Part shown: one piece after another, positions 1 to 64,000 of the stretch | Layout of the letters: each line of letters begins with the position of its first letter | Numbering within the stretch: position 1 is the stretch's first letter | Virus record (IMG/VR): IMGVR_UViG_3300017971_000185 | Location: 186,001-250,000 of that record | DNA length: 64,000 nucleotides | Direction: 5' to 3' (one strand) | Program-made: the position numbers and the translations under genes | The notes under the pieces: model-generated | Databases searched by the model: none | Told to the model about the DNA's origin: nothing | The model's input: the letters and a program-made list of their open reading frames with translations, nothing else

Positions 1-1
1 C

Positions 2-2098
2 GACAAGTCTGCCGTCAACACCCAGAAGCAGATCAAGAAGCTGCGCGAGAAGTATCCGATTTGGTCAAATCGCCCGGCGAACATGTGGTTCAACATCGGA
101 GCCACTGACCGGGATTTCCAAGACGGTGAGGCTCCCATTGCGCTTGGCCAACTCGGTCTCTACGTCAGCAACAACAAGGGCAGGCTCATTGCGCCGGGGA
201 AAGCATACGGTACTGCACAAGCTGCACCGAAAGATCTGGCTGAAGATTTCGAGCAGGAGATGGAGGGTGAGCCCCAGGTAAACACCCGAACACTGGCAGC
301 CGTGTATGGCGGCTACGAGTGGCTCAAGAACAACGAGGAGGAATTCAAGGGCGCGTTGGACATGGACGACGTGCTCATCTCCGCGAGTCGCTTGCTCATT
401 GAGGATCCTCGTGCGTTGGCCCAGCTACAAGACCGAATCAAGTGTCTTTTAATCGACGAAGCACAAGACCTGAACGCTGCGCAGCATCTCTTGTTCGGCC
501 TGATTGCTGGCTATGTCGATCCTGCTACGCAAGCGCCTCGCAAAGACGGGCAGATGACGGCGGATACGTTTGCCTTCATAGGCGACGACCGCCAGGCGAT
601 TTACGCCTTTCGCGGAGCGTTGCCCGATCTCTTCATCGAGAAGTCAGATCTGGTCGAAGGCGGCGAAGGGTTCAACACCAAGACGTTGGATCTGAATTAC
701 CGATCTGGTTCGGCCATTGTCGAGGCTGCCAACAACCTCATCAAGCACAACGAGAAGCAGATCCCGATGGTCTGCAAGGCCAACGTAGAGCGCAAAGGCA
801 CAGGTGCCATCCAGCAGGTGACTCTGAAGACGCTAGAGGATTGTGCTGTCTACGCGGCAGAGCAGATCAAGGCGGCTACACAAGAGCTAGAGGATGTGAA
901 GGACCCCGTCACCCAAGCGGCGAGCCCGTCAGACTTCGGTGTTGCGGTGCGCACGAACAAGGAAGCGTACCAGTACGGCATCGAGATGATCAAACGAGGG
1001 ATTCCGTTCAAGTCGAAGTACAACTTCTTCAAGGGTCCCGCAGTCAAGGCTCTGCTCAACCTGATGACGCTTGCCTCGACTGGCAAGAAGGATGTGCGGC
1101 GCATCAACCGGGCCGTGGTCGAGGGAGTCCGCGCACCTGATTGGGGACTTAGCGAAAAGACTCTCAAGACGCGTCTCACCGAGAAGGCAGGACGCGGGGC
1201 GGACTGGTTTGATTGGCTCAGCAAGGGCGGTTGGAAGGAGATCTATCGAGATCGCGAGATGCAGGAACGGCTGCACAAGTATGTGGGATTCTTGAAGGAG
1301 GTCTTTGATCTCAAGGAGACCGACAGCGACGGGGTTCTCAACTTCCTGACCAACTATCCCGGTCCCGAGGGCAACTTGATCGATGCGTTGGTCGAGAGAG
1401 TCAAGCAGTCGAAAGACGACATGGAGGACTTCGGGAAGCAGTACGAGGACACATCCGAGGAGAACCTACGCGAGTACGCCTCGGCTCCAATCCAGGTGCT
1501 TTTTGAGATCACCAAGACCTATCCCAAGCTGGACGATGCCGTTGCGTATCTCAACGAGCTTTACGAGATGAACGAGCGGCTTTCGAGCACGGACGATCCG
1601 ACTCGTAAGGACTACAAGGAAGATCTCGAAGCCGTGCAGATTGACACGGTGCATGGCTGGAAGGGTCTGGAGTGCAAGAATCTCTTTGTTCCGATGTGGG
1701 AGGGTCGCAGAGGCGGTTTCCCACACGGCAAAGCCGAGGACATGACTTCGGAGCGTCGCCTGGCCTACGTCGCCATCACGCGCGGTGAGGATAGCGTCAC
1801 TATCCTGCGTCCCGAGTTTGATGGCGCTGTCGATCGTGAGGGTCGGCCGATTCCCACTCGCCAGTCTCGTTTCGTGACCGAGGCGTGCATTCAGGACGTG
1901 CCGGCCTATGGGGAGTCGGTTGTCGTGGAAGATCCCGAGGAGCAGGGGCGGACGGCGCAGGAGAAGGAAGCGAAATTCCGTTTCACGGATGACGAGCTAG
2001 ACGCCTACCTCAACGACGATCTCGAATACCTAGAGGGCCTGAGATCCGATGAAGAACCCGAGCGCCGGCTTGAGGCCGAATGGAAGTTTCTGCCATGA
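2..2098 (+). CDS. UvrD/Rep-family superfamily 1A helicase, 5'-truncated by the window edge
   Basis: The frame is open from position 2. SF1 motifs are visible: LLIDEAQD (II), GDDRQAIYAFRG (III), LDLNYRS (IV), TVHGWKGLE (V), ERRLAYVAITRG (VI). Walker A must lie upstream of the window. Confidence 0.93.
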   Translation, partial: DKSAVNTQKQIKKLREKYPIWSNRPANMWFNIGATDRDFQDGEAPIALGQLGLYVSNNKGRLIAPGKAYGTAQAAPKDLAEDFEQEMEGEPQVNTRTLAAVYGGYEWLKNNEEEFKGALDMDDVLISASRLLIEDPRALAQLQDRIKCLLIDEAQDLNAAQHLLFGLIAGYVDPATQAPRKDGQMTADTFAFIGDDRQAIYAFRGALPDLFIEKSDLVEGGEGFNTKTLDLNYRSGSAIVEAANNLIKHNEKQIPMVCKANVERKGTGAIQQVTLKTLEDCAVYAAEQIKAATQELEDVKDPVTQAASPSDFGVAVRTNKEAYQYGIEMIKRGIPFKSKYNFFKGPAVKALLNLMTLASTGKKDVRRINRAVVEGVRAPDWGLSEKTLKTRLTEKAGRGADWFDWLSKGGWKEIYRDREMQERLHKYVGFLKEVFDLKETDSDGVLNFLTNYPGPEGNLIDALVERVKQSKDDMEDFGKQYEDTSEENLREYASAPIQVLFEITKTYPKLDDAVAYLNELYEMNERLSSTDDPTRKDYKEDLEAVQIDTVHGWKGLECKNLFVPMWEGRRGGFPHGKAEDMTSERRLAYVAITRGEDSVTILRPEFDGAVDREGRPIPTRQSRFVTEACIQDVPAYGESVVVEDPEEQGRTAQEKEAKFRFTDDELDAYLNDDLEYLEGLRSDEEPERRLEAEWKFLP

Positions 2099-2925
2099 CG
2101 ACACACGAGGCAGCAGGCGGCACCTACGTCGAGATCTCTCGTGAGGAGTTTGAGGATTGGCTCAACAAGACGGGCTACAAGTGGGAGCGTGATCGATCCA
2201 AGGCCGGAATCTATGTCGTCAAGTTGTCGCCCAACGTAGGTATCCACATCTCATCTTCCATCGGCTCCAGAGACACGGGGCTCGCGAGGGGACGAGCCTC
2301 GGTCAAGATGAAGCTGGTCAGCCTCATCACGGGCTACACGCTCAACAAGAAGGTTCAAGGCCGCGATCACTTCAAGCGTACCAAAGGATGGCGACAGACC
2401 TGGAAGAAGGGTCTGGACGACTTCAAGGGCGCCTACATGAAGGCGAAGGACTGGTACGACAAGCTGGCGACCATCGAGAGCCGGGACGAGTACAAGGACG
2501 AGTGGCTCGGGAAGATCGAGGAGATCGGCGGCTGGGAAACCGATCGGATGCTCAAGGACTTCCACGACAAGCTGGAGAAGGGGAGCGTTCTTTCAGACAA
2601 GCAAGAAGCGGCGATTGAGCGCACCAAAGGACGGGGTGCTGGGCCTGGGAGAGCACCCCAAGAAGCGCCAAATGAGGAGTTGCTTGCCAAGCTGCGGGAG
2701 CTTTGGAAGCGAGCCAAGGCAGCCGCCGATCGCGGGGATCGGGACGGTGAGTGGACGATGGGCTTCGCCCAGAACATGGGCGAGAAGTTGAAGAAGGGGT
2801 GGCGTCTCACGCCCAATGAGAAACGGAAAATCGATGAGAAGCTCAAGAGGTATCGCGTCGCCTCGATGCTCGCGGAAGGTGCGATCCAACGCGTAGCTTC
2901 TCAGTTTCTCGCTAGGAGCCTGTAG
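2095..2925 (+). CDS. Hypothetical protein with C-terminal RVASQFL tag
   Basis: ATG at 2095 overlaps the helicase TGA (ATGA). Lys-rich globular sequence ending AIQRVASQFLARSL. Confidence 0.75.
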   Translation: MTTHEAAGGTYVEISREEFEDWLNKTGYKWERDRSKAGIYVVKLSPNVGIHISSSIGSRDTGLARGRASVKMKLVSLITGYTLNKKVQGRDHFKRTKGWRQTWKKGLDDFKGAYMKAKDWYDKLATIESRDEYKDEWLGKIEEIGGWETDRMLKDFHDKLEKGSVLSDKQEAAIERTKGRGAGPGRAPQEAPNEELLAKLRELWKRAKAAADRGDRDGEWTMGFAQNMGEKLKKGWRLTPNEKRKIDEKLKRYRVASMLAEGAIQRVASQFLARSL

Positions 2926-5273
2926 TGGGAGTCACGACTAGCAGCAACTACCGAGCACTGCTTGAGATCATTGACCTGAGCATCGCCTTGGGCAATGGGA
3001 ACCTGACGGGCGGCAACCATGTCGTGTTCACGTCGGGCGACGAGATGCGCGGTGAGGATCTCATGGGTCCTGGCGCTGCCGGTGCTCTGTTCCTACGGGG
3101 AGGCGATTCGCTGGGAGCGGGAGGCGATGGCGGCGATGTTGCCGTGCGCTTTGGCTCTCCCGATACCACCGGAAACGTAGGCACGATCTACATTGGTGAC
3201 ACGGCTCTGTTGCCTCCGGGTATTCCGGCTGCCGAGATTCCGGGCTCGGTCCTCATTGGTGGGGATACGAGAGTAGCCGATCCGGGTGGCTTGATCTGGG
3301 TCATGGCCGCTGGAGGCAATCCGATGGGGTTGCCTATTGCAGCTCAGGCAGGATCGGTCTGGTGCGAAGCAGGAGGAAGTGTAGGTGCGCTTCCGGGTGG
3401 CCTTTTCTATGCCAGGGGAGGAACAACACCTGTTGGAGCCCCCGTTTCCGGTCTTGGGGGAGTTGAGAATGCTGCCTATCTCCTTGGTGGAGATGCTGAT
3501 AACGATGACGATGCGGGCCAAGTCAACGTACAAGGAGGAGAAAGCAAAGGAACGGCAGGTGATGGGGGTCAGGTCACTGTAGAGGGGGGTCCTATTTTTG
3601 TGGGCGGCAACGTAGGTGGTGTTGGGGGTCCTGTTTATGTACAAGGTGGGGTCAATCTTTCAGGAAGTGGCCAGCCAGGTGGTTTGGTTGATGTAGCAGG
3701 TGGGAATCCTGGCGGAAAGGTCACGATTCAAGGAGGTCCTTCTTCTGTAGCGGTGAGTGGTGGAGATGTGGTTCTTACGCCTGGCGGCGGTGTTGGTGCG
3801 GTTGGTGTAGTTCAGACGACTGATGCAACGTCTGGGCATCAGATGGAGGGCTACTGCACGGTTGGGTCTCTCGCGTCTCCAATAGGGGTGGAAAAGCTAC
3901 GGGTTGTTGGGGATGCGAGAGTCGAAGGTAAGCTCACAGTTACGGGGCTGATTGATCCGACAGGACTTGTTGTTTCGGAGCAGATCGCCAAGCCGTTTGA
4001 TCCGACGGGGACGATTTACGGTGTTTATTGGGTTCAACGGGGAACGCCATGCTTGCCCTACTTCACGGACGATCAAGGCAATGATCACAACTTGCTTGGC
4101 GGTGGTGGTGTAGGCACCTACGATTCTTACCTTGATCAAGGCGCTGGTGCGGATGCAGATCCGATCTTCACGGACATGCCGCCTATCCAGGCGAAGATCG
4201 CAGGGCTTCCCGTACTCTCTGTTGGCTACCCAGCCACCAATACGCTTCATTTTCTCCCTGGCACGAACCTGTCACTCGTTACTCCTTTCATCGGTGCATA
4301 CGCTCTGCCCAACACTGAGATTCGGGGGACTGCGCCCATCGGGCCACTTGGAACAGTGGCCAATGATGCTGCTGTGGTGACGGTTTCCAATGTCGGCTTT
4401 CCGGGAGCTACTTTTGAGGATGTTCGTACGTTTAAAGACGTATGTTTCAGTCATGCGTCCTTTGCGATTGCTCCGACTTTCTTCTTCACGAATTCTCCCT
4501 ACTGCGAGTTTGACAACGTATCGACGCTGATTCCGGCAAATGCAAGTCCCACGGTCGGGATCTGGTATCAGACATTTCCCGGCAAGTTTGAGAGGCTAAG
4601 GATCAACAAGACGATCCTCGGGGGACAGTCTTTCGAGATGGACGGGGGCACACTGGATGTCATCGTAGAAACCGGCAATCAGATCGCAAACAGTGCCTTT
4701 ATTGGAACCGGAAACCTTCGCTTCTTTTTGAAAGGAAGCGGGAATTACATCAGCACTTCGCAAGGTCCCACCCTCGATATCGAGATCGGAGACGGGACTG
4801 TGGGAGTCCCTCCCAAATTCAGCGGAGCCGAGACATTCACGTTTGGTGCGGGCACCCATTCGTGGAATTGGTCGGGAGGGCCCGTACCGCCTGGCACGAC
4901 CGGATACCAACTCTGTCCTGGAGGGGGCATGTTGGTTGGCGATCCGCCCCCTCCCGATCCCGGCGGCGGGGGAACACAGCTTCAAGCGGGCCGAACCGTG
5001 AGAGGTATCGTTCGCGGAATTCACGTTCAGATCGGAGCGAATGTCAGCAACGCGAATTTCAACGTGTGGATCCTCGAAGGCGGTGTCCTGAAGTATCAAG
5101 AGGGTCCGGCCCCGTTCCCCTTCTCTCTTCTTGGATGTGTGGGACTGGGGACATATCTCTCCACGACATTCGCCGAATTGACGGGCACGTTTCCCCTCGC
5201 CGTCTGGATCGTTCCAGCCGCGCTGAGTCAGGGGGACTGGGATCACATCAACGTCTCCTTCTTCGTCAGGTAG
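2925..5273 (+). CDS. Gly-rich virion fibre-like structural protein (782 aa)
   Basis: GTG overlaps the upstream TAG. GGxVxxxGG repeats. Shares GKLTVTGLIDPTG with 14902-19869 and an N-terminal TSSN[YF]RALL motif with 6137-6601. Confidence 0.65.
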   Translation: MGVTTSSNYRALLEIIDLSIALGNGNLTGGNHVVFTSGDEMRGEDLMGPGAAGALFLRGGDSLGAGGDGGDVAVRFGSPDTTGNVGTIYIGDTALLPPGIPAAEIPGSVLIGGDTRVADPGGLIWVMAAGGNPMGLPIAAQAGSVWCEAGGSVGALPGGLFYARGGTTPVGAPVSGLGGVENAAYLLGGDADNDDDAGQVNVQGGESKGTAGDGGQVTVEGGPIFVGGNVGGVGGPVYVQGGVNLSGSGQPGGLVDVAGGNPGGKVTIQGGPSSVAVSGGDVVLTPGGGVGAVGVVQTTDATSGHQMEGYCTVGSLASPIGVEKLRVVGDARVEGKLTVTGLIDPTGLVVSEQIAKPFDPTGTIYGVYWVQRGTPCLPYFTDDQGNDHNLLGGGGVGTYDSYLDQGAGADADPIFTDMPPIQAKIAGLPVLSVGYPATNTLHFLPGTNLSLVTPFIGAYALPNTEIRGTAPIGPLGTVANDAAVVTVSNVGFPGATFEDVRTFKDVCFSHASFAIAPTFFFTNSPYCEFDNVSTLIPANASPTVGIWYQTFPGKFERLRINKTILGGQSFEMDGGTLDVIVETGNQIANSAFIGTGNLRFFLKGSGNYISTSQGPTLDIEIGDGTVGVPPKFSGAETFTFGAGTHSWNWSGGPVPPGTTGYQLCPGGGMLVGDPPPPDPGGGGTQLQAGRTVRGIVRGIHVQIGANVSNANFNVWILEGGVLKYQEGPAPFPFSLLGCVGLGTYLSTTFAELTGTFPLAVWIVPAALSQGDWDHINVSFFVR

Positions 5274-5280
5274 GAAGATC

Positions 5281-6036
5281 ATGCGCGAAGCCAACACGAC
5301 AACGCCCAACTTCGTCGGTACTCCGGCAGGATGGCGGCGCGTGGGATTCACGGACCAAGACGGGATTGTACAAGTGGCGATGGTCAAGATGGAGGCGGAC
5401 TGGGATGTCGAGGTTCACATCGAGGAAGAAAATTGGACGTGGTACTGCGTCGGGGTGAGCCCCGATAAGCAGCAAGTCGTTGCCGAAAGGTGGCTCGTCA
5501 ACCATGCGCCTCGGAGACTTGAGTATGGCGATCTGGCGGAGCAGCAGGCTGCGATGGATGGACAAGATGCCACGACGCTTGATCATGCTGGTCTTGTGAC
5601 CGCTCTCAAGTCTGCGCTTACCAGTGGAGACAGCCCACCGCAGGTTCCACCGCGGACGTTCGATCTCACGCCGGTAAACGATACTCACACGATCGAGCAG
5701 GTCGGTCCGGGTCTGTTCCAGCGAGGGGATCTGTGCTTCTCGAATCGGAACGAGTACCGAGCGTGGTGGTTTGATCTCGGGGGGCGACGCGAGGCCATGC
5801 GCACGATGTCGGTAGTGGGCCACATCCGGCACGTCTACAAGAATGGCAATCGAGAGATCTTCTTCCTGTTTGAGATTGATGACGACTATCTGTTGGAGCA
5901 CGTCCGTCCGTGGGAAGGGACGCTCCAGAGGCGTCACGTCCGGGTTCCGAAGACAACGGTGACGGCGACAGAGCCGCCAGACATCATCGAGGAGTTGGAT
6001 CCTCAGCTTGTCTTTGACCCGGATGCCTTCGCCTGA
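5281..6036 (+). CDS. Hypothetical protein in the structural block
   Basis: 251-aa ORF with a GGAAG RBS, collinear with the fibre genes. No motif recognised. Confidence 0.65.
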   Translation: MREANTTTPNFVGTPAGWRRVGFTDQDGIVQVAMVKMEADWDVEVHIEEENWTWYCVGVSPDKQQVVAERWLVNHAPRRLEYGDLAEQQAAMDGQDATTLDHAGLVTALKSALTSGDSPPQVPPRTFDLTPVNDTHTIEQVGPGLFQRGDLCFSNRNEYRAWWFDLGGRREAMRTMSVVGHIRHVYKNGNREIFFLFEIDDDYLLEHVRPWEGTLQRRHVRVPKTTVTATEPPDIIEELDPQLVFDPDAFA

Positions 6037-6136
6037 GTGACATTTGGGGCGCATAGCCCGCGCGGATAGGGCCGGAGGCTCGTTTTTCTGGCTGTAGGGC
6101 AGCCGTAAACGAGGGGCCTTCGCCTCCCTTCCAAAC

Positions 6137-6601
6137 GTGCTTTCTACTTCCTCAAACTTCAGAGCCCTCCTCGATCTCATCGGGGCCGCGGCAACCGTCG
6201 TTCATGCGGGTGTCGGGTCTCCTGAGGGTTCGGAGATTGGGAACATTGGGGACATTTACGCGCGGTTGGACGGAGGCCCTGGAAACTCCCTTTACCTCAA
6301 GGTCGCAGGAAACGGTCTGAACACGGGGTGGGTCCCAGGCGGCCCGGCGTTGGAGGCAGATCTGACTGCTCAGACGACGCCGCCAACCAGCACGTTCACG
6401 TTGGGAGCCAAGGCTTTTCACAATCCTTCTATTCAAGTCGTAATGGAAGTTTACCTGAATGGTCAGCAGCAGGTTCGGGGAGCCGGTGCTGACTACACGG
6501 TGTCAGAGAGCGGGGGTCCAGGCACGGGGTACGACACCATTTCGTTCACGTTTACACCCCGAGCAGGAGACCGTCTGCTCGTTTTTTACCTGCCTCTGTA
6601 G
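6137..6601 (+). CDS. Small virion structural protein (fibre knob motif plus Ig-like C-terminal module)
   Basis: GSPEG..GNIGDIYAR..LYLK..GW knob motif. The C-terminal VYLNG..GADY..ISF..PRAGD module resembles the C-terminus of the 2543-aa protein. Confidence 0.6.
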   Translation: MLSTSSNFRALLDLIGAAATVVHAGVGSPEGSEIGNIGDIYARLDGGPGNSLYLKVAGNGLNTGWVPGGPALEADLTAQTTPPTSTFTLGAKAFHNPSIQVVMEVYLNGQQQVRGAGADYTVSESGGPGTGYDTISFTFTPRAGDRLLVFYLPL

Positions 6602-6619
6602 GCAAGGAGCACACAGGCC

Positions 6620-9600
6620 ATGTCGCGCACACAACTCAATCCAGATGCCGTCGATACTCTACTCCAGACAGAGTTTGACGACACGAAGACGACCGGCTCC
6701 GGCATGGAGTCGACTCCCACGAACCTCATCGACAACATCAACAACGCGATCACGATGTTGCGTGAGTTTTCGGGGTCGTCGGAGTGGTATACGAAACCGG
6801 CGGACAATACCGAGACCTTCCAGACGACCAAGGCCAATGCGCGTCAGGTCTTCGCGTTCCGCACCTACGTCCTCACGGATGTGACGGTAACGGCGGCTCA
6901 GAATTATGAGGTTCTGAACGTCGCTGGGGGCGAAGCTCCGACTGTGACGGCATCTGTGGGTGCAGTCACAACTGAGGGCGCGGTCGTGGCCTACTATTCA
7001 GGTTTTCCAGGCCATAGTTTGGTTGAGGTTACGGGGCCGGATGCTCTGAATCCCGTAAACCTGTGCTTGCTCGTTGATGCCGCGACCGGCGATGCGATCC
7101 AGTCGAGTAACGGTTTTGAGATCAAGGCGCTCCTTCAATATGAGATCAATGTAGATGGTGACCCGTTCAATGATACGGATAAGCGTGTCCAGCTTTCGTT
7201 CGTGGAGAGAAATGCAGGCGGAACCGATCTCATCGCTACCCTTGCTGCGGACATCGCGACAAAGACCATCAATTACTCCTATCCGCGACGACTCCAATAT
7301 CAGAATCTCCCCGAGTCTGTGTTCCTGACTGGATTCTTCGCGGACAACGTCGCTGCGGTTGACGTGACTCTGACCAACGCGGCAACCAATCAGTCTGGCG
7401 ATGTCACTTACACGACCAAGGACATCAATTGGGTCATTCCGGCCAACGAGGATCACTTCCAGTTTGAGGATGGGACCAACGTCATCGCCAAATTCGAGCG
7501 CGACGGAGCAGGCAATGGCGATGTGACTCTCGGTAGCTCTGGTGCAAGCTCCGACATCACGATTGCTGGTTCACTCCTCGACATCGACGTATCCAGTACG
7601 GTTGACATCAAGAACGGTCTTGCGGTCGATACAGACGCAGCGGGCACGACGATCAACATCGGCGTCACTCCGAACCAGATCGATGTTGCCGGAAACCTGA
7701 CGCTTGACGCGAGTGCAGGAGCGATCACGACCAACGCGACAGATGCGGCCAACACGATCAAGACGACTTCCAGCGGCAGTGTGATCGTTGACGGCATCAG
7801 TGGCGTCGAGATCAACTCGACTTCTGGTTCAATCCAGATTGGCAACGACGCGGACGCTCAGAACATCCTCATCGGAACCGGAGGAGCCGCACGAACGATC
7901 TCGATCGGAAACGAGACTGGCGCAACGGCTCTGGATCTCGATGCTGGTACGGGTGGTGTGACGATCGATGCCGAGGGTGCTGGGGTCATCCAAATTGGTA
8001 ATCAGGCCGATACTGGAACAATCAGCATCGGAACGGGTGTCGCGGCTCGCACGATCACAATCGGAAACGCGACAGGTGCAACCGTTGTAGATCTTGACGC
8101 GGGAACCGGCGGGTTCACGCTTGATTCGACGGTGGATGGCACCACTGCGATGATGACGTGGACGACTACGGGCGGTGCAGATGGCGATTCGGTTGAGATC
8201 TTCGTGGGTGAGACAGATCCTTCGGCTGGTGGTGGTGTTGTTGCGCCCGTCGGTTCGATGTTGTGGCGTGACTCGGGCGGAACGGGGACGACAGGTGAAG
8301 CATGGCTCAAGACAGGAGCCGGGAACACAGATTGGGAACAGATCCAAACCGGTGGTGGTGACACGACTCTCCAGGTTGCCTACGAGAATGGCAACACGAT
8401 CACGACAAACGGTGGAGAAGGGAACATCACCTTCGACGGAACCGAGGATTTCATTGTTGGTGGCTCTGTAACTGTTGCTTTTGATACGACAGATGCGATC
8501 ACCTTTGATGCGGATGCCAATTCTAACTTCACTGTCGATGACGCGGATCTGACTCTTTCGACCACTACAGGTGGTGTGGTTGATGTCGATGGTGAGGATG
8601 GGATTACGATCGATTCTAATGCCGGAGCCATTGGAATTGGTACGGAGGACGACACGGGGGACATCAACATTGGAACCGGAGCGGCTGCGCGTTCGATCAC
8701 GGTGGGTAACACGACCGGCACAACAGGAATCGACTACATCGCCGGAACCGGTGGTCACGATTTCACCACGGGCATCGCGGTGGACTCGGGCGGCGGCGTC
8801 GCGGACACCATCTACATAGGTCTCGGCGGGACGGTGAACGGTGAGACCGGCGTGGCGAACACCATCCAGCCAGGGACGGGTGGTAATCTTGAGGTTCGGG
8901 GAGGTGCGGGAGCGAGCAATTCGGGCTACGTTTCGCTTGCTACACAGGACGGCGGAACGGATAGTGATGCGGGTACGGTTTACATCTCACCGGGGGACGG
9001 AGTGGGCACGGGAGATGGTGGCGATGTTTCGCTGAACTGTGGTGACGCGGATACTTCGGGGAACGGCGGAAGTTTCAGCGGGACGGCTGGAACAAGTGGG
9101 TCTTCTTCGGGGGCAGCCGGTACTGTTTCATTTACTGGTGGTACGGCTGGAGCCGCAACGGTAGCTGGTGGGGCTGTCACGTTCCAAGGCGGAACAGGCA
9201 ATACGACTGGAGTCGGCGGGGCAGCGACACTCCAGGGTGGTATTCCGGGCACTACAGGAGTTGGTGGTGCGGCGAACGTCTACGGTCGCGATGGCGGATC
9301 GTCAGGCGGTGCTGGCGGCGGGGTCAACGTCGCGTCGGGTAGCGGTCAGGCTGGAAATACGGCGGGCGGAGAGGTCGACATCACGACCGGAGCGGGTTTC
9401 GGGACCGGCAGCGGAGGCGTTCTCGACGTCAATACCGGGACTTCGGGTTCGGGTGCGACGGGAGACGGTGGAGACATCGACATCGACACTGCCTCGTCCT
9501 CGGCTACAAACGGAGACGCCGGGAACATTCTCATCAATACAGGTGACGGTACGGGGTCAGGAGACGGTGGCGATCTGGTCATCGGCCTGGGCGACGCAGT

Positions 9601-12600
9601 GGCGACCGGCAACGGCGGTTACTTGAGCGCGAGCGCGGGAGCCAGTGGTTCCGGCAGCGGGATTGCCGGTTACGTCACGTTCACGGGTGGCACAGCGGGC
9701 TACAGCGGATGTGCCGGAGGGGATGTAACGTATCAGGGCGGCACGGGGAACGGGAGCGGTGCGGGCGGACCCGCCACGCTGCGGGGTGGTACGGCAGGGA
9801 CGACGGGAGTTGGCGGAGCTGCGAACGTCACCGGTCGCGATGGCGGCAGCACGAGCGGCAACGGTGGCGGCGTGAACATCGCCTCGGGATCCGCCACGAG
9901 CGGCATGGGCGGAGAGATCGACATGACCGCGGGCTCCGGGACCGTCGTCGGTGGCGACATTGACCTGAACGCGGGAAGCGGAGCGGGGACGGGAGGAACG
10001 GACGGCGGCATCGTCTGGGCGACGGGTGGACCAGGCGGTCTGGGGGCCATCGGCGACCCTCCAACGGCGGCCGGAACGGCCGGTAGCCTGCGATTCGCGG
10101 GCGGGACCGGCGGTGCGGGGACGGCCAGCAGCACTGGAGGCAGCGATGCCTCCGATGCGGGTGCCGGTGGTCCGGTCTTCATCAACGGTGGTTTTGGTGG
10201 CGCAGGAGCCAGCGGCACCGACGACGATGCCGATGCGGGCCCCGGCGGCGACGTGAACATCATGGGTGGTGCGGGCGGTTTCGGTGCGGGGACGGGTCAG
10301 AACGCCGACGGCGGCGGGGTCATCCTCACGGGGGGTTCGGCCAGCACGGGCGGTGCGGGCTTCGGTGCCGCGGGATACGTCCAACTGCGGACTCCTACGG
10401 GTCCCGCCACCACGATCACGCAGGGCGCCGTCGTCGTGGAATTCAACAACCAAGGAACCGGGACCGGCGGCGGCCAGGCGATGTCCCTGTACACGGGCAC
10501 GGCCACGCCTACTCACAGCGCGGACACGGGATCTCTGTTCCTCCTCGATGACAACAGCACCGGAAAGGCGTTTCTCAACGACTCCTCCGGCGGCTCAGGG
10601 ACCGACTGGGTGGAGGTGTGTCTCTGCGACTCGGTCACGCTCGACCTGGCGGTCGATAACCAGGGTACCGACGCCGTCACGCAGACGCAGAATCTCACTT
10701 GGAACATTGCCGACGCTGGGTCTATCAGTTGGATAACTGCGGACACCTCGTACATCTACATCGGCGGCCCGACGAACGGCCAGACCACCCTGGCGAAATT
10801 CACGTCTGCGCCCGACAACGATTCGGTGATTCTCGGGAACGCGGCCACGGGCACGTCGGTGGCGCTCAGCGCCGGCTCTGGCAACATGGACGTCGCCGTC
10901 GCGTCGGGCAACCTGTCGATGGGCGCCACGTCGGGGAACGTCGCGCTCACCACCACGACAGCAGGAACGATCGATGTCGATGGTGCTGGGACTGTCTCCA
11001 TCAACTCCTCTGGCGGCAACCTGAACATCGGCGACGACGATGATACCGGTGACATCAACATCGGGACCAACGCGAGCGGGGCGCGGGACATCGACGTCGG
11101 CAGCTCCAACGCGGGCACGACCTTCACGGTCACGGCGGGGACGAGCACGTGCGCCTCTCAACAGAACGCGAACTCGTTCGGCCAGAGCACGACGCAGAGA
11201 GACGGCGCCAGCAACCCCGGCGTGTTCACCAGCGTCGCCTCGTACCAGTCGTTCGAGAACGCCACGGCCGGGAACCTCGCGATCAACTACAACACCGGCT
11301 ACACGACGAACTCCGGCACGAACACCTATCAGGTCTTCGTGGTCCAGGGGAACAACACGACCGACACCATCACGGACATCACCAACAACGGTGCGGCGTC
11401 GAACCCGACGATGACCACGACGGGCAGCGCCACCTACAGCGCGGGCAAAGTCCTCCTGGTCACGTCGGGAGCCCTTGAAGACAACCAGGGGCTCTACGAG
11501 GTCGTGTCGCACGTCGGGACCACGCTGACCCTCGCCGCCTCCCCCACGGCTGGCGCCGAGTGGGTGCATCAGCAGGTCACGTCCGAGAGCAGCATCACGG
11601 CCTCCGTCACCGACGTGACGGTCTCGGTCCTGCGCGCGAACTCCTCGGGCCAGATGCAGATCGCCGAGAGTGTCAGCGACACTAGCGCCATCACCTGGCA
11701 GGATCTTGGTTCCGCCGCGGCAGTCGCACTTGAGGCGGCGTGGGCTAACGCCACGGGCGCGGGCACCGTCCTGGCCAACAGCTTCACTGGTGAGATTTCC
11801 GACGGCGACACCTATCTGGTCCAGACCGAAACCGGGAACCACGCTCTGCTCTCTTTGGCGGCAGTAAACGGCGCAGATGTGGTTACCGTCGGCACGAGCA
11901 ACAGCGCCAACCAGACCAGCGTCAATGCCGGAACGGGCGGCCTGGACTGCGTCGCGTCTGGCACGAAGGCCGGAACGGTCTCAACCCAGCTTCGGGTGAC
12001 GAACACGGACACGGACAACGGGTCGGAGGCCGAGATCAACATTCTCGCGTACGAAAACGCGTCAACGGCCAACGCGGTGGAGGCGACCATCAACGTCGAG
12101 GCGACGAGCGACTCGGCTAACGGCGTGAACACGGTCAACATACAGAACACGGCCGATGGTACCGTGAACATCGCCGCGAGTGCCAACGACAACACTGTGA
12201 ACCTCAACACGGGGGCGGCGGCGAAGACCACCGCTGTCGGGTCCACGAACACCACGTCAGCGACGACGATCGAGGCCGGCAGCGGGGCCGGGAGTTTCAC
12301 GGTCGCGGGCGCCAACCTGACGCTCTCGACCACGACTGCTGGAGATGCCGAACTCATCGCGGCGGACACGGTGCAGATCACGGCCGGGGATGAGGCGGCG
12401 GCGGTGGGCAATCCGGTGAACATCAACGCGGGCGACGGCGGGGGCGACGGCAACGACGGCGGCAGCGTCGTCCTGGAGCCGGGGCAGCCAGGCGGTGGTG
12501 CTGGGGAAGTGGGTGTCGTCAAGGCGACAACCGACACGGCGAGCGAGGGGTTCCCGATCATCCAGATTGAGAACAACACCGGAGGGGCCGCCAACGTGGC

Positions 12601-14251
12601 CGAGATCTTCACGGGCGTGAACGACCCGGATGCTTCGAATTATGATGCTCCGGCCGGATCCATCTTTTTGCGTGATACGGGTGCGACCGGCGAAGTGTGG
12701 GTTAACACTTCTGTCGGTTCGGGAACGGACTGGTCGAAACTCGATACCTCCGGTGTTTCGTCAGCAACCCGGCAAGACGTATATGACAACCAGGGAGTGA
12801 CCGTAGTCTCGATTACTGCGAATGCTACCTTGGATCTTGTTGGTGCCGGTACTGAGTGGCTCATTCGAGACGAGGATGATGCGACGTTGTTCTCGATTCT
12901 CGAAAACTCGGACACGAGTGCGACGACAATCACGTTCGGAGCGCAGGTTGATGTCTTTGATTGCGATGCGGCTTTCGTCGACATGGACGGTACGACGTTT
13001 AATGCCAACTACTCCAGCACAGTTGACATCGACGCGGGGGCGGCCGTTTCAATCAACTCCACGGGAGGAGCACTCAACCTAGGCGACGCGGCGGACGCTC
13101 AGAACATCAACGTTGGTACTGGTGCGGCGCAGCGAATAATCACGATCGGAAACGAGACGGACGCCACGGCGATCGATATGGACGCTGGTATAGGTGGTGT
13201 GGCGATCGATGCTCAGGGTGCTGGTGGGATCGATATTGGTGTCCAGAACGACACTGGAACCATCAACATCGGCACCAATGCGGGTGCGAGAACCATCAAC
13301 ATTGGAAGCACGAGCAGCACCACGCTCGTAATGAACGCTTCGGGTGCTGTCACCATCGATTCGGCGGCAGCGGGTGTTTCGGTTGATGGGGCGGGAGCGT
13401 CCAACTTCTCTACTTCGGCGGGGGCCCTGACCTTCGATGCGGAGGCGGGAGCAGTGACAATCGATGCCGGCGGCGGCGCCCTGACGATTCAGGATACCAG
13501 CGTTGGAGACAACGTTGTTGTCACGACGGTCAACACGGCTACGGCCATACAGACCGGCGCCATCGCCCTGACCACCGGTAACAACACGAACGGAACCTCA
13601 GGAGACGTTGGCGATCTCATCTTCACGGGTGGCGACTCCACGTCTGGACAGGCAGGACGGATCGTGGTCGTTCCGGGCGACGGCGCGACGGATGGGTACT
13701 TCTGGATTGATTCGGATCTGCCGACCACGACGGCGCTCCAGGTTCTCGACAACAGCGATGAGGTTGGTGGCTTCGGTGAGTCGATCAGCTTCTTTGTGCG
13801 GGACCGAACGCCAGAAGGGGCCATCTCCGCGAACCAGGGCAGCGTTTGCTACGTTCGTGATTCTCAGGACAGCGACAACGGCAAGCTGTTCATCAAGGAG
13901 ACGGGAGCAGGCACCAACACCCTCTGGTCCCGAGTCCTCACGACTTCGGATAATCCCGTTACCTACAGCAAGACTGTGGGAGTCACAACCGGGGCTATTA
14001 GTGCCAACACGAACGTGTCGGGCACCACCACTCCGGTCAACCTGGACGCCACGCTGGGCGATTACTCCGGCGTGACGTTCACTACGAAGGTCAACGTGTA
14101 TGTCAACGGCGCTCTCCAGCGCAATGGGGTGGGTGCGGAGGTGGATTTCGACTGCTACCCCGGCACAGACCAGACCACAGGAGACCTCAAGTTTGAGAAC
14201 GGTCTCCGCAGTGGAGACACCATCATAATGGAGATCTTCGCAGCCCTGTAG
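6620..14251 (+). CDS. Giant Gly/Thr/Asp-rich fibre-like virion protein (2543 aa)
   Basis: Uninterrupted 7.6-kb ORF with an AAGGAG RBS. Internal repeats DTGxINIGTxAxARxIxIGN, a long GG-repeat region and four knob motifs. Followed by a terminator. Confidence 0.75.
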   Translation: MSRTQLNPDAVDTLLQTEFDDTKTTGSGMESTPTNLIDNINNAITMLREFSGSSEWYTKPADNTETFQTTKANARQVFAFRTYVLTDVTVTAAQNYEVLNVAGGEAPTVTASVGAVTTEGAVVAYYSGFPGHSLVEVTGPDALNPVNLCLLVDAATGDAIQSSNGFEIKALLQYEINVDGDPFNDTDKRVQLSFVERNAGGTDLIATLAADIATKTINYSYPRRLQYQNLPESVFLTGFFADNVAAVDVTLTNAATNQSGDVTYTTKDINWVIPANEDHFQFEDGTNVIAKFERDGAGNGDVTLGSSGASSDITIAGSLLDIDVSSTVDIKNGLAVDTDAAGTTINIGVTPNQIDVAGNLTLDASAGAITTNATDAANTIKTTSSGSVIVDGISGVEINSTSGSIQIGNDADAQNILIGTGGAARTISIGNETGATALDLDAGTGGVTIDAEGAGVIQIGNQADTGTISIGTGVAARTITIGNATGATVVDLDAGTGGFTLDSTVDGTTAMMTWTTTGGADGDSVEIFVGETDPSAGGGVVAPVGSMLWRDSGGTGTTGEAWLKTGAGNTDWEQIQTGGGDTTLQVAYENGNTITTNGGEGNITFDGTEDFIVGGSVTVAFDTTDAITFDADANSNFTVDDADLTLSTTTGGVVDVDGEDGITIDSNAGAIGIGTEDDTGDINIGTGAAARSITVGNTTGTTGIDYIAGTGGHDFTTGIAVDSGGGVADTIYIGLGGTVNGETGVANTIQPGTGGNLEVRGGAGASNSGYVSLATQDGGTDSDAGTVYISPGDGVGTGDGGDVSLNCGDADTSGNGGSFSGTAGTSGSSSGAAGTVSFTGGTAGAATVAGGAVTFQGGTGNTTGVGGAATLQGGIPGTTGVGGAANVYGRDGGSSGGAGGGVNVASGSGQAGNTAGGEVDITTGAGFGTGSGGVLDVNTGTSGSGATGDGGDIDIDTASSSATNGDAGNILINTGDGTGSGDGGDLVIGLGDAVATGNGGYLSASAGASGSGSGIAGYVTFTGGTAGYSGCAGGDVTYQGGTGNGSGAGGPATLRGGTAGTTGVGGAANVTGRDGGSTSGNGGGVNIASGSATSGMGGEIDMTAGSGTVVGGDIDLNAGSGAGTGGTDGGIVWATGGPGGLGAIGDPPTAAGTAGSLRFAGGTGGAGTASSTGGSDASDAGAGGPVFINGGFGGAGASGTDDDADAGPGGDVNIMGGAGGFGAGTGQNADGGGVILTGGSASTGGAGFGAAGYVQLRTPTGPATTITQGAVVVEFNNQGTGTGGGQAMSLYTGTATPTHSADTGSLFLLDDNSTGKAFLNDSSGGSGTDWVEVCLCDSVTLDLAVDNQGTDAVTQTQNLTWNIADAGSISWITADTSYIYIGGPTNGQTTLAKFTSAPDNDSVILGNAATGTSVALSAGSGNMDVAVASGNLSMGATSGNVALTTTTAGTIDVDGAGTVSINSSGGNLNIGDDDDTGDINIGTNASGARDIDVGSSNAGTTFTVTAGTSTCASQQNANSFGQSTTQRDGASNPGVFTSVASYQSFENATAGNLAINYNTGYTTNSGTNTYQVFVVQGNNTTDTITDITNNGAASNPTMTTTGSATYSAGKVLLVTSGALEDNQGLYEVVSHVGTTLTLAASPTAGAEWVHQQVTSESSITASVTDVTVSVLRANSSGQMQIAESVSDTSAITWQDLGSAAAVALEAAWANATGAGTVLANSFTGEISDGDTYLVQTETGNHALLSLAAVNGADVVTVGTSNSANQTSVNAGTGGLDCVASGTKAGTVSTQLRVTNTDTDNGSEAEINILAYENASTANAVEATINVEATSDSANGVNTVNIQNTADGTVNIAASANDNTVNLNTGAAAKTTAVGSTNTTSATTIEAGSGAGSFTVAGANLTLSTTTAGDAELIAADTVQITAGDEAAAVGNPVNINAGDGGGDGNDGGSVVLEPGQPGGGAGEVGVVKATTDTASEGFPIIQIENNTGGAANVAEIFTGVNDPDASNYDAPAGSIFLRDTGATGEVWVNTSVGSGTDWSKLDTSGVSSATRQDVYDNQGVTVVSITANATLDLVGAGTEWLIRDEDDATLFSILENSDTSATTITFGAQVDVFDCDAAFVDMDGTTFNANYSSTVDIDAGAAVSINSTGGALNLGDAADAQNINVGTGAAQRIITIGNETDATAIDMDAGIGGVAIDAQGAGGIDIGVQNDTGTINIGTNAGARTINIGSTSSTTLVMNASGAVTIDSAAAGVSVDGAGASNFSTSAGALTFDAEAGAVTIDAGGGALTIQDTSVGDNVVVTTVNTATAIQTGAIALTTGNNTNGTSGDVGDLIFTGGDSTSGQAGRIVVVPGDGATDGYFWIDSDLPTTTALQVLDNSDEVGGFGESISFFVRDRTPEGAISANQGSVCYVRDSQDSDNGKLFIKETGAGTNTLWSRVLTTSDNPVTYSKTVGVTTGAISANTNVSGTTTPVNLDATLGDYSGVTFTTKVNVYVNGALQRNGVGAEVDFDCYPGTDQTTGDLKFENGLRSGDTIIMEIFAAL

Positions 14252-14263
14252 GCCACTAACCGG

Positions 14264-14296
14264 AAAGGGCACGAGGTACGTGCCTCGTGCCCTTTT
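14264..14296 (+). terminator. Intrinsic terminator
   Basis: AAAGGGCACGAGG-TACGTG-CCTCGTGCCCTTTT: 13-bp stem 12 nt after the 2543-aa gene stop. Confidence 0.8.
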
Positions 14297-14328
14297 CTAA
14301 ACCCAAACCCATATCAGATCAGACCCAA

Positions 14329-14895
14329 ATGCCAACAGAACAGCAAGCCATCGAAACGGTCGTTCCCATTGATACCCTCCGAGAGCAACTCCAACAGGCG
14401 CAACACGCCGTTGCGGCGATGGAGGAATGTCTAGCCCTTGTAGCGGATCGAAAGACCGACTACCAAAAGGACATTTCTAAGTTTGAGGGGATGGTCGATG
14501 CGTTCAACCTCACCGTCAAGAAGATCGATGAGCACATCGTCGGCGTCAAACAGCTAGAGACCGCGGGTCAGTTGACGACCGAGCAGTATCGCATCGCGAT
14601 CAACTGGATCTCCGAGGTTCACGGCATCCCGAATAGCTTGGTCGAATCTGCCAAGCGCAGTGTTCTTCAAGCCGAAGGAGCCGTGACCGGTTGCACGGGA
14701 GCGATCGAAGCACTCACTGAGCGCGTCAACGAAGAGAAGGCACGAGCCCGGCAGATCGAACGAGCGATTCGCGTTGCTGAGACTGTGCTTCGCCAGGCCG
14801 AGGAATCCAAGGAAGTCGAGGCAGAGGGTACGTCCACTCCGCCTCCAGAGGAACCCGAACAGGCAAAGGAGATCACTCTTTTGCCACAGGACTGA
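14329..14895 (+). CDS. Coiled-coil protein, possible fibre assembly factor
   Basis: Heptad-like Ala/Glu/Gln-rich sequence. ATG 14329 chosen because the track start at 14287 lies inside the terminator hairpin. Confidence 0.6.
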   Translation: MPTEQQAIETVVPIDTLREQLQQAQHAVAAMEECLALVADRKTDYQKDISKFEGMVDAFNLTVKKIDEHIVGVKQLETAGQLTTEQYRIAINWISEVHGIPNSLVESAKRSVLQAEGAVTGCTGAIEALTERVNEEKARARQIERAIRVAETVLRQAEESKEVEAEGTSTPPPEEPEQAKEITLLPQD

Positions 14896-14901
14896 GTAGC
14901 C

Positions 14902-17900
14902 ATGTCCACGACCGACAAGATCCGTCCCGGTGTAGATGCGAACATAGTCGAGGCCAACGTTGTTCGCGGGCACGATGCGATCCTGACTGGAAACGTACCC
15001 GAGGACATTCAGATAGCTGCGTCTCGTAACGACGGTGATGATGTTGTCGGGATCGTCACCATCTGGAATCGTACTGACTCCACCACGGAACAGGTGTTTG
15101 ATCTTCGGTCGGGGCTCACCTTTGGTACGGCCGAACGTGCCCAGATGTTCGTGGGAGCGATCGATCCCACGGGGACTCTGACGGCCACGGCAGGCAGCCT
15201 GTACCTCTCCACGACGCCCGCCAAGCTCTACCAGAACCAAGACGGGGCGACTGATTGGAAGGTCATCTCGGACGATCTAGGCGGCGAGACGCTGGAGGAG
15301 ACGCTCGTTCTGGGCAACACCACGGGCGACAACGCCATCATCGTCAGCGATCAGCCTTCCGCTGGCATCCAGGGTGAGGACAAGTCTGGCGGTACAGGCG
15401 GAGGCGATCTCAAGCTGCGGGGTGGTAGCGAATCTGGGCTCGCTGGCAACGGTGGCGATGTTCAAGTTTCGACGGGAACGACGGCGGCCGGTAACAGCGG
15501 ATCGATCATAGGGACGACGGCAGTCGTCACGACAGGCGGCGCGAGTGGTTTGATCGAGTGGGTAACCGGTGCTGTAACGGGCGGCGGCAACTCTGGAAGC
15601 AACACGCTCAAATCGGGCGATGTGGATACAGGAGCGTCGGGAGCGATCACGGTTGGTAGTGGCGATTCCTCTGGGTCGAATGGAGTAAGCGGCGATCTGA
15701 CGTTTGAAGCGGGTCGTACTCAGTCGGACGGGCAAGGTGGCGGGATCTACGTTTATGGCGGCTCTACGACTCCTCCGCCTGTGCCTCCGATTCCAACCTT
15801 CACGGCCGGAAGGGGTGGGCCGGTCATCATCGAGGCTGGTGAGTCCTCGGGGACGGTAGACGGACCACAAGTCAGCATTGTTGGAGGCGCGGGAGGATCG
15901 GGCGGAGGAGATGGCGGCAACGTGATTTTGTCCGGTGGTCCTGGCGGCGGCGGCGGTTCTGAGGGAGAGATCATTGGGCTGTCCAATCTCAGGGCCGACA
16001 ACATCAAGCGCGGCACCGCGGTTCCCAACGGCGTTGAGAACGGCAACGAAGGAGATATCTATCAGCGCACGGCCGGAGGCTTCGGTGAGCTTTACCTGAA
16101 CACGAATGGGACGAACAACGGATGGATCAAACTTGGAGCATCAGGGGACTTCTTTAACTCGCTGGTCAAGACTCAATGGGGATCGGTCCATGCCTCGATG
16201 GCAACCAATTTCATCAACGCGGACGGTTTCTTTGATGTCGCTACGTTTAGCTCGGCCGGAGCCGTAGTAGATCGAGAGACTGATGAAGGCGGCCCGAATC
16301 TGAGATGGGTCGTTGGCAATGGAGATGATGCGGGTATTCACATTATTGCTGGAGGGGGCGCGGGGGCTCTCCAGAGACAACAGAAATTCATCATCGGGTT
16401 CAAGTTTAGCGTCGATAGTCTCGATGCGGGATACATCAGTTTTCTGGGTGTTTCTAGTGCAGATTTGCCCACGATGCTCACGAACAGTCCTCTCGGGGAT
16501 TGGATTGGGCTTCAGAAGATCGACGGGGTGCCTTCGACTTTCCGCTTCGCTACGCGCGGAAACGTGGGGGAGTATATTGCTGATCCGCTCGTCACCTTCG
16601 CTCTGGATGAGGTTCACTACTTCATCATCGATACGACGGTTTCGGATGCGATCACATTCTTGCTGCTCGATAGCGCCTTGAATCTGGTCCGAACCGCAAC
16701 AATCAGTCCGGTAAGTGACAACACTTCGCCGTCTCTTACCGATGTCCTACGTCCAGTCTGCGGCATCAAAGGAACGAACGCGGTTCTCAAGACATTCGAT
16801 TTCTATCACTTCACGGCAGTCGTCCAGGGCGACCTGAATCTCGGTGGCGGCGGCGGTGGCGGAAGCATTCCGACGTTGGAGACAGTTCTCGGGTCAGGAG
16901 ATTTTACTGGCTCTAACTACATTCGTTTGACGGACTGGGATGCCACGTGGGGCGGCATCATTCAGGGCGAGGCAGATCCTCCGCTCAACGTGCCCGATGG
17001 TGGCCGAGTCACCATCGCAGGAGGAGCGACGACAGATCTGCTCGGGACCGGCGGTGATCTCTATCTCTTCTCCGGGAACCCGGCCATTGCCTCTGCGAAC
17101 AAGTCGGGGGCGGCCAGTCTGAATTCCGGCAGCGTTCTCGATGCAACGAACACGGGCGGAACAGGCGATGTCATCGTTAGCTCTGGAATCACGACTGGTT
17201 CAGGGATAAGCGGCGATCTGTGGTTACTGACAGGAACCACGGTCACAGGCGCTACGGGTGATATTAAAATTCTGAGTGGCTTGTCTGGGGGAGGGAATAC
17301 TGGAAATGTCGAAATCTTGACTGGAAACGCCGCATTAGCGGCAGGAAACATTACCCTCACGGGGGGAAATAGCACCGCTGGTGCGGGTGGAGGCATTGCA
17401 TTTCAAGGTGGCGATGGGGGCGGTGCTGCTGGGAGCGGTGGCGACATTATCATGGCCACGGGATTGCCCGATCCTGGCTTCAATCTGAATGGTGGCAACA
17501 TTGGGTTGCTCTGTACACAAGGCGCAGGCGCGGGCGACGGCGGATCGCTTGCCTTTGCGGCTGGGTTGGGTGGTCCTGGCGGTGGTGATGGCGGATCTAT
17601 AGGACTCACAGCCGGACCAGGAACAGCCGGAGTTTCTGCTGGCGGCAACATTGTGCTCACCCCTGGCTCGGGTTTCGGCGGTGGCGCTGATGGTGCGGTG
17701 ATCGTCAACGGCAAGCTGACAGTCACGGGGTTGATCGATCCGACCGGCATGGTCTTGGTCAACCAAGCCACGATTCCTGGCGGGACACCAGCGGCCGGAA
17801 GCAGCACGCTCTGGGTTCGCTTGTCAGACAATTCGCTGATGCTGACGGACTCCGGGGGGAGCGATCACCCCGTCAGTGGTTCTGCGATCGAGACCAAGGA

Positions 17901-19869
17901 TGAGGGCGGAACGCTCACGACTCTGACGCAATCTCTCGACTTCGTGGGTGCTGGCGTGACGGCATCGGCGGTTGGTAATGCTGTCACGGTCACGATCCCC
18001 GGAGGGGGAGGCGCGGCTGATCTCGGCACGGTTCTCGGGAACGGCAACACGACCAACGTTCACGACATTGAGTTTACGAACGGTGACCAGATCGTTGGAG
18101 AGGACAACCCAACCGGCAACGGAGGCGACCTTTCGCTCCTCACAGGCAACTCAACCAATGCAGGTTCCCGCAGCGGGAACATCGAGTTGAACATCAATGC
18201 TCCGGGTGCCGGAGGAGCAGCGGGCGACTTCATTCTCAAAGGCCAGCCTGGCGGTGACAACACCACTGGAAATGCGGGAGCGGGATCGGACTTTTCTGTC
18301 GAAACGGGACCAGGCGGTGTGGTCACGGTTTCTGGCGACGGCGGTCGTGGTGGCAACGCTGACTTCATTCTCGGAGATGGTGACGACGGAGCCGGTGGTG
18401 GAGATGGCGGTGAAGGTGGCAACACACGATTCCAATTGGGAATAGGCGGCGCTGGGGCTTCGGCCGGAGACGGCGGTGACTTTGAAGTCTCTGCTGGCGA
18501 TGGCGGAGTGGGCACGGTAGCCAGTGGGGCAGGTGGGGCGGTTCGTTTCATAAGCGGAACGGGTCCTGGTAGCTCGGCAATTGATGCGGGGAATGCTGGG
18601 CCGTTTGAGATCTTCACGGGCAGTGGCGGAACGACCACGAATGCGGGGTCAGATGGAGGAGACGGAGGACCCTGGAATGTTCAGCTTGGTGATGGCGGAG
18701 GAGCCGCGGGAGTCGGTGGTGGCGGGGATGGTGGTTACTTCGGCATTCAGACGGGCGCAGGAGGCTCTACGGACTCTGGGGTGGCCGGTTCTGGCGGGCT
18801 GTGCTCCATCAACCTCGGTGAAGGGGCCGACTCTACAACGGGCACAGGGGGCCTAGGAGGCTTGTTTGATCTTCGGGCGGGGGATGGTGGAAATGCGATC
18901 TCGGCGGGGCCTGGTGGCGCAGCGGGCGGCATGGCGGTCACCCTCGGGGATGGTGGTCAAGGTGTTGGCGGAGGCAGCGCAGGAGGAGCGGCAGGGGACT
19001 TCGTAGTCACGGCCGGCGATGGTGGGGTTGGGACTGGTGGAGCAGCAGGAACCGCAGGCGGAATCATCTCTCTCACGGCAGGGGATGGTGGTACAGGTGG
19101 TCCCGATGGGGCAGGAGGATCTGTTTTCGTTATTGGTGGTGCGGGCGGAGGTAGTGGCGCTCATGGAGATGTCACTGTAGCAACAGCACCACCAAACCCA
19201 CCCTTGTTCGGTGGGGTCGGTGGCGAAATTCAACTTCTCACGTCCAACTTCGCTGCTGGTGGTAACGGGTCTTATGCACGACTGCGAAGCGGGGGTGCTC
19301 TTAATGGAGGACCGATCGAAATCCATGGCGGAACCTCGTCGGTGGGAAACGGAGGGGATGCAACTCTAGAGGCAGGAGCTACAACGCTTGTAGGGGCTTC
19401 TGCTGGCGGCGATGCACATGTGATTGCAGGTGATGCCTCAGACCCAGCCGGTACTGGCGGCAACATCTTCTTGACCCCCGGCCCAGCCACAGGCGGCGGT
19501 ACGCCAGGGACGGTCGTGTTAGACGGTCTCGTAGAGAACGGCAGTGGACCGGGCACTACCCCGACCATTGGGCATCAGCGGAGCAACGCAGCTTCCGCGG
19601 GAGCCGTGCCTGGGTTCCCTGGCATGATCGATCCGACGACCCTTCCACCTGGAAGCTATCCTACATCCTTCATTGTGCCGTTCAACGTGCCTTTTGCCAC
19701 GGCACCGTCAAACATCCAGATCACGCTCACTTCGTTTGGTCTACCAGCGCCCCCTGCCGCGGGGACTGTGGCCATCGTTCACAGTGTCTTGCCCGGATCG
19801 TTTGAGATCGGGTTTGACGCTGCTAGCCCGCAGCCCGCGATGGGTTTCTACTGGGAGGCGTGGCTCTAG
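14902..19869 (+). CDS. Giant Gly-rich fibre-like virion protein (1655 aa)
   Basis: Long GGxGGxxxLxxG repeats, two knob motifs, a central non-repetitive beta-rich domain, and C-terminal VPFNVPFATAP..FEI..GFYWEA typical of fibre C-termini. Confidence 0.72.
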   Translation: MSTTDKIRPGVDANIVEANVVRGHDAILTGNVPEDIQIAASRNDGDDVVGIVTIWNRTDSTTEQVFDLRSGLTFGTAERAQMFVGAIDPTGTLTATAGSLYLSTTPAKLYQNQDGATDWKVISDDLGGETLEETLVLGNTTGDNAIIVSDQPSAGIQGEDKSGGTGGGDLKLRGGSESGLAGNGGDVQVSTGTTAAGNSGSIIGTTAVVTTGGASGLIEWVTGAVTGGGNSGSNTLKSGDVDTGASGAITVGSGDSSGSNGVSGDLTFEAGRTQSDGQGGGIYVYGGSTTPPPVPPIPTFTAGRGGPVIIEAGESSGTVDGPQVSIVGGAGGSGGGDGGNVILSGGPGGGGGSEGEIIGLSNLRADNIKRGTAVPNGVENGNEGDIYQRTAGGFGELYLNTNGTNNGWIKLGASGDFFNSLVKTQWGSVHASMATNFINADGFFDVATFSSAGAVVDRETDEGGPNLRWVVGNGDDAGIHIIAGGGAGALQRQQKFIIGFKFSVDSLDAGYISFLGVSSADLPTMLTNSPLGDWIGLQKIDGVPSTFRFATRGNVGEYIADPLVTFALDEVHYFIIDTTVSDAITFLLLDSALNLVRTATISPVSDNTSPSLTDVLRPVCGIKGTNAVLKTFDFYHFTAVVQGDLNLGGGGGGGSIPTLETVLGSGDFTGSNYIRLTDWDATWGGIIQGEADPPLNVPDGGRVTIAGGATTDLLGTGGDLYLFSGNPAIASANKSGAASLNSGSVLDATNTGGTGDVIVSSGITTGSGISGDLWLLTGTTVTGATGDIKILSGLSGGGNTGNVEILTGNAALAAGNITLTGGNSTAGAGGGIAFQGGDGGGAAGSGGDIIMATGLPDPGFNLNGGNIGLLCTQGAGAGDGGSLAFAAGLGGPGGGDGGSIGLTAGPGTAGVSAGGNIVLTPGSGFGGGADGAVIVNGKLTVTGLIDPTGMVLVNQATIPGGTPAAGSSTLWVRLSDNSLMLTDSGGSDHPVSGSAIETKDEGGTLTTLTQSLDFVGAGVTASAVGNAVTVTIPGGGGAADLGTVLGNGNTTNVHDIEFTNGDQIVGEDNPTGNGGDLSLLTGNSTNAGSRSGNIELNINAPGAGGAAGDFILKGQPGGDNTTGNAGAGSDFSVETGPGGVVTVSGDGGRGGNADFILGDGDDGAGGGDGGEGGNTRFQLGIGGAGASAGDGGDFEVSAGDGGVGTVASGAGGAVRFISGTGPGSSAIDAGNAGPFEIFTGSGGTTTNAGSDGGDGGPWNVQLGDGGGAAGVGGGGDGGYFGIQTGAGGSTDSGVAGSGGLCSINLGEGADSTTGTGGLGGLFDLRAGDGGNAISAGPGGAAGGMAVTLGDGGQGVGGGSAGGAAGDFVVTAGDGGVGTGGAAGTAGGIISLTAGDGGTGGPDGAGGSVFVIGGAGGGSGAHGDVTVATAPPNPPLFGGVGGEIQLLTSNFAAGGNGSYARLRSGGALNGGPIEIHGGTSSVGNGGDATLEAGATTLVGASAGGDAHVIAGDASDPAGTGGNIFLTPGPATGGGTPGTVVLDGLVENGSGPGTTPTIGHQRSNAASAGAVPGFPGMIDPTTLPPGSYPTSFIVPFNVPFATAPSNIQITLTSFGLPAPPAAGTVAIVHSVLPGSFEIGFDAASPQPAMGFYWEAWL

Positions 19870-20651
19870 TCTCTGAAGCAGTATCCAACGAGCGGAATTG
19901 ATGAGTTTTGGATCTGCTCGGGGTACTGGTCCGGCTGGTTTGCAGACGGCATGCAGTGCATGTCTGGAGGACACAGGTCGTTTTGGACATCGCAATGCTC
20001 AGTGCAGCAGAGATTTGCGTTGCATACCCCGTCTGGAAAACCACCTGAGGCTAAACTAGCTCCCGTCTTGCAGCCCGAGTTTCCTTGCGTTGGATCGCCA
20101 AATTCGCCCCCAGGATCGTCGCCCGTGTAGATCTGGCACAGCCATTGGTAGCTGTCGTAGTCAGGATCCCAGCCCATGTAGGTGCAGGTTAGGGCATTGC
20201 CGCAAGGCGGCGTACCAGCATCTTCCCACAAGGGATGACAAGGCTGGTCAGGGCCAAGCGGGCCAGCACTTGTTGAGTCGGTCGTGTCTCCTGTAGTCGG
20301 GTCCTCTGTTCCTGTAGTCGGGTCCTCTGTCGGCGTATCGGAGCCGGTCTCGGTCGGCGCGTCCGTGTTGCTGTCGGACGTGTCGGTGGTCTCATCCTCG
20401 GTCGTGCCGCCTTCGGTTGTGGCCGGGTCCTCGGTGGTTTCCTCGCCGGAGCTATCTCCATCGTCAGCGCCATGTGTGGTGTCATCCCCGGTGGCGCTTG
20501 AGGAATCTTCATCTCCCGACGACGCCTCATCTTCGGTTCCGCTTTCGAGGCCGGAGTCTGTCATGTCATCGCTGGGATAGAATTCGCCGCGACAACCGAT
20601 GGTGGTTGCAAGGGCGAGAAGGGTGATGCGGAGGCCGCATTTCATGGTCAT
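19866..20651 (-). CDS. Lipoprotein with Ser/Thr/Asp/Glu-rich linker and Cys-rich C-terminal domain
   Basis: Signal peptide with lipobox LALATTIG-C, acidic low-complexity stalk (EDPTTG repeated), and a C-terminal domain with about 10 Cys. Antisense to its neighbours. Confidence 0.8.
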   Translation of the reverse strand: MTMKCGLRITLLALATTIGCRGEFYPSDDMTDSGLESGTEDEASSGDEDSSSATGDDTTHGADDGDSSGEETTEDPATTEGGTTEDETTDTSDSNTDAPTETGSDTPTEDPTTGTEDPTTGDTTDSTSAGPLGPDQPCHPLWEDAGTPPCGNALTCTYMGWDPDYDSYQWLCQIYTGDDPGGEFGDPTQGNSGCKTGASLASGGFPDGVCNANLCCTEHCDVQNDLCPPDMHCMPSANQPDQYPEQIQNSSIPLVGYCFRD

Positions 20652-20666
20652 TTTCTCCTTAGCCCT

Positions 20667-20694
20667 TCTACGCAGGATTCAGCCAATAGTTTAC
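20667..20694 (-). promoter_or_regulatory. 28-nt phage promoter motif, copy A
   Basis: Minus strand GTAAACT-ATTGGCT-GAAT-CCT-GCGTAGA, upstream of the lipoprotein RBS (AAGGAG). Confidence 0.7.
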
Positions 20695-20773
20695 ATTTCG
20701 CTCGAATTTACACGTTCCGAGACAGATTTGGAAGGTTTGTGGCGACGTTGGCGCGTGTAGGTCTGGCCGGGCC

Positions 20774-20787
20774 TAATTTTCCTATGG
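20774..20787 (+). promoter_or_regulatory. Candidate late promoter motif TRA-N4-SYTATGG
   Basis: TAATTTTCCTATGG 40 nt before the 1505-aa fibre gene. Similar motifs occur at 33376, 34141, 37003 and 58932(-). Confidence 0.45.
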
Positions 20788-20827
20788 GCTAGCCCTCAGT
20801 GAGCCTTCGCGGGCTTTCGGAGAGCCT

Positions 20828-23800
20828 ATGGCCCAGACTCCATTTCGCCAGCCCGGCAAAGACCTTGAGGTAACGGATGGGAACGTCATCACTGGCGCCG
20901 ATGACTCCCAGGGTGGGGACCTTACTCTTGAAGGCGGGACATCCTCTAGCGGGAACAACGACGCGGGCGATGTCGTCATCCGGCCCGGCCTTCCAAATGG
21001 CTCGGGTGCTCGCGGCATCGTCAATGTCACGAACAATGGGGGTGCTGATACAGATCCAATTCTTCAACTGACTTCCGAGACGGGAGCAAATGTTGAGGAT
21101 AGTCGCTTTTTCGTAGGGACACGAGATCCCCACACAAACGTAACTGGCAACCCTGGTGATGTCTACATCACACACAACGGCACCAGTAGTACGGTCAGCG
21201 TAAACACCGGGGCCGGGGACGCTAACACGACTTGGACAGATCTGGCGGGTGGAGGGACTGGCGGAGCAGATCCGGGCATAGAGGGGGTTCTTTGGGAAGA
21301 CATCCAGTTTTACCTCGACGCTGGGGACCGTAACTCATATCCCGGTTCCGGCTCGACCATAACGGATCTGATCGCTAGCAAGAGTTGCACGCTGTATTTC
21401 GTGACTATCACGGATAGTCACATCAACTTCAACGGCGTAAGCTCCTACCTCGACACCGGCACCCTGTCCGCTGCGCTCGTGAACCTCTTCGAAACGGGCG
21501 GGACGGTCGCCGCGTGGGTTCGTGCGGAATCAGATGGGGGAGGGAACGCGGGGCGTGTGGTGTCAACGACCGGTTCCGCAGACACGAAGGGCTGGTACTT
21601 GGATGTTAACGATGAGTCGTCCGGGCTTGTTCGTTTCAGATTTGAGCAGAACAGAGGCACGACAGACACGGTCTACACGACGTTCAGGACGGTCCCGATC
21701 AACGAGTGGGCTCATGTCGTCATCACCTACGACGGCAGCGACCCCGCGACGAAATTTCCGATCGCCTACATCAACGGTGAGCTAGTTTCCTGGGATTCAG
21801 AGACGGCGGGCTCTGGTGCCATTACGAGTGACTCAGGCGAGATCCTCTTCATCGGAAATCGGTGGGGCGCCGCTAGGACGTGGGACGGCGACATCGATCT
21901 GTTCCAACTTTGGGACCGTGTTTTGTCCGCCGATGAAGTCCGTCAGCTTTATCGAGTAACCGGCGAGGACCGATTCCGGCCTAGTTTGCTCGGAGACGCT
22001 GCTTCGACTTCTACTGGCGACGCTCCTGATGTCGAAATCAAGGCAGGCCCAGGAGGAAGTACGAGCGGTGCTGGAGGAGGCATCGCGCTGACGGCAGGAA
22101 CCACGACCGCCGGCTCGGGGGGAGGCATCACGATCACGGCCCAAGACGGCACGAGCGGAGCCGGAGACGTGATCCTCAATTCGGGGACGACTTCCTCTAG
22201 CGGTGATGGAGGAATCATCTCGTTACGTCCGGGCGTTGGCGCGGGGACAAACGACGGTTATGTCGACATTGATCCCGACTGGACCGGGGATGCGGATCCT
22301 CTCCTCCAATTCACGGTCACGGGTTCTAACGTTGACAACAACACTCAGATATTCACCGGGAACCGAAACCCCGATGGCTTCGTCACGGGAGAGTGTGGTT
22401 CCCTATACCTTCGCGGCAACACCGGGTCGAGCACGCTTTACGTCAATACGAGTGGGGCAAGCCCTGGGAGCACGTGGACGGAAATCGGTGCAGGGGGCTC
22501 TGGAGCGAGCGCGGGCATCGAAGGCGTTATCTGGGGCAACAACCAATTCTACCTCGATGCCGGCGACCGCAACAGTTACGCCGGATCGGGTAACACGTGG
22601 ACGGACATCGTTGGTTCTCGCGCCGCAACGATGACCAACCAGACCATCACTGATGGTCACATCATCTGGAACGCCAGTACGACCACGGCAACGTTCACTT
22701 CCGACTCCTCCATAGAAGACATTTGGAATGGGGGCGGTACGCTCATTGCTTGGGTTCGGGCAGATAGTTTTGGTGAAAGTAGCGTCGGTCGCATCGCGAG
22801 CACGGCGAACGCAGGTAACACCATAGGATGGTACGCAGGTGTTACGTCCGCTAGCGGCAACACCTGGAAGCTCTACTTCCGTCAGAATTTCGACAACACG
22901 GATGGCGAATGGCGCACGACCTCGACGGTAAACCTCAATGAGTGGTTGTTCTTTGCCATCACCTACGACTCTAGCTCTGCCAGTAACGAACCTACGCTCT
23001 ACATCAACACGGTTCTGGACACGACCGACGAGATAACCAACCCGATTGGCGATTACGGTTCTGAATCGGGAGCGGACTTGGACATTGGTCGTGCTGGAGA
23101 CGGCTCAGGAACGTGGGGTGGCGCGATCGAAATTGTCATGCTCTATGACACGGAGTTGTCTGACGATGCGATCCGTCAGATCTACAGTGTCACGGGGCAA
23201 GATCGTTTGCGGCCGAGTTTGATGGGCGCTCCCACGACGGACGCTAGTCGACCACCACAACCCATTCAAATTATTGCGGCTGATGGTGGGGCTACAGCCA
23301 GTGACGGAGGCGCGGTCGAAATCTCGTCCGGGGCTAGCACGACTGGTGCGGGGGGTGCTGTTTCGGTCACGGGTGGCGCGTCGGAAGGCGGCACCACGGG
23401 AGGAGACATATCGATCACAGGTGGAGACGTTGCAAGCACTAACTACAGTGCAGGTGATGTCACCATTAAGGGCGGCGATCTGGACTATTCGTCCGCGATT
23501 TCCCCAAACACGGGCGGAGACGTCACCCTCGAAAGTGGTTCGTATAGCGGGACAGGTTCGGCGCAGCCAGGCGGAATCACCATCAAGACGGGGACGGGAG
23601 GAACCAACAGCGCAGCCGCTCCCGATCTTCTTCTTCAAGTTACATCCTATGCTGGAAGCAGTGCCCTTGGAGACATCATCCTTCAAGGAGGAGACAACAC
23701 CGGGACAGGCGCAGCAGGGGGAATTCAGATTCTTGCCGGAGACGCTAGTGGTGATCCGGGTGGGGGTGTCACAATCACGGCGGGCGATGGGACCGGGGTA

Positions 23801-25345
23801 GGCGCGGTTGGGGGAGCCCTTAATCTGACTTCAGGCGGCGCGAGTGCGAGTTATACGGGCACGATCAACATTGATGTTCCGGCACAGTCTGCATCAGGCA
23901 GAGGCACGGGTGACATCAACATAACCATTGGAGACACTGCCTCCAATTACGGCTCGAATCCTTCGGGCGACATCAGTCTCACGGCAGGCGATCATACGGG
24001 CACGACGGGAACCGCTCAGGCTTCCAGCATCTTTCTCACAGCCGGGGATCATGCGGGAAATGAGAACAATGCGCCACCGGGCGATATCACCCTGAGCGCA
24101 GGAGATCAAACCGGAAGTGGTCGGGGTGCTGCTGGCGGCATCTACATTTGGGCTGGAGACAAGACAGGCGGCAGCCACAGTACTACGGCGGGTGGTCAGG
24201 TAGACATCGATGCTGGCGAGGGCAGTGGGGTAGGCCCAGGAGGGGCCGTCAGCATCACTGGCGGTTTAGCTGGCTCAACTGGAACCGGCGGCGGAGTTGA
24301 CATTGATGCAGGAGGATCTGGTACGGGAGCGACAGGTACGGGGGGAACGGTTGCCATCGATGGTGGGACCTGTAATGCGACGAATGGCGCAGGAGGCCCC
24401 GTCACCATCACGTCCGGTGCCGGTGCGGGGACGGGGAATGCTGGAGCCCTTGCGCTTAGCGGCAATGACGGAGGAGCCACGTCGGGTACAGGTGGAGATG
24501 CATCTCTGGGCGGCGGTGAAGGCGGCGGCACGGGTAGGGGAGGCAACCTTTCTCTTTTCTCGGGAACGGGTGGTGCGAACGGTGCGGGCGGGACGGTGTC
24601 GATCAACGCCGGGAGTGGCGGAGCTTCCGCGGGAGCATCGGGGACGATCACGATTTCCGGTGGCGATGGAGGCTCGGCGACAGTTGCAGGGGGAGCCGTT
24701 ACCTTTGAAGGAGGGGCTGGTAACACGACCGGAGCAGGGGGTCTTGCAACGGTTCAAGGAGGCACAGCAGGAGCTTCGGGGAATGGCGGCAGCGTAGCGA
24801 TTACGGCGCAAGATGGTGCTACGAATGGGGACGGTGGCAGTGTCACTGCGACCGCTGGTGGGGGTGCTGGGACCGGTGCCGATGGGAATGTCTCTGCCTT
24901 CGCGGACGACGACGGGTCCTTCCAGCATCGCACGCAGACGACGGGGTTCGCTGGAACGCAGTGCGACCACAAGACACTCGCGCTTCAAGCCTCTACGTCT
25001 GGCACGACTGTGTTAGCCGTGCTCGGGGTTCTGAGCACGGACGGCTTGAACATGAAATTCGACGTAAAATGTACGGGTGTCCGCGACTCCAACGACTCCG
25101 ATATCATCTCGATTTTCGCTGTGCAGACGGCGTATCGGGTTGGCGGTACGGTGTTTCTCTTGACGGCTCATGTCGATCCGACTTCGGCTCCCGGCAAGCA
25201 GACGAATGGTACGATTCCCTGGACGAACATCCAACTGGCCATCAACGGAGACAACATTGAGCTTCAAGCCACGGCCACGGCTGCCACGGGCGACTGGAAT
25301 TTCTCGATAGAGTGGACGCGACAGCTTGGCGGCTACTCCTCGTAA
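20828..25345 (+). CDS. Fibre-like virion protein with two LamG/concanavalin-A-like domains (1505 aa)
   Basis: Two copies of QFYLDAGDRNSYxGSGxTxTD...GGT..AWVRA..NEW.....TYD..LYING..WxGxI.....DR/TxLSxDxxRQxY (about 21300-21960 and 22540-23200), Gly-rich repeats and two knob motifs. Confidence 0.82.
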   Translation: MAQTPFRQPGKDLEVTDGNVITGADDSQGGDLTLEGGTSSSGNNDAGDVVIRPGLPNGSGARGIVNVTNNGGADTDPILQLTSETGANVEDSRFFVGTRDPHTNVTGNPGDVYITHNGTSSTVSVNTGAGDANTTWTDLAGGGTGGADPGIEGVLWEDIQFYLDAGDRNSYPGSGSTITDLIASKSCTLYFVTITDSHINFNGVSSYLDTGTLSAALVNLFETGGTVAAWVRAESDGGGNAGRVVSTTGSADTKGWYLDVNDESSGLVRFRFEQNRGTTDTVYTTFRTVPINEWAHVVITYDGSDPATKFPIAYINGELVSWDSETAGSGAITSDSGEILFIGNRWGAARTWDGDIDLFQLWDRVLSADEVRQLYRVTGEDRFRPSLLGDAASTSTGDAPDVEIKAGPGGSTSGAGGGIALTAGTTTAGSGGGITITAQDGTSGAGDVILNSGTTSSSGDGGIISLRPGVGAGTNDGYVDIDPDWTGDADPLLQFTVTGSNVDNNTQIFTGNRNPDGFVTGECGSLYLRGNTGSSTLYVNTSGASPGSTWTEIGAGGSGASAGIEGVIWGNNQFYLDAGDRNSYAGSGNTWTDIVGSRAATMTNQTITDGHIIWNASTTTATFTSDSSIEDIWNGGGTLIAWVRADSFGESSVGRIASTANAGNTIGWYAGVTSASGNTWKLYFRQNFDNTDGEWRTTSTVNLNEWLFFAITYDSSSASNEPTLYINTVLDTTDEITNPIGDYGSESGADLDIGRAGDGSGTWGGAIEIVMLYDTELSDDAIRQIYSVTGQDRLRPSLMGAPTTDASRPPQPIQIIAADGGATASDGGAVEISSGASTTGAGGAVSVTGGASEGGTTGGDISITGGDVASTNYSAGDVTIKGGDLDYSSAISPNTGGDVTLESGSYSGTGSAQPGGITIKTGTGGTNSAAAPDLLLQVTSYAGSSALGDIILQGGDNTGTGAAGGIQILAGDASGDPGGGVTITAGDGTGVGAVGGALNLTSGGASASYTGTINIDVPAQSASGRGTGDINITIGDTASNYGSNPSGDISLTAGDHTGTTGTAQASSIFLTAGDHAGNENNAPPGDITLSAGDQTGSGRGAAGGIYIWAGDKTGGSHSTTAGGQVDIDAGEGSGVGPGGAVSITGGLAGSTGTGGGVDIDAGGSGTGATGTGGTVAIDGGTCNATNGAGGPVTITSGAGAGTGNAGALALSGNDGGATSGTGGDASLGGGEGGGTGRGGNLSLFSGTGGANGAGGTVSINAGSGGASAGASGTITISGGDGGSATVAGGAVTFEGGAGNTTGAGGLATVQGGTAGASGNGGSVAITAQDGATNGDGGSVTATAGGGAGTGADGNVSAFADDDGSFQHRTQTTGFAGTQCDHKTLALQASTSGTTVLAVLGVLSTDGLNMKFDVKCTGVRDSNDSDIISIFAVQTAYRVGGTVFLLTAHVDPTSAPGKQTNGTIPWTNIQLAINGDNIELQATATAATGDWNFSIEWTRQLGGYSS

Positions 25346-25356
25346 GGGAAGCAGAC

Positions 25357-25623
25357 ATGGCACACACGCAGTTTGAAAAAGACATGCTCACCAGAATCCA
25401 CAATGAGATTCAGCAGAGAAAGCGGCGTGGGAAGGCAAGCGCTCAGGACGACACCGACCTGGAAACGATCATGACGGGAACCGAGGCCGAGCGGCAAACG
25501 TTGATCACGAGTTACATCAACAACACCGGCATTCCTCTATGCGATGCTGAGATCGCTGACTGCGATGCGGCAAAGACGGCGGCACAGAGTCTCAAGGCTG
25601 ATATGCAGAGCTACGTGTCCTAG
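25357..25623 (+). CDS. Small helical protein, paralog of 25635-25904 (candidate fibre chaperone)
   Basis: MAHTQFEKDM..QRKRRG..LI..YI..LKADMQSYV aligns with the next ORF. Lies directly after the fibre gene. Confidence 0.65.
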   Translation: MAHTQFEKDMLTRIHNEIQQRKRRGKASAQDDTDLETIMTGTEAERQTLITSYINNTGIPLCDAEIADCDAAKTAAQSLKADMQSYVS

Positions 25624-25634
25624 GAGATCAAACA

Positions 25635-25904
25635 ATGGCGTTCACAAACTTCGAGAAACAGATGATCGACATCATTGATCAGCGTTGTCGTCGCGGATCG
25701 ACGGACGCCGCGAAGCGTACCGTGTACCAAGGCTACGAGGCGACTTTGCTCAAGGGCGATGAGGCCGAAGTGCAGGCGCTCATTGCTACTTTTATTGCCG
25801 ATGAGGGCATGGTACAAGAGACCACGAACCAGATCACCGTTCTCAATACCAAGGTCACTGAGTTGAATACGCTCAAGACCGACATGGCTGCCTACATCGC
25901 GTGA
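25635..25904 (+). CDS. Small helical protein, paralog of 25357-25623
   Basis: MAFTNFEKQM..QRCRRG..LI..FI..LKTDMAAYI; GGAG RBS. Confidence 0.65.
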   Translation: MAFTNFEKQMIDIIDQRCRRGSTDAAKRTVYQGYEATLLKGDEAEVQALIATFIADEGMVQETTNQITVLNTKVTELNTLKTDMAAYIA

Positions 25905-26431
25905 TTACTCGTCTCGCCATTTTCGACTTCGACGGCACGCTGTTCAATGCCCCCGAAATGCCGGGCGCTTCCGACAGTTGGTACGACAGTGTAGAGTCGT
26001 TGTCACCTCCCTGCGTGCCGCAGCGGCCGACTCCCGATTGGTATATCGGGTCGACCAAGAGTGCGTTCCAGAAGGTCAAGGGCGATCCCAAGACGCATGT
26101 TGCAGTCGTGACGGGTCGCGTCGAGCCTTTGCGAGCACGGGTCGCTGAGCTTCTGCGCATGGGTGGTTTAGTCCCCGATGACCTGTTTCTGCGAAGCGGA
26201 GGCGTCACGTTGCGCTACAAAATGGCGACTCTCCGATACTTGACGAACGCACTCCGCACACTCCAGACCATCGAAATCTGGGAAGACCACAAGCACAACC
26301 TAGAGCACATGGTGCGTTACGGAAACAAGATGGGGTACTCTTGCATACCTCACTTGGTTCGAGTGAAGCGGCGCGTTTGTCCGTCTCCTGTGAAAGTCGC
26401 TGAGCGAGCATTGCGCGCAAAGTTGCTATAG
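25901..26431 (+). CDS. HAD-superfamily phosphatase, Swiss-Army-Knife RNA-repair-like type
   Basis: Motif I IFDFDGTLF.P, motif II VVTGR, DLFLR, and motif IV IWED. C-terminal tag PVKVAERAL. Confidence 0.75.
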   Translation: MITRLAIFDFDGTLFNAPEMPGASDSWYDSVESLSPPCVPQRPTPDWYIGSTKSAFQKVKGDPKTHVAVVTGRVEPLRARVAELLRMGGLVPDDLFLRSGGVTLRYKMATLRYLTNALRTLQTIEIWEDHKHNLEHMVRYGNKMGYSCIPHLVRVKRRVCPSPVKVAERALRAKLL

Positions 26432-26433
26432 GT

Positions 26434-26453
26434 GGGGCAGATCTGCCCCCTTT
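26434..26453 (+). terminator. Palindrome / possible terminator
   Basis: Perfect 16-bp palindrome GGGGCAGATCTGCCCC followed by CTTT, immediately after the HAD gene stop. Confidence 0.5.
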
Positions 26454-26567
26454 AGTCGGTAAATTTGCGCTGTGCATGCTCAGAACAGCACCCTACGGTG
26501 TAGAGCAGGGAGCACGGTTTCCGGTTTATAGGTTCCACCTACCTGTACACATACCGTGTGAAGTCCG

Positions 26568-26651
26568 ATGCGAGACAGCATTGCCATCAAGATCATTCTT
26601 GCAGGATTAGGGTTGCTGTTCGTGATTCAGCTTACGCACTGCTTAGCTTAG
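26568..26651 (+). CDS. Possible 27-aa hydrophobic peptide
   Basis: MRDSIAIKIILAGLGLLFVIQLTHCLA, read by eye and below the ORF-track cutoff. RBS is weak. Confidence 0.3.
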   Translation: MRDSIAIKIILAGLGLLFVIQLTHCLA

Positions 26652-26672
26652 TGTCTCAAACCAGGAGTCTGT

Positions 26673-28040
26673 ATGAGAGGCGCCCCGACCAAGAAAACGT
26701 ACTACCTGAGGCATCTGCCTGTGTTCCTGTGTCTCCTTCTGCTTTCAGGATGGAATCCCACAGGATTGGCGGAGATCACAGGCGACGATGGGTTGGCGGA
26801 TACTCAAGAGACAGTTTCTCAAGAAGAGACTGAAGCAAACGAATCCCCGACCGCAAACGAAACCTCAAAAGAGAAGATCGATCCTTATGCGGAGTGGGCA
26901 ACATGGTCCGAAGACCCGATCAAGAAAGAGTGCAGGTCCGATGACGAGTGCGTGCCTGATAGGACAGGACGCGAAACATACTGTCGCAAGCGAAAAGGTG
27001 CGTTAGAGGGAGATCCCGGTTACTGCCGGCCGTATTGGCTGAATCGGAAACGCCAGGCCATCCAGATGCGAAACCAACGCATCATCGTGGATGCTGTCTG
27101 CAAGCCTCCTTCGTGGTGGACCCCTGATGTGCAGTGCTGGAAATTCAAATGGCGCACTGCCAAGACATGCAACCGCAAGCACTACTGCGACCCAGACAAG
27201 CTCTCTCGATTCCTTCGTATTCCTGCGAAGCGCGAATCGACATGGGATCACCAGACGGACCACCGGCTCGATCCCGATCGTATCGCCAACCGCAACTCGT
27301 ACAAGCGGATGTATCGGAGAGGGGTATACAAGGGAAATCCGCACTTCTATGAAGGACTGACGCTCGGGAAGAGCGGCAAACCGCTCTTTCGGCTCAAGGA
27401 TCTGGAATTCCACTGCGATCCCGACAACCCGTATGACCAAAACTGCGATGGTGTCCCGGATCGTTGGAGCGTGGGCTACGGATGGTATGGGATGAACGCG
27501 GCGTTGTTTACATGGCGTTGGGATCCCATGGCTCCCCCAGAAGTCTTGGCAAAGCGTGTCCCCGCGACGCTGACAATCCTACGTGCCATGCGAAAAGCAT
27601 GGCGCAAGTTTGAGGGTGGTGTGGACTGTCGTGACGCGGACGGGAACCTCTATACCGTCGAGGGGATGTTTTCCGGCGAGCAAAAGCGGGATTACAAGAA
27701 AGACACGTGGCCTGAGCAGACTTGGTGGTCGCTTCATCGGGCTGTGTTTGGTGGGGATGTCTGCCCCATCAAGATCAAAGGCCATAAGCGGTATCGTAAG
27801 GGATTCGTCGCCAGGGCCAAGAACAAGAAAATTGATCTCGATCCAGATGAGAAAGTTACTCTGTCGATGCTCGGGAAACCGGTGCCGCGGGATCAACAGT
27901 GGGAATTTGTGCTTGCAGTCGAGGCGAAATTCGAGCCCGTGTGGCCGGAAGAAGCCGAAGGACCGGAAGAAGAAATCGAGAGAAACGATGCTATTGCCAT
28001 GAGCGATGGTGAAGAAACGGCGGTTTGGATGGCACCATGA
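26673..28040 (+). CDS. Secreted or membrane-anchored Cys-rich protein, possible lysozyme-fold domain
   Basis: N-terminal hydrophobic segment, many Cys, and AKRESTW plus GWYGMN, loosely like the ES..GLMQ motifs of lytic transglycosylases. AGGAG RBS. Confidence 0.45.
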   Translation: MRGAPTKKTYYLRHLPVFLCLLLLSGWNPTGLAEITGDDGLADTQETVSQEETEANESPTANETSKEKIDPYAEWATWSEDPIKKECRSDDECVPDRTGRETYCRKRKGALEGDPGYCRPYWLNRKRQAIQMRNQRIIVDAVCKPPSWWTPDVQCWKFKWRTAKTCNRKHYCDPDKLSRFLRIPAKRESTWDHQTDHRLDPDRIANRNSYKRMYRRGVYKGNPHFYEGLTLGKSGKPLFRLKDLEFHCDPDNPYDQNCDGVPDRWSVGYGWYGMNAALFTWRWDPMAPPEVLAKRVPATLTILRAMRKAWRKFEGGVDCRDADGNLYTVEGMFSGEQKRDYKKDTWPEQTWWSLHRAVFGGDVCPIKIKGHKRYRKGFVARAKNKKIDLDPDEKVTLSMLGKPVPRDQQWEFVLAVEAKFEPVWPEEAEGPEEEIERNDAIAMSDGEETAVWMAP

Positions 28041-28087
28041 GTTGTCTTCTGGAGTATACAGGAGTGTGGCCGATCTGAGGAAGAGTC

Positions 28088-28792
28088 ATGCGGCTTGACG
28101 GCAAGTACGTTTGCTTGCCACGTGTCCCCCGGCTTCCGGCGCACGAAGCTGCCGGTCTCAATCTCGACGTTTGCTTCATCTCTATCCGTCCGTGCAGCGC
28201 CAAGGCACGCGAGAAGATGCTGTCTTTCTTGTTCGATCACTATCGATCGTGGACAGATCTCACGGGCGAGCCGAGTTTCTCGGACATTCCCATCCGCGGA
28301 ATCTGGCGACACACGAAGGGCGAGGTTCCGGTCATCGAGATCGACTACGACCTGGACATCGGAGAGTGGGAACAGCAGTACGTGACGAGTCTTGCTCGAT
28401 GGATAGCTCTACGAGTCGGAGCGATAGGGCACGCGACTGTTGGGAAGATGAGCAAGCGTGCTCTCGCAAACTGCGGCGACACCTACAAGGATGATGTCTA
28501 CACGTACAGCGTCCCGTCGCTCTACTTCAACGGCCATGAGCGTTGGCTCGTTGTGCAGCAGGGACAGTGGAAGAATCGTCGCTCACCCGAGACGGTCGGG
28601 CTGGGAACGCTCTGCGATGAGCACGGCTTCGCGAGTCGAGAGGAAGCGCGAGGTCGTCAGACGCTCTACCACGTCCAGTCTGTTAATAGGTTTGGGCTCG
28701 GTGACGTGCGACAAGTGCGCAATTTGGGACGGGAAACTGAGGATCTGATCCGTGACGAATTGCGGCGTTTGAGCGCTCTCTGGCCTGGCTAG
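28088..28792 (+). CDS. Hypothetical protein
   Basis: 234-aa ORF with a GAGG RBS. Confidence 0.6.
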   Translation: MRLDGKYVCLPRVPRLPAHEAAGLNLDVCFISIRPCSAKAREKMLSFLFDHYRSWTDLTGEPSFSDIPIRGIWRHTKGEVPVIEIDYDLDIGEWEQQYVTSLARWIALRVGAIGHATVGKMSKRALANCGDTYKDDVYTYSVPSLYFNGHERWLVVQQGQWKNRRSPETVGLGTLCDEHGFASREEARGRQTLYHVQSVNRFGLGDVRQVRNLGRETEDLIRDELRRLSALWPG

Positions 28793-28822
28793 CTCACCTT
28801 CTGCGCGCTTTTCGCGGGAAAA

Positions 28823-28850
28823 GTCAACTTTTCGCGGAATCTCGCGTAGA
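28823..28850 (+). promoter_or_regulatory. 28-nt phage promoter motif, copy D
   Basis: GTCAACT-TTTCGCG-GAAT-CTC-GCGTAGA. Confidence 0.7.
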
Positions 28851-28859
28851 AGGGATGAG

Positions 28860-28990
28860 ATGACGAGTGCCCGAGATTTCGCGATCAAGGCCCACGGGGA
28901 CCAGAAGTACAACTCTGAGCCCTACAGCGTTCATCTCGATCAGGTTGCGCGGCTCGTTTCGCGAGGCAGCGTACCTGCCTGATCTATGCG
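28860..28990 (+). pseudogene. Remnant of an HD-domain (RelA/SpoT-hydrolase/Mesh1-like) gene
   Basis: ATG 28860 gives MTSARDFAIKAHGDQKYNSEPYSVHLDQVARLV, then stops at 28982. The +1 frame reads EAAYLPD, a decayed AAYLHD. Confidence 0.55.
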
Positions 28991-29805
28991 ATGCACTACA
29001 TAAGGCTCTGGATGAAGCTCTGGACACTCGGTACATGACGGGGACGTTTACCAAGAATCTAACCTTCCGCAAAGGAAGAGAGCGGTCTGCGGAACGTGCC
29101 CTTGTATGCTTCAAGGAGCTTCTGGACACCTACCATGCCGTGTCGTGGTTGCCGTCGTTTGATCACTTACTGGAGGCCGGGTGCTCATTCAGCCAGATCG
29201 ATGATGAGACAGGGAAGTTGATCACGGAAAGTCCTCCGTCGTGCGAATTGATTCCCAGGTTGCCCAAGCCAGTCGGCGTGAGCGACCCAGAGGGGACAAT
29301 TGTGGTGGCTCAAGTGCCAATGTCTTTGGGCGTGATGCTATACCGTGTGTTGCTGGACTCGTTGCCGCGGCTAACTTTGGGCGAAGAGCACACGGTGTTT
29401 GAGGCGTGGGTTCAGCCGGTTCCGACTCCTGGCCAGGAAAAGAAGCGGATGCGGTGGTGGAACGTGTGCCCGATTGTGAAGATCTTTGGGGTGAACGAGA
29501 AGGGACATTTGCTGACAGACGAAGGCATTGAAACGGTGTGTACGGCTGTGGAGAATGCCCTGACTGGAATTGAACAGGATCCTGAGGGGTATATGAAGGC
29601 TCAGACTGTGATGTCGGTGCTATCGACTGACCTGACTGTGGCGTTCGATCAGATTGCGTACCTGATACAGCAGGGATGCATGGAAGGTGAGCTGGTAAAA
29701 ATACCCGACCCAATGGTTGGAGGGCACAAGGTGGTTGACCAACTCAATGAGGAACAGATCATGGGCTACTGGATATCTCAGTCGAGAGCTAAGCCTGAAG
29801 CCTGA
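28867..29805 (+). CDS. Hypothetical protein, true start uncertain (possibly ATG 29035)
   Basis: Long open frame. Its 5' part overlaps the HD remnant. Confidence 0.55.
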   Translation: MPEISRSRPTGTRSTTLSPTAFISIRLRGSFREAAYLPDLCDALHKALDEALDTRYMTGTFTKNLTFRKGRERSAERALVCFKELLDTYHAVSWLPSFDHLLEAGCSFSQIDDETGKLITESPPSCELIPRLPKPVGVSDPEGTIVVAQVPMSLGVMLYRVLLDSLPRLTLGEEHTVFEAWVQPVPTPGQEKKRMRWWNVCPIVKIFGVNEKGHLLTDEGIETVCTAVENALTGIEQDPEGYMKAQTVMSVLSTDLTVAFDQIAYLIQQGCMEGELVKIPDPMVGGHKVVDQLNEEQIMGYWISQSRAKPEA

Positions 29806-29823
29806 GTCCGAGAGTAATGGATC

Positions 29824-30294
29824 ATGGACCACGAAACACGACAAGCCATCATGTTACAGCGAAACTATGACAACGATCCTCGTGTCCGTGCGGGTGAACG
29901 TGGCGACTGGTACGAGACTTTCGATGAGAAGCGCATGATCGCCACTATCCTCACCTACGATGAGGATGACGAGGAGACGACTGTAGAGGTTCCTGTCCAG
30001 TACGTGGTCTGTCCGACCTGTGACGGGAAGGGTTCGCACGTCAATCCGAGCATCGACGCGGGTGGCATCTCTTCTGAGGAGTTCTACGACGATCCCGACT
30101 TTGCTGAGGACTACATGAGCGGCACGTATGATGTGTCTTGCTACGAATGCGGCGGAAAGCGCGTCGTACCGGAGATCGCATACGACCGTCTCAATGCCGA
30201 GCAGAAAGCGGCGGTCGAGGCATTGGAGGAGCGGCAGCGTTGGGATGAGGAAGATGCGGCCGTTCGGCGCGCGGAAAGAGCCATGGGTGCCTGA
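29824..30294 (+). CDS. Acidic protein with DnaJ-type CxxCxGxG zinc finger
   Basis: CPTCDGKG ... CYECGGK. Confidence 0.7.
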   Translation: MDHETRQAIMLQRNYDNDPRVRAGERGDWYETFDEKRMIATILTYDEDDEETTVEVPVQYVVCPTCDGKGSHVNPSIDAGGISSEEFYDDPDFAEDYMSGTYDVSCYECGGKRVVPEIAYDRLNAEQKAAVEALEERQRWDEEDAAVRRAERAMGA

Positions 30295-30635
30295 TGTTGA
30301 CGCTTGAGAAAATGCTCGATGGTGTTTCTGAGAAGGTGCGGGAGCAGATCGAGAAGGAAATCGCGGAAGCGGTTGCTCGTGCCAAGTCCGACTTGGCGTT
30401 TCTCGTTGCAGAGGAGTTTGGACGAGTCGGCTTGCGAAACGCGGACCTTGGTCCCTTGAAAGGACTCATCGAGGACGCCGCCTTATCAGCCGCAAAGATC
30501 GTCGTTGGGTTGCTTGGAGTCGAGTATGCTCATCGCGCTAGTGAAGCCTCGGACAACATGATCCGAGGAACGCTTGCGGGAGTTGCCCTTGGCGCTCAGG
30601 AAGAGGAAGAGGAAGAGGAGCGCGCTTCAAGGTGA
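30294..30635 (+). CDS. Hypothetical protein
   Basis: TGATG coupling with the upstream gene. Helical, with a poly-Glu tail. Confidence 0.65.
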   Translation: MLTLEKMLDGVSEKVREQIEKEIAEAVARAKSDLAFLVAEEFGRVGLRNADLGPLKGLIEDAALSAAKIVVGLLGVEYAHRASEASDNMIRGTLAGVALGAQEEEEEEERASR

Positions 30636-30803
30636 AAGGATGGCTACCCAATCTACTGCCCAAGGTGCGGTTCTAAGAAGGTTGTTTACGAGCAAGGACG
30701 TTGGTGGTGCAACTCGTGCAACTACGATTGGCACGACCCAGACGACGGCCCAGACGACGACCCGGAACCACCCGATTTCCCCGACCCGAGTGGGCCGTAC
30801 TGA
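30636..30803 (+). CDS. Zinc-ribbon coding frame lacking an in-frame start codon
   Basis: KDGYPIYCPRCGSKKVVYEQGRWWCNSCNYDW... in frame directly after the TGA of 30294-30635. Not in the ORF track. Confidence 0.5.
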   Translation, partial: KDGYPIYCPRCGSKKVVYEQGRWWCNSCNYDWHDPDDGPDDDPEPPDFPDPSGPY

Positions 30804-30815
30804 AAGGGGATAGCG

Positions 30816-31568
30816 ATGCGCGACGATTACCGAGTTGACATTCCCGAAGGTGAATCCGGCGATTGGTCCGTCAAACGCTTCACGGTCAGCAAACAAGAAG
30901 CGGAATTAGAGCGACTCAGAGCGGTGTTCTCGTTCGGCGGAGGGGGCCGTGGTGTTCCAGAAGGAACGTACACAGGTCTGTATCACGGGAAGTCGGTGAT
31001 CATGAGCGACACGCCGCACGAGATCCGAGACCATCTGGGGTTCATTCTGCGAGCCGAAGGACGGGTTCTGATTCATGGGCTTGGGCTCGGGATGTGTGCG
31101 GCGGCGGTTCTCAAGAAGGAGGAAGTCACTCACGTCACGGTGATCGAAAAGAGCCCGGATGTGATCAAGCTGGTTGGTGAGTCTATGGTGACTCTCGCGA
31201 AGGAGAAGATCGAGAGTGGCGCGTCTCAGGTTGGCACGATGCCTTCTATCATACGTGCCGAGAATGAAGCTGGCGAGATCACCAGCATCCACGTCTATGC
31301 CAGCGATGGTGAGAATGCCATTGCAAAACAGGCGACCCTGGTCATCAAGTTGGACGATTGCTTCACCTGGAAGCCTCCCAAGGGCGAGCGGTGGAACGTC
31401 GTGTGGCACGATGTATGGGATACCATCTGTACGGACAACCTGCCGGAGATGTCGAAGATGCACAGACGGTTCGGCCGACGATGTGACTGGCAGGGATCTT
31501 GGTGTAGAGAACGTCTGTTGTTCGAGCGTCGCAGAGAACAGCGAGATCCTTGGCAGAGCGGTTGGTGA
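30816..31568 (+). CDS. Class I SAM-dependent methyltransferase (spermidine-synthase-like)
   Basis: VLIHGLGLG (motif I), VTVIEKSPDVI (motif II), WNVVWHD (motif IV). Confidence 0.78.
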   Translation: MRDDYRVDIPEGESGDWSVKRFTVSKQEAELERLRAVFSFGGGGRGVPEGTYTGLYHGKSVIMSDTPHEIRDHLGFILRAEGRVLIHGLGLGMCAAAVLKKEEVTHVTVIEKSPDVIKLVGESMVTLAKEKIESGASQVGTMPSIIRAENEAGEITSIHVYASDGENAIAKQATLVIKLDDCFTWKPPKGERWNVVWHDVWDTICTDNLPEMSKMHRRFGRRCDWQGSWCRERLLFERRREQRDPWQSGW

Positions 31569-31957
31569 TGATTCACTGTCTGGACGATAGCGGTCATCCG
31601 ATCACGGTGCTCGATCTGTGTGACTTGCCTCTGGAGGAGGCGCAAGATCATCTCATCGCGCTCCATGCTGAGATGAAGGCGAATCCGAATTCATGGGGCT
31701 ATAGAGAAGACTGCTGCATGGAGGATGGCGTGCGCGTGATCGTTTCCGCAACAGGTGAGAAGCGCTCTCCTCTCGCAGACCAGAGGGCGTCGTATTACGG
31801 GTTGCATCCGAGTTTTGGCTTACAGACGTGTTGGTTTTGCTGGGTCTGTGACGTGATTGACGGGTTGTCTGGTATCCCGCGGATGATGTACGTTGTACGT
31901 CCAGACCCGAAGGCCAGACCCCGTAAGGTGAAACTAGATGGAAGAACGAAGCGATGA
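31568..31957 (+). CDS. Hypothetical protein
   Basis: TGATG coupling. Confidence 0.55.
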   Translation: MIHCLDDSGHPITVLDLCDLPLEEAQDHLIALHAEMKANPNSWGYREDCCMEDGVRVIVSATGEKRSPLADQRASYYGLHPSFGLQTCWFCWVCDVIDGLSGIPRMMYVVRPDPKARPRKVKLDGRTKR

Positions 31958-32352
31958 GATCAAGAATCGCACTGGCAGTTCTTGTCGCAGCTTGTTCTGC
32001 TGAAGTCGGTCCCGATCCCGAGTTGTCGGATGAAGCGCAGGCGGTCCTGCAAAAGCATGGCGGTTCGTTGGCATGGCATCCTGACGTGGGTCAGTGGGAA
32101 TACAGGCCCACTTCGGATTGCGGATGGGGCCTCGATCAGTACGACAAGTCAGCATCGATCGCGGTGATTCTCGCGGGGACACAAGCTGACAACAAATGCA
32201 GGATTTGTGGTCCCGTGCGTCGAGGTCGATGGGTCCATCCTGGTCCGCCTCCCAAGCTAGCCGGCTGCACCGAAGAACAGTGGGAGGAGATCGAGCGCCT
32301 CTATCACGAGACGGAGTGTAGGCTTGAACGTCATCAGGGAGGCTGTTTGTGA
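31954..32352 (+). CDS. Putative lipoprotein
   Basis: MRSRIALAVLVAA-C lipobox. Confidence 0.6.
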   Translation: MRSRIALAVLVAACSAEVGPDPELSDEAQAVLQKHGGSLAWHPDVGQWEYRPTSDCGWGLDQYDKSASIAVILAGTQADNKCRICGPVRRGRWVHPGPPPKLAGCTEEQWEEIERLYHETECRLERHQGGCL

Positions 32353-32942
32353 CCGAGCCTCGTCCCATAGGCACAGTGCTTGAGCACCCCTGTCCAGACT
32401 GCGGCGGGGAGATGGTGCTTCGTACCAGCCGCTACGGCCTGTTCTACGGGTGCAAGGCATTCCCCAAGTGTCAGGCGACGCACGGGGCTCACAAGGACGG
32501 ACGCCCCCTCGGCATTCCCGCGGACTCGGACACCAAGCGGGCTCGCATAACCGCCCACAACGTGTTCGATCGCATCTGGAAAGACAAGTACATGCGACGC
32601 GGCGATGCCTATGCCTGGATGGCTGAGCAGATGGGGATGGAGAAAGATGAGGCGCACATCGGTCGCTTCGACATGGAGCAGTGCGAGAAGCTGATCGCGA
32701 TCGTGGACGCCTACTTTGAGAGCAAGCCCAAGAAGGTGAACCCGTACAAGGGTGCTCCACTCCGCAAGATCGTTGACGTGAAGCTGGATGACAACTACCA
32801 CCGCAGCGGGTGGTACACGGCTGTCTTGGAGTGTGGCCACGAAGTCCAGCGACTAGGTTACTACCGTAAGGCTGACAAAGGGCCGCGTGGAGTCAAGACG
32901 AAACGCTGCTACTGCCTCCAGTGCCGAGAGCCTTCGGTGTGA
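32349..32942 (+). CDS. Zinc-finger protein (topoisomerase C4-like / DUF3268-like)
   Basis: CPDCGGEMVLR..FYGC..FPKC..THGAH..GRPLG.PA..R..AH..FD.IW..R.DAY.W.A....HIG.FD.EQC. Confidence 0.75.
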   Translation: MTEPRPIGTVLEHPCPDCGGEMVLRTSRYGLFYGCKAFPKCQATHGAHKDGRPLGIPADSDTKRARITAHNVFDRIWKDKYMRRGDAYAWMAEQMGMEKDEAHIGRFDMEQCEKLIAIVDAYFESKPKKVNPYKGAPLRKIVDVKLDDNYHRSGWYTAVLECGHEVQRLGYYRKADKGPRGVKTKRCYCLQCREPSV

Positions 32943-33352
32943 GTGACGACGCTGACATGGTTCTCGTCTCTCGTCTGCGGAAGCATGCCGATCCGTTCTA
33001 TGTTTTGGGATGGCCCGGAAATCCACCCACGTTGGTCGAGATCAAGCGACAAAAGCCATCGAGGTTTCGTGCCATAGCTCGACGTTCGTTTGCGACGCGA
33101 ACGCGGTACGACTACGGGCGAATTGCGTACTTTGTGCAACAACTGGAACAGGGCTGTGAGATCGAACCGATCATGGTGGATTGCTTCTGTGACGGGGGCC
33201 GCATCTATCCAGAAGCGGTAATCCTAGATGGCTGCCATCGCTTCTGCGCCCACGTTCTGCTGCGAAAACGGCGTATTCCGATCTTTTTCGGAGGCCGCGT
33301 GGATCTGCTCGAATGGCTGCGTGGTGAGCGTCGGGAGTGCCCCATGGAGTAA
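32939..33352 (+). CDS. ParB/Sulfiredoxin-like domain protein
   Basis: IEPIMVD...ILDGCHRF. GTGA coupling at 32939. Confidence 0.6.
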   Translation: MSDDADMVLVSRLRKHADPFYVLGWPGNPPTLVEIKRQKPSRFRAIARRSFATRTRYDYGRIAYFVQQLEQGCEIEPIMVDCFCDGGRIYPEAVILDGCHRFCAHVLLRKRRIPIFFGGRVDLLEWLRGERRECPME

Positions 33353-33354
33353 AG

Positions 33355-33389
33355 TATAGATCATCTATAGTCCGCTGATTTTCTTATGG
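33355..33389 (+). promoter_or_regulatory. Palindromic operator-like site plus candidate late promoter
   Basis: TATAGAT-C-ATCTATA (33355-33369) followed by TGATTTTCTTATGG (33376-33389). Confidence 0.45.
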
Positions 33390-33407
33390 GTAGTCTCTTA
33401 GTAGAGA

Positions 33408-33710
33408 ATGCCTGAATTCAACCCCATGGAGCAGCTACTCGGCTACGAGGATGCCATGCAGCCCGTTGTGGTGACGATCTCCAGCGGCGATGACGATAAG
33501 AAGCCCTTGCACGTTGGGGTTCGTATTCGGCAATGGGGATCGTATTTCCATCTGGAGCCGAAGGTGTGTTGGGTAGAGGGGACGGATGAAATGGTTGCGT
33601 GTGACGAGATGGACTACGACTTCCATGCGGTACGGCTGACAGCAGCGGTTGCCGTCGCTGACATGCTGGTGGACAACATGACCAAGAACAGGATGTTCTA
33701 CCCAAACTGA
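33408..33710 (+). CDS. Hypothetical protein
   Basis: 100-aa ORF after an AT-rich intergenic region. Confidence 0.55.
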   Translation: MPEFNPMEQLLGYEDAMQPVVVTISSGDDDKKPLHVGVRIRQWGSYFHLEPKVCWVEGTDEMVACDEMDYDFHAVRLTAAVAVADMLVDNMTKNRMFYPN

Positions 33711-33713
33711 GAC

Positions 33714-34136
33714 ATGCGAGACGCAGGAGACGTTTACGGGCTACGCAACAACCTCCAACGAGTGTTCGTGACTCTGTTGGATGGTCGTTGGCACACAGCC
33801 GAGGAGTTGCGGCGAGTTGGTGGTTCTGGTGGCCCAGCACGTGCGAGGGAGCTACGTGAAGCACGATGTGGAGGCCAGACCGTCTACTGCCGGCGCAAGG
33901 GCCCGTCCGGGTCTCGTGCGAGCAGCTATCGTCTCGATCTCGTTTCGTTGACGGACGAATGGAAAGAACGAATCCTCGCGAATGACCTGTCTTCCCGGCG
34001 AAAGCGGCAGGAGAAAACGTGTCCTGCCTGCAAAGGTCGAGGCAAGGTGTCGTTGACATTCCAGTACGAGCCAGCCAGCGACAAGCCGATCGATCCGACC
34101 CGCTGGAATGCCGTCTTTGACGAGTTTGTGGGATAG
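33714..34136 (+). CDS. Winged-helix DNA-binding protein with C-terminal CxxC motif
   Basis: LLDGRWHTAEELRRVGG...ARARELR, then CPACKGRG. Confidence 0.6.
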   Translation: MRDAGDVYGLRNNLQRVFVTLLDGRWHTAEELRRVGGSGGPARARELREARCGGQTVYCRRKGPSGSRASSYRLDLVSLTDEWKERILANDLSSRRKRQEKTCPACKGRGKVSLTFQYEPASDKPIDPTRWNAVFDEFVG

Positions 34137-34140
34137 GCGA

Positions 34141-34154
34141 TAAGGAGCCTATGG
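34141..34154 (+). promoter_or_regulatory. Candidate late promoter
   Basis: TAAGGAGCCTATGG 23 nt upstream of the endolysin. The ATG it contains opens only a 5-codon ORF. Confidence 0.4.
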
Positions 34155-34177
34155 GTGCCTCCTGTTAGGAGGCGACC

Positions 34178-35341
34178 GTGAAGTGGTTAATTGAGCTTCT
34201 GAGATCTCTCTTCGGTGGCAAGAAGCCTGGGGACCCGGCTCCAGCCCCGGTAGATGATGACCGCACGCCTATTCAGCCGATGGTGGCGGAAGGGGCTGAG
34301 GAATACTTGGAAGATCTGGCCAAGGAGCCAGAGCAGAAAACGCCAGCAGAGCACGGTCTCGGCCACGTCGAGCCCGTGTTCAACCACGGGGACTCGGGAC
34401 CGAAGGTCAAGGAGTTTCAACGGTTGCTGGAGCGTCTGGGGTACGAGCTGACTCGGTACGGGGCTGACGGTTTTCTGGGCGACGAGACGCTTCAGGAAGT
34501 GTGTGACTTCCAAGATGACGATCGCGAGAAAGGCGGCATTCTCAAGACCAAGGAGCACGCGCTCAAGATTCGTGGTGTGGGTCCAGATACCTACACGGCA
34601 ATCAAGCTGGAGGCAGAGAAACTGCCGAGGTTTCCGGTTCCAGAGCCCATCATCGAGCCCAAGGCTGGCGAAGAAGATGCGGAAGGGCACACGCCACCTC
34701 ACTTCTACAAGCTGTGTGGGGACGACGGGAAAGGCGTCAAGGCCAAGTACAAGCGCAAGAACGGGTGGAAGGACATCAAGGGGATCACACTGCACCAGAC
34801 GGCTTGCTTGCTTGGTGTCAAGGCCAGTCGCTACAAGAAGGTCAGCGCCCACATCGGGATTCCTCGCGACGGCAAGATCGTCCAGATGAACGGGCTCGAT
34901 TGGGTTGTCTATCACGGCCATGCCTTCAACAAGAAGGATGTAGGGATCGAGATCGATGGCCACTTTTCAGGATTAGAGTCCTATGATGAGGCAACCAAAA
35001 CCTGGACTCCAAATCTCAAGACCTACTGGAAGCCTCAGAGCCAGCCCGATCGGAAGCCGCTATCTGTCACGGATTCTCAAGTCAGAGCGACGCTGAGAGC
35101 CATTGAGTGGATCATCGAGGAAGTCAAGAAGCATGGCGGCGAAGTGGTCTATCTCCACGCACACAGGCAGTCGAGCAAGAGCCGAACGTCCGATCCTGGC
35201 GAGAAGGTGTGGCGGCTCATCGCGCTTGAGGCGAAGGAACGGTGGGGTCTCAAGGATGGCGGCGGCAGTTTCGAGATCGGTGGTTACCCCATCCCTCACG
35301 ATTGGGCGCAGGACGTGACGTACACAGCCAAGTATCGCTGA
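34178..35341 (+). CDS. Endolysin: peptidoglycan-binding domain plus N-acetylmuramoyl-L-alanine amidase (Amidase_2 type)
   Basis: GDSGPKVKEFQRLL..LGY...GADG.LG.ET (PG_binding_1). ITLHQT, SAHIGI, VYHG..N...GIEI and AHRQ...SDPG (Zn amidase). AGGAGG RBS. Confidence 0.87.
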   Translation: MKWLIELLRSLFGGKKPGDPAPAPVDDDRTPIQPMVAEGAEEYLEDLAKEPEQKTPAEHGLGHVEPVFNHGDSGPKVKEFQRLLERLGYELTRYGADGFLGDETLQEVCDFQDDDREKGGILKTKEHALKIRGVGPDTYTAIKLEAEKLPRFPVPEPIIEPKAGEEDAEGHTPPHFYKLCGDDGKGVKAKYKRKNGWKDIKGITLHQTACLLGVKASRYKKVSAHIGIPRDGKIVQMNGLDWVVYHGHAFNKKDVGIEIDGHFSGLESYDEATKTWTPNLKTYWKPQSQPDRKPLSVTDSQVRATLRAIEWIIEEVKKHGGEVVYLHAHRQSSKSRTSDPGEKVWRLIALEAKERWGLKDGGGSFEIGGYPIPHDWAQDVTYTAKYR

Positions 35342-35369
35342 GTCGAGGAGCGAGTATAGTAGACGAGCA

Positions 35370-35663
35370 ATGCCACTCTTCAAGGTAGCTCCCGAGACAT
35401 TCGGGCTCACTCCAGAGCAAGGTGAGGCTCTCTACGAGCAGTACGTCTTGGAGGAGAAAACCGTTGCCGTGGCGACGCATTTGGCGGGCAAGAAACTCGG
35501 CTGCCAGATCGCTGGAACACGAGCGGCCAAATTCATCCGTGCGAACGGTTGGACTCGGCCACGGTCGTACTACGCCAGGCGCAATCCGTTCAAGGATCTG
35601 ACTCGTGCCAACATCGAGGGCGGCAAGGCTGCGATCAAACGTCGTGGCCAGTGGGTTGACTGA
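35370..35663 (+). CDS. Hypothetical, possibly DNA-binding protein
   Basis: 97-aa basic ORF. Confidence 0.55.
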   Translation: MPLFKVAPETFGLTPEQGEALYEQYVLEEKTVAVATHLAGKKLGCQIAGTRAAKFIRANGWTRPRSYYARRNPFKDLTRANIEGGKAAIKRRGQWVD

Positions 35664-35893
35664 GCCGCGCAGCTAGCGCAGCCGGTCTCGTTGGGGCGTT
35701 TAGGGTACCCAACGTGTAACGGCCCCGGACTAAGGGCATGAGCACCCGAGTATGCACTCTTGAGCGCTGCTGCCACCATCCACGCGTTTGCCCTGCCTGC
35801 CGTTTGATCCGTGCCGTTTTTGGCGAAAGGCGCGGTTCCGTTGGTGGTTCCAAAGATCCGCGGAAGGGGCGAAAGGGGGTAGAAGATGGAGAC

Positions 35894-36256
35894 GTGTCCG
35901 CCGACCGCTTCATCTACTTCAAGAAGGGCACGACGCCGCCCACGAAGGACGAGATCGAGTCCCTTCTGCGTAACTACTTCGGCGCCGCCGCGACGGAGAT
36001 CGAGTGGAGGAGCGACCGCTTCTACGTCACTCTCCACGGACACCCATCTTTCCCCTTCGCAGAGATCGCACCCGATGTCCCAAACCCGTACAAGGGAGAG
36101 GATGAGCGGGAGCGGTGGATCGAGGTCTGGCTCGACCGGAAGGACGGCACGGTCGACGTGATGACGCGGCACATGGACCACTACACGGGCGCGCTGGCCA
36201 CCGATCTCGCGCGGACCATCGCCCGCTACTGGCGCGGCCGTCTGGAGGACGACTAG
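35894..36256 (+). CDS. Hypothetical protein (start probably GTG 35894)
   Basis: MSADRFIYF... with strong GC3 coding bias. The 5' extension in the track looks non-coding. Confidence 0.55.
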   Translation: MSADRFIYFKKGTTPPTKDEIESLLRNYFGAAATEIEWRSDRFYVTLHGHPSFPFAEIAPDVPNPYKGEDERERWIEVWLDRKDGTVDVMTRHMDHYTGALATDLARTIARYWRGRLEDD

Positions 36257-36270
36257 AGCGGAAGTGAAAC

Positions 36271-36468
36271 ATGCCACGCCCAAAAAAGAAGCCGTCGAAG
36301 GGAAAGAAAGCTGAGGAGGCCATTGCCGAAGCCGCAGATCTCCTTGAGGAGGCGTGGCTCCACGTGCAACCGAGCGACATGATCGATAACGACAAAGAAG
36401 TCGAGAGCCTACGAGAGCGCATGGAGGCGTTCGTGCGTCGCCACAAAGGGAAGAAAGCTCGGATCTGA
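36271..36468 (+). CDS. Small hypothetical protein
   Basis: Basic N-terminus and helical acidic core. Confidence 0.55.
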   Translation: MPRPKKKPSKGKKAEEAIAEAADLLEEAWLHVQPSDMIDNDKEVESLRERMEAFVRRHKGKKARI

Positions 36469-36531
36469 AAGGGAAGCGTGGCCATGGAACGCACATCTCA
36501 CGATCGCTCCCGGCGTTGGGTAGCGTAGGGC

Positions 36532-36984
36532 ATGCGGCGAGTCGTCGTTGAGAGCCCCTTCCGCACCACGGACATCAAGGTAGCTGGGCACACAATCACG
36601 ATCAAAGAGGATGACAACGTAGCGTATGCTCGGGCTTGCTTGCATGACTGCCTTCAGCGAGGCGAGTCGCCGTACGCGAGCCATCTGTTGTACACGCAGC
36701 CTGGCGTTCTTGACGATTCCGTGCCAGAGGAACGAGCGAAGGGAATCGAGGCTGGCCTGGAGTGGAAGCGGTCAGCCGATGCCTCGATTGTCTACTGCGA
36801 TCGAGGGGTCACGGCCGGGATGATTCTGGGAATCCAGCTTTCCGAGAAGATTGGCCAGCCCGTCGAGTATCGTCAATTGGGCGGCCAGTGGGCGGTCATG
36901 GAGATCGCAGCCATGAGCCTGGACGAGCTACTGGACGAGTTGAAGGTACTCGCGCATACCACGCATGGCTCTGAGAGCGCCTGA
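36532..36984 (+). CDS. Phage protein of nucleoside-deoxyribosyltransferase-like fold
   Basis: VVVESPF...YARAC..DCL.RGE.PYASHLLYTQPGVLDD..P.ER..GI.AG..W....VY.D.G...GM..GI, a widespread phage family recognised from memory. Confidence 0.65.
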   Translation: MRRVVVESPFRTTDIKVAGHTITIKEDDNVAYARACLHDCLQRGESPYASHLLYTQPGVLDDSVPEERAKGIEAGLEWKRSADASIVYCDRGVTAGMILGIQLSEKIGQPVEYRQLGGQWAVMEIAAMSLDELLDELKVLAHTTHGSESA

Positions 36985-37002
36985 GAGCCGTCACAAGGCC
37001 GC

Positions 37003-37016
37003 TATTCGGCCTATCT
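37003..37016 (+). promoter_or_regulatory. Degenerate candidate late promoter
   Basis: TATTCGGCCTATCT 17 nt upstream of the 37034-41593 operon. Confidence 0.3.
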
Positions 37017-37033
37017 GTTCCCCAGGGTGAGCC

Positions 37034-37759
37034 ATGGAACGCGTAGGCATAGGCCCTTACAGGCCCAAGAAGCGCAAGCGGCAGCGTAGGCAGCGGGGAC
37101 AGGCCAAGCAGAAGGCCAAGATGAGCTACCGCAAGCGCAAGGGTGTCCTCAAACAGAAGGCCAAGATTCGCTATCGCCAGGTACGCAAGTCGCCTGCGTT
37201 CAAGCGAAAGAAGCGCATCTACCGGAAATTCCGCACGCGCCACAGGCGGCTCGGGACGACGGAAGAGATTATGATGCATCCGGCCGTCGAGTTTATGATG
37301 ACCCTAGACGGCGAGCGTGTCGTCGCGGGACATATCACGGGAGTCGTTGCTGACACGTGGCAAGTCGAGTACGCACTTGAGGATGGCACGATCGGTTCCA
37401 TGGACATCGATGACTTCCTCGATCAAGCAGCGTTCTTCGATGACGGCGACATCGAGTTGTTGTTTCTGATTCTCGATGAGGCTTCTTCGGTGGAAGACGA
37501 CGGCGATGAGGATGTGACCGTCTTCGAGTTTGAACCTCCCGCTGAGCCATCGGCTGAGAGAGTCGTCTTGGCCTACCAAGAGCGTCACGCCTTCAACAAG
37601 GAGTCTCCGCCCGACTTGCTCGCGCAGCTTGTGAAGGTTCTCGACAAGGCGAGCACTCAGGCTGAAGGCGATGGGCGTAAAGGACTACGAGATGCCGTGG
37701 GTCGAGTCAAGGGCATCGCCAAGATCGTGGACTCCGCCTGGACGCATCGGAGGGAGTAG
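37034..37759 (+). CDS. Bipartite protein: Lys/Arg-rich N-terminus, acidic middle, tag AERVVLAY
   Basis: The first 75 aa are dominated by K/R. The D/E-rich domain follows. Confidence 0.7.
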   Translation: MERVGIGPYRPKKRKRQRRQRGQAKQKAKMSYRKRKGVLKQKAKIRYRQVRKSPAFKRKKRIYRKFRTRHRRLGTTEEIMMHPAVEFMMTLDGERVVAGHITGVVADTWQVEYALEDGTIGSMDIDDFLDQAAFFDDGDIELLFLILDEASSVEDDGDEDVTVFEFEPPAEPSAERVVLAYQERHAFNKESPPDLLAQLVKVLDKASTQAEGDGRKGLRDAVGRVKGIAKIVDSAWTHRRE

Positions 37760-37762
37760 GTT

Positions 37763-38002
37763 GTGGCGCTGCCTGCTGACGTTCGGCGGCTCTTAGCTGA
37801 GGTCGAGCGTCGGCGTCAGGCGAGACTGGAGCGTATTCGCTTCCAGAACAACAACCGTCAGTATGGTCGCTCGATCTACGGAGACTTCACCTACTATCCG
37901 AGTCAGATCGAGCCAGAGCACCATCTCAACCGGGGCATCTTGGGGCTAGACAAGATTCTCAGCGGGGTTACTCCGTGGCCTCGTTTCCCGACAATCCCAT
38001 GA
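37763..38002 (+). CDS. Small hypothetical protein
   Basis: GTG start after GGGAG. Stop overlaps the next ATG. Confidence 0.55.
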   Translation: MALPADVRRLLAEVERRRQARLERIRFQNNNRQYGRSIYGDFTYYPSQIEPEHHLNRGILGLDKILSGVTPWPRFPTIP

Positions 38003-38136
38003 GCGCGAGCGCACAACGAGTTGCTTCCCGATACCTGCAAGATGCTCGTGTGGATCACTACGAGGTCGAGAAGTGGCTTGAGGAGGCTGGGGTGAAACCG
38101 GAAATCGCTGCTCCGTCCAAGACGGACGGCCAATGA
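37999..38136 (+). CDS. 45-aa protein beginning with tag MSASAQRVASRYL
   Basis: Read by eye. ATGA overlaps at both ends. Confidence 0.65.
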   Translation: MSASAQRVASRYLQDARVDHYEVEKWLEEAGVKPEIAAPSKTDGQ

Positions 38137-38384
38137 CGCTGATGGAGCAGGGAAAGAGGGCATCCATGAAGCGAACAGCAATCGTTAAGAAGCATCCCGA
38201 ACGCGGGGTTTGGTGCCTATTCGATTCTGAGGGTAAGAAGGCGCTCAACTGTTTCAAGAATCGGTACAAGGACAAGAAGCCGCCTCAAGAGGCTATCGAG
38301 CGGGCAGAGCGCATCGTGCAATTCTACAAACACCAGGCTAAGGACATGGCGGTTCGGGTCGCAGCGAGATGGCGGGGCGAATGA
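38133..38384 (+). CDS. Small protein with phage head-associated-type motif and C-terminal RVAARW tag
   Basis: IVKK....WCLF...GKK..CF......AxERxVQFYKH resembles a short motif seen in phage head-morphogenesis genes (recalled). Confidence 0.6.
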   Translation: MTLMEQGKRASMKRTAIVKKHPERGVWCLFDSEGKKALNCFKNRYKDKKPPQEAIERAERIVQFYKHQAKDMAVRVAARWRGE

Positions 38385-38810
38385 CGGCGTCAGCACAGCG
38401 CGTGGCACATGCTCATCTTCTCCGCACGGGAGCCAAGGCTCTCAGCGGTAACGCGATTCGGTTGGAAGCAAGACATCAAGAAGGAGGCTGACCAGATCAC
38501 GAGAGAGATTCGCGATGGGTTTGTCAGGAAGAACACGATGAAGCTGAGTGCCATCGTGACCGGGAAAGGCAACCTGAAGAACATCGAAGTCCTGAGTTGG
38601 GCACGTAGCAACTTTGAAGGCGATATGCTGTTCACGTTCAAGGACGGATCGAGTTTCGAGGTACGCAACAAGACCGTGACCAAGATGTCGGTCAAGGGCC
38701 GGTGGTTCTCGCAGTACCCGACGACGTTCCACAAGGTAGTCATGCCGGACGGCAAGAAGATGCCTTCTCCGTCTGAGAAGCGCATGGTCCAGGTATTCGC
38801 GGCAGTGTGA
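38381..38810 (+). pseudogene. Frame-disrupted gene: tag-bearing start in one frame, conserved body in +1 frame
   Basis: ATG 38381 (ATGA overlap) gives MTASAQRVAHAHLLRTGAK, stop at 38491. The +1 frame (38409-38810) carries IRDGFVRKN..KGNLK..FEGD..F.F.DGS.F.V.N..FSQYPTTFH.VV.PDG. Confidence 0.55.
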
Positions 38811-41593
38811 TGGGTCGGCCGAAGTACATCGGGATCTTTCTCACGCCTCAGAGTAGGCGGGCGCTCCTGCGCACCTATCCGCCCGTCCATCCCACTGTCT
38901 ACGCCGATCACGTCACGGTGATCTACGATCCCACCGATGCCGACTTGGAGAAGGTCGAATTGGGAGAGATCGTCACGGTCAAGCCGGTAGCTCATCTGGA
39001 GGACGAAAAGGCCCAGGTGTTGAGGGTGAGCATTCCGTCCTACCTGGCTCGGCTCACCAACCGGGTGCCGCACATCACAATCTCTACGGCTCGCGGTGTT
39101 GCTCCCGTGTATGCGGGCGAGCTAGCCAAGTCGCACCACACCATGATCGCCCCGAAGCCAGGCAACTACACGGGCATCGTGGACGTGGACAAGCGTAGCC
39201 ATCCGGTGCGAACGAGGATGTTCCCGCTGGCCGCTGCTCCCAAGCACTACAAGATCGATCAGGGCGACGTTCGCAAGAAGACGCGCCGTGACAAGAAGCA
39301 GGAGCTAGAGGAGGCGAAAGACCTTGGTTTCTATTCGTACACGGTGATGAAGGTCGTTCCCATCAAGCAGGTCAAGACTCCGCCGGTCTGGAACCAAGGG
39401 CGTATCGACAGGATCAAGAAGGGGCTCGCGTCTGGGAAAGCCTTTCCGCCCATCTCTCTTGCGGGGAAGCGTCCTCCCTATGAGATCAGTGACGGCATCC
39501 ATCGGACCAACGCGAGTATCGACGCTGGCTACACGCACATCCCAGCGTACTTCACGGTGCTCGTAGAGCGCCCCGATCTCTACGAAGAGCCCGAGAAGGA
39601 GAAGCCCAAGCTACGGCCAGGTACTTGGGTCAAGATGCGCGCGTCTCGGGACGGTTTCGATTGGGCGGTTGTGATCGAGTACGTGGGTCCTCGCGTGTGG
39701 AAGGGAGTCAAGCGTCACTTGTACGGTCTCGTAGCGGGCGATACGAACAAGTCCGACTTCATCGGAGACTGGATGGACTCCGAGTTTGATCCCGTGCGGG
39801 AAGGACAAGTACCGAGGAAGGTGCGTGAGACGATTCTGGCAGACCCGTTTGCTGATCATCTTCCGCAGCGACGTGTTGCTGCTCGCCATCTCATCGCTCG
39901 TGACTATTTCGAGATAGGCGACATCATCTTGTACGGGAAGTACAAGAACAAAAAAGCACGGATTGTGGCGTGGGGCAAGGACCACAAGGGAAACCCCACT
40001 GTCGAGATTGAGCCCATCCCCAAGGGCCGCAAGAAGAACAAGACCCTCGGCCTGTTCCGCATCTGGCACGCGCTCCCGCCAGAGGAGCGGAAGAAGGAAG
40101 CGCAGGTTCGGACGGCGGAATTTTCTCCCAATTGGGATTGGCCCAACGTCCTGAAGAATGTGGCCATCTTCAACCAAATCCACAAGACGGTGAAGGGATG
40201 GACGCGCCTGAGCGACAAGGACCGAGTACCGGCGCTCCAGAAAGAAAAGCCGTTCATCGGACAACTGAAGAAGGATGTCGCGGGCGGAACCTTCCCTGGT
40301 CAATGGGAAGCAGGTTTGGCTGAGTGGCTCTATCAGTGGTGGGGATTCGAGTGCCCCAAGAAAGGCACTTCTGATCTGCTTCATCATGAGCTTTCGGTTC
40401 TGTATCGTCATGTTGCCATCGAGCCCAACAACTATTTACTCAAGAAGGATGTCGAAAATACAGCACGAGTGTTAGACACGTACTCCAAGGAGGTCAACGA
40501 CTGTCTCAAGCAAGCCGGGCCAGCGCGTCTGACCTACTCGGGGTTCAAGGTCTGGAATCCGCAGCGCATGCCCGACAAGATGATGCGCAAGCTGTTGAGC
40601 GGCGTCGATCACATCATGGCGATCTTCCGCAAACGAGGGATGGAGAAGGCGCTCACGAAAGGCGTCAAGGACATCCTCGTTCGCAAGTGGACTAGCAACG
40701 ATGGAAAGTATGTTGCCTGGTACTTCTCCCGTGAGCGCCGCATCGTCCTGACCGATGCTGTTCTCAAACCCGGCGGTGGTCGGCTCATGGATCGCTGGAT
40801 CTCCGAAGTGTTCCTCCATGAGTTTGGGCATCATGTCCACATGACGTACCTCCATCCCAACGCTAAGAAGGAATGGGATGCCGGGTGGAGTCCTGTTGAG
40901 TCGGCACGGGAGAAGGTCGAGCAAGAATTCAAGATCACCGGGAAGGACCGAAGGCGGTTCTTCGATCTCATCGAACGGAATGATTGGAGTCCGTCGAAAG
41001 CGGCACGAAAGCTCAAGGGCTTGGACAAGCTACGGTTCATGGCGTGGCTGCGCAACCCTGGTTTGGGAGAGCCCTTGATTACACCTAAGATTGTTCGGTT
41101 GACGCGTCGAGGGAAGGACGTGTTTGATTTCTTGCGGGACCCAGAGGGGCATTGGCGTCAACAACACCCTGGAGACCTGCTCAGTCATCTCCAATATGAG
41201 TCGAAGGAGCAGCAGAGAGCGGAAGAGGATGCTTATGTGGCAAAGCAAGTAGCTCAGAAGCTCCGCCGCCTTCGCAACGATGTTTTGTCTCTCGATTGGG
41301 AAGGCGCAGACAAGATTCCCCGAGCGTTGCAAGACGAGATTCGCAAAGAGGACAAGAGCGTAGACGCTGCGATAGATGCTTTGGAAGTCCCCACGGATTA
41401 TGCGAGAACGAATGAGATGGAGGACTTTGCCGAGTCTTTTGTTGCCTTCGTGGCGAACCCGGCAAAGCTCTCGGACCAGGCCAAGTTCCGCATGCAGCGT
41501 GCTCTCAGCCTCTCCGGGCTCTACGGCAAGCCGATTATGAGGCTGGCTGAGCGGGTCGCTCAGACCTGGCGTCGAAGGCAGGCCGCAGCCTAG
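38807..41593 (+). CDS. Multidomain (polyvalent-type) protein: 2H phosphoesterase + ParB/Srx-like + SH3-like + HExxH zincin metallopeptidase
   Basis: HVT (ADHVTV) and HIT (VPHITI) 2H pair; PPISL..YEISDGIHR; VFLHEFGHHVH plus DYARTNEMEDFAESF. Tags RRVAARHL (internal) and ERVAQTW (C-terminal). Confidence 0.78.
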   Translation: MMGRPKYIGIFLTPQSRRALLRTYPPVHPTVYADHVTVIYDPTDADLEKVELGEIVTVKPVAHLEDEKAQVLRVSIPSYLARLTNRVPHITISTARGVAPVYAGELAKSHHTMIAPKPGNYTGIVDVDKRSHPVRTRMFPLAAAPKHYKIDQGDVRKKTRRDKKQELEEAKDLGFYSYTVMKVVPIKQVKTPPVWNQGRIDRIKKGLASGKAFPPISLAGKRPPYEISDGIHRTNASIDAGYTHIPAYFTVLVERPDLYEEPEKEKPKLRPGTWVKMRASRDGFDWAVVIEYVGPRVWKGVKRHLYGLVAGDTNKSDFIGDWMDSEFDPVREGQVPRKVRETILADPFADHLPQRRVAARHLIARDYFEIGDIILYGKYKNKKARIVAWGKDHKGNPTVEIEPIPKGRKKNKTLGLFRIWHALPPEERKKEAQVRTAEFSPNWDWPNVLKNVAIFNQIHKTVKGWTRLSDKDRVPALQKEKPFIGQLKKDVAGGTFPGQWEAGLAEWLYQWWGFECPKKGTSDLLHHELSVLYRHVAIEPNNYLLKKDVENTARVLDTYSKEVNDCLKQAGPARLTYSGFKVWNPQRMPDKMMRKLLSGVDHIMAIFRKRGMEKALTKGVKDILVRKWTSNDGKYVAWYFSRERRIVLTDAVLKPGGGRLMDRWISEVFLHEFGHHVHMTYLHPNAKKEWDAGWSPVESAREKVEQEFKITGKDRRRFFDLIERNDWSPSKAARKLKGLDKLRFMAWLRNPGLGEPLITPKIVRLTRRGKDVFDFLRDPEGHWRQQHPGDLLSHLQYESKEQQRAEEDAYVAKQVAQKLRRLRNDVLSLDWEGADKIPRALQDEIRKEDKSVDAAIDALEVPTDYARTNEMEDFAESFVAFVANPAKLSDQAKFRMQRALSLSGLYGKPIMRLAERVAQTWRRRQAAA

Positions 41594-41736
41594 CTCTGAG
41601 GCTCTGAGGAGCGTCTCCAGAGGCTTCTGGGCCGCCAGGATGCGGCTGTAGTCTCGGGGCTCTGGAGGCTCAGGGAGGCTCCCAGGGCGTCCTACGGGTT
41701 GCGGGCAACGCGCACCGCGCCGGGCGCGCATTTCGT

Positions 41737-41764
41737 ATGCACTTTTGGTAGATTCTGGCGTAGA
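41737..41764 (+). promoter_or_regulatory. 28-nt phage promoter motif, copy G
   Basis: ATGCACT-TTTGGTA-GATT-CTG-GCGTAGA, 10 nt before ATG 41775. Confidence 0.65.
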
Positions 41765-41774
41765 GGGCGTAGAG

Positions 41775-42914
41775 ATGAAGGTTCTCAAGCTACAGATCTT
41801 CCATGGCAACGAGATGAAGGAATGGCGCACGATCGAGGACGACGTGACCAAGATCGGGACGCTCCAGTCCTCGCACATCCAGCTTGAAGGGCTAGCGCGC
41901 ATGCACGCGGTGATCGAGCGCAGCACGGACACGTTCCGGCTCATCGATCTCGGCGGCGTGCCTCCGACTTTCGTCAATGGCGAGCAGATCAGGCAGGCCG
42001 AGATTCAGAATGGCGACATGATCCACTTCGGTCGAGAGGGTCCGTGGAGTATGCGCGCGACCATCGAGACAGCCGTCGAGGTTGACGTGGACCGCAAGCC
42101 GGAGGCCCCTGACTCTTTGTCACGGGATGAGCTTTTCGAGACTTTCGCCAACGCAGCCCAACGACGCAAGGAGCGAGAGGACAAGGAGGATATTCCAGAC
42201 GATGAGCTTTTTGATCATTACTATCGCAAGTACCAACGTCGTAAGGCTCAGGAGCAAGAGCGCGAGAAGGACTCGGGGCAAGAGAAGTTGTTTGAGAGCC
42301 TGTGCGAACAGATGGAGGAGCTTGTAGAGGAGCGCTCAGAAGACCAGAAGAATGACATTACACGGATGCTTACCCAGGTGAAGTCTCTGTGGAAGAGCAA
42401 GGATCCTGAAAGAAAGCAAGATCAGATCCGACGCCTTGAGGATATTATTCAGGCTCTCAAGCAAGACAGGCAAGAGAAGGAGCAGATGGCGCACGCTTTG
42501 ATCGATGCCACGAGCCAAATCATTGCGGAAGGCACGATGGAAGAGGCGTTCAAGATCTCCGAAGAAGAGGCGCTTGAGAAAGCCGCCGATCTCGTCATGG
42601 AGGTCAGTCAGTACAAGGATGCCCTCGGTCTCCTTCAGGTGTTTTCTGGGCCAAAAGAAGGCGGAGCAGGGGACAAGAAAGTCTTTCTCAAGGGGAAACA
42701 TCTCTTGGAGAAACAATTGTCGGGGGAGGTCGCTAGAAAGAGTCTGTTCTTGAGTCTCTACATCGCGCGGGCAGGCGGCTGGACGTGGGAGCAACAACAA
42801 AAGGAAATGCTGAAAGCGCGGCGTAACCTGACTGAGGAGGAGCTTCAAGTGCTTGAAAACCATCCCGCAGTCAAGAAGGTTTTTGAAGCCATGGAGAGGC
42901 AGAGCGGTAGCTAG
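41775..42914 (+). CDS. FHA-domain protein with acidic coiled-coil C-terminus
   Basis: TKIGTL.SSHIQL..LARMHAVI...LIDLG....TFVNG.....I.NGD.I.FG. Confidence 0.78.
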   Translation: MKVLKLQIFHGNEMKEWRTIEDDVTKIGTLQSSHIQLEGLARMHAVIERSTDTFRLIDLGGVPPTFVNGEQIRQAEIQNGDMIHFGREGPWSMRATIETAVEVDVDRKPEAPDSLSRDELFETFANAAQRRKEREDKEDIPDDELFDHYYRKYQRRKAQEQEREKDSGQEKLFESLCEQMEELVEERSEDQKNDITRMLTQVKSLWKSKDPERKQDQIRRLEDIIQALKQDRQEKEQMAHALIDATSQIIAEGTMEEAFKISEEEALEKAADLVMEVSQYKDALGLLQVFSGPKEGGAGDKKVFLKGKHLLEKQLSGEVARKSLFLSLYIARAGGWTWEQQQKEMLKARRNLTEEELQVLENHPAVKKVFEAMERQSGS

Positions 42915-42938
42915 TCGATAAACCACGGTTTACAGGAG

Positions 42939-43613
42939 ATGCTGAAGCCGCAGGACATCGTGCATGTAGGAGGGACGCTGACCGCCGCTAGCGTGTTGGC
43001 TGCCTACCACCAAGGAGTGTTTCCTTGGTTCTCGCACGATGGCAGCGACGTGCTTTGGTGGTCGCCAGATCCTCGATTCGTGCTCGACGTGAACGAGGTA
43101 CACAGAGGGCGCACCGTTCGGAAAGCGCTCAAGAAGCTCGACTTCACGATCGACGCTGAGTTTGACCAAGTGATACAGGAGTGTGCCGACAAGCGCTATG
43201 CAGCCAGGTCTGCGATGGGAACCGATCGGACCGACACTTGGATCACTCCCCGGATGTTGAAGGTGTACCGGAAGCTCTATCGAGAAGGCTACGCGCACAG
43301 CGTCGAGGCGTGGAAGGATGGCGATCTAGTAGGTGGTCTTTACGGTCTGTGCCTGGGCAACGTGTTCTTTGGCGAGTCCATGTTTGCGCACATGCCCAAT
43401 GCGTCCAAGGCGGCTCTTGTGTTCCTTTGCGATAAGCTGAAGGAAGCGGGTGTCGGAAGGATCGATTGTCAGATGGAGACTCCGCTGATGCGCTACATGG
43501 GAGCCAAATTTGTCAGTCGGGCGCAGTTTCGAGATGGTCTCTTGTTGGGCTTGCTCACCAAGCCCACGCTCCGAGGAAAGTGGTCTGTAGATGGGTTGCC
43601 AGACGCAGAGTGA
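42939..43613 (+). CDS. aat: Leucyl/phenylalanyl-tRNA--protein transferase
   Basis: LAAYHQGVFPW, WWSPDPR, F.QVI..CA, TWIT, AHSVEAW...LVGGLYG...G.VFFGESMF...NASKAAL, IDCQM.T. Lacks the usual short N-terminal extension. Confidence 0.95.
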   Translation: MLKPQDIVHVGGTLTAASVLAAYHQGVFPWFSHDGSDVLWWSPDPRFVLDVNEVHRGRTVRKALKKLDFTIDAEFDQVIQECADKRYAARSAMGTDRTDTWITPRMLKVYRKLYREGYAHSVEAWKDGDLVGGLYGLCLGNVFFGESMFAHMPNASKAALVFLCDKLKEAGVGRIDCQMETPLMRYMGAKFVSRAQFRDGLLLGLLTKPTLRGKWSVDGLPDAE

Positions 43614-43956
43614 CGTAGTTTCCCTGCCCAACCCGCCGCCAGACGGCTCGACCGTGGAGGAGATCTTGACTTACCTGGACACGATCAGGGTCATCGATCC
43701 GGTGCCGCACGCCGTGGTCACGTTGAACGGCTACACCTTCAGGCTCGACTGGCCTCGCATTCCGATGCTGCCGCCTACGATGTGGTACATCACGTCAACG
43801 AGCCCAGCCACAGCGAGGGATACACAGATAGCTCGTCCCCGTCTCGGATGGCAGTGGTGTTGGGAATATGCAATCGACACGATCAAAGCCGAGATTGAGC
43901 GGGTATTAACCGCTATACCAACCCCAGACCCAGGCCCATGGCCACCACCCCTATGA
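43591..43956 (+). CDS. Hypothetical protein
   Basis: Pro-rich 121-aa frame; start uncertain. Confidence 0.45.
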   Translation: MGCQTQSDVVSLPNPPPDGSTVEEILTYLDTIRVIDPVPHAVVTLNGYTFRLDWPRIPMLPPTMWYITSTSPATARDTQIARPRLGWQWCWEYAIDTIKAEIERVLTAIPTPDPGPWPPPL

Positions 43957-44387
43957 TCAACCTGACCCCAAAGGCTCTCTGCAAGCGAATTTTCCAAGGT
44001 AGTGAAGGCATCCAAGCCGCTGCTATAGCACGGTGCAGCGAAAGCGGTTGGGATGGGAGGCTCTGGCTGGCTGACGGGAAATCCGAGCATACCCCGCCTC
44101 CCTTTTCTACTCCTTGGGAAGATACCTTTTCGAAGCTCTTGCTCTTGCTGGGGACGCTTTCCGTCGACAAGTTTCATGTCAACACAGAGGCCCGTCGCAT
44201 AGCCGATCCCGCGCATAGTCTTGTAGTCGAGAAGCAAGACGAGTGGGTCGTGCTTGTGGCCGTGGCTTTGGGACACCCAATCCGTAAGAGCTTGCGCCGA
44301 ATGATTGCCAAGACGTTCCGCGATCTTCGGAAGGATGGACCGCCGCAGAAGGTGATTCCCTTCACGCCAGTCGCCGTTGAGGAGTAG
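43953..44387 (+). CDS. Hypothetical protein
   Basis: ATGA overlap at 43953. Confidence 0.55.
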   Translation: MINLTPKALCKRIFQGSEGIQAAAIARCSESGWDGRLWLADGKSEHTPPPFSTPWEDTFSKLLLLLGTLSVDKFHVNTEARRIADPAHSLVVEKQDEWVVLVAVALGHPIRKSLRRMIAKTFRDLRKDGPPQKVIPFTPVAVEE

Positions 44388-44389
44388 CG

Positions 44390-44635
44390 ATGCCTGATAC
44401 TGAGGAAGAGGTTGTCTACATCGAGGACGATGACTTTGAGCGGCTAGTGGACGACTACTTCGCCGGCATCTATACCGACTTGGGAGAGATGGGCGTGCCG
44501 GAGGACCGGATGCCCACGTCTCTGCAAGTGCTCTCGCACGTCATGGACTGTATAGATGAGTCTCGGCTCAAGGCATGGATGGAAGCCTATGCCGCGGCCG
44601 AGGGCAAGGCTGAGCCGCCACAACAGGAGTTGTGA
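44390..44635 (+). CDS. Small acidic protein
   Basis: GAGGAG RBS. Confidence 0.6.
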   Translation: MPDTEEEVVYIEDDDFERLVDDYFAGIYTDLGEMGVPEDRMPTSLQVLSHVMDCIDESRLKAWMEAYAAAEGKAEPPQQEL

Positions 44636-44674
44636 TCGGTAGAGTCCGATCACCTGGCAAACCAGGAGGATCAG

Positions 44675-44959
44675 ATGCCGATCAAGAAGAAAACAAAGAC
44701 GACCAAAGCTAGACCGACCAAGGCCGCATCGACAAACGTCGAGGAAGCCATCTCTGTGAAGAACGGAATCAAGGCCACAGTCTACAAGGACAAGGCTGGC
44801 GAGTTTCGTTGGCGAGTTGTCAAGAAGGGTCGGGTTATCGGAGCGAGCAGCGAGGGCTACAAGCGTCGAGGGAGTGCTGTGTCCAACTTCACGAATCTCT
44901 GCGAAGCCATGCGACTCGTCAGGCCGAAACCGAAGAAAGCCGCGGCGAAGAGAGCATGA
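44675..44959 (+). CDS. YegP/DUF1508-like protein
   Basis: VYKDKAGEFRWRV....RVIGASSEGYKRR..A..N; AGGAGG RBS. Confidence 0.75.
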   Translation: MPIKKKTKTTKARPTKAASTNVEEAISVKNGIKATVYKDKAGEFRWRVVKKGRVIGASSEGYKRRGSAVSNFTNLCEAMRLVRPKPKKAAAKRA

Positions 44960-45065
44960 TCACCAAGCCTGTCAAGGACCCTGAGCGTCGAAAGGCTCGA
45001 AAGCGCAAGAAGGCGCCGAAGGATCCTCGACAGGGGCTTCGCTTGTACGCTATCCTGCGAAGCCA

Positions 45066-45320
45066 GTGACGTTTGGGTACAGGAAGTCACGTGACGAGTG
45101 GTCATGCTACGACTGCGGCATGGTGCGGCCGGAGTACCACATGCTCTGGGATGGTGTGTGGGAGAAAGCGTGGGACGGAAAGCAGCCACCGCACGAGGAT
45201 CCTCGCGATCCTCGTCAGCCGTTGCAGTTGTGCTTCGCGTGCTTAGAGAAGCGACTCGGGCGTCCGTTGGCCAACGCAGACTTCACCACCGCGCCGGTCA
45301 ACAATTTCTGGCTTCGTTGA
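45066..45320 (+). CDS. Small zinc-finger protein
   Basis: CYDCG ... LCFACLEKRLGRPL...DFT.APVN. Confidence 0.65.
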   Translation: MTFGYRKSRDEWSCYDCGMVRPEYHMLWDGVWEKAWDGKQPPHEDPRDPRQPLQLCFACLEKRLGRPLANADFTTAPVNNFWLR

Positions 45321-45344
45321 GCGCGTTGTCTGTTTCCTATGCGT

Positions 45345-45519
45345 CTATGCGTCAAACGCCTCGACGCGGATCAGCGGCGCCGCGCCTCCACCGATCATCA
45401 TGATACGGCCGGGGCTCAGCGAGCAGAGGTTCTCGATCTCCTGCTCATCGAGTCCGTCCCGATTGTCCGTCGAGTGGATAGCGCTGGCTGTTGGTGATCG
45501 TCTCTCTCGTCCGTGCCAT
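45345..45519 (-). pseudogene. Frame-disrupted paralog of 45809-46066
   Basis: AGGAG RBS and ATG 45519 give MARTRETIT. The +1 frame continues SAIHSTD..., matching PALRSAD of the paralog, and ends GGGAAPLIRVEAFDA. Confidence 0.45.
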
Positions 45520-45538
45520 CGTCTCAGTCTCCTGTGGG

Positions 45539-45805
45539 TTACGAATTCTTCGGAAAGTGCTCCTGTAGGTACGCCGCGACTGCGCGGCCGAGGGGGGTGA
45601 TGTCCCACGTACGCTCACAATCGCCGTAGGACACAGAGAGCACGCCAAGATCAACAAGCGGATTCAGGTTGACCGCGGTTTGGCGATTACCACGCCGCGG
45701 CTCGGTCCAGGGGCCACACTTTGCAAAGTCGGTGAGATAGAGGCGCTGGTGAACCTCCAGCCCCTCCGCTACCTCTGCCGGTGTCCGCTCTGGTGTGGGG
45801 GTCAT
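45539..45805 (-). CDS. Small winged-helix-like protein
   Basis: LVDLGVL...WDITPLGRAVAAYL. Confidence 0.6.
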   Translation of the reverse strand: MTPTPERTPAEVAEGLEVHQRLYLTDFAKCGPWTEPRRGNRQTAVNLNPLVDLGVLSVSYGDCERTWDITPLGRAVAAYLQEHFPKNS

Positions 45806-45808
45806 GGC

Positions 45809-46066
45809 CTAGATGACCTCCTCTGCGACGACGGGAAGGCCCGTCTCTCGGCTCAGTTCCTCGGCCGCCGCAAGCGCATCGTCTCGGTCTAGGTGGGTGT
45901 CCAGCGTCTCTGTGGTGATCGCGCCGCCAGACGCGTCGAGTCGGTCCCGGCTCACGATCCATAGAGGATCGGCGCCCGGGTCGCTGTCCGAGTCGAGCCA
46001 GACGCTCAGGACGGTGCGCGTCTCGTCGGCGCTGCGCAGGGCCGGGGTGATCTTTGTCCGTGCCAT
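45809..46066 (-). CDS. Hypothetical protein
   Basis: GGAGG RBS and ATG 46066 (MARTKITP...). Confidence 0.6.
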   Translation of the reverse strand: MARTKITPALRSADETRTVLSVWLDSDSDPGADPLWIVSRDRLDASGGAITTETLDTHLDRDDALAAAEELSRETGLPVVAEEVI

Positions 46067-46093
46067 TGTCTCTGCCTCCGTCATCGGTGGGGG

Positions 46094-46279
46094 TCATGGG
46101 ATCCTCCCCTCGACACGATTGTGATAGTCTGCCCGTGCCTTCAAGTAGTCCGCGACTGCGCGGCCGAGCGGCGTGCGCCGTCCACCCCGCTGCACGAGAC
46201 CGGCAGCGACAAGGGCATCAAGATCGACGCCATACAGGACAGCGCGCGCGTCGTCGGTGACTTGGATGATGATGCTCAT
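46094..46279 (-). CDS. Small winged-helix-like protein
   Basis: LVAAGLVQ...RTPLGRAVADYL. Start coupled to the upstream TAA. Confidence 0.55.
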   Translation of the reverse strand: MSIIIQVTDDARAVLYGVDLDALVAAGLVQRGGRRTPLGRAVADYLKARADYHNRVEGRIP

Positions 46280-46389
46280 TACTTCGTCCCACTCACGAAG
46301 ATCAGCACCTTGCCGAGCAGCCAAAGGCCGAGTCCGGCCGGGATGCAAATGACCGCGGTAAGTACGAGCAGACTGAGGATCGCTTCCAT
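46279..46389 (-). CDS. 36-aa membrane peptide
   Basis: MEAILSLLVLTAVICIPAGLGLWLLGKVLIFVSGTK, the first gene after promoter copy E. Confidence 0.55.
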   Translation of the reverse strand: MEAILSLLVLTAVICIPAGLGLWLLGKVLIFVSGTK

Positions 46390-46398
46390 TTCACCCTC

Positions 46399-46426
46399 TC
46401 TACGCGGGATTCCGGCGAAAGTATAT
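46399..46426 (-). promoter_or_regulatory. 28-nt phage promoter motif, copy E
   Basis: Minus strand ATATACT-TTCGCCG-GAAT-CCC-GCGTAGA. Confidence 0.7.
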
Positions 46427-46489
46427 TGCGGGAGGCGCGCGCTCTACAAGGCTGTGGAACGCTGTCTAAAAGCGAAATTCGGAGCCTCT

Positions 46490-46517
46490 ATGCACTTTTC
46501 CTTCGATTCCGCGTAGA
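46490..46517 (+). promoter_or_regulatory. 28-nt phage promoter motif, copy F (divergent from E)
   Basis: ATGCACT-TTTCCTT-CGAT-TCC-GCGTAGA. Confidence 0.62.
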
Positions 46518-46533
46518 CACGAAAGAGGGATTG

Positions 46534-46977
46534 GTGCGCAAACCGCACAAAGGCACCTTACGAGCACTCGCCAAACGATTCCGGGCTTGGCTCGTCACGC
46601 TTCCTCAGATCGCCTCTTTCGATGAGGATCTCTGTGGGGCGTGTGCGATTGCTTCGGATGGTCTGGCTCGCTTTCTTCGTAAAGAAGGTTTCGACGCTTG
46701 GTTTGTCGAGGGCCAGTACGTTCCTTGCGCCAACAGCACTCGGTCAGAGGACTTTTACGGTGCCGAGACCAACCATTGTTGGGTCGAGGTTGGTCGGAAG
46801 TGGATCGTGGACATCACTGCTAGGCAGTACAGTGGGCGATTCCCCGAGGTCTACATTGTGCCCACAGAGCATGAGGACTATCATAGATTCCGGCGAGGGC
46901 CGTATGCTCTTCGATGCGTGCGGCGGGAGTGGCCGAAAGACCACCATCCACTCGGTCGAAAGCTACGCATCAGGTAG
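46534..46977 (+). CDS. Papain/transglutaminase-like Cys-His-Asp protein
   Basis: LCGACAIAS ... NHCWVEV ... IVDITARQY. Start set at GTG 46534 after GAGGGA. Confidence 0.62.
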   Translation: MRKPHKGTLRALAKRFRAWLVTLPQIASFDEDLCGACAIASDGLARFLRKEGFDAWFVEGQYVPCANSTRSEDFYGAETNHCWVEVGRKWIVDITARQYSGRFPEVYIVPTEHEDYHRFRRGPYALRCVRREWPKDHHPLGRKLRIR

Positions 46978-46981
46978 GAGT

Positions 46982-47923
46982 ATGACTGAGATTTACATGA
47001 TGGCTGGCGTGCCGGGTTCGGGCAAGAGCACGGAAGTCAAGAAGTTGCCGCCGCACGTTTACCTGAGCCGGGACAAGGAAGGCGGCAAGGTTTTGAGCTT
47101 GCTTCCGAAAATGCATAAGGCGATTGCGGACGGGGCCGAGATCATCGTGCTCGACTGTACTTTCCTTTTGCCTGAGCACCGTGAGCCCTTTCTTCAAGCC
47201 GCGGAAAAGGCTCAGGTGCCGGTTCATCTCAAGTTTCTCGATGTCAGTAAGGAACAGGCTCAATTCAACTTGTGCTGGCGCATGTGCGAGCGCTACGGGC
47301 ACGTGCTGCGGTCCGAAGAGATGGACGAGTACAAGCACGATCCAAACATGTTCCCGCCGACTGTTCTGTTCGGATGGTTCAAGAAAATGGTGCGGCCTCA
47401 GTATGCTGAGGGTTTCGATTCGGTCGAGGTCATCAAGATCGGGCGCTGGCCTTTGCCTTCTGAATTCAAGAACAAGGCGTTCATCGTGGATTACGACGGG
47501 ACGGTACGGGAGACCAAGAGCGGAGAGATCTACCCGACTGATCCCTCCGACGTGCGAGCACTCCCACAGGCGGCTGAGAAACTCCAGAAGATAGCCAAGG
47601 AAGGAAGGCTGTTGCTTGGAGCGAGCAATCAGTCTGGTGTCGCCAAGGGTCTTCTGACCATGGAGACGGCCAGGGCATGTTTCGAGGAGGCCAATCGCCA
47701 GCTTGGCGTAGACATCGAGTATGCCTTCGACTACAGTCGGTCTGGGCCGATCACTTCCTGGCACCGAAAGCCCATGCCGGGAATCGGGGTAGACTTCATC
47801 TGGAAGCATCGGCTGGACCCGAGCCAGTGTGTTTTTGTGGGCGACATGACTTCGGACGAGACCTTCGCCCAGCGATGCGGTTTCCAGTTTGAGTGGGCAA
47901 AGGATTTCTTCGGACATGAATGA
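46982..47923 (+). CDS. Bifunctional polynucleotide 5'-kinase / 3'-phosphatase (P-loop kinase + HAD IIIA)
   Basis: MAGVPGSGKST (Walker A), VLDCT, and HAD motifs VDYDGT, SNQSGV, RKPMPG, FVGD..SD..FA. Confidence 0.88.
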   Translation: MTEIYMMAGVPGSGKSTEVKKLPPHVYLSRDKEGGKVLSLLPKMHKAIADGAEIIVLDCTFLLPEHREPFLQAAEKAQVPVHLKFLDVSKEQAQFNLCWRMCERYGHVLRSEEMDEYKHDPNMFPPTVLFGWFKKMVRPQYAEGFDSVEVIKIGRWPLPSEFKNKAFIVDYDGTVRETKSGEIYPTDPSDVRALPQAAEKLQKIAKEGRLLLGASNQSGVAKGLLTMETARACFEEANRQLGVDIEYAFDYSRSGPITSWHRKPMPGIGVDFIWKHRLDPSQCVFVGDMTSDETFAQRCGFQFEWAKDFFGHE

Positions 47924-48209
47924 ACCTGCGAAACGAAAATCTGCGTGGCCACCGCTCAACTTGACAGGTGGTGACTCTCTAGACGGAGATCTGCTCAAGC
48001 GGCTGGAGATGAAGCGAGAAGCTCAGATCGAAATGTGGCGGCGGAATACGACATACGGATCGTTCGCTGTGTGGCCGTGGTGGGCTGTGGGCTGGTGCGT
48101 GGGGTTCGTGGTGACGATGGTTCGTGGGTTGTGGTGGAACCTTGCGAACGGCTACAAGCGTTGGACAACACACTGGACAGACGAATGGCAGCATCCCGAT
48201 GATCACTGA
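47916..48209 (+). CDS. Small Trp-rich membrane protein
   Basis: Hydrophobic segment AVWPWWAVGWCVGFVVTMV. Confidence 0.5.
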   Translation: MNEPAKRKSAWPPLNLTGGDSLDGDLLKRLEMKREAQIEMWRRNTTYGSFAVWPWWAVGWCVGFVVTMVRGLWWNLANGYKRWTTHWTDEWQHPDDH

Positions 48210-48375
48210 ATCTGAGATTAGGAAGAACGCAGAGAGGGCGTGTCCTTACGCGCGAGGATACGTTGGGTATGGGCCTTGGATCGGTGGCTACACCCACGCA
48301 GCGGAAGAGTATGAGAAGAAGCTCGAAAAGTTGCGTGAAGTGATAAGGATCTTTGAAAGGCGCGGTTTCCGATGA
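48199..48375 (+). CDS. Small hypothetical protein
   Basis: Coupled ORF. Confidence 0.45.
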   Translation: MITESEIRKNAERACPYARGYVGYGPWIGGYTHAAEEYEKKLEKLREVIRIFERRGFR

Positions 48376-48848
48376 CACAGGATGACATGATGGAGATTCG
48401 CGCTGAGGTTCCGGCGGACGACTACGTGTTGATCACCAAGTCGGAGCTAGGCAAGCTCGTAGAGATGCTGCGCAAGTATGACGAGACCGTGCCTGGCTTG
48501 TGGGATGCCTTTCAGGCGCTCGACATCCGAGCCCGCAGCGTCAAGTACCGCAACCCCAAGATTCACGATCTTGTGTCTCAACTCACTGACCCGCAGAAGC
48601 GTGCGCTGCTGTTCATGGCCGAGGGCGATCCTGACGTTCTCTACGATGAGAACAGTCGCCTTCTCGGCATGCCGGGGCTTAGTCGGCGCACGTTGAATGT
48701 CTTGGCGAAGCACGGGTTAGTGGTGTCAACGAAGGTCGAGCGTGAGGTGATGAAGGGGCCGTTCAAGTACAAAGACGGATACCACACGTCGTTCACCATC
48801 ACCGATCTTGGTCGGGAAGTCGCGGACATCGTGGTTCCTCATGAGTAA
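48372..48848 (+). CDS. Protein with C-terminal winged-helix-like domain
   Basis: LTDPQKRAL...TLNVLAKHGLV...FTITDLGREVA. Confidence 0.62.
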   Translation: MTQDDMMEIRAEVPADDYVLITKSELGKLVEMLRKYDETVPGLWDAFQALDIRARSVKYRNPKIHDLVSQLTDPQKRALLFMAEGDPDVLYDENSRLLGMPGLSRRTLNVLAKHGLVVSTKVEREVMKGPFKYKDGYHTSFTITDLGREVADIVVPHE

Positions 48849-49254
48849 CAAACTCCGAATCAGAAATCCGAAAGGCGAGGATCTCATCGTCATCGACTTG
48901 CACACCGGGAAAGTCCATAGCGACATGCCCGATCGCTTAATCTATCCGAAGGTGGCTGAGACTTGGTGGGAAGCCGTGAGGACGGCTTACACAGCGGCCA
49001 ACAAGGAGTCGGGCAAGAGCTTCAAAGACCTGATTTTGCAAGGAGTCGGTGTGGGTGGAGAGGATGACGGGGATATCATCTTTCAGCCAGGACAAGGAAA
49101 CAAGGGAGGAAAGGGGGGCGATGTCATGGTTTCAAACAAGACGGGTATCGAGGGAGACGAACCTTGCCCTGAGTGTCATGGCGATCCTCGCGGTGTCTTG
49201 ATGCTGGACAAGTACCACCCGTGCAAGACTTGCGGTGGCTCTCGGAAAGAGTAG
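48841..49254 (+). CDS. Hypothetical protein with C-terminal CxxC..CxxC finger
   Basis: CPECHG ... CKTCGG. Confidence 0.55.
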   Translation: MSNKLRIRNPKGEDLIVIDLHTGKVHSDMPDRLIYPKVAETWWEAVRTAYTAANKESGKSFKDLILQGVGVGGEDDGDIIFQPGQGNKGGKGGDVMVSNKTGIEGDEPCPECHGDPRGVLMLDKYHPCKTCGGSRKE

Positions 49255-49257
49255 GTC

Positions 49258-49470
49258 ATGCAGATCGCTATATTAGTCGAGAGGCTCGCGCAGAGCCTCT
49301 ATCCCTCTCAGAAACGTGAGCTACTAGCCGAAGCGACCAAGACAGAATGGCGGAGACCGGGGCCGGAGTTGCGCGACTTGGAGATTCATGGCCTGACTGT
49401 TCGACGCGGGGCCTACTGGCGTCTCACTCCTTTTGGTTTCGCTTTCGCTGCCTATCTCCAGAGAGAGTAG
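49258..49470 (+). CDS. Small winged-helix-like protein
   Basis: LEIHGL...WRLTPFGFAFAAYL. Confidence 0.55.
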   Translation: MQIAILVERLAQSLYPSQKRELLAEATKTEWRRPGPELRDLEIHGLTVRRGAYWRLTPFGFAFAAYLQRE

Positions 49471-49474
49471 ACTC

Positions 49475-49750
49475 ATGCCTCTCATAGCTCTTGACCGTGA
49501 CCCGCAGCATGCGCCATGCTGTTACCTCATCTGTCGAGTCACGAATCCCGATGCGGGTGAGGGAAACTACGATTGGTCCACGCGAGATCCAGACAACACT
49601 GTGCTCGTGCAGACGGATCTCGACTACCCTGGGGTCGCCAGATCGTTCGGATGGGACGGCGACGATGACGACATCAATGGAGCAACGGACTACCTGGAGC
49701 GCTGTGTAGCGCACGGTACGGTAGTTGAAGATCCGGGGTACTTCGGATGA
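49475..49750 (+). CDS. Small acidic phage protein
   Basis: LVQTDLDYPGVARSFGW...VEDPGYF. Confidence 0.6.
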   Translation: MPLIALDRDPQHAPCCYLICRVTNPDAGEGNYDWSTRDPDNTVLVQTDLDYPGVARSFGWDGDDDDINGATDYLERCVAHGTVVEDPGYFG

Positions 49751-50058
49751 TCGTTGTGAAGCTGGAGTTGTGGCCTGGTGGTGACCGCAGCCGGGCCACG
49801 GAGATCGGGCGGACGTACGTCTGGAGAGAACATCTCCATAGCCCCGGCAAGGCTGACTACGAAGTCCGGGTTTGCCGGCGAGGCCATTACGAGGTCGCGT
49901 CGAGAGCGTTTCTCGATAGCAAAGGATTCACGCGCACGGGGCGAGTCGAGAATTGGCCGCGGTTGAGCTACAACGTGTGGCGTCTGATTTGCCGCTGTCT
50001 CAAAGCTGCGTTTCCCGAGGAGAACAAGAAAAGCAATGGCTGTTCTACTTCCCGGTAA
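49747..50058 (+). CDS. Conserved phage hypothetical protein
   Basis: MIVVKLELWPGG...G.V.NWPRLSYNVWRLI.R.L. Confidence 0.65.
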   Translation: MIVVKLELWPGGDRSRATEIGRTYVWREHLHSPGKADYEVRVCRRGHYEVASRAFLDSKGFTRTGRVENWPRLSYNVWRLICRCLKAAFPEENKKSNGCSTSR

Positions 50059-50788
50059 GTTGCTCTACCTAGCTGTCCCTCGCACGGCGTCCGTATCTAC
50101 CGAGACTGCGTTGCTCGCTTTCGAGGGCGCCATCCGTTTGGAAAAGCACATCACCTATGGGCAGGTGAAGGCTGATCCGTCGATCCCGTTCCAAGGCACG
50201 GAAGTGGTCTTCACGACCATTCGCAATCCCTATGACATACTGACGACAGACTTCTACTACGAGGAGGATCGCTACCCGCACTTCCTTACGTTCGTTCGCG
50301 AGTACGAACACTGGCCGTTCGTGGTCCAGGGTAAACTGTTCTGGTTGCTCGATGAGGTCGATGAAGCGTGGAATGCGATCGGGGTAGACTTCGAGGACTT
50401 CTATCAAGGAGAAGGACCTTTCTTCGTGGTTCTACAGTATGAGAACCTGTCGGAAGAATTAGACGCGCTGTTGAGAACCGTAGGGTTACCCACGGTCAAC
50501 CTGCCACGAAAGAACATCTCCAAAGACAAGAAGCCGTGGCGAACCTACTACACGCCGGAGGCAATCGAGGCTGTCAATGAACGTTTCGGGGAGGAGATCA
50601 AGAAGTGGGGGTACGATCTACTCGACCCGGTGCGTAAATCCCGCGGCGACCTGAAACGCTACGTCGTGCCCGTCACACTGGAGATTGATGCGGAATCTCC
50701 CGAGCACGCTCAGGAAGTCTTGGAGGCTCTCCAGCATGTTGGGGTAAGCATTACTGACTGGAGTGAGCCCGAAGAGACGAGACGATGA
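50036..50788 (+). CDS. Sulfotransferase-family protein (Sulfotransfer_2-like)
   Basis: LYLAVPRTASVS (5'-PSB-like), TTIRNPYD (3'-PB-like), YENL.EE...L, W..YYT.E....V..RF. Confidence 0.72.
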   Translation: MAVLLPGKLLYLAVPRTASVSTETALLAFEGAIRLEKHITYGQVKADPSIPFQGTEVVFTTIRNPYDILTTDFYYEEDRYPHFLTFVREYEHWPFVVQGKLFWLLDEVDEAWNAIGVDFEDFYQGEGPFFVVLQYENLSEELDALLRTVGLPTVNLPRKNISKDKKPWRTYYTPEAIEAVNERFGEEIKKWGYDLLDPVRKSRGDLKRYVVPVTLEIDAESPEHAQEVLEALQHVGVSITDWSEPEETRR

Positions 50789-51084
50789 GCGAGCTACGGA
50801 CGATTCTGGAGCGCATTGGCGGGATGGTGAGGAAGTCCGATCTCAGAGGATGGGAAGACCCGGCGACGGATGCGATCCATCTCTCATGGTACGTCGAGCG
50901 TCTCGTGTCGCAGGTTCATGTCTTGAATCAGATGCGTCCCGAGCCCAAGGATTTGTGCCCTGCGTGTGCGGGGGAGACGTGGGGGCGACCTTCTGGGCCG
51001 GACGGGTCTGCGCTGGACTGGACAAGGCGTAAGTGTCGCGAGTGCGGTGAGCTTAGACCCGAGCCAAAGGATCAGAAGGCGTGA
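50785..51084 (+). CDS. Hypothetical protein with zinc finger
   Basis: CPAC ... CRECG. Confidence 0.55.
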   Translation: MSELRTILERIGGMVRKSDLRGWEDPATDAIHLSWYVERLVSQVHVLNQMRPEPKDLCPACAGETWGRPSGPDGSALDWTRRKCRECGELRPEPKDQKA

Positions 51085-51575
51085 CGGTAACCAAGGAAGA
51101 AGTCGAGGGGATCGTAGCCCACCACATGGCGACGGCTGTGGCCCAGATCGGCAAAGATCTTGAGGCCAAGTACGCGACCAAAGACGAAGTCGTCCAGAGA
51201 ATCAAGGAGTTTGCTCAGGGCATCGGAGAGATGGCGACTGGCTGGGGCAAGAAATTCTGCGAAGATTTGAAGGAGGGGAAGGATCTTCCAGATGACCATC
51301 CGCTCCGTTTGGTGGTGCAGATTGTGGATGACATTTTGACGCTTCAGCTTCAGGTGATGGAGTTGGGGTTGCTCATGATCCTGAGCAACGAGAAGGGGAT
51401 GGTCGGCCGGGACATCAACAAGACCATGCGTCTGGTCCAGATGACGCAAAAGCTCATGGAGCGTCAGCGTGAGCGGGTTTTCGGTGAGATGGAAAAGCAC
51501 ATGGCACGGAATCCCGAGTCGCCGTTCGTACCCATTCTGCAAGAGATTCGTGAGCTAACCGAGCCGGGAGGCTGA
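51081..51575 (+). CDS. Helical hypothetical protein
   Basis: GTGA coupling. Confidence 0.6.
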   Translation: MTVTKEEVEGIVAHHMATAVAQIGKDLEAKYATKDEVVQRIKEFAQGIGEMATGWGKKFCEDLKEGKDLPDDHPLRLVVQIVDDILTLQLQVMELGLLMILSNEKGMVGRDINKTMRLVQMTQKLMERQRERVFGEMEKHMARNPESPFVPILQEIRELTEPGG

Positions 51576-51577
51576 AG

Positions 51578-51901
51578 ATGACGCTGAGGGGATACTTCAA
51601 AACTGAGGAAGAAGCGCAAGAGGCTGCTCGGAAGTACCCAGAGAAGGACTACGACGTGGAGATCGTAGAGCGTGTCGTGCTTTCGTACCAAGGCTGTCGC
51701 AAGACGCGCTGGATGCTCTACGCGACTAGAATCCTGCACTGCTCATGTGGCAGGGACGTAGCTCTTTACGGCGCTACCAACATGTGCCGGTGCGGTGCTG
51801 ACTACAACTGGACAGGCCAGCGTCTCGTGCCTCGTTCGCTCTGGGGCGAGGAGACAGGCGAGCATTGGGCCGACACCATGTTGCCACCCGAAGACTGGTA
51901 G
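51578..51901 (+). CDS. Zinc-finger protein with YFKTEEEA module
   Basis: CSCG ... CRCGADYN.SGQ-like motif. Confidence 0.62.
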   Translation: MTLRGYFKTEEEAQEAARKYPEKDYDVEIVERVVLSYQGCRKTRWMLYATRILHCSCGRDVALYGATNMCRCGADYNWTGQRLVPRSLWGEETGEHWADTMLPPEDW

Positions 51902-51911
51902 GAGAAGATCG

Positions 51912-52502
51912 ATGACTTCACACGTTCGTGTCTACAGTGATGGTCGCTTGTGCGTCCCAGCCCCGGTGCTCAAGGAAGCAGCGCAGGCGGCCGGGAAGAA
52001 AAAGCTGCCCCGCAGCATTTGGGTCGGAGCCTTGGACGGAGAGATCTTTCTAACCTGGGATCGCTCGCACTTGGGCTCGTACTTCAAAACCGAGGAAGAA
52101 GCGGAAGAGGCTGCTCGGAAATACTTGCTGAAGGAGTATGATCTCAGTGTTCGGCAGCGGGTTCTGTTCGGTTCGTATCCCAAAGGCAGGACGTTTCCAG
52201 TCCAGGTCACGAGTAGTGGAAACATAGTGATCCGGGGGGCGAACACACGCGATGCCGTTCTTCGCGACCGTAGTCCGTCTACGGAAGGAAGCACGAAGGG
52301 GATGGCGCTAACGCTGAGAGCGATGAAAGCCAAAGATCGCAAGTCCAAGAAGAAGAGTCTGAAGCAGACGTGGACGGACATGGATCACAAGGTACGGCTC
52401 CAGGTGGCCGCGATGTTGCGCAAGGAATACCCCGAGGCCACGGTGGCCGAGATCGCTAGGAGTTTACCTGACTTGACAGTGGCGGAGTTGGTGGGGCAGT
52501 AA
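51912..52502 (+). CDS. Possible AbrB/MraZ-like DNA-binding protein with an inserted YFKTEEEA module
   Basis: RVYSDGRLCVPA.V swapped-hairpin-like start; GGAG RBS. Confidence 0.45.
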   Translation: MTSHVRVYSDGRLCVPAPVLKEAAQAAGKKKLPRSIWVGALDGEIFLTWDRSHLGSYFKTEEEAEEAARKYLLKEYDLSVRQRVLFGSYPKGRTFPVQVTSSGNIVIRGANTRDAVLRDRSPSTEGSTKGMALTLRAMKAKDRKSKKKSLKQTWTDMDHKVRLQVAAMLRKEYPEATVAEIARSLPDLTVAELVGQ

Positions 52503-52521
52503 CGAAGAGAAGGAGCAAGAA

Positions 52522-52785
52522 ATGAGCAAGAAAGTGTTTTGTGGTGGCCTTCCGTGGGCAACCGATGATTCTGGTCTGGCAACGGCGATGTCCGAGTTTG
52601 GGGTCGTCGTAGAAGCGAAGGTGATCACGGACCGGGAGACAGGAAGATCACGAGGTTTCGGCTTCGTGACCTTTGCCAGCGAGGAAGAGGCAGAGGAGGC
52701 TCTCCAGGTTGGCACCCTTCAGATAGATGGCCGGGCGATCCGCATTGACGAGCCCAACGAACGGCCACGCGGAAAGCGTAAATAG
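52522..52785 (+). CDS. RRM (RNP-1) RNA-binding protein
   Basis: RNP-2 KVFCGGL and RNP-1 RGFGFVTF; VITDRETGRS; GR.IRIDE; AAGGAG RBS. Confidence 0.95.
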   Translation: MSKKVFCGGLPWATDDSGLATAMSEFGVVVEAKVITDRETGRSRGFGFVTFASEEEAEEALQVGTLQIDGRAIRIDEPNERPRGKRK

Positions 52786-52795
52786 TCTGGCCTAG

Positions 52796-53170
52796 GTGAT
52801 GGGCGAGTACACGGACAAGCTACAAAAGCGCAAGAAGGGCCCAAAGCCCTTCGGCCAGGGCACGGCCGCGATGAAAGTCGCGGTGCTGGACTCCAACATG
52901 GAAACGACCGTGGATCAGTTTGTCACGGCATATGCAGGGGCCGATGCGTTGCACGACATGTGCGATTGGCTGAAGGAAGCTCCGCCCAATGAGAAGTGGT
53001 TGTGCGAGGCCCCAAACCAAGTCCACAACCTGATTGTCTACCTCGATCCCAACGATCTGATTGTCTTGGCTCGCGAGACTCCAAAGGGTAAGTGGCTTCC
53101 GCTTTCTCATCCTTGCGCATCGTTCTATCCCGATGCTTCCTTGAAGGTACTGGAAGACATGATTCCCTAG
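52796..53170 (+). CDS. Hypothetical protein
   Basis: Lies between the RRM gene and infA. Confidence 0.6.
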   Translation: MMGEYTDKLQKRKKGPKPFGQGTAAMKVAVLDSNMETTVDQFVTAYAGADALHDMCDWLKEAPPNEKWLCEAPNQVHNLIVYLDPNDLIVLARETPKGKWLPLSHPCASFYPDASLKVLEDMIP

Positions 53171-53180
53171 GTGTGTTCGG

Positions 53181-53399
53181 ATGTCCAAAGAAGACCAGAT
53201 CGAGTTTGATGGGAAGATCACGGAGGTTCTCCCTGCGGGGTTGTTCCGGGTGAAAGTCAGCGATGACCATGAGGTACTTGCCCATCTGAGCGGCAAGATG
53301 CGGAAGTTTCGGATTCGTGTAGTGTTGGGCGACGCTGTGACGGTCGCCGTTTCTCCCTACGATCCGAAGCGAGGGCGTATCACGTTTCGAGCACGATGA
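53181..53399 (+). CDS. infA: Translation initiation factor IF-1
   Basis: MSKED.IEFDG.I.EVLP..FRV.....HEVLAHLSGKMR..RIRV..GD.V.V.VSPYD..RGRI.FR. Confidence 0.96.
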   Translation: MSKEDQIEFDGKITEVLPAGLFRVKVSDDHEVLAHLSGKMRKFRIRVVLGDAVTVAVSPYDPKRGRITFRAR

Positions 53400-53761
53400 T
53401 GACGACAGCCAAACAGAATCGTCTCCAGCTTCACTTCCCCAAGGGAACGTCGAGCGAGAACGCGAAGAAGATGCTGAAAGCCATCGACGCGCTCGCGGAA
53501 GCCACGGGGCAGCCTCCAGCCGAGATTCTGGATCTGCGTATGCACTTCGACAAGCCAGGTCCAGATGGGGTGATGATCAGCGATGAGGGCTACGCGCTCC
53601 ATTTCGTCAAGAACATCCCGACAAACGATGAAGATGGTTGGTACGTGTACAAGGACGGGGAGTGCATTCACGAAGGTCCTATTGACAATCCACACATAGC
53701 TGAGCGTCGTGCGGCAGAGCACTTTCTCGGTTGGGAAGCTGACAAGAAAGACATCTCATGA
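53396..53761 (+). CDS. Hypothetical protein
   Basis: ATGA coupling. Confidence 0.6.
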   Translation: MMTTAKQNRLQLHFPKGTSSENAKKMLKAIDALAEATGQPPAEILDLRMHFDKPGPDGVMISDEGYALHFVKNIPTNDEDGWYVYKDGECIHEGPIDNPHIAERRAAEHFLGWEADKKDIS

Positions 53762-54135
53762 GAAGACCGAGCACAGCCGTACTAGAGGACTGGGCGCAGC
53801 AAGGCGGCCGTCTTCCGCAGATCTGCAACGAATGTCTCCGGTTGCGCAAGATCCTTCGCGATCTTCACGAGGAAGCATCCACCACAGAAGATGCTGGAGA
53901 CTTCATTTTGGGGATTCTCGAAACCTTCCCTGGAGAGATTGAGTCCTGGGGTGAGGAGGCTTTCGAGTCCGAACATGCACGAGTGACCCGTGAGGAAGCT
54001 GAGCTAAAGGCGGAGGAGCGCGCCGAGTTGGCCCGACTCATCAGCAAGTACCTGCCTGCGGAAGTGGTGAGGTTGCTCAAGAAGTATGTGTCGTTGGATG
54101 AGGAAGCTGAAGATAATGGCGACGAGAATCAGTGA
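53758..54135 (+). CDS. Hypothetical protein
   Basis: ATGA coupling. Confidence 0.55.
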   Translation: MRRPSTAVLEDWAQQGGRLPQICNECLRLRKILRDLHEEASTTEDAGDFILGILETFPGEIESWGEEAFESEHARVTREEAELKAEERAELARLISKYLPAEVVRLLKKYVSLDEEAEDNGDENQ

Positions 54136-55258
54136 AGACACCGAAGTGAACATGGAGCGAGAGGGTTCTACTCGTCTCGCGTTCGCCAACATCGAGGAGC
54201 GCGAGGTTGCGTGGCGTATCATCGAGACGTGGTACGGCATGGTCAAGACTCTGCGCGAGATGGGCGAACACTTGGTGGAGAACGGTGAGGCGCTCAAAGA
54301 GTACGGAGGCTTCGATTGGCTGGAAGGCCGAGCCCGCATCCATGCAGGCATGGAGATCACGAGCCTTGCGGAGATCGTCGTGATGGAAGCTCAGTCGGAC
54401 GAGCGCGGGATGGCTGCGGACACCGCTAGCCGGCTACTGGAGAAATTCAAGAAGATTGACAAAGCCATCGAGACCGAAGATCCCGAGCTATTCAAGGAGT
54501 GGCGGGAGGAGTTTCCGCCCCGAGATCCAGTGAAGGTGAGGTCTGAGGCTGAGGCTCGTCTCGTCAAATTGCGGGAGAACCTAGACTACCTAGAGCGGCA
54601 GCCGTGTGTGAAGAAGAACGTCGAGGAGTGGTACGACCTAGTCCGCAACATTCGCCAGTGCGAGCGCACGATCTCTGTCCAGGTCAGTGCCGAAGAATAC
54701 GAGAAACACGCCGAGAAGCCGGACCCCGTTGCCGAGGAGGAGATCAATCTCAAGGTCCGGGTTTTGGCGCATGAAGGCAACCTCGTGATGGTTCCCCTTG
54801 CGCCAGAGGAAGGCATCGATGACGATTGGTGGCCGACTGGAGGAGACAAGATGGGCTGTGTCGTGGGGGACACGCGGCGGCGACTTGGTGTCTCGAAAGA
54901 GGCTATCGGTCTCATGCGTGGCATCAAGCGCAACCGTGATGCCATTGGTGACATTGGTTGGTGGCGATGCCACGACGGCACATACGCGTTTAGCTGGTGG
55001 GGGCCTATTTTCCGCATCATTCATCCGAACGATGCGGAAGGCAGTCGAGACTTCGCGACACATCCAGATCAGTACGTCGAGATCCCGAATGACGTACCGC
55101 CCGAGGTCATCGAAGGCTGTAGGAAGGCAGCCGCAGGCGAGATGCTGCTTAGTGGAAAAGCGGCGGAAACTATGTGGAAAATGCCATTCAAGATCGAGCC
55201 CAATCCCTATGAGGATGAGAGCAGCAAAGAAAGCTCTGATGTGTACCCGGAAGGGTAG
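54116..55258 (+). CDS. Hypothetical protein (about 380 aa)
   Basis: Helical N-terminal half; Trp/Gly-rich C-terminal domain (IGDIGWW...FSWWG). Confidence 0.62.
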   Translation: MATRISEDTEVNMEREGSTRLAFANIEEREVAWRIIETWYGMVKTLREMGEHLVENGEALKEYGGFDWLEGRARIHAGMEITSLAEIVVMEAQSDERGMAADTASRLLEKFKKIDKAIETEDPELFKEWREEFPPRDPVKVRSEAEARLVKLRENLDYLERQPCVKKNVEEWYDLVRNIRQCERTISVQVSAEEYEKHAEKPDPVAEEEINLKVRVLAHEGNLVMVPLAPEEGIDDDWWPTGGDKMGCVVGDTRRRLGVSKEAIGLMRGIKRNRDAIGDIGWWRCHDGTYAFSWWGPIFRIIHPNDAEGSRDFATHPDQYVEIPNDVPPEVIEGCRKAAAGEMLLSGKAAETMWKMPFKIEPNPYEDESSKESSDVYPEG

Positions 55259-55260
55259 CC

Positions 55261-55431
55261 ATGGAAGACCACAAAGGCGATGTGTACGATCTTGGGCGCA
55301 AACGCGAACGTGCGGACGTATTGGCGTGGCTACGGAGCGAAAGCGTATTTTCTGACGCGGCCGAGTTTCTCGCGGACAGGATCGCGGAAGGCTGTCATGA
55401 GGGGGCGGCTGCTCGTTTTGAAAAGGACTGA
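55261..55431 (+). CDS. 56-aa hypothetical protein
   Basis: Read by eye. TGATG coupling to the next gene. Confidence 0.5.
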   Translation: MEDHKGDVYDLGRKRERADVLAWLRSESVFSDAAEFLADRIAEGCHEGAAARFEKD

Positions 55432-55751
55432 TGGCGGTCATCCTTCCAGGCAAGTTTCTCTATCTGGCGAACCCGCGGACGGCATCCACGTCCACGCGCA
55501 TCGCTCTTGGCAAGCTGCCAGAAGCCAAGATGCTCTGGCCACAGCATCAACTGCTGCATGAGTGCCATCTGTACGATGGTGAGCAGCCGGTCACTGCTGT
55601 TCGCAATCCCTACGATGTCCTTGCAACGTGGTTCCAGCTTCAAGTGAAGTATGAGGATTTCGTGGAGTTTCTCGCCAAGTTTCAGCACAAGCAGTTTCTC
55701 CTTGGCGATCCACCTGACTTGTTCTGGCAGTGTGGTGAGGGGTTTGGGTAG
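55431..55751 (+). pseudogene. Truncated paralog of the 50036-50788 sulfotransferase-like gene
   Basis: MAVILPGKFLYLANPRTASTST...TAVRNPYDVL matches the paralog but stops at 106 aa. Confidence 0.6.
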
Positions 55752-55775
55752 CCGCAGTGGAGGCACTGGTAGACT

Positions 55776-55919
55776 GTGGGCTGGTGCTGTCACCAGTGCG
55801 GTGAAGAGAAGCATCCTCAAGTCGATTGTCCTCAGTGCGGGGAGCTAGACCGCTCCTGCCTCCACTGTGGCCATCTCTACATCAAGTGGGTCAACTACGA
55901 AGAGTGGCGAGCCAAGTAA
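55776..55919 (+). CDS. 47-aa zinc-finger protein
   Basis: Read by eye: three CxxC motifs (CHQC, CPQC, CLHC). GGAGG upstream. Confidence 0.5.
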   Translation: MGWCCHQCGEEKHPQVDCPQCGELDRSCLHCGHLYIKWVNYEEWRAK

Positions 55920-55943
55920 CGCTCAGCTACCGTACTCCGAAAT

Positions 55944-57362
55944 CTACTCAAAGGTAAGCATCGGATTCGAGGCTGTGCCGGTCTCGCCTTGGCGGCGATG
56001 CTCCGGTAGTGAGCCTCCGGCCTGACGGTTCAGGCGCCTTGGTATGAGTCCTGCGGAACTGTCCCGACGACGCCGGTATCGCCCTCGCAGCAACTCCCCC
56101 ACGTCTCGGTGATGATCGTCGAGACCGACCTGTTCGTCCTGAGAACGTCTCAGCAGGTTGATCCCTCCCACCACGTCGGCATGAGAACGTCTACCGCAAC
56201 TGCGGCAGACGAAATCGATTCCTGATCGGTTCCGTCGAGAAACGTAACCACAGGAGGGGCAAGTCTGGGACGTGTACGCCGGGTTCACCTTGATCACCGC
56301 TGCCTTCGTCTCCAAAGAGTGGGCCAAGGCCCGGTAGGCGAACCTCTTCTGTCCCCGACATCCTTGAAGGTCGAGATCTTCGATCACGAACACGGTGCCC
56401 TTCGGCGCATCACGGACCAGCTTGTTCGCCGTCTCTCCCGTGATGGTTTTCACCATCCCGGTGAGCTTCGACTCCAAGCGGTCGAGCCGAGGGCTGTTCT
56501 CCTTGAAACCTTGGCGCTGTCGGTTCGCACGAAGGTTCCTGACGCGTTCGTAGAGCCTGTCGAATTTGGGTTTGAGGTCGGCACCGAACGTTCGGCCGTC
56601 AGACGTGGCCGCCACCACGTTCAGGCCGACATCGACACCGATTTTAGGAGCATCTGGCTGAGGCTCGGGGACGACCCACTCCTTCTTCTCGACAACCTCG
56701 AACCGCCATCGGCCCCGCTTGTCCTTGCGAGCGTGGACTCCCTTCGACACGTCCGAAGAGGACCCGACGTAAGGATTTCCGTTCAGCGGAAGCCAGATGA
56801 CTTTCCGGCTGACCAACGTGGAGATCTTGATCCACATCGGAGCCATCGCAGCTTCGTTGGCGTCGGCCAGCGTGCAGGTGTTCTCCGACATCCGCATGGG
56901 GATACGGTCAGACACTCTCGGCGGGTTCCCGGAGACCTCGGGGTCGAGGAGAAGTTTCCAGTAGGCGTCGATGGCTTCCTGGGTGACATGCTTCCAAGGA
57001 ACGGAGATCAGGTGCTTGCCCACGGTGCAGAGGGCATGTCGCTCATCTTGGGAGATCTGGCCGAACCTATGGAGACGGGTGAGGTGCTTCTTGATGGCAC
57101 GCTCGTAGGTTGCCTTGGCCCAGGTACTTACGATCTGGATGGCGTGGTCTCGTGCGTTCTTCTGGATCTGGGACGTGAGCTTTTCAGCCTTTGGGAAGAA
57201 GGCTTGTTTCTTGGACCGCTTGAGGTTGAGCCTCCGGCCATCGAACATCGCCTGCACGCAAATACGGACGTACTTGACGTACTCCACATGCAGGGCCTCC
57301 AGGGCAGCGACCTTGCCTTGGTTGGTCTCCGGGTGGAGATAGAGGTGGCGTGACTTCTTCAC
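55944..57362 (-). mobile_element. tnpB: Stand-alone TnpB (IS200/IS605/IS607-type RNA-guided nuclease) gene
   Basis: RuvC I GVDVG, RuvC II VIEDL, Zn finger TSQTCPSCG..F.C.SCG, RuvC III HADVVG.IN. No tnpA and no CRISPR array nearby. Opposite strand to the upstream neighbours. Confidence 0.9.
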
Positions 57363-57493
57363 GAAAAACGGTAGTTTAGCATGGAAACGGGCGGTAGGTT
57401 CTCTCAGGAATGCTTAGGTTTACTGGGATTTGGCGTCAACAGTTCGCAACCCCGATACTCCTTCAGCACGGTGACCTTGGGAGTTGCGCTTTT

Positions 57494-58558
57494 CTATTGG
57501 AGAAGAGGCAGGATCTTGTCCCGAGCCTCGGGATGCTCGTAAGCAAGTCGGATGAGAGCCTTCCGCAGACTCCCTTCCTTCTTGAGCTTGCTCTTGTGCT
57601 TCTCCTTGTATTTTTTCTGCTTGTCCTCGGCAAGCGGTTCGCCTTGGAAGTCGGCTTGATAGACACCGGGTTGGGACGCTGCTTCATGGAGCAGATCGTC
57701 CATGTCCATGTCAATCACTACGACTTCCATGGTGCGCTTGGGATCGATTGTGAGCACGGCTGCCCAACGGTGGTGTCCGTCGAGGATGTAGCCGTCGCGT
57801 GAGATCATCACCTTGGGTTCTTCGGTCAGCGCGTTGAATTTGCCTTTGAGATGGGCGTCTGCGATGCCGAAGGTCTTGGCCGCCTTGATCTCTTTCTGCG
57901 TGGCCTTTAGCTCTCCAACACGAACGCGGGATTGCTTCGATCCGGCTCCCGCTTCCTCGAAACGGTCGAGCATCTGACGCATGATGGGGCGGTCGTCATC
58001 GGGATCGGCTCCCGCCTGGACCATCGCCTGACCTTTCTTGCGCTCTAGCTCGTCATCGGAATCGAGCATCTCGCGGACTGACTTGCCGCCTTCGATCTGG
58101 GGCATCTTGTCTCGCGTGAGCCCTTTGTTCTCGACACAGACGGGAGGGCTCATCTTGCAGACATCGGCGCCAGCTTCAATGCCTTCCCTGACTTTCTGGG
58201 CGATCTCGGCAGCCTGGATCGCGTCGTCTCCGACAATCTCCAGGTTGTACTCTTTGATGGCTTCGCGATGCTCTTTCGGCAAGTCCTTGGGTTCCGCAGG
58301 AGGCTTGCCTTTGCGCTTTTCGAGCATCTTCTCGCCTCCTTTGGGGCTCTCCACGGGGATCTTCTCCGTGTCTGCTGGGCCTTTCTTCTCCTCTTTCGGC
58401 TTGCCCTTGGTCTTTTTCTCCGCGACTGTGTGAGCCTTGGGATCGGCGTCGGGGTGCTCCTCAAGATACTTCTTGAGTGCCTTCTCGGTGGGAAACTCCC
58501 CGGCCTCTCGCTCCATTCGAAGAGCGAGCACACGAGCCTGCTGGCGAAGATCGTGCAT
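57494..58558 (-). CDS. ParB/Srx-like domain protein with terminal tags
   Basis: LKATQKEI...VMISRDGYILDGHHRWAA. N-terminal ARVLALRM and C-terminal LRKALIRLAYEHP..R..ILPLL. Confidence 0.7.
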   Translation of the reverse strand: MHDLRQQARVLALRMEREAGEFPTEKALKKYLEEHPDADPKAHTVAEKKTKGKPKEEKKGPADTEKIPVESPKGGEKMLEKRKGKPPAEPKDLPKEHREAIKEYNLEIVGDDAIQAAEIAQKVREGIEAGADVCKMSPPVCVENKGLTRDKMPQIEGGKSVREMLDSDDELERKKGQAMVQAGADPDDDRPIMRQMLDRFEEAGAGSKQSRVRVGELKATQKEIKAAKTFGIADAHLKGKFNALTEEPKVMISRDGYILDGHHRWAAVLTIDPKRTMEVVVIDMDMDDLLHEAASQPGVYQADFQGEPLAEDKQKKYKEKHKSKLKKEGSLRKALIRLAYEHPEARDKILPLLQ

Positions 58559-58915
58559 CTAGCTCAGCTTGCCAATGACGTTTCGGATGCGCTCACGCAA
58601 TTGTCGAAGCTGCCTGAATCCGAAATTCATGTTGGCTGGTGCGCCGTGGGTCATGTCTGTCTCGATTGCGTCCATCAATCGTCCACAAACATCAGCGAGG
58701 ATCATCATCCGCATTCTCGGTTGCTTCGGCATGGCTTGCCGTAGCAGTGGGATGATCTCTTGGATCTGATCCTTGATTTTGTCGCCCGCCGTCTCCTCGG
58801 GTAGCTCCTCTGAGTACCCTTCCTTGATTAGCGGAAGAACCGCGTCCCGAACCTCACCGGGGTTCTCGTGAGCCAGTCGGATCAGGGCTTTGCGTAGTTC
58901 TTGCGAGTCAGCCAT
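58559..58915 (-). CDS. Small protein beginning LRKALIRLAHENP..RDAVLPLI
   Basis: Its TAG directly abuts the in-frame ATG of 57494-58558. Confidence 0.7.
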   Translation of the reverse strand: MADSQELRKALIRLAHENPGEVRDAVLPLIKEGYSEELPEETAGDKIKDQIQEIIPLLRQAMPKQPRMRMMILADVCGRLMDAIETDMTHGAPANMNFGFRQLRQLRERIRNVIGKLS

Positions 58916-58931
58916 CTCACCGGAGTCAGAT

Positions 58932-58945
58932 CCATAGCCAAATCA
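58932..58945 (-). promoter_or_regulatory. Candidate late promoter
   Basis: Minus strand TGATTTGGCTATGG 16 nt upstream of ATG 58915. Confidence 0.45.
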
Positions 58946-59012
58946 ATGGCGGCGTATGCGCAGGCGCTCCAAGGCAGCTAGCGGGGCGGTAGAAGAGATA
59001 ATCGGCCGTAAG

Positions 59013-59040
59013 GTAAACTTCTTGCTGAATTTCGCGTAGA
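59013..59040 (+). promoter_or_regulatory. 28-nt phage promoter motif, copy C
   Basis: GTAAACT-TCTTGCT-GAAT-TTC-GCGTAGA. Confidence 0.72.
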
Positions 59041-59053
59041 GAAATCGCAAGCC

Positions 59054-59479
59054 ATGGGTACGTCAAAGATCACGGCGAAGGATTGTCGCAAGTGTGGCTT
59101 GTGTTGCGTCTCTCTACACGATCAAGATGCTTTGGCCGACGTGACTCAAAAAGACATGGACCGACTCAATCCTCGTTGGGCTTCCGCTAACGTCCTAGCC
59201 ATGTCTTCGTTCGATTTTGTGGTGGCTGCCGTGAATGGGCGTCGTCTGCCGCCGGGTGCTATCCGAACCAAGTGGAAGCTCCAACGATGTGGCCCGCTTC
59301 GGGGCGTAGCGGCGTGTGCTTGCGTGGCTCTCCGAGGGTCTGTACTACACCGCACGTCGTGTTCGATCTACAAGAGACGCCCGGATAGTTGTCGGACAGC
59401 CGTGAAACCAGGAGACCAGGCTTGTTTGGAGATCCGGCGACACTGGTCAGAACATGTACAAGAGGTATGCGATGACTGA
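59054..59479 (+). CDS. YkgJ-like CxxCxxCC (Zn/Fe-S) protein
   Basis: CRKCGLCC ... CVAL..CSIY..RP..CR. Confidence 0.8.
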   Translation: MGTSKITAKDCRKCGLCCVSLHDQDALADVTQKDMDRLNPRWASANVLAMSSFDFVVAAVNGRRLPPGAIRTKWKLQRCGPLRGVAACACVALRGSVLHRTSCSIYKRRPDSCRTAVKPGDQACLEIRRHWSEHVQEVCDD

Positions 59480-60224
59480 CGTGTGGTACGACACTCGTGA
59501 AGGTTTGCAGGCGCGGCTGGAGAGCGGTCTTCCGGGTTTGCGAGAGATCGCCAAGGCTCGCCATGAAGCACACTACGACCGTGGTGAAACCATGAAGTCG
59601 TGGTGCCTCCTGGGCATCTTCTTTGCGGACAGCCTGGGAAACCTCTCGTTGATTACTGAGGGCGCTCCGGCCGATGCCTTCCTCGACTACCGAGAGCCGC
59701 CCGTGCCTGTTGTGATGCTGCGGGAAGAGATGGGAAGGTACACACAGCGTTGGGTGGCTACCCACGGATCATGCATTCCGCCAGGAGACGACCGGTGTGA
59801 TCGGTGTGGCCGTGGCTGGACTGTGAACAACGTGCGTGACTTCATCGATCGAGAGCCTAAGTCTCCACGACACTTGGCTTGTCATCGACTGGCGATCATC
59901 GAAGGTGAACGGCGGGACATGGTGGAGATCGTGAAGCGTTCGGAGATTCCGTACACGGACCTTTACATGATCCCGAACGAGTACGTACCAAACTCCGATC
60001 ACTACGGACCTTGGGTCATGGTGGTGACGGCGGTCGGCCGCATCAAGATTGGATGGCGCTTGCGAGTCATCCAGATCGATTGGAGCGAAACGGCTCTTGC
60101 AGCGACGGGCGATGTCGTGGTTGAGAAGCCAAACGTGACTCACGGACCCAAATACGTTCACGCATGGAGCAAGGACAAAGCCGTCGAGGCTCTCCGCAAA
60201 CTGTGGAACGGAGGGACTAGCTGA
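59472..60224 (+). CDS. Conserved-looking phage hypothetical protein
   Basis: IPNEY...PW..V.T..G.IKIGWR.RVI.IDWS...HAW. Confidence 0.65.
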   Translation: MTDVWYDTREGLQARLESGLPGLREIAKARHEAHYDRGETMKSWCLLGIFFADSLGNLSLITEGAPADAFLDYREPPVPVVMLREEMGRYTQRWVATHGSCIPPGDDRCDRCGRGWTVNNVRDFIDREPKSPRHLACHRLAIIEGERRDMVEIVKRSEIPYTDLYMIPNEYVPNSDHYGPWVMVVTAVGRIKIGWRLRVIQIDWSETALAATGDVVVEKPNVTHGPKYVHAWSKDKAVEALRKLWNGGTS

Positions 60225-60228
60225 GCCT

Positions 60229-60256
60229 GTATACTTTTTGGGGATTTTTGCGTAGA
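60229..60256 (+). promoter_or_regulatory. 28-nt phage promoter motif, copy H
   Basis: GTATACT-TTTTGGG-GATT-TTT-GCGTAGA, followed by the GGAG RBS. Confidence 0.68.
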
Positions 60257-60265
60257 GGAGACAAC

Positions 60266-60994
60266 ATGGGAAAGCTGTTCAAATTCTTGGGGGGCGACTG
60301 CGATTGGGCCACTTACGGAGGAAAGTGGTATCGCCAGACTGGTGACAACACCTACCACGTCATTGAGTTGTTCAACTGGGAAGAAGCATGCGGAAGAGAC
60401 GCACCAGACGACACCTATCATGTGGGTCTGAGCGAAGTGGACATTTCTGATTTGGAGCGCGTCCAAGAAGCCTTGTCCTCATGCGGATGGAAACTAAGTC
60501 TTGTTTCGACGGGCGGCGCCGTGTTGTCTGGCCTGCGTGTGGTAGTCGTTGACGACTACAGCGGAGACTGCGTCGCAACGCACAAAAGCACGGTTCGTTT
60601 GTGTCTTGTGGAGGCGCTTCACAGCTATGGTGCGAAAGCGCCACTCGGTCAGTGGAATGGAAACAACCACGCAGTGCTACGGCGGCAAGCTCGGGAGTTG
60701 TCCTTAGAGCTTGACGATCCTACGAAGTACGAGGCAGCCATGGAGAAGCCGGTGAACCAAATCGGCTCGTCTGCACGAGAGTATCAACGAGGAGACATCC
60801 AAGCCGCAGTGAGGCGCGGCGTCAAGGCCGGGAGTGTGGAGGCAGAAATCATCCACAAGATGCAGTTGGCAACCGAAGGACACACTCTAGGTGGCAAAAC
60901 CATTCCAGGCTATGGTTGCGCTCCTTGTCCGGCTTGCGGACAGACTACGTGCGACCCAAATTCATGTCCAGAGTGGGTTGGGGCAACAAAATGA
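60266..60994 (+). CDS. Hypothetical protein
   Basis: GAGGAG RBS; C-terminal Cys cluster. Confidence 0.65.
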   Translation: MGKLFKFLGGDCDWATYGGKWYRQTGDNTYHVIELFNWEEACGRDAPDDTYHVGLSEVDISDLERVQEALSSCGWKLSLVSTGGAVLSGLRVVVVDDYSGDCVATHKSTVRLCLVEALHSYGAKAPLGQWNGNNHAVLRRQARELSLELDDPTKYEAAMEKPVNQIGSSAREYQRGDIQAAVRRGVKAGSVEAEIIHKMQLATEGHTLGGKTIPGYGCAPCPACGQTTCDPNSCPEWVGATK

Positions 60995-61317
60995 GCGCGT
61001 TCATGATTCCCGAGTACGACCACGGCGTGTTCTGGAGCGTCGAGAGCGAGAAGGGATGGTCCACGCTCGTGCCTGGACATCTTGTTGGCTCCGATCCTGC
61101 TCTACAGGACTTCACGGACTACACCGAATGCGGCGAGCCCCTGTCTTTCGAGAAGGCGGAAGGCTGGTTTGCTCGCTTGTCTGCGCCGGGCTACCTGGAC
61201 TCGACCGACTGGAGTGGCCCTTTCGAGACGGAGAAGGAAGCCCGCGAACACGTCAGGGACTTCTACGAAGTAGACGATGACACGGGAGAATGCCTCGATG
61301 AGCATAACCAAGATTGA
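60991..61317 (+). CDS. Small acidic phage protein
   Basis: GWFARLSAPGYLD.TDW.GPF.T..EA motif. Confidence 0.65.
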   Translation: MSAFMIPEYDHGVFWSVESEKGWSTLVPGHLVGSDPALQDFTDYTECGEPLSFEKAEGWFARLSAPGYLDSTDWSGPFETEKEAREHVRDFYEVDDDTGECLDEHNQD

Positions 61318-61783
61318 CCTTCGCCCCATCTGCCGAAATGCAGACAAGGTTGATTGCCTCGTTACGATGCGTGAGGGAGGCCGCGAACAAGAGTGGCTGC
61401 ATCTTGGCGCTGTCAGCTTGACGGAGCGTGGCATCCTGAATGCACGCATGGACAAGGGAGCCACCGATTTCGAGCACGATTCGGCTTACGCTTGTTGTCT
61501 TCCGCTGATCGGCGTGAAGATGGAATACATCGACAGCCACGTGACCATCCTGACTGCGTGGATCAATCCGCAGCATGAGCCGTTTTCACCCGAATTCAAC
61601 GTGCCGCCCTCGGACTACAACCCGATGGAGCATCCAGACACGGTCATGTGTGATCAGTGCGAGGAGCCACATCCCATCGTGCCAGAGGGATTCTACACGC
61701 CGCCTTTCGATGAGGAGCTTTTCGAGGCTGTTCGTGGCAAGAAGGTAACCATCTACATTGGGCCCGTGTGGCCGGAGGAGTGA
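61298..61783 (+). CDS. Hypothetical protein
   Basis: GGAG RBS; CxxC..H. Confidence 0.55.
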   Translation: MSITKIDLRPICRNADKVDCLVTMREGGREQEWLHLGAVSLTERGILNARMDKGATDFEHDSAYACCLPLIGVKMEYIDSHVTILTAWINPQHEPFSPEFNVPPSDYNPMEHPDTVMCDQCEEPHPIVPEGFYTPPFDEELFEAVRGKKVTIYIGPVWPEE

Positions 61784-62076
61784 TGTCTATTCAGGTTGAA
61801 GACAAGACAGAGATCGAGTGGGGCCATTGCGTCGATTGGGGACGTGTCAACGAGGCTGGCGTCTGCTGGTGTCATCGGAACGACGGGCTCACTAGGCGCG
61901 TTGCACTGGTAGTCCGGCAGAAGCCCGGCAAGTACCGTCTGAGTTGCTATCCCGACTGGCGTCTGGTAGGTGCCCAAGATGGGCTCTCCTTGCGTAGCGC
62001 GGTGAGGAAGGCATATCGTTTCATACGGTTCAACAACGACGTGTATTTGTGGGGCGGACAGGAGTTGCAGTCGTGA
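61783..62076 (+). CDS. Hypothetical protein
   Basis: TGATG coupling; GGAGGAG RBS. Confidence 0.6.
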   Translation: MSIQVEDKTEIEWGHCVDWGRVNEAGVCWCHRNDGLTRRVALVVRQKPGKYRLSCYPDWRLVGAQDGLSLRSAVRKAYRFIRFNNDVYLWGGQELQS

Positions 62077-62113
62077 AGCCGAAGATCGAACAACTAGAAG
62101 GTCGTGGAGGTAA

Positions 62114-62428
62114 ATGATGTCGAATCCCCACTGTAGTCCGAGGTACATCGAGACGGCGCAAAACAAGATCGAGGGGGCCAAGGGTGTTCTTGACCGTGCG
62201 AGTCGGGAAGTGTCGGAGCGGTACCAGAAGGCGAAGGAAGAGGCTCAGGCTCGGTTTGAGGAGACGGTTCGCCCGTACAGAGAAGAGTGCAAGCGACGAG
62301 AGGCCGAGGCAGCCAAGGTGCTTCTCGCTGAGCTAGACGAGATCGGAGAGGCATGGCAACGGGAGGCGAAGGAAGTGGATGAAGCCTTCATGCGCACGGT
62401 AAGAGAAGCCAAAGGAGAAGAAGCATGA
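62114..62428 (+). CDS. Coiled-coil hypothetical protein
   Basis: GGAGGT RBS; E/A/R-rich. Confidence 0.65.
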   Translation: MMSNPHCSPRYIETAQNKIEGAKGVLDRASREVSERYQKAKEEAQARFEETVRPYREECKRREAEAAKVLLAELDEIGEAWQREAKEVDEAFMRTVREAKGEEA

Positions 62429-62685
62429 CGCGCACCGAGCACTATCGGCCGGACGAGATCTTCATTGTGAAGGTCCAGCTTTCGGTGATGACCATGTATG
62501 AGGAACCCATCTTTCTGGTCTACGATGAGCACAGGATCATCATGGACCAATTCCCGCAGTCGGAGCTTCCCGAGCTAGCCGAGGCGATGGGAAAGGACTT
62601 GAAGCGGTTTTTCTACGCCGACATCTCAGAGAAAGGGCTGCTCAACATCAATACCCTGGATCCTGTTCCCTGGCAGGACTGGTGA
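62425..62685 (+). CDS. Hypothetical protein
   Basis: ATGA coupling; AAGGAG RBS. Confidence 0.62.
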   Translation: MTRTEHYRPDEIFIVKVQLSVMTMYEEPIFLVYDEHRIIMDQFPQSELPELAEAMGKDLKRFFYADISEKGLLNINTLDPVPWQDW

Positions 62686-62708
62686 CGCGCATCTGGCGCG
62701 CCTCCTCT

Positions 62709-62736
62709 GTAAACTCTCGGCGGAATCCCGCGTAGA
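62709..62736 (+). promoter_or_regulatory. 28-nt phage promoter motif, copy B
   Basis: GTAAACT-CTCGGCG-GAAT-CCC-GCGTAGA. Confidence 0.72.
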
Positions 62737-62752
62737 TGGGATGGAGAGCGCC

Positions 62753-63187
62753 ATGACAGCAACACCAGCCCAAATCGAGGAAATGAATGCCGAGGAGTTT
62801 CTGGCCGAGGTAGATGGTGTCGAGCTTGACGACCCGGACGATCTTCTCGACGCAGCGATCGAGTGCGAGGGTGTCAGGGCCGATCACGGTTGTATGGAGA
62901 GCCGGTGGGTGTTCACCGCTGACCCGTGCGACGGCGAGATCGAGATACGCTGGAAGCAGCAAGAGGCTCCAGACCTGGACTACTTGGCGTTTCGCGAAGT
63001 GTACAAGAGGCTCACTTGCGAGTCGCGGGATCACTACACGGGGGAAATATCCTACATCATCATCATCGAAGCGTCTCTCCTTTCGCTCACCGTGACGCGG
63101 CATGAGGCCCATCGGTGGCGGCGACACGAAGTGTATTGGGAGTGCGAGGCGAAGTATGCCTGGAGGTACGACGACTCGCATCTGTAA
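62753..63187 (+). CDS. Acidic hypothetical protein
   Basis: GGAGAG RBS. Confidence 0.6.
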   Translation: MTATPAQIEEMNAEEFLAEVDGVELDDPDDLLDAAIECEGVRADHGCMESRWVFTADPCDGEIEIRWKQQEAPDLDYLAFREVYKRLTCESRDHYTGEISYIIIIEASLLSLTVTRHEAHRWRRHEVYWECEAKYAWRYDDSHL

Positions 63188-63201
63188 GGAAGACTACTAA
63201 G

Positions 63202-63678
63202 ATGGACGCCAAGATCATCGCGGAAACCAACGCTGCCACGCAGGCACACATCGACAAGGTGCGTGAGTACCTGGAGCGGGCGATCACTGAGCTAAAGAAG
63301 CGCGGTGAGGAGCACGACGCCTCCAAGATGGAGGAGCCCGAGCTTAGCTACTTCTGCACCTACACGCCCAAGCTCAAGAACCTGAAGTACGGCAGTGCCG
63401 ACTACCAAGACTGTCTGTTGCGGCTAGCTCCCGCTCTTGATCACCACTATGAGCACAACCGTCACCATCCCGAGCACTTCGACAACGGGATCGATGGCAT
63501 GACGTTGGTGGATCTGCTGGAGATGCTCTGCGACTGGAAGGCTGCCACGCTGCGGACTGCGGATGGCAGCATGGAAAAGAGCCTGGAGCACAACCGCAAG
63601 AGGTTCAAGATCTCGGATCAGTTGTTCAACATCCTGCGGAACACGGCAGAGGAGTTGTTCGCGGGGACGGACGAATGA
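63202..63678 (+). CDS. DUF5662-like HD-related phosphohydrolase
   Basis: T..HI..V....HDASK...E...YGS..Y..AL.HHY..NRHHPEHF..GI..M.L.DL.EM.CDW.AA. Confidence 0.75.
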   Translation: MDAKIIAETNAATQAHIDKVREYLERAITELKKRGEEHDASKMEEPELSYFCTYTPKLKNLKYGSADYQDCLLRLAPALDHHYEHNRHHPEHFDNGIDGMTLVDLLEMLCDWKAATLRTADGSMEKSLEHNRKRFKISDQLFNILRNTAEELFAGTDE

Positions 63679-64000
63679 GAATTCCGCCACTCCACTTCGA
63701 CTGGTATCGCAAGCACGACTCGTACCAGATCTACGAGATGGGCGAACAAGCGTTGGAGTCGCTGTCGGTTGAGAAATTCCTTGCTGGGTACTCGACGCAA
63801 ACCTACGATGACACGTTCCAGAAGTTTGGGCCGACCGCACACAGCACCATGATCTCGATGGTGATGTGGGCGCGTTGCGGACAACATGCTTACGTCGTTG
63901 GGCCAAAGGTCGCGGATGCCCTGTGCCGTACAAACCTGACAGGCATCAAGCCCAGCATGCTCACGCCTACCCATTCGGTGTTCTACATCGCTCTCCCTGA
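63675..64000 (+). CDS. Hypothetical protein, 3'-truncated by the window edge
   Basis: ATGA coupling. The frame MRIPPLHFDWY... is open to the window end. Confidence 0.55.
   Translation, partial: MRIPPLHFDWYRKHDSYQIYEMGEQALESLSVEKFLAGYSTQTYDDTFQKFGPTAHSTMISMVMWARCGQHAYVVGPKVADALCRTNLTGIKPSMLTPTHSVFYIALP

What the first reader, a model, noticed from the sequence alone, without database searches (positions are those of the whole stretch)
2881..58915. A shared helical tag ([RK]V[AVL]xx[YWHF]-like) on many unrelated proteins: candidate virion-loading or processing signal for injected enzymes
Seen: the same short amphipathic motif sits at termini or domain joints of otherwise unrelated proteins. 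Instances: AIQRVASQFLAR (C-term, 2095-2925), PVKVAERALRAK (C-term, HAD phosphatase), SAERVVLAYQERHAF (37034-37759), MSASAQRVASRYLQDAR (N-term, 37999), MAVRVAARWRGE (C-term, 38133-38384), MTASAQRVAHAHLLRTGAK (N-term, 38381), PQRRVAARHLIAR (internal joint) and LAERVAQTW (C-term) in the 928-aa protein, and QARVLALRM (N-term, 58558). It was not noticed in the aat, IF-1, RRM, PNKP or other early-looking genes. Tagged operons at 37034 and 58915 are preceded by the same candidate late promoter as the endolysin and fibre gene. Established: T4 internal proteins use a short capsid-targeting sequence removed by the prohead protease, and phiKZ-like phages package many processed head proteins. Inference: this is a portable packaging or cleavage tag that loads RNA-repair, ParB-like and metallopeptidase enzymes into the head for delivery at infection. 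An Ala often follows within about 10 residues and could be a cleavage site. I do not know of a description of this tag, but cannot check.
Basis: partly seen in the sequence, partly recalled or inferred. Interest (0 to 1): 0.85.

Follow-up and report, generated by a model that had tools for sequence, protein, structure and literature searches.

The report
Portable helical tag on huge-phage enzymes
A short helix-forming peptide (core R-V-A-x-R-aromatic) really is stuck onto the ends and domain joints of many unrelated enzymes in a group of uncultured phages with very large genomes, which makes it look like an address label, but what it binds and whether it loads proteins into the virus particle is not yet shown.

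Summary
The loose regex is weakly enriched (8 vs 3.2). The narrower core R-V-A-x-x-[YWHF] is clearly enriched (5 vs 0.7, plus a sixth copy in a 36-aa ORF).

Of the nine listed instances, four are strong, two are borderline but conserved in homologues, and one is a degenerate copy of a canonical tag. Two are unsupported: the HAD phosphatase and 58540.

The motif is not a local oddity:
- The internal copy in the 928-aa protein abuts a conserved Tudor/KOW-like barrel. The tag-plus-barrel profile hits 393 clusters, almost all from 100-536 kb phage contigs.
- In the 158 best proteins the motif occurs 117 times against 4.7 expected.
- 34 related loci carry 52 tags, while 79 unrelated phage loci (1.3 Mb) carry none.

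Tags sit at N-termini (R usually residue 7), at C-termini or between domains. One family carries the tag at either end or not at all.

Carriers are polyvalent, effector-like enzymes: 2H phosphoesterase, ParB-like, HExxH, topoisomerase IB, CCA-adding enzyme, RNA ligase, ADP-ribosyltransferase and GNAT.

Best reading (confidence about 0.4): a docking or cargo-loading peptide analogous to the T4 capsid targeting sequence. No cleavage site or binding partner was found, and the shared late promoter rests on a weak motif (9 vs 4.1 matches).

The parts
2872..2922 (+). C-terminal tag (…AIQRVASQFLARSL, then stop) of the 281-aa protein encoded at 2080-2925.
   Evidence: The matrix score is 19.6 bits. 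A tag is conserved at the C-terminus of 8 homologues. One homologue (P0171) has it at the N-terminus instead, and 9 have none.
37541..37591 (+). Degenerate internal tag (SAERVVLAYQ) in the 241-aa protein encoded at 37034-37759. It lies at the joint between an acidic middle region and the conserved C-terminal domain. The N-terminal ~70 residues of this protein are extremely basic.
   Evidence: The matrix score is only 7.7 bits. The position aligns with canonical RVAAAH and KVAARF copies in homologues P0188 and P0189.
37999..38049 (+). N-terminal tag (MSASAQRVASRYLQDAR) of a 45-aa ORF at 37999-38136.
   Evidence: This is the strongest copy at 34.2 bits. The ORF looks like the remnant of the N-terminus of a larger multi-domain protein such as L001_456, which carries an N-terminal tag of its own, although tblastn aligns only residues 228-306 of that protein to the window. 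The sequence is identical in independent assemblies.
38337..38381 (+). C-terminal tag (DMAVRVAARWRGE, then stop) of the 83-aa ORF at 38133-38384.
   Evidence: The score is 16.7 bits with the stop codon padded. The ORF matches residues 228-306 of L001_456, where the tag is internal and followed by a further domain and a C-terminal tag.
38381..38431 (+). N-terminal tag (MTASAQRVAHAHLL) of a 36-aa ORF at 38381-38491. The downstream domain (38484-38810) is in another reading frame.
   Evidence: The score is 29.0 bits. In relatives one intact ORF of about 450 aa carries the N-terminal tag and this C-terminal domain together (L001_451; L045). The frame break is present in all assemblies laid on it.
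38810..41593 (+). The 927/928-aa polyvalent-type protein. Its parts in order are a 2H-phosphoesterase-like N-terminus (about 38810-39229), a ParB_N-like region (about 39257-39595), tag plus barrel, a helical region with HEFGH (40817-40831), and a C-terminal tag.
   Evidence: The tRNA_lig_CPD family hits at E=1.2e-3 here, and at 7.7e-7 in homologue P0004, whose N-terminal domain is 60% identical. ParB_N-like status comes from ESM Atlas structure and feature leads, TM 0.58-0.62. Zincin status (ATLF, M90, Mx1) comes from Atlas leads plus the HExxH motif. There are no Pfam or PHROG hits above threshold.
39854..39904 (+). Internal tag (PQRRVAARHLIAR) immediately upstream of the barrel module.
   Evidence: The score is 25.0 bits. 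R355 and A357 are invariant in alignment A3, and A15 and R17 are nearly invariant in alignment A1. AlphaFold2 predicts a helix over residues 346-366.
39908..40072 (+). Conserved ~55-residue Tudor/KOW-like beta-barrel module (…GDIILYGKYKNKK…EPIPKGRKKNK…LFRIW).
   Evidence: It is 60-72% identical to the same module in otherwise unrelated proteins. The profile hits 393 clusters. The AlphaFold2 barrel has pLDDT of about 90. Foldseek's best matches are Tudor, chromo, PWWP and eS4-KOW barrels, all with E of 0.013 or more.
41534..41584 (+). C-terminal tag (MRLAERVAQTWRRRQAAA, then stop) of the 928-aa protein.
   Evidence: The score is 14.0 bits, which is borderline. The position is conserved in P0002 (RVAQAW), P0003 (VAEAYRRR) and P0004 (RVATAYKRR).

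Best explanation
The tag is a portable amphipathic helix of about 15 residues. Its consensus is [L/S]-A-x-R-V-A-[A/S]-R-[Y/F/H/W]-[L/V]-x-A. At N-termini it usually reads M-x5-R-V-A.

A clade of uncultured huge phages (genomes of roughly 100-540 kb) attaches it to the N-terminus, the C-terminus or the inter-domain joints of otherwise unrelated, effector-like enzymes. It most likely works as an address or docking peptide. One face of the helix (V, A, aromatic, L, flanked by two Arg) would bind a common partner, so that many different enzymes are gathered at one place.

The most likely destination is the assembling virion. On that reading, polyvalent and RNA/DNA-repair enzymes are co-packaged and injected with the DNA, as with the T4 capsid targeting sequence or encapsulin and microcompartment cargo peptides.

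Shown here: the motif is real, clade-specific, selected at the protein level, portable between termini, placed outside catalytic domains, and carried by polyvalent-type proteins.

Inferred: that it binds a partner at all, what that partner is, and that the destination is the capsid.
For: Reality and specificity:
- In the 158 best proteins carrying the associated barrel module there are 117 motif hits against 4.7 expected (shuffle maximum 13).
- Matrix hits of 16 bits or more number 122 in real sequences and 0 in reversed or shuffled ones.
- 34 module loci (0.65 Mb) carry 52 tags. 79 unrelated phage loci (1.32 Mb) carry 0.
- 49 of 51 tags lie on the gene strand.
- Codons differ between copies.

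Address-label behaviour:
- 32% of tags lie within the first 12 residues, against 2.9% expected, with R most often at residue 7.
- The 281-aa family has the tag at the C-terminus in 8 members, at the N-terminus in one, and nowhere in 9.
- In every protein with Pfam-mapped domains the tags lie outside the domain envelopes. Examples are a tag between the 2H and CCA-adding domains, and tags just before topoisomerase IB.

Cargo type: 2H phosphoesterase, ParB_N-like, HExxH zincin-like, topoisomerase IB, InPase, RNA ligase, CCA-adding enzyme, HD, GNAT and a DRAT-like ADP-ribosyltransferase. These are the domain classes of polyvalent proteins, which are proposed to be packaged and injected (PMC5512222).

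Against: - There is no direct evidence of packaging.
- No capsid, scaffold, portal or protease gene was recognisable near tagged genes in the window or in a relative.
- The genes most often neighbouring the module are topoisomerase IB and the CCA-adding enzyme, not structural genes.
- Tags abut the next domain with very short linkers. In the module alignment they run straight into the first strand with 13-16 residue spacing, so they could be structural.
- In the module set, C-terminal tags are no more frequent than a uniform distribution would give (8 observed against about 6 expected).
- Tags also occur beside a UvrD-like helicase, which is not an obvious virion cargo.
Confidence: 0.4

Rival explanations
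1. Docking helix. The tags bind each other, or bind the Tudor/KOW-like barrel that so often follows them. This would form a multivalent network holding split and fused effector enzymes together as one complex or condensate. It need not have anything to do with the capsid.
For: - About half of all tags directly precede the barrel.
- The barrel's fold class (Tudor, chromo, PWWP) typically reads Arg/Lys-containing peptides (plus general knowledge).
- Many proteins carry 2-3 tags.
- A C-terminal tag of one ORF is directly followed by the N-terminal tag of the next: window 38355/38399, and L036 9939/10001.
- Fused and split versions of the same units occur in relatives.
- The module, topoisomerase IB and the CCA-adding enzyme form a conserved neighbourhood.
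Against: - No contact information could be obtained. AlphaFold2 gave only a moderately confident helix (pLDDT about 72) next to the barrel.
- The spacing between tag and barrel varies by 3 residues, which argues against one fixed cis interface.
- Near-invariance of R, V, A and R across lineages more than 50% divergent is unusual for simple helix-helix zippers.
Confidence: 0.25
2. Processing signal. The tag marks the sites where a protease cuts polyproteins into units or removes a propeptide. The protease would be the HExxH domain of the same proteins or a prohead protease.
For: - Tags lie at domain joints of polyvalent proteins.
- Several carriers have HExxH regions.
- Zincin-mediated processing of polyvalent proteins has been proposed, with P1 DdrB as the example (PMC5512222).
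- Met is about twice as frequent as expected 3-9 residues upstream of internal tags (20 against 10.4). Each tag therefore looks like the start of a unit.
Against: - No conserved residue outside the helix could serve as a scissile site.
- Tags at the very ends of small single-domain proteins (3-8 residues from the C-terminus, or residue 7 from the N-terminus) leave nothing useful to cut off.
- Proteases usually read extended strands rather than four-turn amphipathic helices.
- Most small tagged proteins have no peptidase domain.
Confidence: 0.1
3. Passive structural element. The helix is simply the N-terminal cap or linker of an ancestral unit and was carried along as domains were shuffled. It has no binding function of its own.
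For: - Short linkers join the tag to the following domain, and the predicted helix is continuous with the barrel.
- The deletion derivatives in the window retain tags at their break points. The window's RVAARWRGE resembles the C-terminal tag of L001_456 rather than its internal one, which is consistent with a tag-to-tag deletion.
Against: - The same helix precedes at least 8 unrelated folds, and in one family it occurs at the opposite terminus.
- R, V, A, R and the aromatic residue are nearly invariant while flanks and codons diverge, which needs direct selection.
- A passive linker would not be absent from 1.3 Mb of other phage DNA yet occur 52 times in 0.65 Mb.
Confidence: 0.1
4. Host-directed short linear motif. 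The tag binds a conserved host factor such as a chaperone, protease adaptor or RNA. Alternatively it is a pro-N-degron whose cleavage exposes Arg for the phage's own Leu/Phe-tRNA protein transferase.
For: - The window encodes a clear Aat (PF03588, E=1.3e-62) 1.3 kb downstream of the tagged 928-aa protein.
- Arg is a secondary destabilising N-terminal residue in bacteria (general knowledge).
- N-terminal Arg-plus-aromatic helices can bind RNA, as in the lambda N arginine-rich motif (general knowledge).
Against: - Aat was found in only one other viral contig, and that contig is not among the 38 contigs that carry the tag module.
- The syntenic relative L001 shows no Aat family hit among its called genes.
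- Only two Arg residues is few for an RNA-binding arginine-rich peptide.
- No cleavage site was found.
Confidence: 0.1

Closest known systems
T4 capsid targeting sequence (CTS) of internal proteins
   Same: It is a short conserved peptide shared by otherwise unrelated, fast-evolving anti-host proteins of one phage. It is N-terminal in most cases, and it is the only feature those proteins have in common (PMC3012670).
   Different: No sequence resemblance is evident, though this is judged from memory of the T4 CTS. The tag here also occurs internally and at C-termini, often 2-3 times per protein. No protease site is attached to it. Packaging has not been shown. It is spread over a whole clade of huge phages rather than one genus.
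Encapsulin cargo-loading peptides and bacterial microcompartment encapsulation peptides
   Same: These are short portable peptides, helical in the microcompartment case. They can sit at either terminus of unrelated cargo enzymes and dock them to a protein shell, which for encapsulins is an HK97-fold shell (10.1101/2021.03.18.436031 and general knowledge).
   Different: The consensus sequence is different. No shell gene was found next to the cargo genes. The tag here is much more strictly conserved than microcompartment peptides, and it also lies between domains of long polyproteins.
Polyvalent proteins of phages and conjugative elements (Iyer, Burroughs, Anand, de Souza, Aravind 2017)
   Same: Many disparate enzymatic domains sit in one polypeptide: 2H, ParB-like, zincin-like, GNAT, ADP-ribosyltransferase, Pol-beta nucleotidyltransferase and InPase. 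The architectures are mosaic, and delivery with the DNA is proposed (PMC5512222).
   Different: That work links packaging to MuF or portal fusions and processing to zincin peptidases. Word searches of its main text for KOW, SH3, linker, amphipathic and related terms found no description of a recurrent helical tag or of the Tudor/KOW-like barrel. The proteins here lack MuF or portal domains by Pfam.
Docking domains of modular polyketide and non-ribosomal peptide synthases (general knowledge)
   Same: Short terminal helices at the C-terminus of one protein and the N-terminus of the next hold separately encoded modules together. Fused and split versions coexist.
   Different: Those come in matched, specific pairs. 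Here a single consensus is used everywhere, and no pairing has been shown.

Membership tests
Polyvalent proteins (PMC5512222) | Two or more domains of disparate biochemical activity in a single polypeptide. | tested here: met
   In the window's 928-aa protein the calls are weak: 2H-like at E=1.2e-3, ParB_N-like and zincin-like only as Atlas leads. In tagged relatives they are clear: topoisomerase IB with InPase, RNA ligase and a carboxypeptidase; 2H with a CCA-adding enzyme; GNAT with an Ntn-hydrolase.
Polyvalent proteins (PMC5512222) | Zincin-like metallopeptidase domain, a common but not obligatory theme. | tested here: inconclusive
   An HEFGH motif is present, with HExxH conserved in P0002-P0004, P0006, P0008 and P0011. 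Atlas feature scores are 0.92-0.93 to ATLF, M90 and Mx1 clusters. P0004 hits ATLF at E=0.006. There is no Pfam hit above threshold and no PDB sequence hit.
Polyvalent proteins (PMC5512222) | Encoded by a phage of the portal-terminase class, next to late or virion genes, and delivered into the host. | tested here: inconclusive
   The genome is an IMG/VR viral contig of 497 kb, with an amidase endolysin 1.7 kb upstream of the tagged operon. No portal, terminase, capsid or tail gene was recognised in the window or in L004. Delivery cannot be tested with these tools.
T4-type capsid targeting sequence | A short conserved peptide shared by otherwise unrelated proteins of one genome. | tested here: met
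   There are at least 7 copies in 6 ORFs of the window, plus 2 more in the 10 kb upstream. The carriers are unrelated to one another outside the tag.
T4-type capsid targeting sequence | Strictly N-terminal, and removed by the prohead protease at a defined site. | tested here: not met
   Only 32% of tags are N-terminal. The rest are internal or C-terminal. No conserved cleavage motif follows the helix. No prohead protease was identified.
T4-type capsid targeting sequence | Sufficient to direct a foreign protein into the capsid. | not testable with these tools
   This needs a cultivable host or a heterologous assembly system.
Encapsulin / microcompartment cargo peptides | A portable terminal peptide that works at either terminus of unrelated cargo. 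| tested here: met
   In the 281-aa family, 8 members carry a C-terminal tag, 1 an N-terminal tag and 9 none.
Encapsulin / microcompartment cargo peptides | A shell protein encoded with the cargo, and a demonstrated peptide-shell contact. | tested here: inconclusive
   No shell or capsid gene was recognisable in the 84 kb examined. The contact cannot be tested here.
KOW/Tudor-like SH3 barrels (the module after the tag) | A five-stranded small beta-barrel fold. | tested here: inconclusive
   The AlphaFold2 barrel has pLDDT of about 90 and shows four predicted strands plus a short bridge. The best Foldseek matches are Tudor, chromo, PWWP and eS4-KOW barrels, but with E of 0.013 or more and TM 0.4-0.5. 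The Atlas's nearest cluster is named 'putative KOW domain-containing' at score 0.89. There is no Pfam hit.

The most novel reading that the evidence does not exclude
The tag and the barrel may form a reader-ligand pair. The Tudor/KOW-like barrel would read the Arg/aromatic helix. Because proteins carry one to three tags and often one barrel, dozens of repair and anti-defence enzymes would be cross-linked into one multivalent assembly, an 'effector body'. That assembly would be packaged and injected as a unit by huge phages. It would be a protein-sorting code for phage virions that can be read directly from sequence.
Probability: 0.12. Interest if true: 0.9.

Novelty: new variant of a known kind. 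Interest (0 to 1): 0.68.

Why it matters
Huge phages encode hundreds of proteins of unknown role. Nobody can currently tell from sequence which ones travel in the particle or act together.

A strictly conserved, portable tag would give a sequence-readable list of one functional set of proteins across a whole uncultured clade. It marks topoisomerase IB, tRNA-repair enzymes, ParB-like and zincin-like domains, an ADP-ribosyltransferase and acetyltransferases.

If it is a loading or docking signal, it becomes a handle for:
- predicting injected anti-defence arsenals;
- finding the receptor;
- loading foreign proteins into large capsids.

If it is not, it is still a rare case of a short linear motif conserved across many folds in viruses of bacteria.

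Tried and rejected
- **Pfam and PHROG on the tagged proteins and their neighbours:** almost no hits, so no structural or late-gene context could be established.
- **Cultured phages:** megablast of the locus and tblastn of tag plus module against INPHARED found nothing.
- **AlphaFold2 of the full 927-aa protein:** with a 7-sequence alignment the mean pLDDT was 40, which is unusable. It was not used and not searched against structure libraries.
- **PDB sequence searches:** searches with the module profile, the ParB-like part and the HExxH part gave nothing meaningful.
- **Aat link (pro-N-degron idea):** Aat homologues were found only in this genome and in one contig that does not carry the tag module, so the idea was set aside.
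- **Late promoter:** the shared upstream word SCTATGGR has 9 matches against 4.1 expected, and most are not upstream of genes. It was not pursued.
- **HAD phosphatase instance:** no homologues outside this phage were found, so the weak C-terminal match could not be checked.
- **DNA-repeat explanation:** rejected because codons differ between copies.
- **Assembly error as the cause of the short ORFs and frame break at 37999-38810:** rejected because contigs from four runs show no differences.
- **Bacterial genomes:** only 3 loci, all MAG contigs, carry the module. A cellular origin is therefore unlikely.
- **My first codon-usage gene caller:** it was poor, so a simple longest-ORF set was used for the statistics.

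Full report
**What the window is**

The 64-kb window is 56-64% G+C and has no tRNA genes. It matches the IMG/VR viral contig IMGVR_UViG_3300017971_000185 (497 kb) at 99-100% at every gene-centred locus compared, which places it at about positions 186,001-250,000. No cultured phage resembles it.

The same sequence, with no differences over 37000-42000, is present in contigs assembled from sediment (2018) and seawater (2021) metagenome runs.

Recognisable genes in the window:
- the C-terminal third of an intein-bearing UvrD-like helicase;
- three giant ORFs of 2543, 1655 and 1505 aa, the last with Laminin_G_3;
- a HAD/PNK-like phosphatase;
- an amidase endolysin;
- an FHA protein;
- a Leu/Phe-tRNA protein transferase;
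- a PNKP-like kinase-phosphatase;
- a TnpB-like gene.

**Checking the observation**

The loose regex is only weakly enriched: 8 against 3.2 expected. The core RVAxx[YWHF] gives 5 against 0.7, with no shuffle out of 300 reaching 5.

I built a position weight matrix from copies of the motif in proteins from other contigs. It separates the window's instances cleanly:
- 38017 scores 34 bits.
- 38399 scores 29 bits.
- 39872 scores 25 bits.
- 2890 scores 19.6 bits.
- 38355 scores 16.7 bits and 41552 scores 14.0 bits. These are borderline against a six-frame noise ceiling of 14.6.

The two borderline copies are conserved at the same positions in homologues. The weak copy at 37550 aligns with canonical copies in distant homologues. 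The HAD C-terminus and the 58540 peptide are not tags by any test I could apply. Codon third positions differ between copies, so selection acts on the peptide and not on the DNA.

**The motif is a clade-wide feature**

Homologues of the 928-aa protein share a ~65-residue stretch at 60-72% identity inside otherwise unrelated proteins. The stretch consists of the tag followed by a small basic barrel.

A profile of tag plus barrel finds 393 clusters among 1.84 billion representatives. In the 158 best proteins the motif R[VI]Axx[YWHF] occurs 117 times against 4.7 expected. 72 of those copies are not adjacent to the barrel.

In IMG/VR the module occurs in 38 loci, mostly on contigs of 100-536 kb. 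In 185,579 species genomes it occurs only on three MAG contigs.

The cleanest control compares locus sets. Thirty-four module loci (0.65 Mb, six frames) hold 52 tags of 16 bits or more. Seventy-nine unrelated phage loci fetched by chance (1.32 Mb) hold none. Reversed or shuffled proteins also give none.

**Anatomy of the tag**

The consensus is hydrophobic (L/S) at -3, A at -2, R0, V+1, A+2, A/S+3, R+4, Y/F/H/W+5, L/V+6 and A at +7/+8. This gives a hydrophobic stripe every 3-4 residues with two Arg on one flank. AlphaFold2 predicts a helix at pLDDT of about 72 leading into a confident barrel at pLDDT of about 90. The barrel resembles Tudor, chromo, PWWP and KOW folds only weakly.

Position of the 122 tags in the module-bearing set:
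- 32% are within the first 12 residues, against 2.9% expected. R is at residue 7 in 17 cases.
- 8 lie at the very C-terminus.
- The rest are internal.

Met is about twice as frequent as expected 3-9 residues upstream of internal tags (20 against 10.4). Some 'internal' tags are therefore probably former or real N-termini of fused units.

Wherever Pfam domains could be mapped, tags lie outside them and just upstream of the next unit:
- between 2H and the CCA-adding head domain (L016, L020);
- before topoisomerase IB (P0009, L031, L004, L016);
- before DUF5661 and InPase (L031);
- at the N-terminus of GNAT, Ntn-hydrolase and ADP-ribosyltransferase proteins.

**Portability**

The 281-aa family (window 2080-2925) is the clearest case. 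Eight homologues end in a tag. One (P0171) lacks the C-terminal tag and starts with MGTPTDRIAARYL instead. Nine have no tag at all.

The P0003 homologue of the 928-aa protein places a tag in front of the 2H domain where another domain has been added upstream. In the window's version a ParB-like insertion sits between 2H and the tag.

**The short ORFs at 37999-38810**

The syntenic relative L001 has two intact proteins in this position. One is 456 aa, with an N-terminal, an internal and a C-terminal tag. The other is 451 aa, with an N-terminal tag.

The window keeps only four pieces:
- a 45-aa ORF carrying the N-terminal tag;
- an 83-aa ORF ending in a tag;
- a 36-aa ORF carrying an N-terminal tag;
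- an out-of-frame C-terminal domain.

A closer relative, L045, still has the long upstream ORF. The breaks are real, because four runs show no differences across them. Whether these mini-ORFs are still used is unknown.

**What the carriers are**

For the window's 928-aa protein the domain calls are tentative:
- 2H-like, at E=1.2e-3 here and 7.7e-7 in homologue P0004, whose N-terminal domain is 60% identical;
- ParB_N-like, from Atlas structure leads with TM of about 0.6;
- zincin-like, from the HEFGH motif and Atlas leads.

Tagged relatives carry clear topoisomerase IB, InPase, RNA ligase, carboxypeptidase, CCA-adding enzyme, HD, GNAT, Ntn-hydrolase and DRAT-like ADP-ribosyltransferase domains. 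This is the repertoire of polyvalent proteins, which are proposed to be delivered with phage DNA (PMC5512222). Word searches of that paper's main text found no mention of the tag or the barrel.

Ten kilobases upstream of the window, two more small ORFs with N-terminal tags precede the UvrD-like helicase.

**Mechanism**

The data show a positively selected, portable helix that labels a defined set of proteins. I could not identify its partner.

Structural genes were not recognisable near the tags. The conserved neighbours of the module are topoisomerase IB and the CCA-adding enzyme. Aat is not conserved with the tags. No cleavage motif accompanies the helix. The full-length structure prediction failed.

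By analogy with the T4 capsid targeting sequence (PMC3012670) and with encapsulin and microcompartment cargo peptides, and given the cargo type, I rank a docking or cargo-loading role first, at about 0.4. The alternatives are:
- a tag-tag or tag-barrel docking network, about 0.25;
- a processing signal, about 0.1;
- a passive linker, about 0.1;
- a host-directed motif, about 0.1.

**Verdict**

The instance list needs trimming: two of nine are wrong and one is degenerate. The core is narrower than the regex. The cleavage-site and promoter claims are unsupported, and virion loading remains a hypothesis.

Noticed in passing
window 42939-43613 (+): The phage encodes a Leu/Phe-tRNA protein transferase (Aat; PF03588, E=1.3e-62). 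This is an N-end-rule enzyme and is unusual in a phage. A scan of IMG/VR viral contigs, which finds close relatives only, found it only in this genome and in one contig that does not carry the tag module.
   Followed up: partly
window 55944-57362 (-): A TnpB / IS605 OrfB-like gene (Cas12f1-like TNB domain plus OrfB_IS605) sits inside the huge-phage genome. It heads the only minus-strand block of the window, 55944-58915.
   Followed up: no
L052 6971-12016 (window 83-2098 is its C-terminal 671 aa): The UvrD-like helicase is a 1681-aa ORF. It carries an intein with a LAGLIDADG domain at about residues 376-764, ahead of the aligned part of the UvrD helicase domain at 765-1198. By eye the insert follows the Walker A sequence GAGSGK.
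   Followed up: partly
L052 6202-6438 and 6438-6968 (10 kb upstream of the window, same genome): Two further small ORFs carry N-terminal tags (MPPSAKRLAERFL, and MDLRSMARKVASRY) immediately upstream of the helicase. Tagged genes therefore also cluster around the helicase.
   Followed up: partly
window 37999-38810: Two multi-domain tagged genes of relatives are reduced here to 45-aa, 83-aa and 36-aa ORFs plus an out-of-frame C-terminal domain. The break points lie at tags, which suggests tag-to-tag deletions. The breaks are identical in four independent runs.
   Followed up: yes
window 37034-37243: The first ~70 residues of the 241-aa protein are extremely basic and protamine-like (runs of K and R). 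This region is conserved in homologues. It could be a DNA-condensing or internal protein.
   Followed up: no
window 34148-34155, 20781-20788, 58931-58938(-): The word SCTATGGR lies 25-50 bases upstream of the endolysin gene, the 1505-aa gene and the minus-strand operon. Overall there are only 9 matches against 4.1 expected, and the 37034 operon has a variant (CCTATCTG).
   Followed up: partly
window 25357-25623 and 25635-25904; 50036-50788 and 55431-55751: These are pairs of apparent paralogues with near-identical N-termini: MAHTQFEKDM with MAFTNFEKQM, and MAVLLPGKLLYLAVPRTAS with MAVILPGKFLYLANPRTAS. Function is unknown.
   Followed up: no
L016 6105-9986: In a relative, a tagged protein combining 2H and a CCA-adding enzyme carries a LAGLIDADG intein inside the nucleotidyltransferase.
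   Followed up: no
L034, L035, L040, L041 (genes just downstream of the giant tagged proteins): An unannotated 200-320-aa family is conserved in 12 module loci. It contains a tag-like stretch (…PER[IV]AxDFxxRCD…) inside a conserved domain.
   Followed up: no

What the first reader, a model, noticed from the sequence alone, without database searches (positions are those of the whole stretch)
20667..62736. Eight copies of a fixed-spacing 28-nt promoter with ECF-sigma-like architecture
Seen: RTVHACT-N7-GAWT(-like)-N3-GCGTAGA with identical spacing at 20667(-), 28823, 41737, 46399(-), 46490, 59013, 60229 and 62709. All are intergenic and point into a gene start 9-20 nt downstream; two are back-to-back. 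Established: many ECF sigma promoters have a -35 ending in AAC and a -10 CGT/CGTA; B. subtilis sigmaW is TGAAAC-N16-CGTA. Here the C of the -35 and the C of CGTA are also 16 nt apart. Inference: accessory genes are transcribed by a phage-encoded or hijacked host ECF-type sigma rather than sigma70.
Basis: partly seen in the sequence, partly recalled or inferred. Interest (0 to 1): 0.7.

Follow-up and report, generated by a model that had tools for sequence, protein, structure and literature searches.

The report
Megaphage promoter for its own sigma
A near-invariant 28-base signal placed just upstream of about 40 genes of an uncultivated 497-kb phage is most likely the promoter through which a phage-encoded ECF-like sigma factor redirects the host RNA polymerase; this is a familiar phage strategy found here in a new lineage.

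Summary
All eight sites are present at the stated coordinates, with fixed spacing (7 strict matches against 0.06 expected). The window belongs to a 497,194-bp virus record carrying about 40 copies. The consensus is GTAAACTTYY-N5-RAATCYC-GCGTAGA-GRGG, roughly 35 bits. Sites are intergenic and strictly oriented: 35 of 40 have an ORF starting 5-25 nt downstream. Three divergent pairs sit back to back.

The ECF-like reading is largely supported. AAC and CGT are 16 nt apart, and the layout superimposes on E. coli sigmaE promoters (GGAACTT-N15-GTCAAA). The genome has no recognisable T7-type or multisubunit RNA polymerase gene, and a T7 positive control worked. It does encode two divergent sigma paralogues. 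One is a 375-aa protein with regions 2 and 4, from a family confined to uncultured huge phages.

Relatives carrying that sigma have the same architecture. The CGTAG box is conserved and the upstream box varies. The expected start is the 7th-8th nt after GCGTAGA, which would make many transcripts leaderless.

No RNA data could be listed, so neither the start site nor the reading sigma is shown. The closest characterised analogue is Salmonella phage 7-11 (GTAAtg-N16-aCTA). This is a new member of a known kind and of moderate interest.

The parts
20667..20694 (-). Promoter motif copy 1 (GTAAACTATTGGCTGAATCCTGCGTAGA). It points at ATG 20651 of a 261-aa ORF (19866-20651, -), which has no Pfam hit. 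Predicted +1 is near 20660.
   Evidence: (PWM 51.8 bits, d=16)
28823..28850 (+). Promoter motif copy 2 (GTCAACTTTTCGCGGAATCTCGCGTAGA). The start codon is either ATG 28860 (40-aa ORF) or GTG 28867 (312-aa ORF, 28867-29805, no Pfam hit). Predicted +1 is near 28857.
   Evidence: (53.1 bits)
41737..41764 (+). Promoter motif copy 3, a weaker match (ATGCACTTTTGGTAGATTCTGGCGTAGA). It lies 11 nt before ATG 41775 of a 379-aa FHA-domain protein (41775-42914). Predicted +1 is near 41771.
   Evidence: 24.8 bits; PF00498, 4e-11
46399..46426 (-). Promoter motif copy 4 (ATATACTTTCGCCGGAATCCCGCGTAGA), the left arm of a divergent pair. It lies 10 nt before ATG 46389 of a 36-aa hydrophobic ORF that heads a minus-strand run of small genes (to about 45539). 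Predicted +1 is near 46392.
   Evidence: 49.1 bits
46490..46517 (+). Promoter motif copy 5, a weaker match (ATGCACTTTTCCTTCGATTCCGCGTAGA), the right arm of the divergent pair. TTG 46531 or GTG 46534 opens a roughly 148-aa ORF. A polynucleotide kinase/phosphatase-like gene follows (within 46622-47923). Predicted +1 is near 46524.
   Evidence: 26.3 bits; AAA_33, PNK3P
59013..59040 (+). Promoter motif copy 6 (GTAAACTTCTTGCTGAATTTCGCGTAGA). It lies 14 nt before ATG 59054 of a 141-aa CxxCxxCC protein (59054-59479). Predicted +1 is near 59047.
   Evidence: 43.2 bits; PF03692
60229..60256 (+). Promoter motif copy 7 (GTATACTTTTTGGGGATTTTTGCGTAGA). It lies 10 nt before ATG 60266 of a 242-aa ORF (60266-60994, no Pfam hit). 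Predicted +1 is near 60263, leaving a 3-nt leader.
   Evidence: (41.5 bits)
62709..62736 (+). Promoter motif copy 8 (GTAAACTCTCGGCGGAATCCCGCGTAGA). It lies 17 nt before ATG 62753 of a 144-aa ORF (62753-63187). GGAGAG begins at the 7th nt after the motif. Predicted +1 is near 62743.
   Evidence: (50.0 bits)

Best explanation
The 28-nt motif is the core promoter of one temporal class of genes, probably middle or accessory genes, of a 497-kb phage. The phage has no RNA polymerase of its own that can be recognised. Host core RNA polymerase is redirected to these sites by a phage-encoded, highly divergent group-4 (ECF-like) sigma factor.

The favoured sigma is the 375-aa protein P0001 (genome 293800-294927, outside the window). 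It has a region 2, a canonical region-4 helix-turn-helix and a roughly 190-aa N-terminal extension. A 280-aa paralogue at genome 42863-43705 has region 2 plus a winged-helix C-terminus and is the alternative reader.

Proposed roles of the motif parts:
- GTAAACTT is the -35 box, read by region 4.
- GCGTAGA is the -10 box, read by region 2.
- The partly conserved RAATCYC lies at about -19 to -13. It is an extra spacer or extended -10 determinant.

Transcription should start at the purine 7-8 nt after GCGTAGA. mRNAs would then be leaderless or carry a 1-4-nt leader where the ATG lies 7-11 nt after the motif. Where the ATG lies 16-24 nt after it, the mRNA would begin directly with the Shine-Dalgarno sequence GGAGAG.

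Shown: the motif, its copy number, orientation, position, footprint and lineage-wide conservation; the presence of sigma-like genes; the absence of recognisable polymerase genes.

Inferred: that a sigma-holoenzyme reads the motif, which sigma does so, the start site, and the temporal class.
For: Architecture
- AC of the -35 box and CGTAG of the -10 box are invariant in 40 of 40 sites, with one fixed spacing. The centre is less conserved. Total information is about 35 bits.
- The layout TAAACTT-N15-GTAGA superimposes on sigmaE, GGAACTT-N15-GTCAAA. For sigmaE a 16-nt spacer is strongly preferred, with a 5/6-nt discriminator and 26/27 nt from the -35 box to +1 (PMC1312014).
- It also resembles sigmaW, tGAAACnTTTt ... 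CGTA (PMC5758882).

Promoter behaviour
- Sites are intergenic and strictly oriented: 35 of 40 have an ORF starting 5-25 nt downstream, against 7 of 40 in reverse.
- Two divergent pairs, 176170(-)/176199(+) and 387018(-)/387061(+), fill 90-100-nt intergenic regions. This leaves no room for any other promoter.
- No covariation or hairpin is present.

Polymerase and sigma inventory
- PF00940, PF00562 and PF00623 give no hit at E<=1 in this genome or in five relatives, one of them 100% complete. The T7 positive control scored 1e-110.
- No polymerase family appears among the strongest Pfam and PHROG hits of the 37 largest proteins (only the first 25 families of each list were shown).
- P0001 gives Sigma70_r2 E=0.023 and Sigma70_ECF E=0.05, and PDB sigma-H 3mzy at 1e-4.
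- The top Foldseek hits for its model are ECF sigmas: sigmaE 6jbq_F and M. tuberculosis sigmaH.
- Atlas neighbours are sigma-70/ECF clusters and a cluster named 'sigma factor for late transcription'. JGI names its homologues sigma24 family.
- The paralogue is detected at E=7e-16.

Comparative evidence
- In a contig whose sigma is 87% identical, the motif is an island of identity within divergent intergenic DNA.
- Other relatives selected only for carrying the sigma family show the same architecture with other upstream boxes:
  - L039 (sigma about 50% identical): TGAACTTYY..CACGTAG, 15 sites in 11.7 kb against 1 in the control.
  - L215 (35%): GGTTCAYTTT..CTGCGTAGTA.
  - L219 (37%): GGCTCAACAT..CGTAGTAGGGG.
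  - L181 (48%): GTTCATTTT-N14-GTAGAGG.
- Region 2 of the sigma is nearly invariant across the family. The region-4 helix varies: ETLVSR goes with AACTT, and other residues go with other boxes.

Start site
- Pyrimidine is at the 6th nt (80%) and purine at the 7th nt (82%) after the motif. The same T-G is seen in L215 and L219.
- Start codons are never credibly closer than 7 nt. Several ATGs at exactly 7 nt have no Shine-Dalgarno sequence.

Precedent
- The sigma gp47 of phage 7-11 reads GTAAtg-N16-aCTA, with starts 6-9 bp from the promoter element (PMC8948821).
- Jumbo phages without a polymerase gene encode sigma factors (PMC7824862).
Against: - No transcript 5' ends are available, because no RNA run holds this DNA.
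- P0001 and its paralogue score below Pfam gathering thresholds. Foldseek E-values are weak (0.07-0.4).
- Nothing links a particular sigma to the motif except co-occurrence in the lineage. The relatives were chosen by the presence of that sigma.
- No motif copy lies upstream of either sigma gene, so the autoregulation typical of ECF sigmas is absent.
- The conserved centre (RAATCYC) and the G-rich GRGG box straight after the motif are not standard ECF features. GRGG sits at Shine-Dalgarno distance for the genes whose ATG is 10 nt after the motif. If it is used as such, the start must lie inside or right after the motif, as in T7-type promoters (TATA|GGGAGA).
- Most of the roughly 600 genes are unannotatable, so an unrecognisable polymerase cannot be excluded.
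- More distant relatives (sigma at or below about 40% identity; G001-G005) show no AACT..CGTAG enrichment.
Confidence: 0.6

Rival explanations
1. The motif is the promoter of an unrecognised phage-encoded RNA polymerase, either a single-subunit enzyme or another non-canonical type. It would be read as one contiguous roughly 30-bp element in the manner of T7. Transcription would start at the G-rich GRGG box immediately after GCGTAGA, and GRGG or GGAGAG would serve as the Shine-Dalgarno sequence.
For: - Information content is very high (about 35 bits), and conservation runs through to GRGG, as in T7 TATA|GGGAGA.
- The start-proximal box (CGTAG + G-rich) is conserved across relatives while the upstream part varies. 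This mirrors T7, T3 and SP6 promoters (established knowledge of T7-group promoters).
- GRGG lies at canonical Shine-Dalgarno distance for the genes whose ATG is 10 nt after the motif.
- Many giant ORFs (up to 3634 aa) have no Pfam or PHROG hit.
Against: - PF00940 finds nothing at E<=10, while T7 rings at 1e-110.
- No beta or beta' domains are found, nor in five relatives.
- Conservation is bipartite, with a weak centre.
- The two boxes match the ECF consensus at the canonical 16-nt spacing.
- In L039 the centre is not conserved at all.
- ATGs lying 7 nt after the motif have no usable Shine-Dalgarno sequence, which fits a start at the ATG.
- Sigma genes are present.
Confidence: 0.12
2. The motif is a sigma-type promoter, but it is read by the second phage sigma paralogue (genome 42863-43705; region 2 plus a winged-helix C-terminus) rather than by P0001. 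Alternatively, both are needed.
For: - The paralogue shares the region-2 signature: 35% identity over 81 aa, E=8e-13, and Sigma70_r2 E=0.011. It could therefore read a similar -10 box.
- Two sigmas imply two promoter classes, and only one strong class was found.
Against: - Its C-terminus resembles TrmB/IclR winged helices and not sigma region 4.
- The motif's -35 box (AACTT) is the classic target of an ECF region 4, which P0001 has.
- Motif copies cluster within 2 kb of the P0001 gene in this genome and around it in relatives.
Confidence: 0.13
3. The phage uses a host ECF sigma. The motif would mimic the promoter of a host stress regulon.
For: The motif matches the generic ECF consensus, AAC-N16-CGT. 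The host is unknown.
Against: - The phage carries its own sigma genes.
- The upstream box changes between related phages along with the phage sigma's region-4 helix.
- A scan of 185,579 reference genomes for a 20-base version of the motif gave only two isolated single hits.
- Relying on a stress-induced, anti-sigma-controlled host factor for about 40 phage operons would be unusual.
Confidence: 0.08
4. The motif is not a promoter. It would be an operator for a phage DNA-binding protein, or an RNA-level element such as a processing site or translation enhancer in polycistronic transcripts.
For: - It lies immediately upstream of ribosome-binding sites.
- Its centre (GAATC) could be a protein-binding site.
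- One copy (genome 264113) lies inside a called gene.
Against: - The motif is asymmetric and strictly oriented. It has no dyad symmetry and no covarying stem.
- Back-to-back divergent copies fill whole intergenic regions, so no other promoter could supply the transcripts.
- Its two boxes match known promoter elements at the correct spacing.
Confidence: 0.05

Closest known systems
Late promoters of Salmonella phage 7-11, read by host RNA polymerase with the phage sigma SaPh711_gp47. phiEco32 gp36 is the single-element relative (PMC8948821).
   Same: - A phage-encoded divergent sigma and no phage polymerase.
- Bipartite consensus GTAAtg-N16-aCTA, compared with GTAAAC-N16-CGTA here.
- Starts mapped 6-9 bp from the element.
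- Promoters sit in front of phage operons, and the sigma gene is not autoregulated.
   Different: - No sequence relationship was detected. tblastn of P0001 against 50,697 phage records hits only one uncultured 485-kb phage.
- The motif here is longer and far more conserved (about 35 bits), with a third conserved block and a G-rich box.
- It serves small accessory genes, not the late structural genes.
- The sigma has a roughly 190-aa N-terminal extension.
- Nothing here has been tested experimentally.
Bacterial ECF (group 4) sigma promoters: E. coli sigmaE GGAACTT-N16-TCAAA (PMC1312014) and B. subtilis sigmaW tGAAACnTTTt...CGTA (PMC5758882).
   Same: - AAC(TT) in the -35 box and CGT(A) in the -10 box.
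- A 16-nt spacer and a pyrimidine-rich tract after AAC.
- Close adherence to consensus.
- The predicted discriminator of 5-6 nt places +1 on a conserved Y-R step.
   Different: - There is no autoregulatory copy upstream of the sigma gene, and no anti-sigma gene was identified.
- The spacer block RAATCYC and the GRGG discriminator are conserved.
- The sigma falls below Pfam thresholds and has an N-terminal extension.
- The regulon is a phage gene class, not a stress response.
T7-group single-subunit polymerase promoters (TAATACGACTCACTATAGGGAGA).
   Same: - A long, nearly invariant, phage-specific element directly in front of ribosome-binding sites.
- A G-rich sequence right after the conserved block.
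- The start-proximal part is conserved between related phages while the upstream part varies.
   Different: - No T7-family polymerase gene is present.
- Conservation is bipartite with a weak centre.
- The boxes match sigma elements.
'Group 2' jumbo phages of Iyer et al. 2021, which lack a polymerase gene and carry phage sigma factors (PMC7824862).
   Same: The genome strategy is the same: no RNA polymerase gene, and sigma-like factors presumed to recruit the host enzyme.
   Different: That work defines the gene content, not the promoters. The sigma family here is not found in the cultivated jumbo phages of the 'phages' collection.

Membership tests
ECF (group 4) sigma-dependent promoter | -35 element containing AAC | tested here: met
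   A and C at motif positions 5-6 occur in 40 of 40 sites. The full AAC occurs in 29 of 40 and TAC in 9 of 40.
ECF (group 4) sigma-dependent promoter | -10 element CGT(A/C) | tested here: met
   CGTAG is invariant in 40 of 40 sites. It is conserved in relatives L039, L040, L181, L215 and L219.
ECF (group 4) sigma-dependent promoter | Spacer of 14-17 nt between the -35 and -10 elements (16 nt between AAC and CGT) | tested here: met
   The spacer is fixed at 16 nt in all copies. The reference ranges come from PMC5758882 and PMC1312014.
ECF (group 4) sigma-dependent promoter | Transcription starts 5-8 nt downstream of the -10 element | not testable with these tools
   No RNA run was listed. The evidence is indirect only: a Y-R step at the 6th/7th nt, and a lower bound of 7 nt for start codons.
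ECF (group 4) sigma-dependent promoter | Activity depends on a cognate ECF sigma bound to core RNA polymerase | not testable with these tools
   This needs in vitro transcription or a reporter assay.
ECF (group 4) sigma-dependent promoter | Autoregulatory copy upstream of the sigma's own operon (typical, not universal) | tested here: not met
   No PWM hit above 8 bits lies in the 900 nt upstream of P0001 or upstream of the paralogue. The nearest copies lie 0.9 and 1.8 kb downstream of P0001.
ECF sigma factor (protein P0001) | Sigma regions 2 and 4 present, region 3 and region 1.1 absent | tested here: inconclusive
   - Sigma70_r2 scores 14.9 bits against a cut-off of 24. Sigma70_ECF scores 13.9 bits against 21.1.
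- PDB sigma-H 3mzy matches at 1e-4 across both regions.
- The best Foldseek hits are ECF sigmas, but at E 0.07-0.4.
- The model shows two helical domains at residues 190-275 and 286-361.
- An extra roughly 190-aa N-terminal domain with no known family is present.
ECF sigma factor (protein P0001) | Adjacent cognate anti-sigma factor | not tested
   Neighbouring genes are small unknown ORFs. No anti-sigma search was made.
T7-type single-subunit RNA polymerase promoter | The genome encodes a T7-family RNA polymerase (PF00940) | tested here: not met
   No match at E<=10 in the six-frame search of the genome, while phage T7 gives 1e-110 in the same call. None was found in five relatives.
phiKZ/AR9-type non-virion polymerase promoter | The genome encodes split beta/beta'-like subunits | tested here: not met
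   PF00562 and PF00623 give no match at E<=1, while the controls ring in 14 of 14 genomes.
N4 virion-polymerase hairpin promoter | Conserved inverted repeat forming a 5-7-bp hairpin in the promoter | tested here: not met
   No column pair with Watson-Crick covariation was found; the highest mutual information is 0.40 with 15-35% pairing. The 3634-aa ORF has no PHROG or Pfam hit.
Phage 7-11 gp47 / phiEco32 gp36 sigma family | Sigma protein homologous to gp47 or gp36 | tested here: not met
   tblastn of P0001 against 50,697 phage records hits only an uncultured 485-kb phage. The resemblance is in mechanism and promoter layout only.

The most novel reading that the evidence does not exclude
A sigma family restricted to uncultured huge phages would read an unusually long, three-block promoter and launch mostly leaderless or near-leaderless mRNAs. 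The family has an ECF-like core and a conserved roughly 190-aa N-terminal domain. The promoter blocks are a variable -35 box, a block at -19 to -13, and an invariant CGTAG. The N-terminal domain would supply the extra DNA contact that ordinary ECF sigmas lack. That would make a self-contained, host-orthogonal transcription and translation-initiation module that diversifies by changing the region-4 helix and the -35 box together.
Probability: 0.3. Interest if true: 0.6.

Novelty: new member of a known kind. Interest (0 to 1): 0.45.

Why it matters
Huge phages are known almost entirely from metagenomes, and their gene-expression programmes are unknown. This motif provides several things:
- a sequence-defined regulon of about 40 transcription units in a 497-kb phage;
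- a candidate phage sigma family with hundreds of metagenomic members and no cultivated representative;
- a testable rule, in which a conserved CGTAG box pairs with a lineage-specific upstream box.

If confirmed, the rule would allow operons and temporal classes to be annotated in a whole clade of megaphages. It would also supply orthogonal sigma-promoter pairs for synthetic biology. If the predicted start site holds, it would show a phage making systematic use of leaderless mRNAs.

Tried and rejected
- RNA evidence: two run searches listed only DNA metagenomes (sediment, seawater) and no RNA run. Read laying was therefore not used, and no start site could be mapped.
- megablast of 20 kb of the window against the phage collection gave no match.
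- Hairpin or RNA-structure reading: no covariation within the motif. Upstream 59-nt windows fold only slightly better than controls (p = 0.02-0.07).
- E. coli-type sigma70 promoters are not enriched (5 found against 6.0 expected). None lies upstream of the sigma gene.
- The exact motif was sought in IMG/VR. It gave 110 isolated single hits and no other contig with several copies.
- In 185,579 reference genomes there were two isolated hits. This gave no clue to the host and no host regulon.
- AACT-N15-CGTAG in five distant relatives is not above the reversed-pattern control. The loose pattern over 80 metagenome loci is also not enriched overall. Enrichment is confined to particular lineages.
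It was set aside because it has no region 2.
- TTGCAA looked like an early -35 box but turned out to be part of CRISPR repeats.
- A CTATAGG...TAGG dyad was not above its control.
- The conserved upstream region of the sigma gene gave no convincing promoter.
- Complex prediction was not used. The host polymerase is unknown, and jobs with DNA give no verdict.

Full report
**Observation**

The pattern ACT-N7-GANT-N3-GCGTAGA with at most one mismatch occurs 7 times in the window, against 0.06 expected from shuffles. All eight coordinates, strands and the fixed spacing are correct.

The window is bases 186001-250000 of a 497,194-bp IMG/VR virus record, GC about 57%, with CheckV completeness 94%. 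Near-identical contigs of 372 kb and 499 kb exist in other samples. DNA runs from sediment and seawater metagenomes hold the sequence.

A position weight matrix, iterated on the whole genome, separates 40 sites at 24-54 bits from one at 17 bits and then background at 8 bits or less. The consensus is (A-rich)-GTAAACTTYY-N5-RAATCYC-GCGTAGA-GRGG-N-Y-R. AC and CGTAG are invariant, and the 28 nt carry roughly 35 bits.

**Position and orientation**

Thirty-nine of the 40 sites are intergenic by a home-made gene call; one lies inside a called gene. Thirty-five have an ORF of at least 40 codons that starts 5-25 nt after the final A. The figure is 7 of 40 for the opposite direction and 33% at random positions.

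The distance to the start codon ranges from 7 to 24 nt, with a peak at 10 nt.

Three pairs are divergent and back to back. In two of them (genome 176170/176199 and 387018/387061) the two motifs and their short leaders occupy the whole 90-100-nt intergenic region. No other promoter could fit there.

Sites are concentrated between 140 and 390 kb, among small genes that are mostly unannotatable. In the window the downstream genes include an FHA-domain protein, a polynucleotide kinase/phosphatase-like protein and a CxxCxxCC protein.

Sites are absent from two blocks:
- the 76-140 kb block of giant ORFs without family hits;
- the 400-494 kb plus-strand block, which holds ribonucleotide reductase, a RecD-like helicase, the portal protein and a protein with a weak head-maturation-protease match (E 1.7e-7).

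**What kind of signal it is**

The motif has no covarying columns and no conserved stem. It is asymmetric. In a contig whose sigma is 87% identical, it stands out as an island of identity in otherwise divergent intergenic DNA. It is therefore a sequence-specific, strand-specific DNA signal placed at the head of transcription units, which means a promoter.

**Which polymerase reads it**

Six-frame searches find no T7-family polymerase: PF00940 gives nothing at E<=10, while phage T7 scores 1e-110 in the same call. Nor do they find a beta domain (PF00562) or a beta' domain (PF00623). The same holds for five relatives of 230-619 kb, one of them complete. The listed (strongest) Pfam and PHROG hits of the 37 largest proteins include no polymerase family; the 14 and 24 weakest families were not shown.

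The genome does encode sigma-like proteins.
- P0001 (375 aa, genome 293800-294927) has weak Sigma70_r2 and Sigma70_ECF matches. It matches the sigma-H structure 3mzy over both regions (1e-4). Its AlphaFold model (pLDDT 70) retrieves ECF sigmas as the top Foldseek hits, though weakly. Its Atlas neighbours are sigma clusters.
- P0001 has hundreds of homologues of 340-450 aa, on contigs of up to 619 kb. Some are named sigma24 by JGI. The only GenBank phage hit is an uncultured 485-kb phage.
- A profile of the P0001 sigma domain finds one paralogue (genome 42863-43705, E=7e-16). It has the same region-2 signature but a winged-helix C-terminus.
- A 204-aa protein at 432 kb has two region-4 domains and no region 2. 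It sits next to a NusG-like gene.

Consensus sigma70 promoters are not enriched.

This gene content matches the class of jumbo phages that lack a polymerase gene and carry sigma factors (PMC7824862).

**Fit to sigma geometry**

TAAACTT-N15-GTAGA superimposes on the sigmaE promoter GGAACTT-N15-GTCAAA. For sigmaE the 16-nt spacer is strongly preferred, the discriminator is 5/6 nt, and the distance from the -35 box to +1 is 26/27 nt (PMC1312014). The boxes also match sigmaW-type promoters, tGAAACnTTTt and CGTA, including the pyrimidine tract after AAC (PMC5758882).

This geometry puts +1 at the 7th-8th nt after GCGTAGA. Three sequence features agree with that.
- Those positions are pyrimidine then purine in about 80% of sites, and T-G in relatives L215 and L219.
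- In genes whose ATG lies 16-18 nt after the motif, the Shine-Dalgarno sequence GGAGAG begins exactly at the 7th nt.
- Credible start codons are never closer than 7 nt. In this genome and in L039, several ATGs at exactly 7 nt have no Shine-Dalgarno sequence, for example GTAGACCAATCATG. That is what leaderless mRNAs look like.

One feature points the other way. The GRGG box sits at normal Shine-Dalgarno distance for the genes whose ATG is 10 nt after the motif. That would require a start inside or right after the motif, as in T7 promoters. However, GRGG is also present at sites that have their own GGAGAG further on. It is therefore at least partly a promoter feature.

**Relatives**

Loci were fetched only because they encode a relative of P0001. 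Several lineages show the same layout.

| Locus | Sigma identity | Motif |
|---|---|---|
| L040 | 87% | the same motif, twice |
| L039 | about 50% | TGAACTTYY-N-CACGTAG(W), 15 copies in 11.7 kb against 1 control hit; ATG 7-11 nt downstream |
| L181 | 48% | GTTCATTTT-N14-GTAGAGG |
| L215 | 35% | GGTTCAYTTT-N-CTGCGTAGTA |
| L219 | 37% | GGCTCAACAT or GGGTCATTTT-N-CGTAGTAGGGGTGAGACGA |
| L254 | 42% | GGCTCAACTT-N-CGTAGTAGG |
| L200 | 38% | TCCGCGTAGTT, 12 copies |

The CGTAG box and the spacing persist, while the upstream box and the centre change. In the sigma family, region 2 is almost invariant and the region-4 recognition helix varies. ETLVSR goes with AACTT, while ENSVAK, ETQVSR and ENDVSR go with other boxes. 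This is what a two-domain sigma reading a two-box promoter predicts. The sample is only five or six lineages, and the loci were selected by the sigma, so it is suggestive only.

Other relatives at 34-38% identity (G001-G005) show no AACT..CGTAG enrichment. The exact motif occurs in no other IMG/VR contig more than once. It does not occur as a cluster in any reference bacterial genome.

**Conclusion**

The best explanation, at confidence 0.6, is a phage-specific promoter class read by host core polymerase carrying a phage-encoded ECF-like sigma. P0001 is favoured because it has a proper region 4 and because motif copies cluster around its gene.

The rivals are:
- an unrecognised phage polymerase with a T7-like start (0.12);
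- a host ECF sigma (0.08);
- a non-promoter element (0.05).

The closest characterised system is phage 7-11, whose sigma gp47 reads GTAAtg-N16-aCTA with starts 6-9 bp from the promoter element (PMC8948821). The layout resembles that system, but no homology between the two sigmas was detected.

The finding is a new member of a known kind. It is solid as an observation and useful for annotating a clade of megaphages. It has some unusual features: a third conserved block, an N-terminal sigma extension and probable leaderless transcripts. These need experiments.

Noticed in passing
Outside the window: genome about 489.2-491.0 kb (L067:6700-8420); solitary copy at genome 280489: A CRISPR-like array of about 25 degenerate copies of a roughly 36-nt hairpin repeat (GTTTCCGCCC..GGGGCGGTTGCGATTACAAC). 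Spacing is 64-75 nt and at least two repeat variants are present. No cas genes were looked for.
   Followed up: partly
Outside the window: L010:806-1366 and L010:1363-1977 (genome about 431.7-432.8 kb): A NusG/Spt5-like KOW protein lies directly upstream of a 204-aa protein that has two sigma region-4 domains and no region 2. Both are inside the 94-kb, motif-free, single-strand block with portal and replication genes. This may be an antitermination or late-transcription module.
   Followed up: partly
Outside the window: L043:4600-5439 (genome 42863-43705): A second sigma paralogue has the family's region-2 signature but a TrmB/IclR-like winged-helix C-terminus in place of region 4. No promoter class was found for it.
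   Followed up: partly
Genome-wide; in the window at 26426 (CTATAGG upstream of ORF 26673-28040): CTATAGG/CCTATAGG is strongly intergenic: 20 of 25 copies. A CCTATA/CCTATC box lies 20-30 nt upstream of about 15 start codons. This may be a second promoter class.
   Followed up: partly
window 6620-14251, 14902-19869, 2925-5273, 38807-41593; also genome 92487-103391 (3634 aa): Giant ORFs of 782-3634 aa have no Pfam or PHROG hit. The neighbouring 1505-aa ORF (window 20828-25345) carries a Laminin_G_3 / concanavalin-like domain. These are presumably virion or host-interaction proteins.
   Followed up: no
Outside the window: the large proteins of alignment A2, e.g. L062:11585-16462 (ribonucleotide reductase): Five large proteins carry LAGLIDADG domains and three carry intein splicing domains. 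The ribonucleotide reductase large subunit appears to be interrupted by such an insert. A complete MmeI-like restriction-modification enzyme is also encoded.
   Followed up: no
L009:820-885 and L040:540-605 (upstream of the sigma gene): The P0001 gene and its orthologues have an A/C-rich leader without a Shine-Dalgarno sequence (CATCAAACACCGAT..CGACAAAATG), conserved between relatives. About 900 nt of non-coding DNA lies upstream. No promoter was recognised there.
   Followed up: partly
window 19866-20651 (-) and 46279-46389 (-): Two products of motif-driven genes begin with hydrophobic, signal-peptide-like or membrane-like segments (MTMKCGLRITLLALA..., MEAILSLLVLTAVICIP...). Part of the regulon may therefore be envelope-directed.
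   Followed up: no

What the first reader, a model, noticed from the sequence alone, without database searches (positions are those of the whole stretch)
25901..47923. Dispersed RNA-end-healing toolkit (HAD phosphatase, 2H phosphoesterase, PNKP)
Seen: a HAD of the Swiss-Army-Knife type at 25901, a 2H domain at 38807, and a kinase-HAD fusion at 46982. Established: T4 Pnk with Rnl1 repairs tRNAs cut by the PrrC anticodon nuclease, and healing needs 2',3'-cyclic phosphodiesterase, phosphatase and 5'-kinase steps. Inference: all three healing activities are covered. The two tagged enzymes could act at entry, while the untagged PNKP under the ECF-type promoter acts after expression. No ligase is in this window.
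Basis: partly seen in the sequence, partly recalled or inferred. Interest (0 to 1): 0.62.

Follow-up and report, generated by a model that had tools for sequence, protein, structure and literature searches.

The report
Phage RNA-end repair enzymes, no ligase
A 497-kb uncultured phage carries three scattered genes for enzymes that clean up broken RNA ends. This is a repertoire already described for jumbo phages, but here it lacks a classical RNA ligase and looks tied to rebuilding tRNA 3' ends.

Summary
All three genes lie at the stated coordinates.

- **25901-26431:** a HAD_SAK_1 phosphatase.
- **38807-39235:** a CNPase/Trl1-CPD-like 2H phosphoesterase. It is the first module of a 928-aa polyvalent protein that also holds ParB-like and HExxH modules.
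- **46982-47923:** a kinase-HAD polynucleotide kinase/phosphatase.

The window is part of a 497-kb IMG/VR phage record. Elsewhere that genome holds 46 tRNA genes, a Tpt1/KptA RNA 2'-phosphotransferase, a second 2H domain fused to a CCA-adding nucleotidyltransferase, and a 225-aa OB-less ATP-dependent ligase. It has no Rnl1, Rnl2 or RtcB.

In other viral contigs the HAD_SAK_1 domain is fused to this same 2H subfamily. In 13 of 57 distinct loci it is fused to, or lies directly downstream of, a CCA-adding enzyme. It was never next to an RNA ligase.

My best reading is RNA 3'-end healing, especially of tRNA, that feeds CCA rebuilding, with Pnkp and perhaps the small ligase handling internal breaks.

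What it does, including any role at entry, is untested. The "ECF promoter" cannot be told from chance.

The kind is already described for jumbo phages (Iyer et al. 2021), so this is a new member of it.

The parts
25901..26431 (+). g0181, 176 aa: stand-alone HAD_SAK_1 phosphatase. DFDGT at 25925-25939; T71/G72/R73; K107; D129.
26393..26413 (+). Degenerate C-terminal tag KVAERAL on a predicted terminal helix. Orthologues carry canonical RVASRY / RVAARWL at the same place.
38807..41593 (+). g0203, 928 aa: polyvalent protein. Order of modules: 2H, ParB/Srx-like, tag, small domain, HExxH module, tag-like C-terminus.
38807..39235 (+). 2H phosphoesterase module (aa 1-143) of the CNPase/Trl1-CPD kind. 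HVTV at 38909-38920, HITI at 39071-39082.
39239..39856 (+). ParB/sulfiredoxin-like module (aa 145-350) with DGIHR at 39491-39505. The same module exists as stand-alone proteins of about 220 aa elsewhere.
   Evidence: for the module and motif. The family assignment rests on the motif and on Iyer 2017. Pfam gave no match.
39872..39892 (+). Canonical tag RVAARHL between modules.
40139..41566 (+). Widespread module of about 470 aa with HEFGHH (40817-40834). Presumed zincin-like metallopeptidase of polyvalent proteins. RLAERVAQTW at 41540-41569.
   Evidence: most of the 1241 relatives match here; only weak Peptidase_Mx1/ATLF hints in relatives
46982..47923 (+). g0214, 313 aa: polynucleotide 5'-kinase / 3'-phosphatase in the T4 domain order. 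P-loop at 47006-47032, DYDGT at 47489-47503. No tag.
46426..46977 (+). Upstream ORF P0177 (at most 183 aa; start uncertain, possibly GTG 46535 after AGAGGGA). It ends 4 nt before the Pnkp start, so it is probably co-transcribed. No family match.
46456..46483 (+). Present, but not shown to be a promoter.

Best explanation
The three genes are RNA-end-healing enzymes. They belong to a dispersed, genome-wide tRNA maintenance and repair repertoire of a 497-kb phage.

Inferred mechanism:
1. Host metal-independent RNases leave 2',3'-cyclic-phosphate and 5'-OH ends on tRNAs or other RNAs.
2. The CNPase/Trl1-CPD-like 2H module of g0203 opens the cyclic phosphate. A LigT-like 2H in g0525 elsewhere in the genome may do the same. 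By analogy with this 2H clade, the product would be a 2'-phosphate.
3. The HAD_SAK_1 phosphatase g0181 removes the remaining monophosphate.
4. The cleaned 3'-OH end can then be extended by the CCA-adding nucleotidyltransferase at the C-terminus of g0525. This route needs no ligase.
5. For internal breaks such as anticodon-loop cuts, the Pnkp g0214 phosphorylates the 5'-OH and dephosphorylates the 3' end.
6. Sealing would fall to the 225-aa OB-less ATP-dependent ligase in the tRNA island or to a host ligase. Tpt1 could remove any 2'-phosphate left behind.

Shown here: domain identities, catalytic motifs, folds, gene inventory, and fusions and neighbourhoods in other phages.

Inferred: substrates, the order of steps, product chemistry, and which enzyme seals.

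The two tagged proteins belong to the polyvalent-protein world. Whether they are packaged and act at entry is not known.
For: Domain identities and intact catalytic motifs.

Folds:
- 2H against CNPase: Z 13.9, rmsd 2.4 A over 130 aa, far above Acb1 at Z 7.3.
- Best viral structural matches are the CPD parts of giant-virus Trl1-like 'RNA ligase' proteins.
- HAD against the Pnkp1 and T4 Pnkp phosphatase domains.

Fusions that link the two window families:
- HAD_SAK_1-2H proteins of 322-401 aa in L050, L029, L021 and L032.
- P0174 reads HAD_SAK_1, tag, then a 2H that is 50% identical to g0203's.

Link to tRNA 3' ends:
- 2H-CCA-HAD (L037), CCA-HAD-2H (L047) and HAD-CCA (L038) fusions.
- A CCA-type NTase gene lies directly upstream on the same strand in 10 further loci, giving 13 of 57 distinct loci in all.

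Own genome:
- g0525 carries a ThpR/LigT-like 2H (TIGR02258, E 2.4e-7) and a CCA/PcnB NTase (PF01743 70 bits, PHROG 2244 at 3e-30).
- Tpt1 passes NCBIfam's equivalog cut-off, 247.8 against 239 bits.
- There are 46 tRNA genes.
- The small ligase lies inside the tRNA island. A 55%-identical homologue lies 2.2 kb from a 16-tRNA array.

Literature: this repertoire is described for jumbo phages (PMC7824862).
Against: - No biochemical data exist, and none of the substrates can be read from sequence.
- The three genes are 12 and 8 kb apart, and none is next to another RNA-repair gene in this genome.
- There is no canonical RNA ligase. The small ligase scores as a DNA-ligase-type NTase, and its homologues' neighbourhoods are uninformative.
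- The Pnkp phosphatase is nearest to mammalian PNKP and to the DNA 3'-phosphatase models.
- HAD_SAK_1 is fused to topoisomerase IB in six contigs, which hints at DNA ends.
- Fusions inside polyvalent proteins can join unrelated effectors. Iyer et al. 2017 argued that polyvalent-protein 2H domains are not repair enzymes.
- The co-occurrence counts have no control set of contigs that lack HAD_SAK_1.
Confidence: 0.55

Rival explanations
1. DNA-end processing. Pnkp, the HAD and the small ATP-dependent ligase heal and seal DNA breaks with 3'-phosphate and 5'-OH ends. These could be made by host nucleases, or be 2',3'-cyclic-phosphate nicks left at embedded ribonucleotides by topoisomerase IB. The 2H would open the cyclic ends in DNA-RNA junctions.
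For: - The Pnkp phosphatase is closest to mammalian PNKP (E 2e-17) and matches TIGR01664 DNA 3'-phosphatase.
- The only ATP-dependent ligase scores with DNA-ligase and LigD models.
- HAD_SAK_1 is fused to Topoisom_I in L024, L010, L016, L073, L015 and L036.
Against: - HAD_SAK_1 is fused or adjacent to tRNA CCA-adding enzymes in 13 of 57 loci.
- The 2H is nearest to RNA and nucleotide cyclic phosphodiesterases.
- The genome adds Tpt1, which acts on RNA 2'-phosphate.
- The genome already has an NAD-dependent DNA ligase for replication.
- T4-type Pnkp enzymes act on both RNA and DNA (established knowledge).
Confidence: 0.15
2. Counter-signalling. The 2H module of the polyvalent protein degrades host immune nucleotides (cyclic oligonucleotides, 2'-5' oligoadenylate, 2',3'-cyclic NMPs), as Acb1 does, or acts as an RNase like Usb1. 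The HAD and Pnkp would be unrelated.
For: - Iyer et al. 2017 propose exactly this for 2H domains of polyvalent proteins, because they never saw them with RNA ligases.
- Acb1 is among the structural matches: Z 7.3, E 3e-4.
- There is no RNA ligase in this genome.
Against: - CNPase stands far above Acb1 and Usb1 (Z 13.9 against 7.3 and 4.7).
- The same 2H subfamily is fused to HAD_SAK_1 and to CCA-adding enzymes. That makes sense for RNA 3' ends, not for signal degradation.
Confidence: 0.12
3. No common function. These are three unrelated housekeeping enzymes (for example a nucleotide phosphatase, an effector module and a kinase) that happen to lie within 22 kb of a very large genome.
For: - The genes are dispersed and separated by unrelated genes: an endolysin, an FHA protein and a Leu/Phe-tRNA protein transferase.
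- The related Pnkp locus L003 shows no conserved neighbours.
Against: - Fusions of the very same families occur in other phages.
- All three families are catalogued as RNA-repair components of jumbo phages.
- Dispersal is usual in these genomes. In the contigs that have RNA ligases, these also lie far from the HAD gene.
Confidence: 0.1

Closest known systems
Jumbo-phage RNA-repair repertoire (Iyer, Anantharaman, Krishnan, Burroughs, Aravind 2021, PMC7824862, section 3.4.9)
   Same: It has the PNK-HAD fusion, the stand-alone 'Swiss-army-knife' HAD, 2H phosphoesterases, KptA/Tpt1, a CCA-adding enzyme and a large tRNA set, all dispersed in a very large phage genome.
   Different: That survey reports the healing enzymes as generally congruent with ATP-grasp RNA ligases. 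Here Rnl1, Rnl2 and RtcB are all absent. Both 2H domains and the CCA enzyme sit inside polyvalent proteins.
T4 Pnkp + Rnl1 repair of PrrC-cut tRNA-Lys
   Same: An N-terminal P-loop 5'-kinase with a C-terminal DxDGT HAD 3'-phosphatase in one protein of about 300 aa.
   Different: There is no Rnl1 or Rnl2. By sequence the phosphatase is nearer to mammalian PNKP and HAD-IIIA, and no T4 Pnkp chain matched at E <= 0.01. Extra 2H and HAD enzymes are present, which T4 does not need.
Fungal/plant Trl1 + Tpt1 pathway and vertebrate CNPase
   Same: The 2H fold is closest to CNPase and to the Trl1 kinase-CPD structure 6u05. A kinase and a Tpt1 are present.
   Different: No Trl1-type ligase domain was found. 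The domains are on separate proteins. The 2'-phosphate product is assumed, not shown.
E. coli multifunctional CCA-adding enzyme (HD domain with 2',3'-cyclic phosphodiesterase, 2'-nucleotidase and phosphatase activities; recalled from established literature)
   Same: It couples 3'-end healing chemistry to a class II CCA nucleotidyltransferase. The phage versions do this by fusion or adjacency of 2H and HAD_SAK_1.
   Different: The healing domains belong to different superfamilies (2H and HAD instead of HD). In this genome the HAD is encoded about 240 kb from the CCA enzyme.
Polyvalent proteins of phages and conjugative elements (Iyer et al. 2017, PMC5512222)
   Same: g0203, g0525 and g0526 are large multi-module proteins with an HExxH module, and in g0203 also ParB-like and 2H modules.
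   Different: The authors saw no link of such 2H domains to RNA repair. Here the same 2H subfamily is fused to HAD_SAK_1 and CCA-adding enzymes. In the passages of that paper I read, I found no mention of a shared RVAxRYL-like junction or terminal motif.

Membership tests
HAD_SAK_1 (PF10307) | Score at or above Pfam's gathering cut-off | tested here: inconclusive
   The query scores 25.2 against a cut-off of 25.6 bits. All 22 homologues carry PF10307, and fused relatives score 30-85 bits.
HAD_SAK_1 (PF10307) | HAD catalytic motifs I-IV (DxDGT, T/S, K, D/E-D) | tested here: met
   D9, D11, T13, G72, R73, K107 and D129 are invariant in 20 sequences. The HAD fold has pLDDT 94.
HAD_SAK_1 (PF10307) | Phosphatase activity on RNA 2'/3'-phosphate ends | not testable with these tools
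   Needs enzyme assays.
2H phosphoesterases, CNPase/Trl1-CPD clade | Two HxT/S motifs on a 2H fold | tested here: met
   H35/T37 and H89/T91 are invariant. CNPase matches at Z 13.9, rmsd 2.4 A over 130 aa.
2H phosphoesterases, CNPase/Trl1-CPD clade | Pfam tRNA_lig_CPD (PF08302) at or above cut-off | tested here: inconclusive
   The query scores 15.3 against 23 bits. Relatives P0050 (60% identical) and P0174 (50%) score 29.3 and 26.1.
2H phosphoesterases, CNPase/Trl1-CPD clade | Hydrolysis of a 2',3'-cyclic phosphate to a 2'-phosphate | not testable with these tools
   Needs product analysis.
T4-type polynucleotide kinase/phosphatase (Pnkp) | N-terminal P-loop kinase plus C-terminal DxDGT HAD phosphatase in one chain | tested here: met
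   AAA_33 38.8 bits, PNK3P 33.9 bits, TIGR01662 59.9 bits above its cut-off of 44.6, PHROG 505. Motifs.
T4-type healing-and-sealing system (Pnkp + Rnl1/Rnl2) | A partner RNA ligase of the Rnl1 or Rnl2 family in the genome | tested here: not met
   PF09511 and PF09414 give no match in the 497-kb record, which CheckV rates 94% complete. RtcB is also absent.
Trl1/Tpt1-type pathway | RNA 2'-phosphotransferase Tpt1/KptA | tested here: met
   PF01885 166 bits. NF002014 247.8 bits against a cut-off of 239. It lies outside the window, at G000 369099-369602.
Trl1/Tpt1-type pathway | Trl1-type ligase domain | tested here: not met
   The only ATP-dependent ligase is a 225-aa OB-less NTase that scores with DNA-ligase models.
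Polyvalent proteins (Iyer 2017) | Several unrelated effector modules plus a zincin-like HExxH module in one polypeptide | tested here: inconclusive
   The modules recur independently in 1241 proteins, and HEFGHH and DGIHR are present. No Pfam model reaches significance for the ParB-like or peptidase parts.
Polyvalent proteins (Iyer 2017) | Packaging into the virion and delivery with the DNA | not testable with these tools
   Needs virion proteomics.
Acb1 anti-CBASS 2H nucleases | Closest structural and sequence kinship to Acb1 | tested here: not met
   Acb1 7t27 scores Z 7.3 against CNPase at Z 13.9. In BFVD, Acb1 ranks below the giant-virus Trl1-like proteins.

The most novel reading that the evidence does not exclude
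The RVAxRYL-like motif may be a shared address or processing signal. It sits at termini of small proteins and at module junctions of HExxH-bearing polyvalent proteins, and it is conserved at the end of HAD_SAK_1 domains across many distant phage contigs. It might act as a capsid-targeting peptide or as a cleavage site for the metallopeptidase modules.

If so, these phages would load tRNA-end repair modules (2H, HAD, CCA-adding enzyme) into the virion. They would then repair or rebuild tRNA 3' ends from the moment of entry, without any ligase.
Probability: 0.15. Interest if true: 0.75.

Novelty: new member of a known kind. Interest (0 to 1): 0.4.

Why it matters
tRNA cleavage is a common last-line bacterial defence, and phage answers to it are known mainly from T4 (Pnkp plus Rnl1). 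This genome adds an example of a different solution. It has its own near-complete tRNA set together with end-healing enzymes, Tpt1 and a CCA-adding enzyme, but no classical RNA ligase.

The recurrent fusion or adjacency of HAD_SAK_1 with CCA-adding enzymes and with CNPase-like 2H domains gives a concrete, testable function for a phage family that has not been characterised biochemically, as far as I know. It also questions the earlier view that 2H domains of polyvalent proteins are unrelated to RNA repair.

The shared terminal or junction motif, if it proves to be a packaging or processing signal, would be a handle for finding injected effectors in huge uncultured phages.

Tried and rejected
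- **Annotated relatives:** megablast of 23 kb of the window against 50,697 phage records found nothing, so no annotated close relative was available.
- **2H domain in viral contigs:** the pattern search found no relative. The stand-alone search found one protein, so the 2H alignment stayed shallow at 5 sequences.
- **The small ligase g0399:**
  - It shows no BLAST kinship to the small PF09414 RNA ligases of other HAD-bearing contigs.
  - The neighbourhoods of three homologues carried no RNA-repair genes.
  - Its substrate therefore stays open.
- **Second 2H:** a profile comparison of the g0203 2H with the N-terminus of g0525 showed no specific relation. They are different 2H families.
- **Other families in the genome:** there is no Macro domain and no PF13563 match.
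- **Host:** the Leu/Phe-tRNA protein transferase gave mixed phyla at 41-51% identity. The host is unknown, so the presence of a host RtcB could not be checked.
- **ECF-type promoter:** only one GGAAC-N18-TCGGA lies upstream of the Pnkp operon, and such patterns show no clear intergenic excess.
- **Tagged proteins:** PHROGs and Pfam gave no structural annotation for g0039, g0040, g0168, g0170, g0515 and g0526.
- **Literature:** Burroughs & Aravind 2016 (NAR 44:8525), which defined the SAK HAD families, is not held in the library. I could not check whether the HAD-CCA linkage is already described there.
- **Co-occurrence counts:** the counts in 31 contigs lack a control set. I use them only descriptively.


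Full report
**Setting.** The window is bases 186001-250000 of a single 497,194-bp IMG/VR virus record. CheckV rates it 94% complete and its GC content is about 58%. Nearly all genes in the window are on the + strand. The first 25 kb encode very large, probably structural, proteins, and the rest encodes small and mid-sized genes. No annotated phage in GenBank is close enough for megablast.

*Gene 1, 25901-26431 (176 aa).*
- It scores 25.2 bits for Pfam HAD_SAK_1, a hair under the cut-off of 25.6, and matches PHROG 415.
- Every one of its 22 database homologues carries PF10307.
- HAD motifs I-IV are invariant in the alignment.
- A confident model (pLDDT 94) superposes best at low rmsd on the phosphatase domains of Pnkp1 (Pnkp1/Rnl/Hen1 complex) and T4 Pnkp.

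*Gene 2, 38807-41593 (928 aa).*
- Its first 143 residues carry two HxT motifs.
- Pfam's tRNA_lig_CPD is weak on the query, but two relatives pass the cut-off.
- A model with pLDDT 82 aligns to the CNPase catalytic domain at Z 13.9 (rmsd 2.4 A, 130 residues). All other 2H families score Z 7 or less, with Acb1 at 7.3 and Usb1 at 4.7.
- Among viral models, the best matches are the CPD parts of Trl1-like 'RNA ligase' proteins of giant viruses.

*Gene 3, 46982-47923 (313 aa).*
- It is a P-loop kinase followed by a DxDGT HAD-IIIA/PNK3P phosphatase, and mouse PNKP matches at E 2e-17.
- The start at 46982 is right. A 43%-identical relative aligns from residue 3, and a separate ORF (46426-46977) ends 4 nt upstream.

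**Gene 2 is a polyvalent protein, not a simple 2H enzyme.** An exhaustive HMMER search found 1241 relatives.
- Most match only residues about 445-920, a module with HEFGHH that occurs alone (about 470 aa) or inside proteins of up to 2952 aa.
- Others match only residues 145-350, a module with the ParB/sulfiredoxin-type DGIHR motif.
- Only three match the 2H part.

This is the architecture described by Iyer et al. 2017: effector modules plus a zincin-like peptidase module thought to process the polypeptide, often packaged in the capsid. Pfam itself gives no significant call for the ParB-like and peptidase parts, so those two labels rest on motifs and on that paper.

**The rest of the genome changes the picture.**

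| Feature | Result |
|---|---|
| Rnl1, Rnl2, RtcB | none found |
| NAD-dependent DNA ligase | present, split into two ORFs |
| ATP-dependent ligase | 225 aa, nucleotidyltransferase domain only, all motifs present, no OB domain |
| tRNA genes | 46, at 310-376 kb |
| Tpt1/KptA RNA 2'-phosphotransferase | inside the tRNA island; passes NCBIfam's equivalog cut-off |
| g0525 (1510 aa polyvalent protein) | ThpR/LigT-like 2H at the N-terminus, an HExxH module, and a CCA-adding/PcnB-type NTase at the C-terminus |

The small ligase belongs to a phage family of about 210-230 aa that scores with a mix of DNA-ligase, RNA-ligase and capping-enzyme models. It lies inside the tRNA island.

**Comparative evidence ties the HAD and the 2H together, and both to tRNA 3' ends.** HAD_SAK_1 genes occur in at least 114 viral stretches, many on contigs above 100 kb. 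Among 57 distinct loci:
- **HAD-2H fusions.** Several encode HAD_SAK_1-2H fusions of 322-401 aa whose 2H part is a relative of g0203's. The fragment P0174 reads HAD_SAK_1, tag, then a 2H that is 50% identical to g0203's.
- **CCA-adding enzyme.** Three loci fuse the HAD to a CCA-type nucleotidyltransferase, two of them with a 2H as well. Ten more have that enzyme's gene immediately upstream on the same strand, with gaps of -30 to 635 nt.
- **RNA ligases.** PF09414 ligases exist in 10 of 31 large HAD-bearing contigs (3 of 8 complete ones), but never next to the HAD.
- **Topoisomerase IB.** Six contigs fuse the HAD to topoisomerase IB. This keeps a DNA-end role open.

**Most likely mechanism.**
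1. The 2H modules open the 2',3'-cyclic phosphates left by metal-independent RNases.
2. HAD_SAK_1 removes the resulting monophosphate.
3. The clean 3'-OH is a substrate for the CCA-adding enzyme. E. coli achieves this healing-and-rebuilding logic with the HD domain of its CCA enzyme (recalled from the literature, not tested here).
4. The Pnkp supplies the classical 5'-kinase/3'-phosphatase for internal breaks.
5. Tpt1 can clear 2'-phosphates.
6. Sealing, where needed, would fall to the small ligase or to a host enzyme.

Only identities, motifs, folds, inventory and associations are shown. Substrates, product chemistry and the order of steps are inferred. I put 0.55 on this reading. The rivals are DNA-end repair (0.15), counter-signalling or RNase activity of the 2H, as Iyer et al. 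2017 proposed (0.12), and unrelated functions (0.10).

**The tag and the promoter.**
- **The motif is real.** The pattern [RK][VIL]Ax[RQKM][YWHF][LIVRKW] occurs 21 times in my ORF set, against 2.2 (sd 1.5, maximum 7) in shuffles.
- **Where it sits.** It lies within about 15 residues of a terminus in small proteins, or between modules of g0203, g0525 and g0526.
- **It is widespread.** It follows the HAD domain in 14 of 57 distinct homologues from other contigs, against 0.3 expected, and many more have near-matches.
- **In the window genes.** g0181 has only a degenerate copy (KVAERAL). g0203 has a canonical internal copy and a degenerate C-terminal one. The Pnkp has none.
- **Its function is unknown.** One tagged protein is a papain-like peptidase; most have no family. 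Packaging, processing and action at entry remain conjecture.
- **The promoter.** The 'ECF-type promoter' is a single GGAAC-N18-TCGGA at 46456-46483, upstream of the ORF that precedes the Pnkp. Nine of 49 such patterns are intergenic, against 12.5% intergenic DNA. That is no evidence for a promoter class.

**Novelty.** Iyer et al. 2021 already list PNK-HAD, the stand-alone Swiss-army-knife HAD, 2H, KptA, CCA-adding enzymes and large tRNA sets as the RNA-repair equipment of jumbo phages. The finding is therefore a new member of a known kind. Its own features are:
- the absence of any classical RNA ligase;
- a CNPase-like 2H inside a polyvalent protein;
- the recurrent HAD-CCA-2H linkage, which runs against the 2017 view of polyvalent-protein 2H domains;
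- the shared motif.

I could not read Burroughs & Aravind 2016, so part of this may already be in print.

Noticed in passing
Whole genome. In the window: 2080-2925 (C-terminus), 37975-38136 (N-terminus), 38133-38384 (C-terminus), 39872-39892. Also L089 (g0525, g0526).: An RVAxRYL-like motif occurs 21 times against 2.2 expected. It sits at protein termini or between modules of HExxH-bearing polyvalent proteins, and it is conserved after HAD_SAK_1 domains in many other viral contigs. Its function is unknown; it could be a targeting or processing signal.
   Followed up: partly
window 42939-43613 (+): A phage-encoded leucyl/phenylalanyl-tRNA protein transferase (Pfam Leu_Phe_trans, 210.7 bits), an N-end-rule enzyme that uses aminoacyl-tRNA. 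The nearest cellular homologues are 41-51% identical and come from mixed phyla.
   Followed up: partly
window 41745-42914 (+): An FHA-domain protein (43.6 bits) lies directly downstream of the polyvalent protein g0203.
   Followed up: no
window 34178-35341 (+): A probable endolysin: Amidase_2 plus a peptidoglycan-binding domain.
   Followed up: no
G000 160096-161271 and 162111-163202 (outside the window; L002): The NAD-dependent DNA ligase is split into two ORFs about 840 bp apart. The first holds the adenylation part, the second the Zn/HhH/BRCT part. An inserted element, an intron or a true split was not examined.
   Followed up: no
G000 310-376 kb (outside the window; L001, L004): A tRNA island with 46 tRNA genes also holds Tpt1, the small ATP-dependent ligase and an ORF that looks like ribosomal protein bL12 (L004:962-1336). 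The bL12 reading is by eye and was not tested.
   Followed up: partly
L024, L010, L016, L073, L015, L036 (other viral contigs): HAD_SAK_1 is fused to a eukaryotic-type topoisomerase IB catalytic core in six contigs. A 2952-aa relative of g0203's C-terminal module also carries Topoisom_I.
   Followed up: partly
window 53181-53399 (+) and 52522-52785 (+): Small ORFs that by eye resemble translation initiation factor IF-1 and an RRM-type RNA-binding protein (sequences). No family search was run on them.
   Followed up: no
window 57494-58915 (-) and L004:3118-3480 (-): A repeated peptide of the form (A)LIRLA(Y/H)ENP...ILPLL occurs at the C-terminus of one ORF, the N-terminus of the next, and again in an ORF of the tRNA island. 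It is a second recurring terminal motif and is unexplained.
   Followed up: no
window 46426-46977 (+): The ORF just upstream of the Pnkp has a Cys...His...Asp pattern (CGAC, NHCW, DIT) reminiscent of transglutaminase-like or papain-like enzymes. There is no Pfam or PHROG match.
   Followed up: partly
G000 393624-394193 (L184): A papain-like peptidase (C39/C70-like) carries the C-terminal tag KVALRYL.
   Followed up: partly
window 36532-36984 (+): A DUF7768 protein (85 bits).
   Followed up: no
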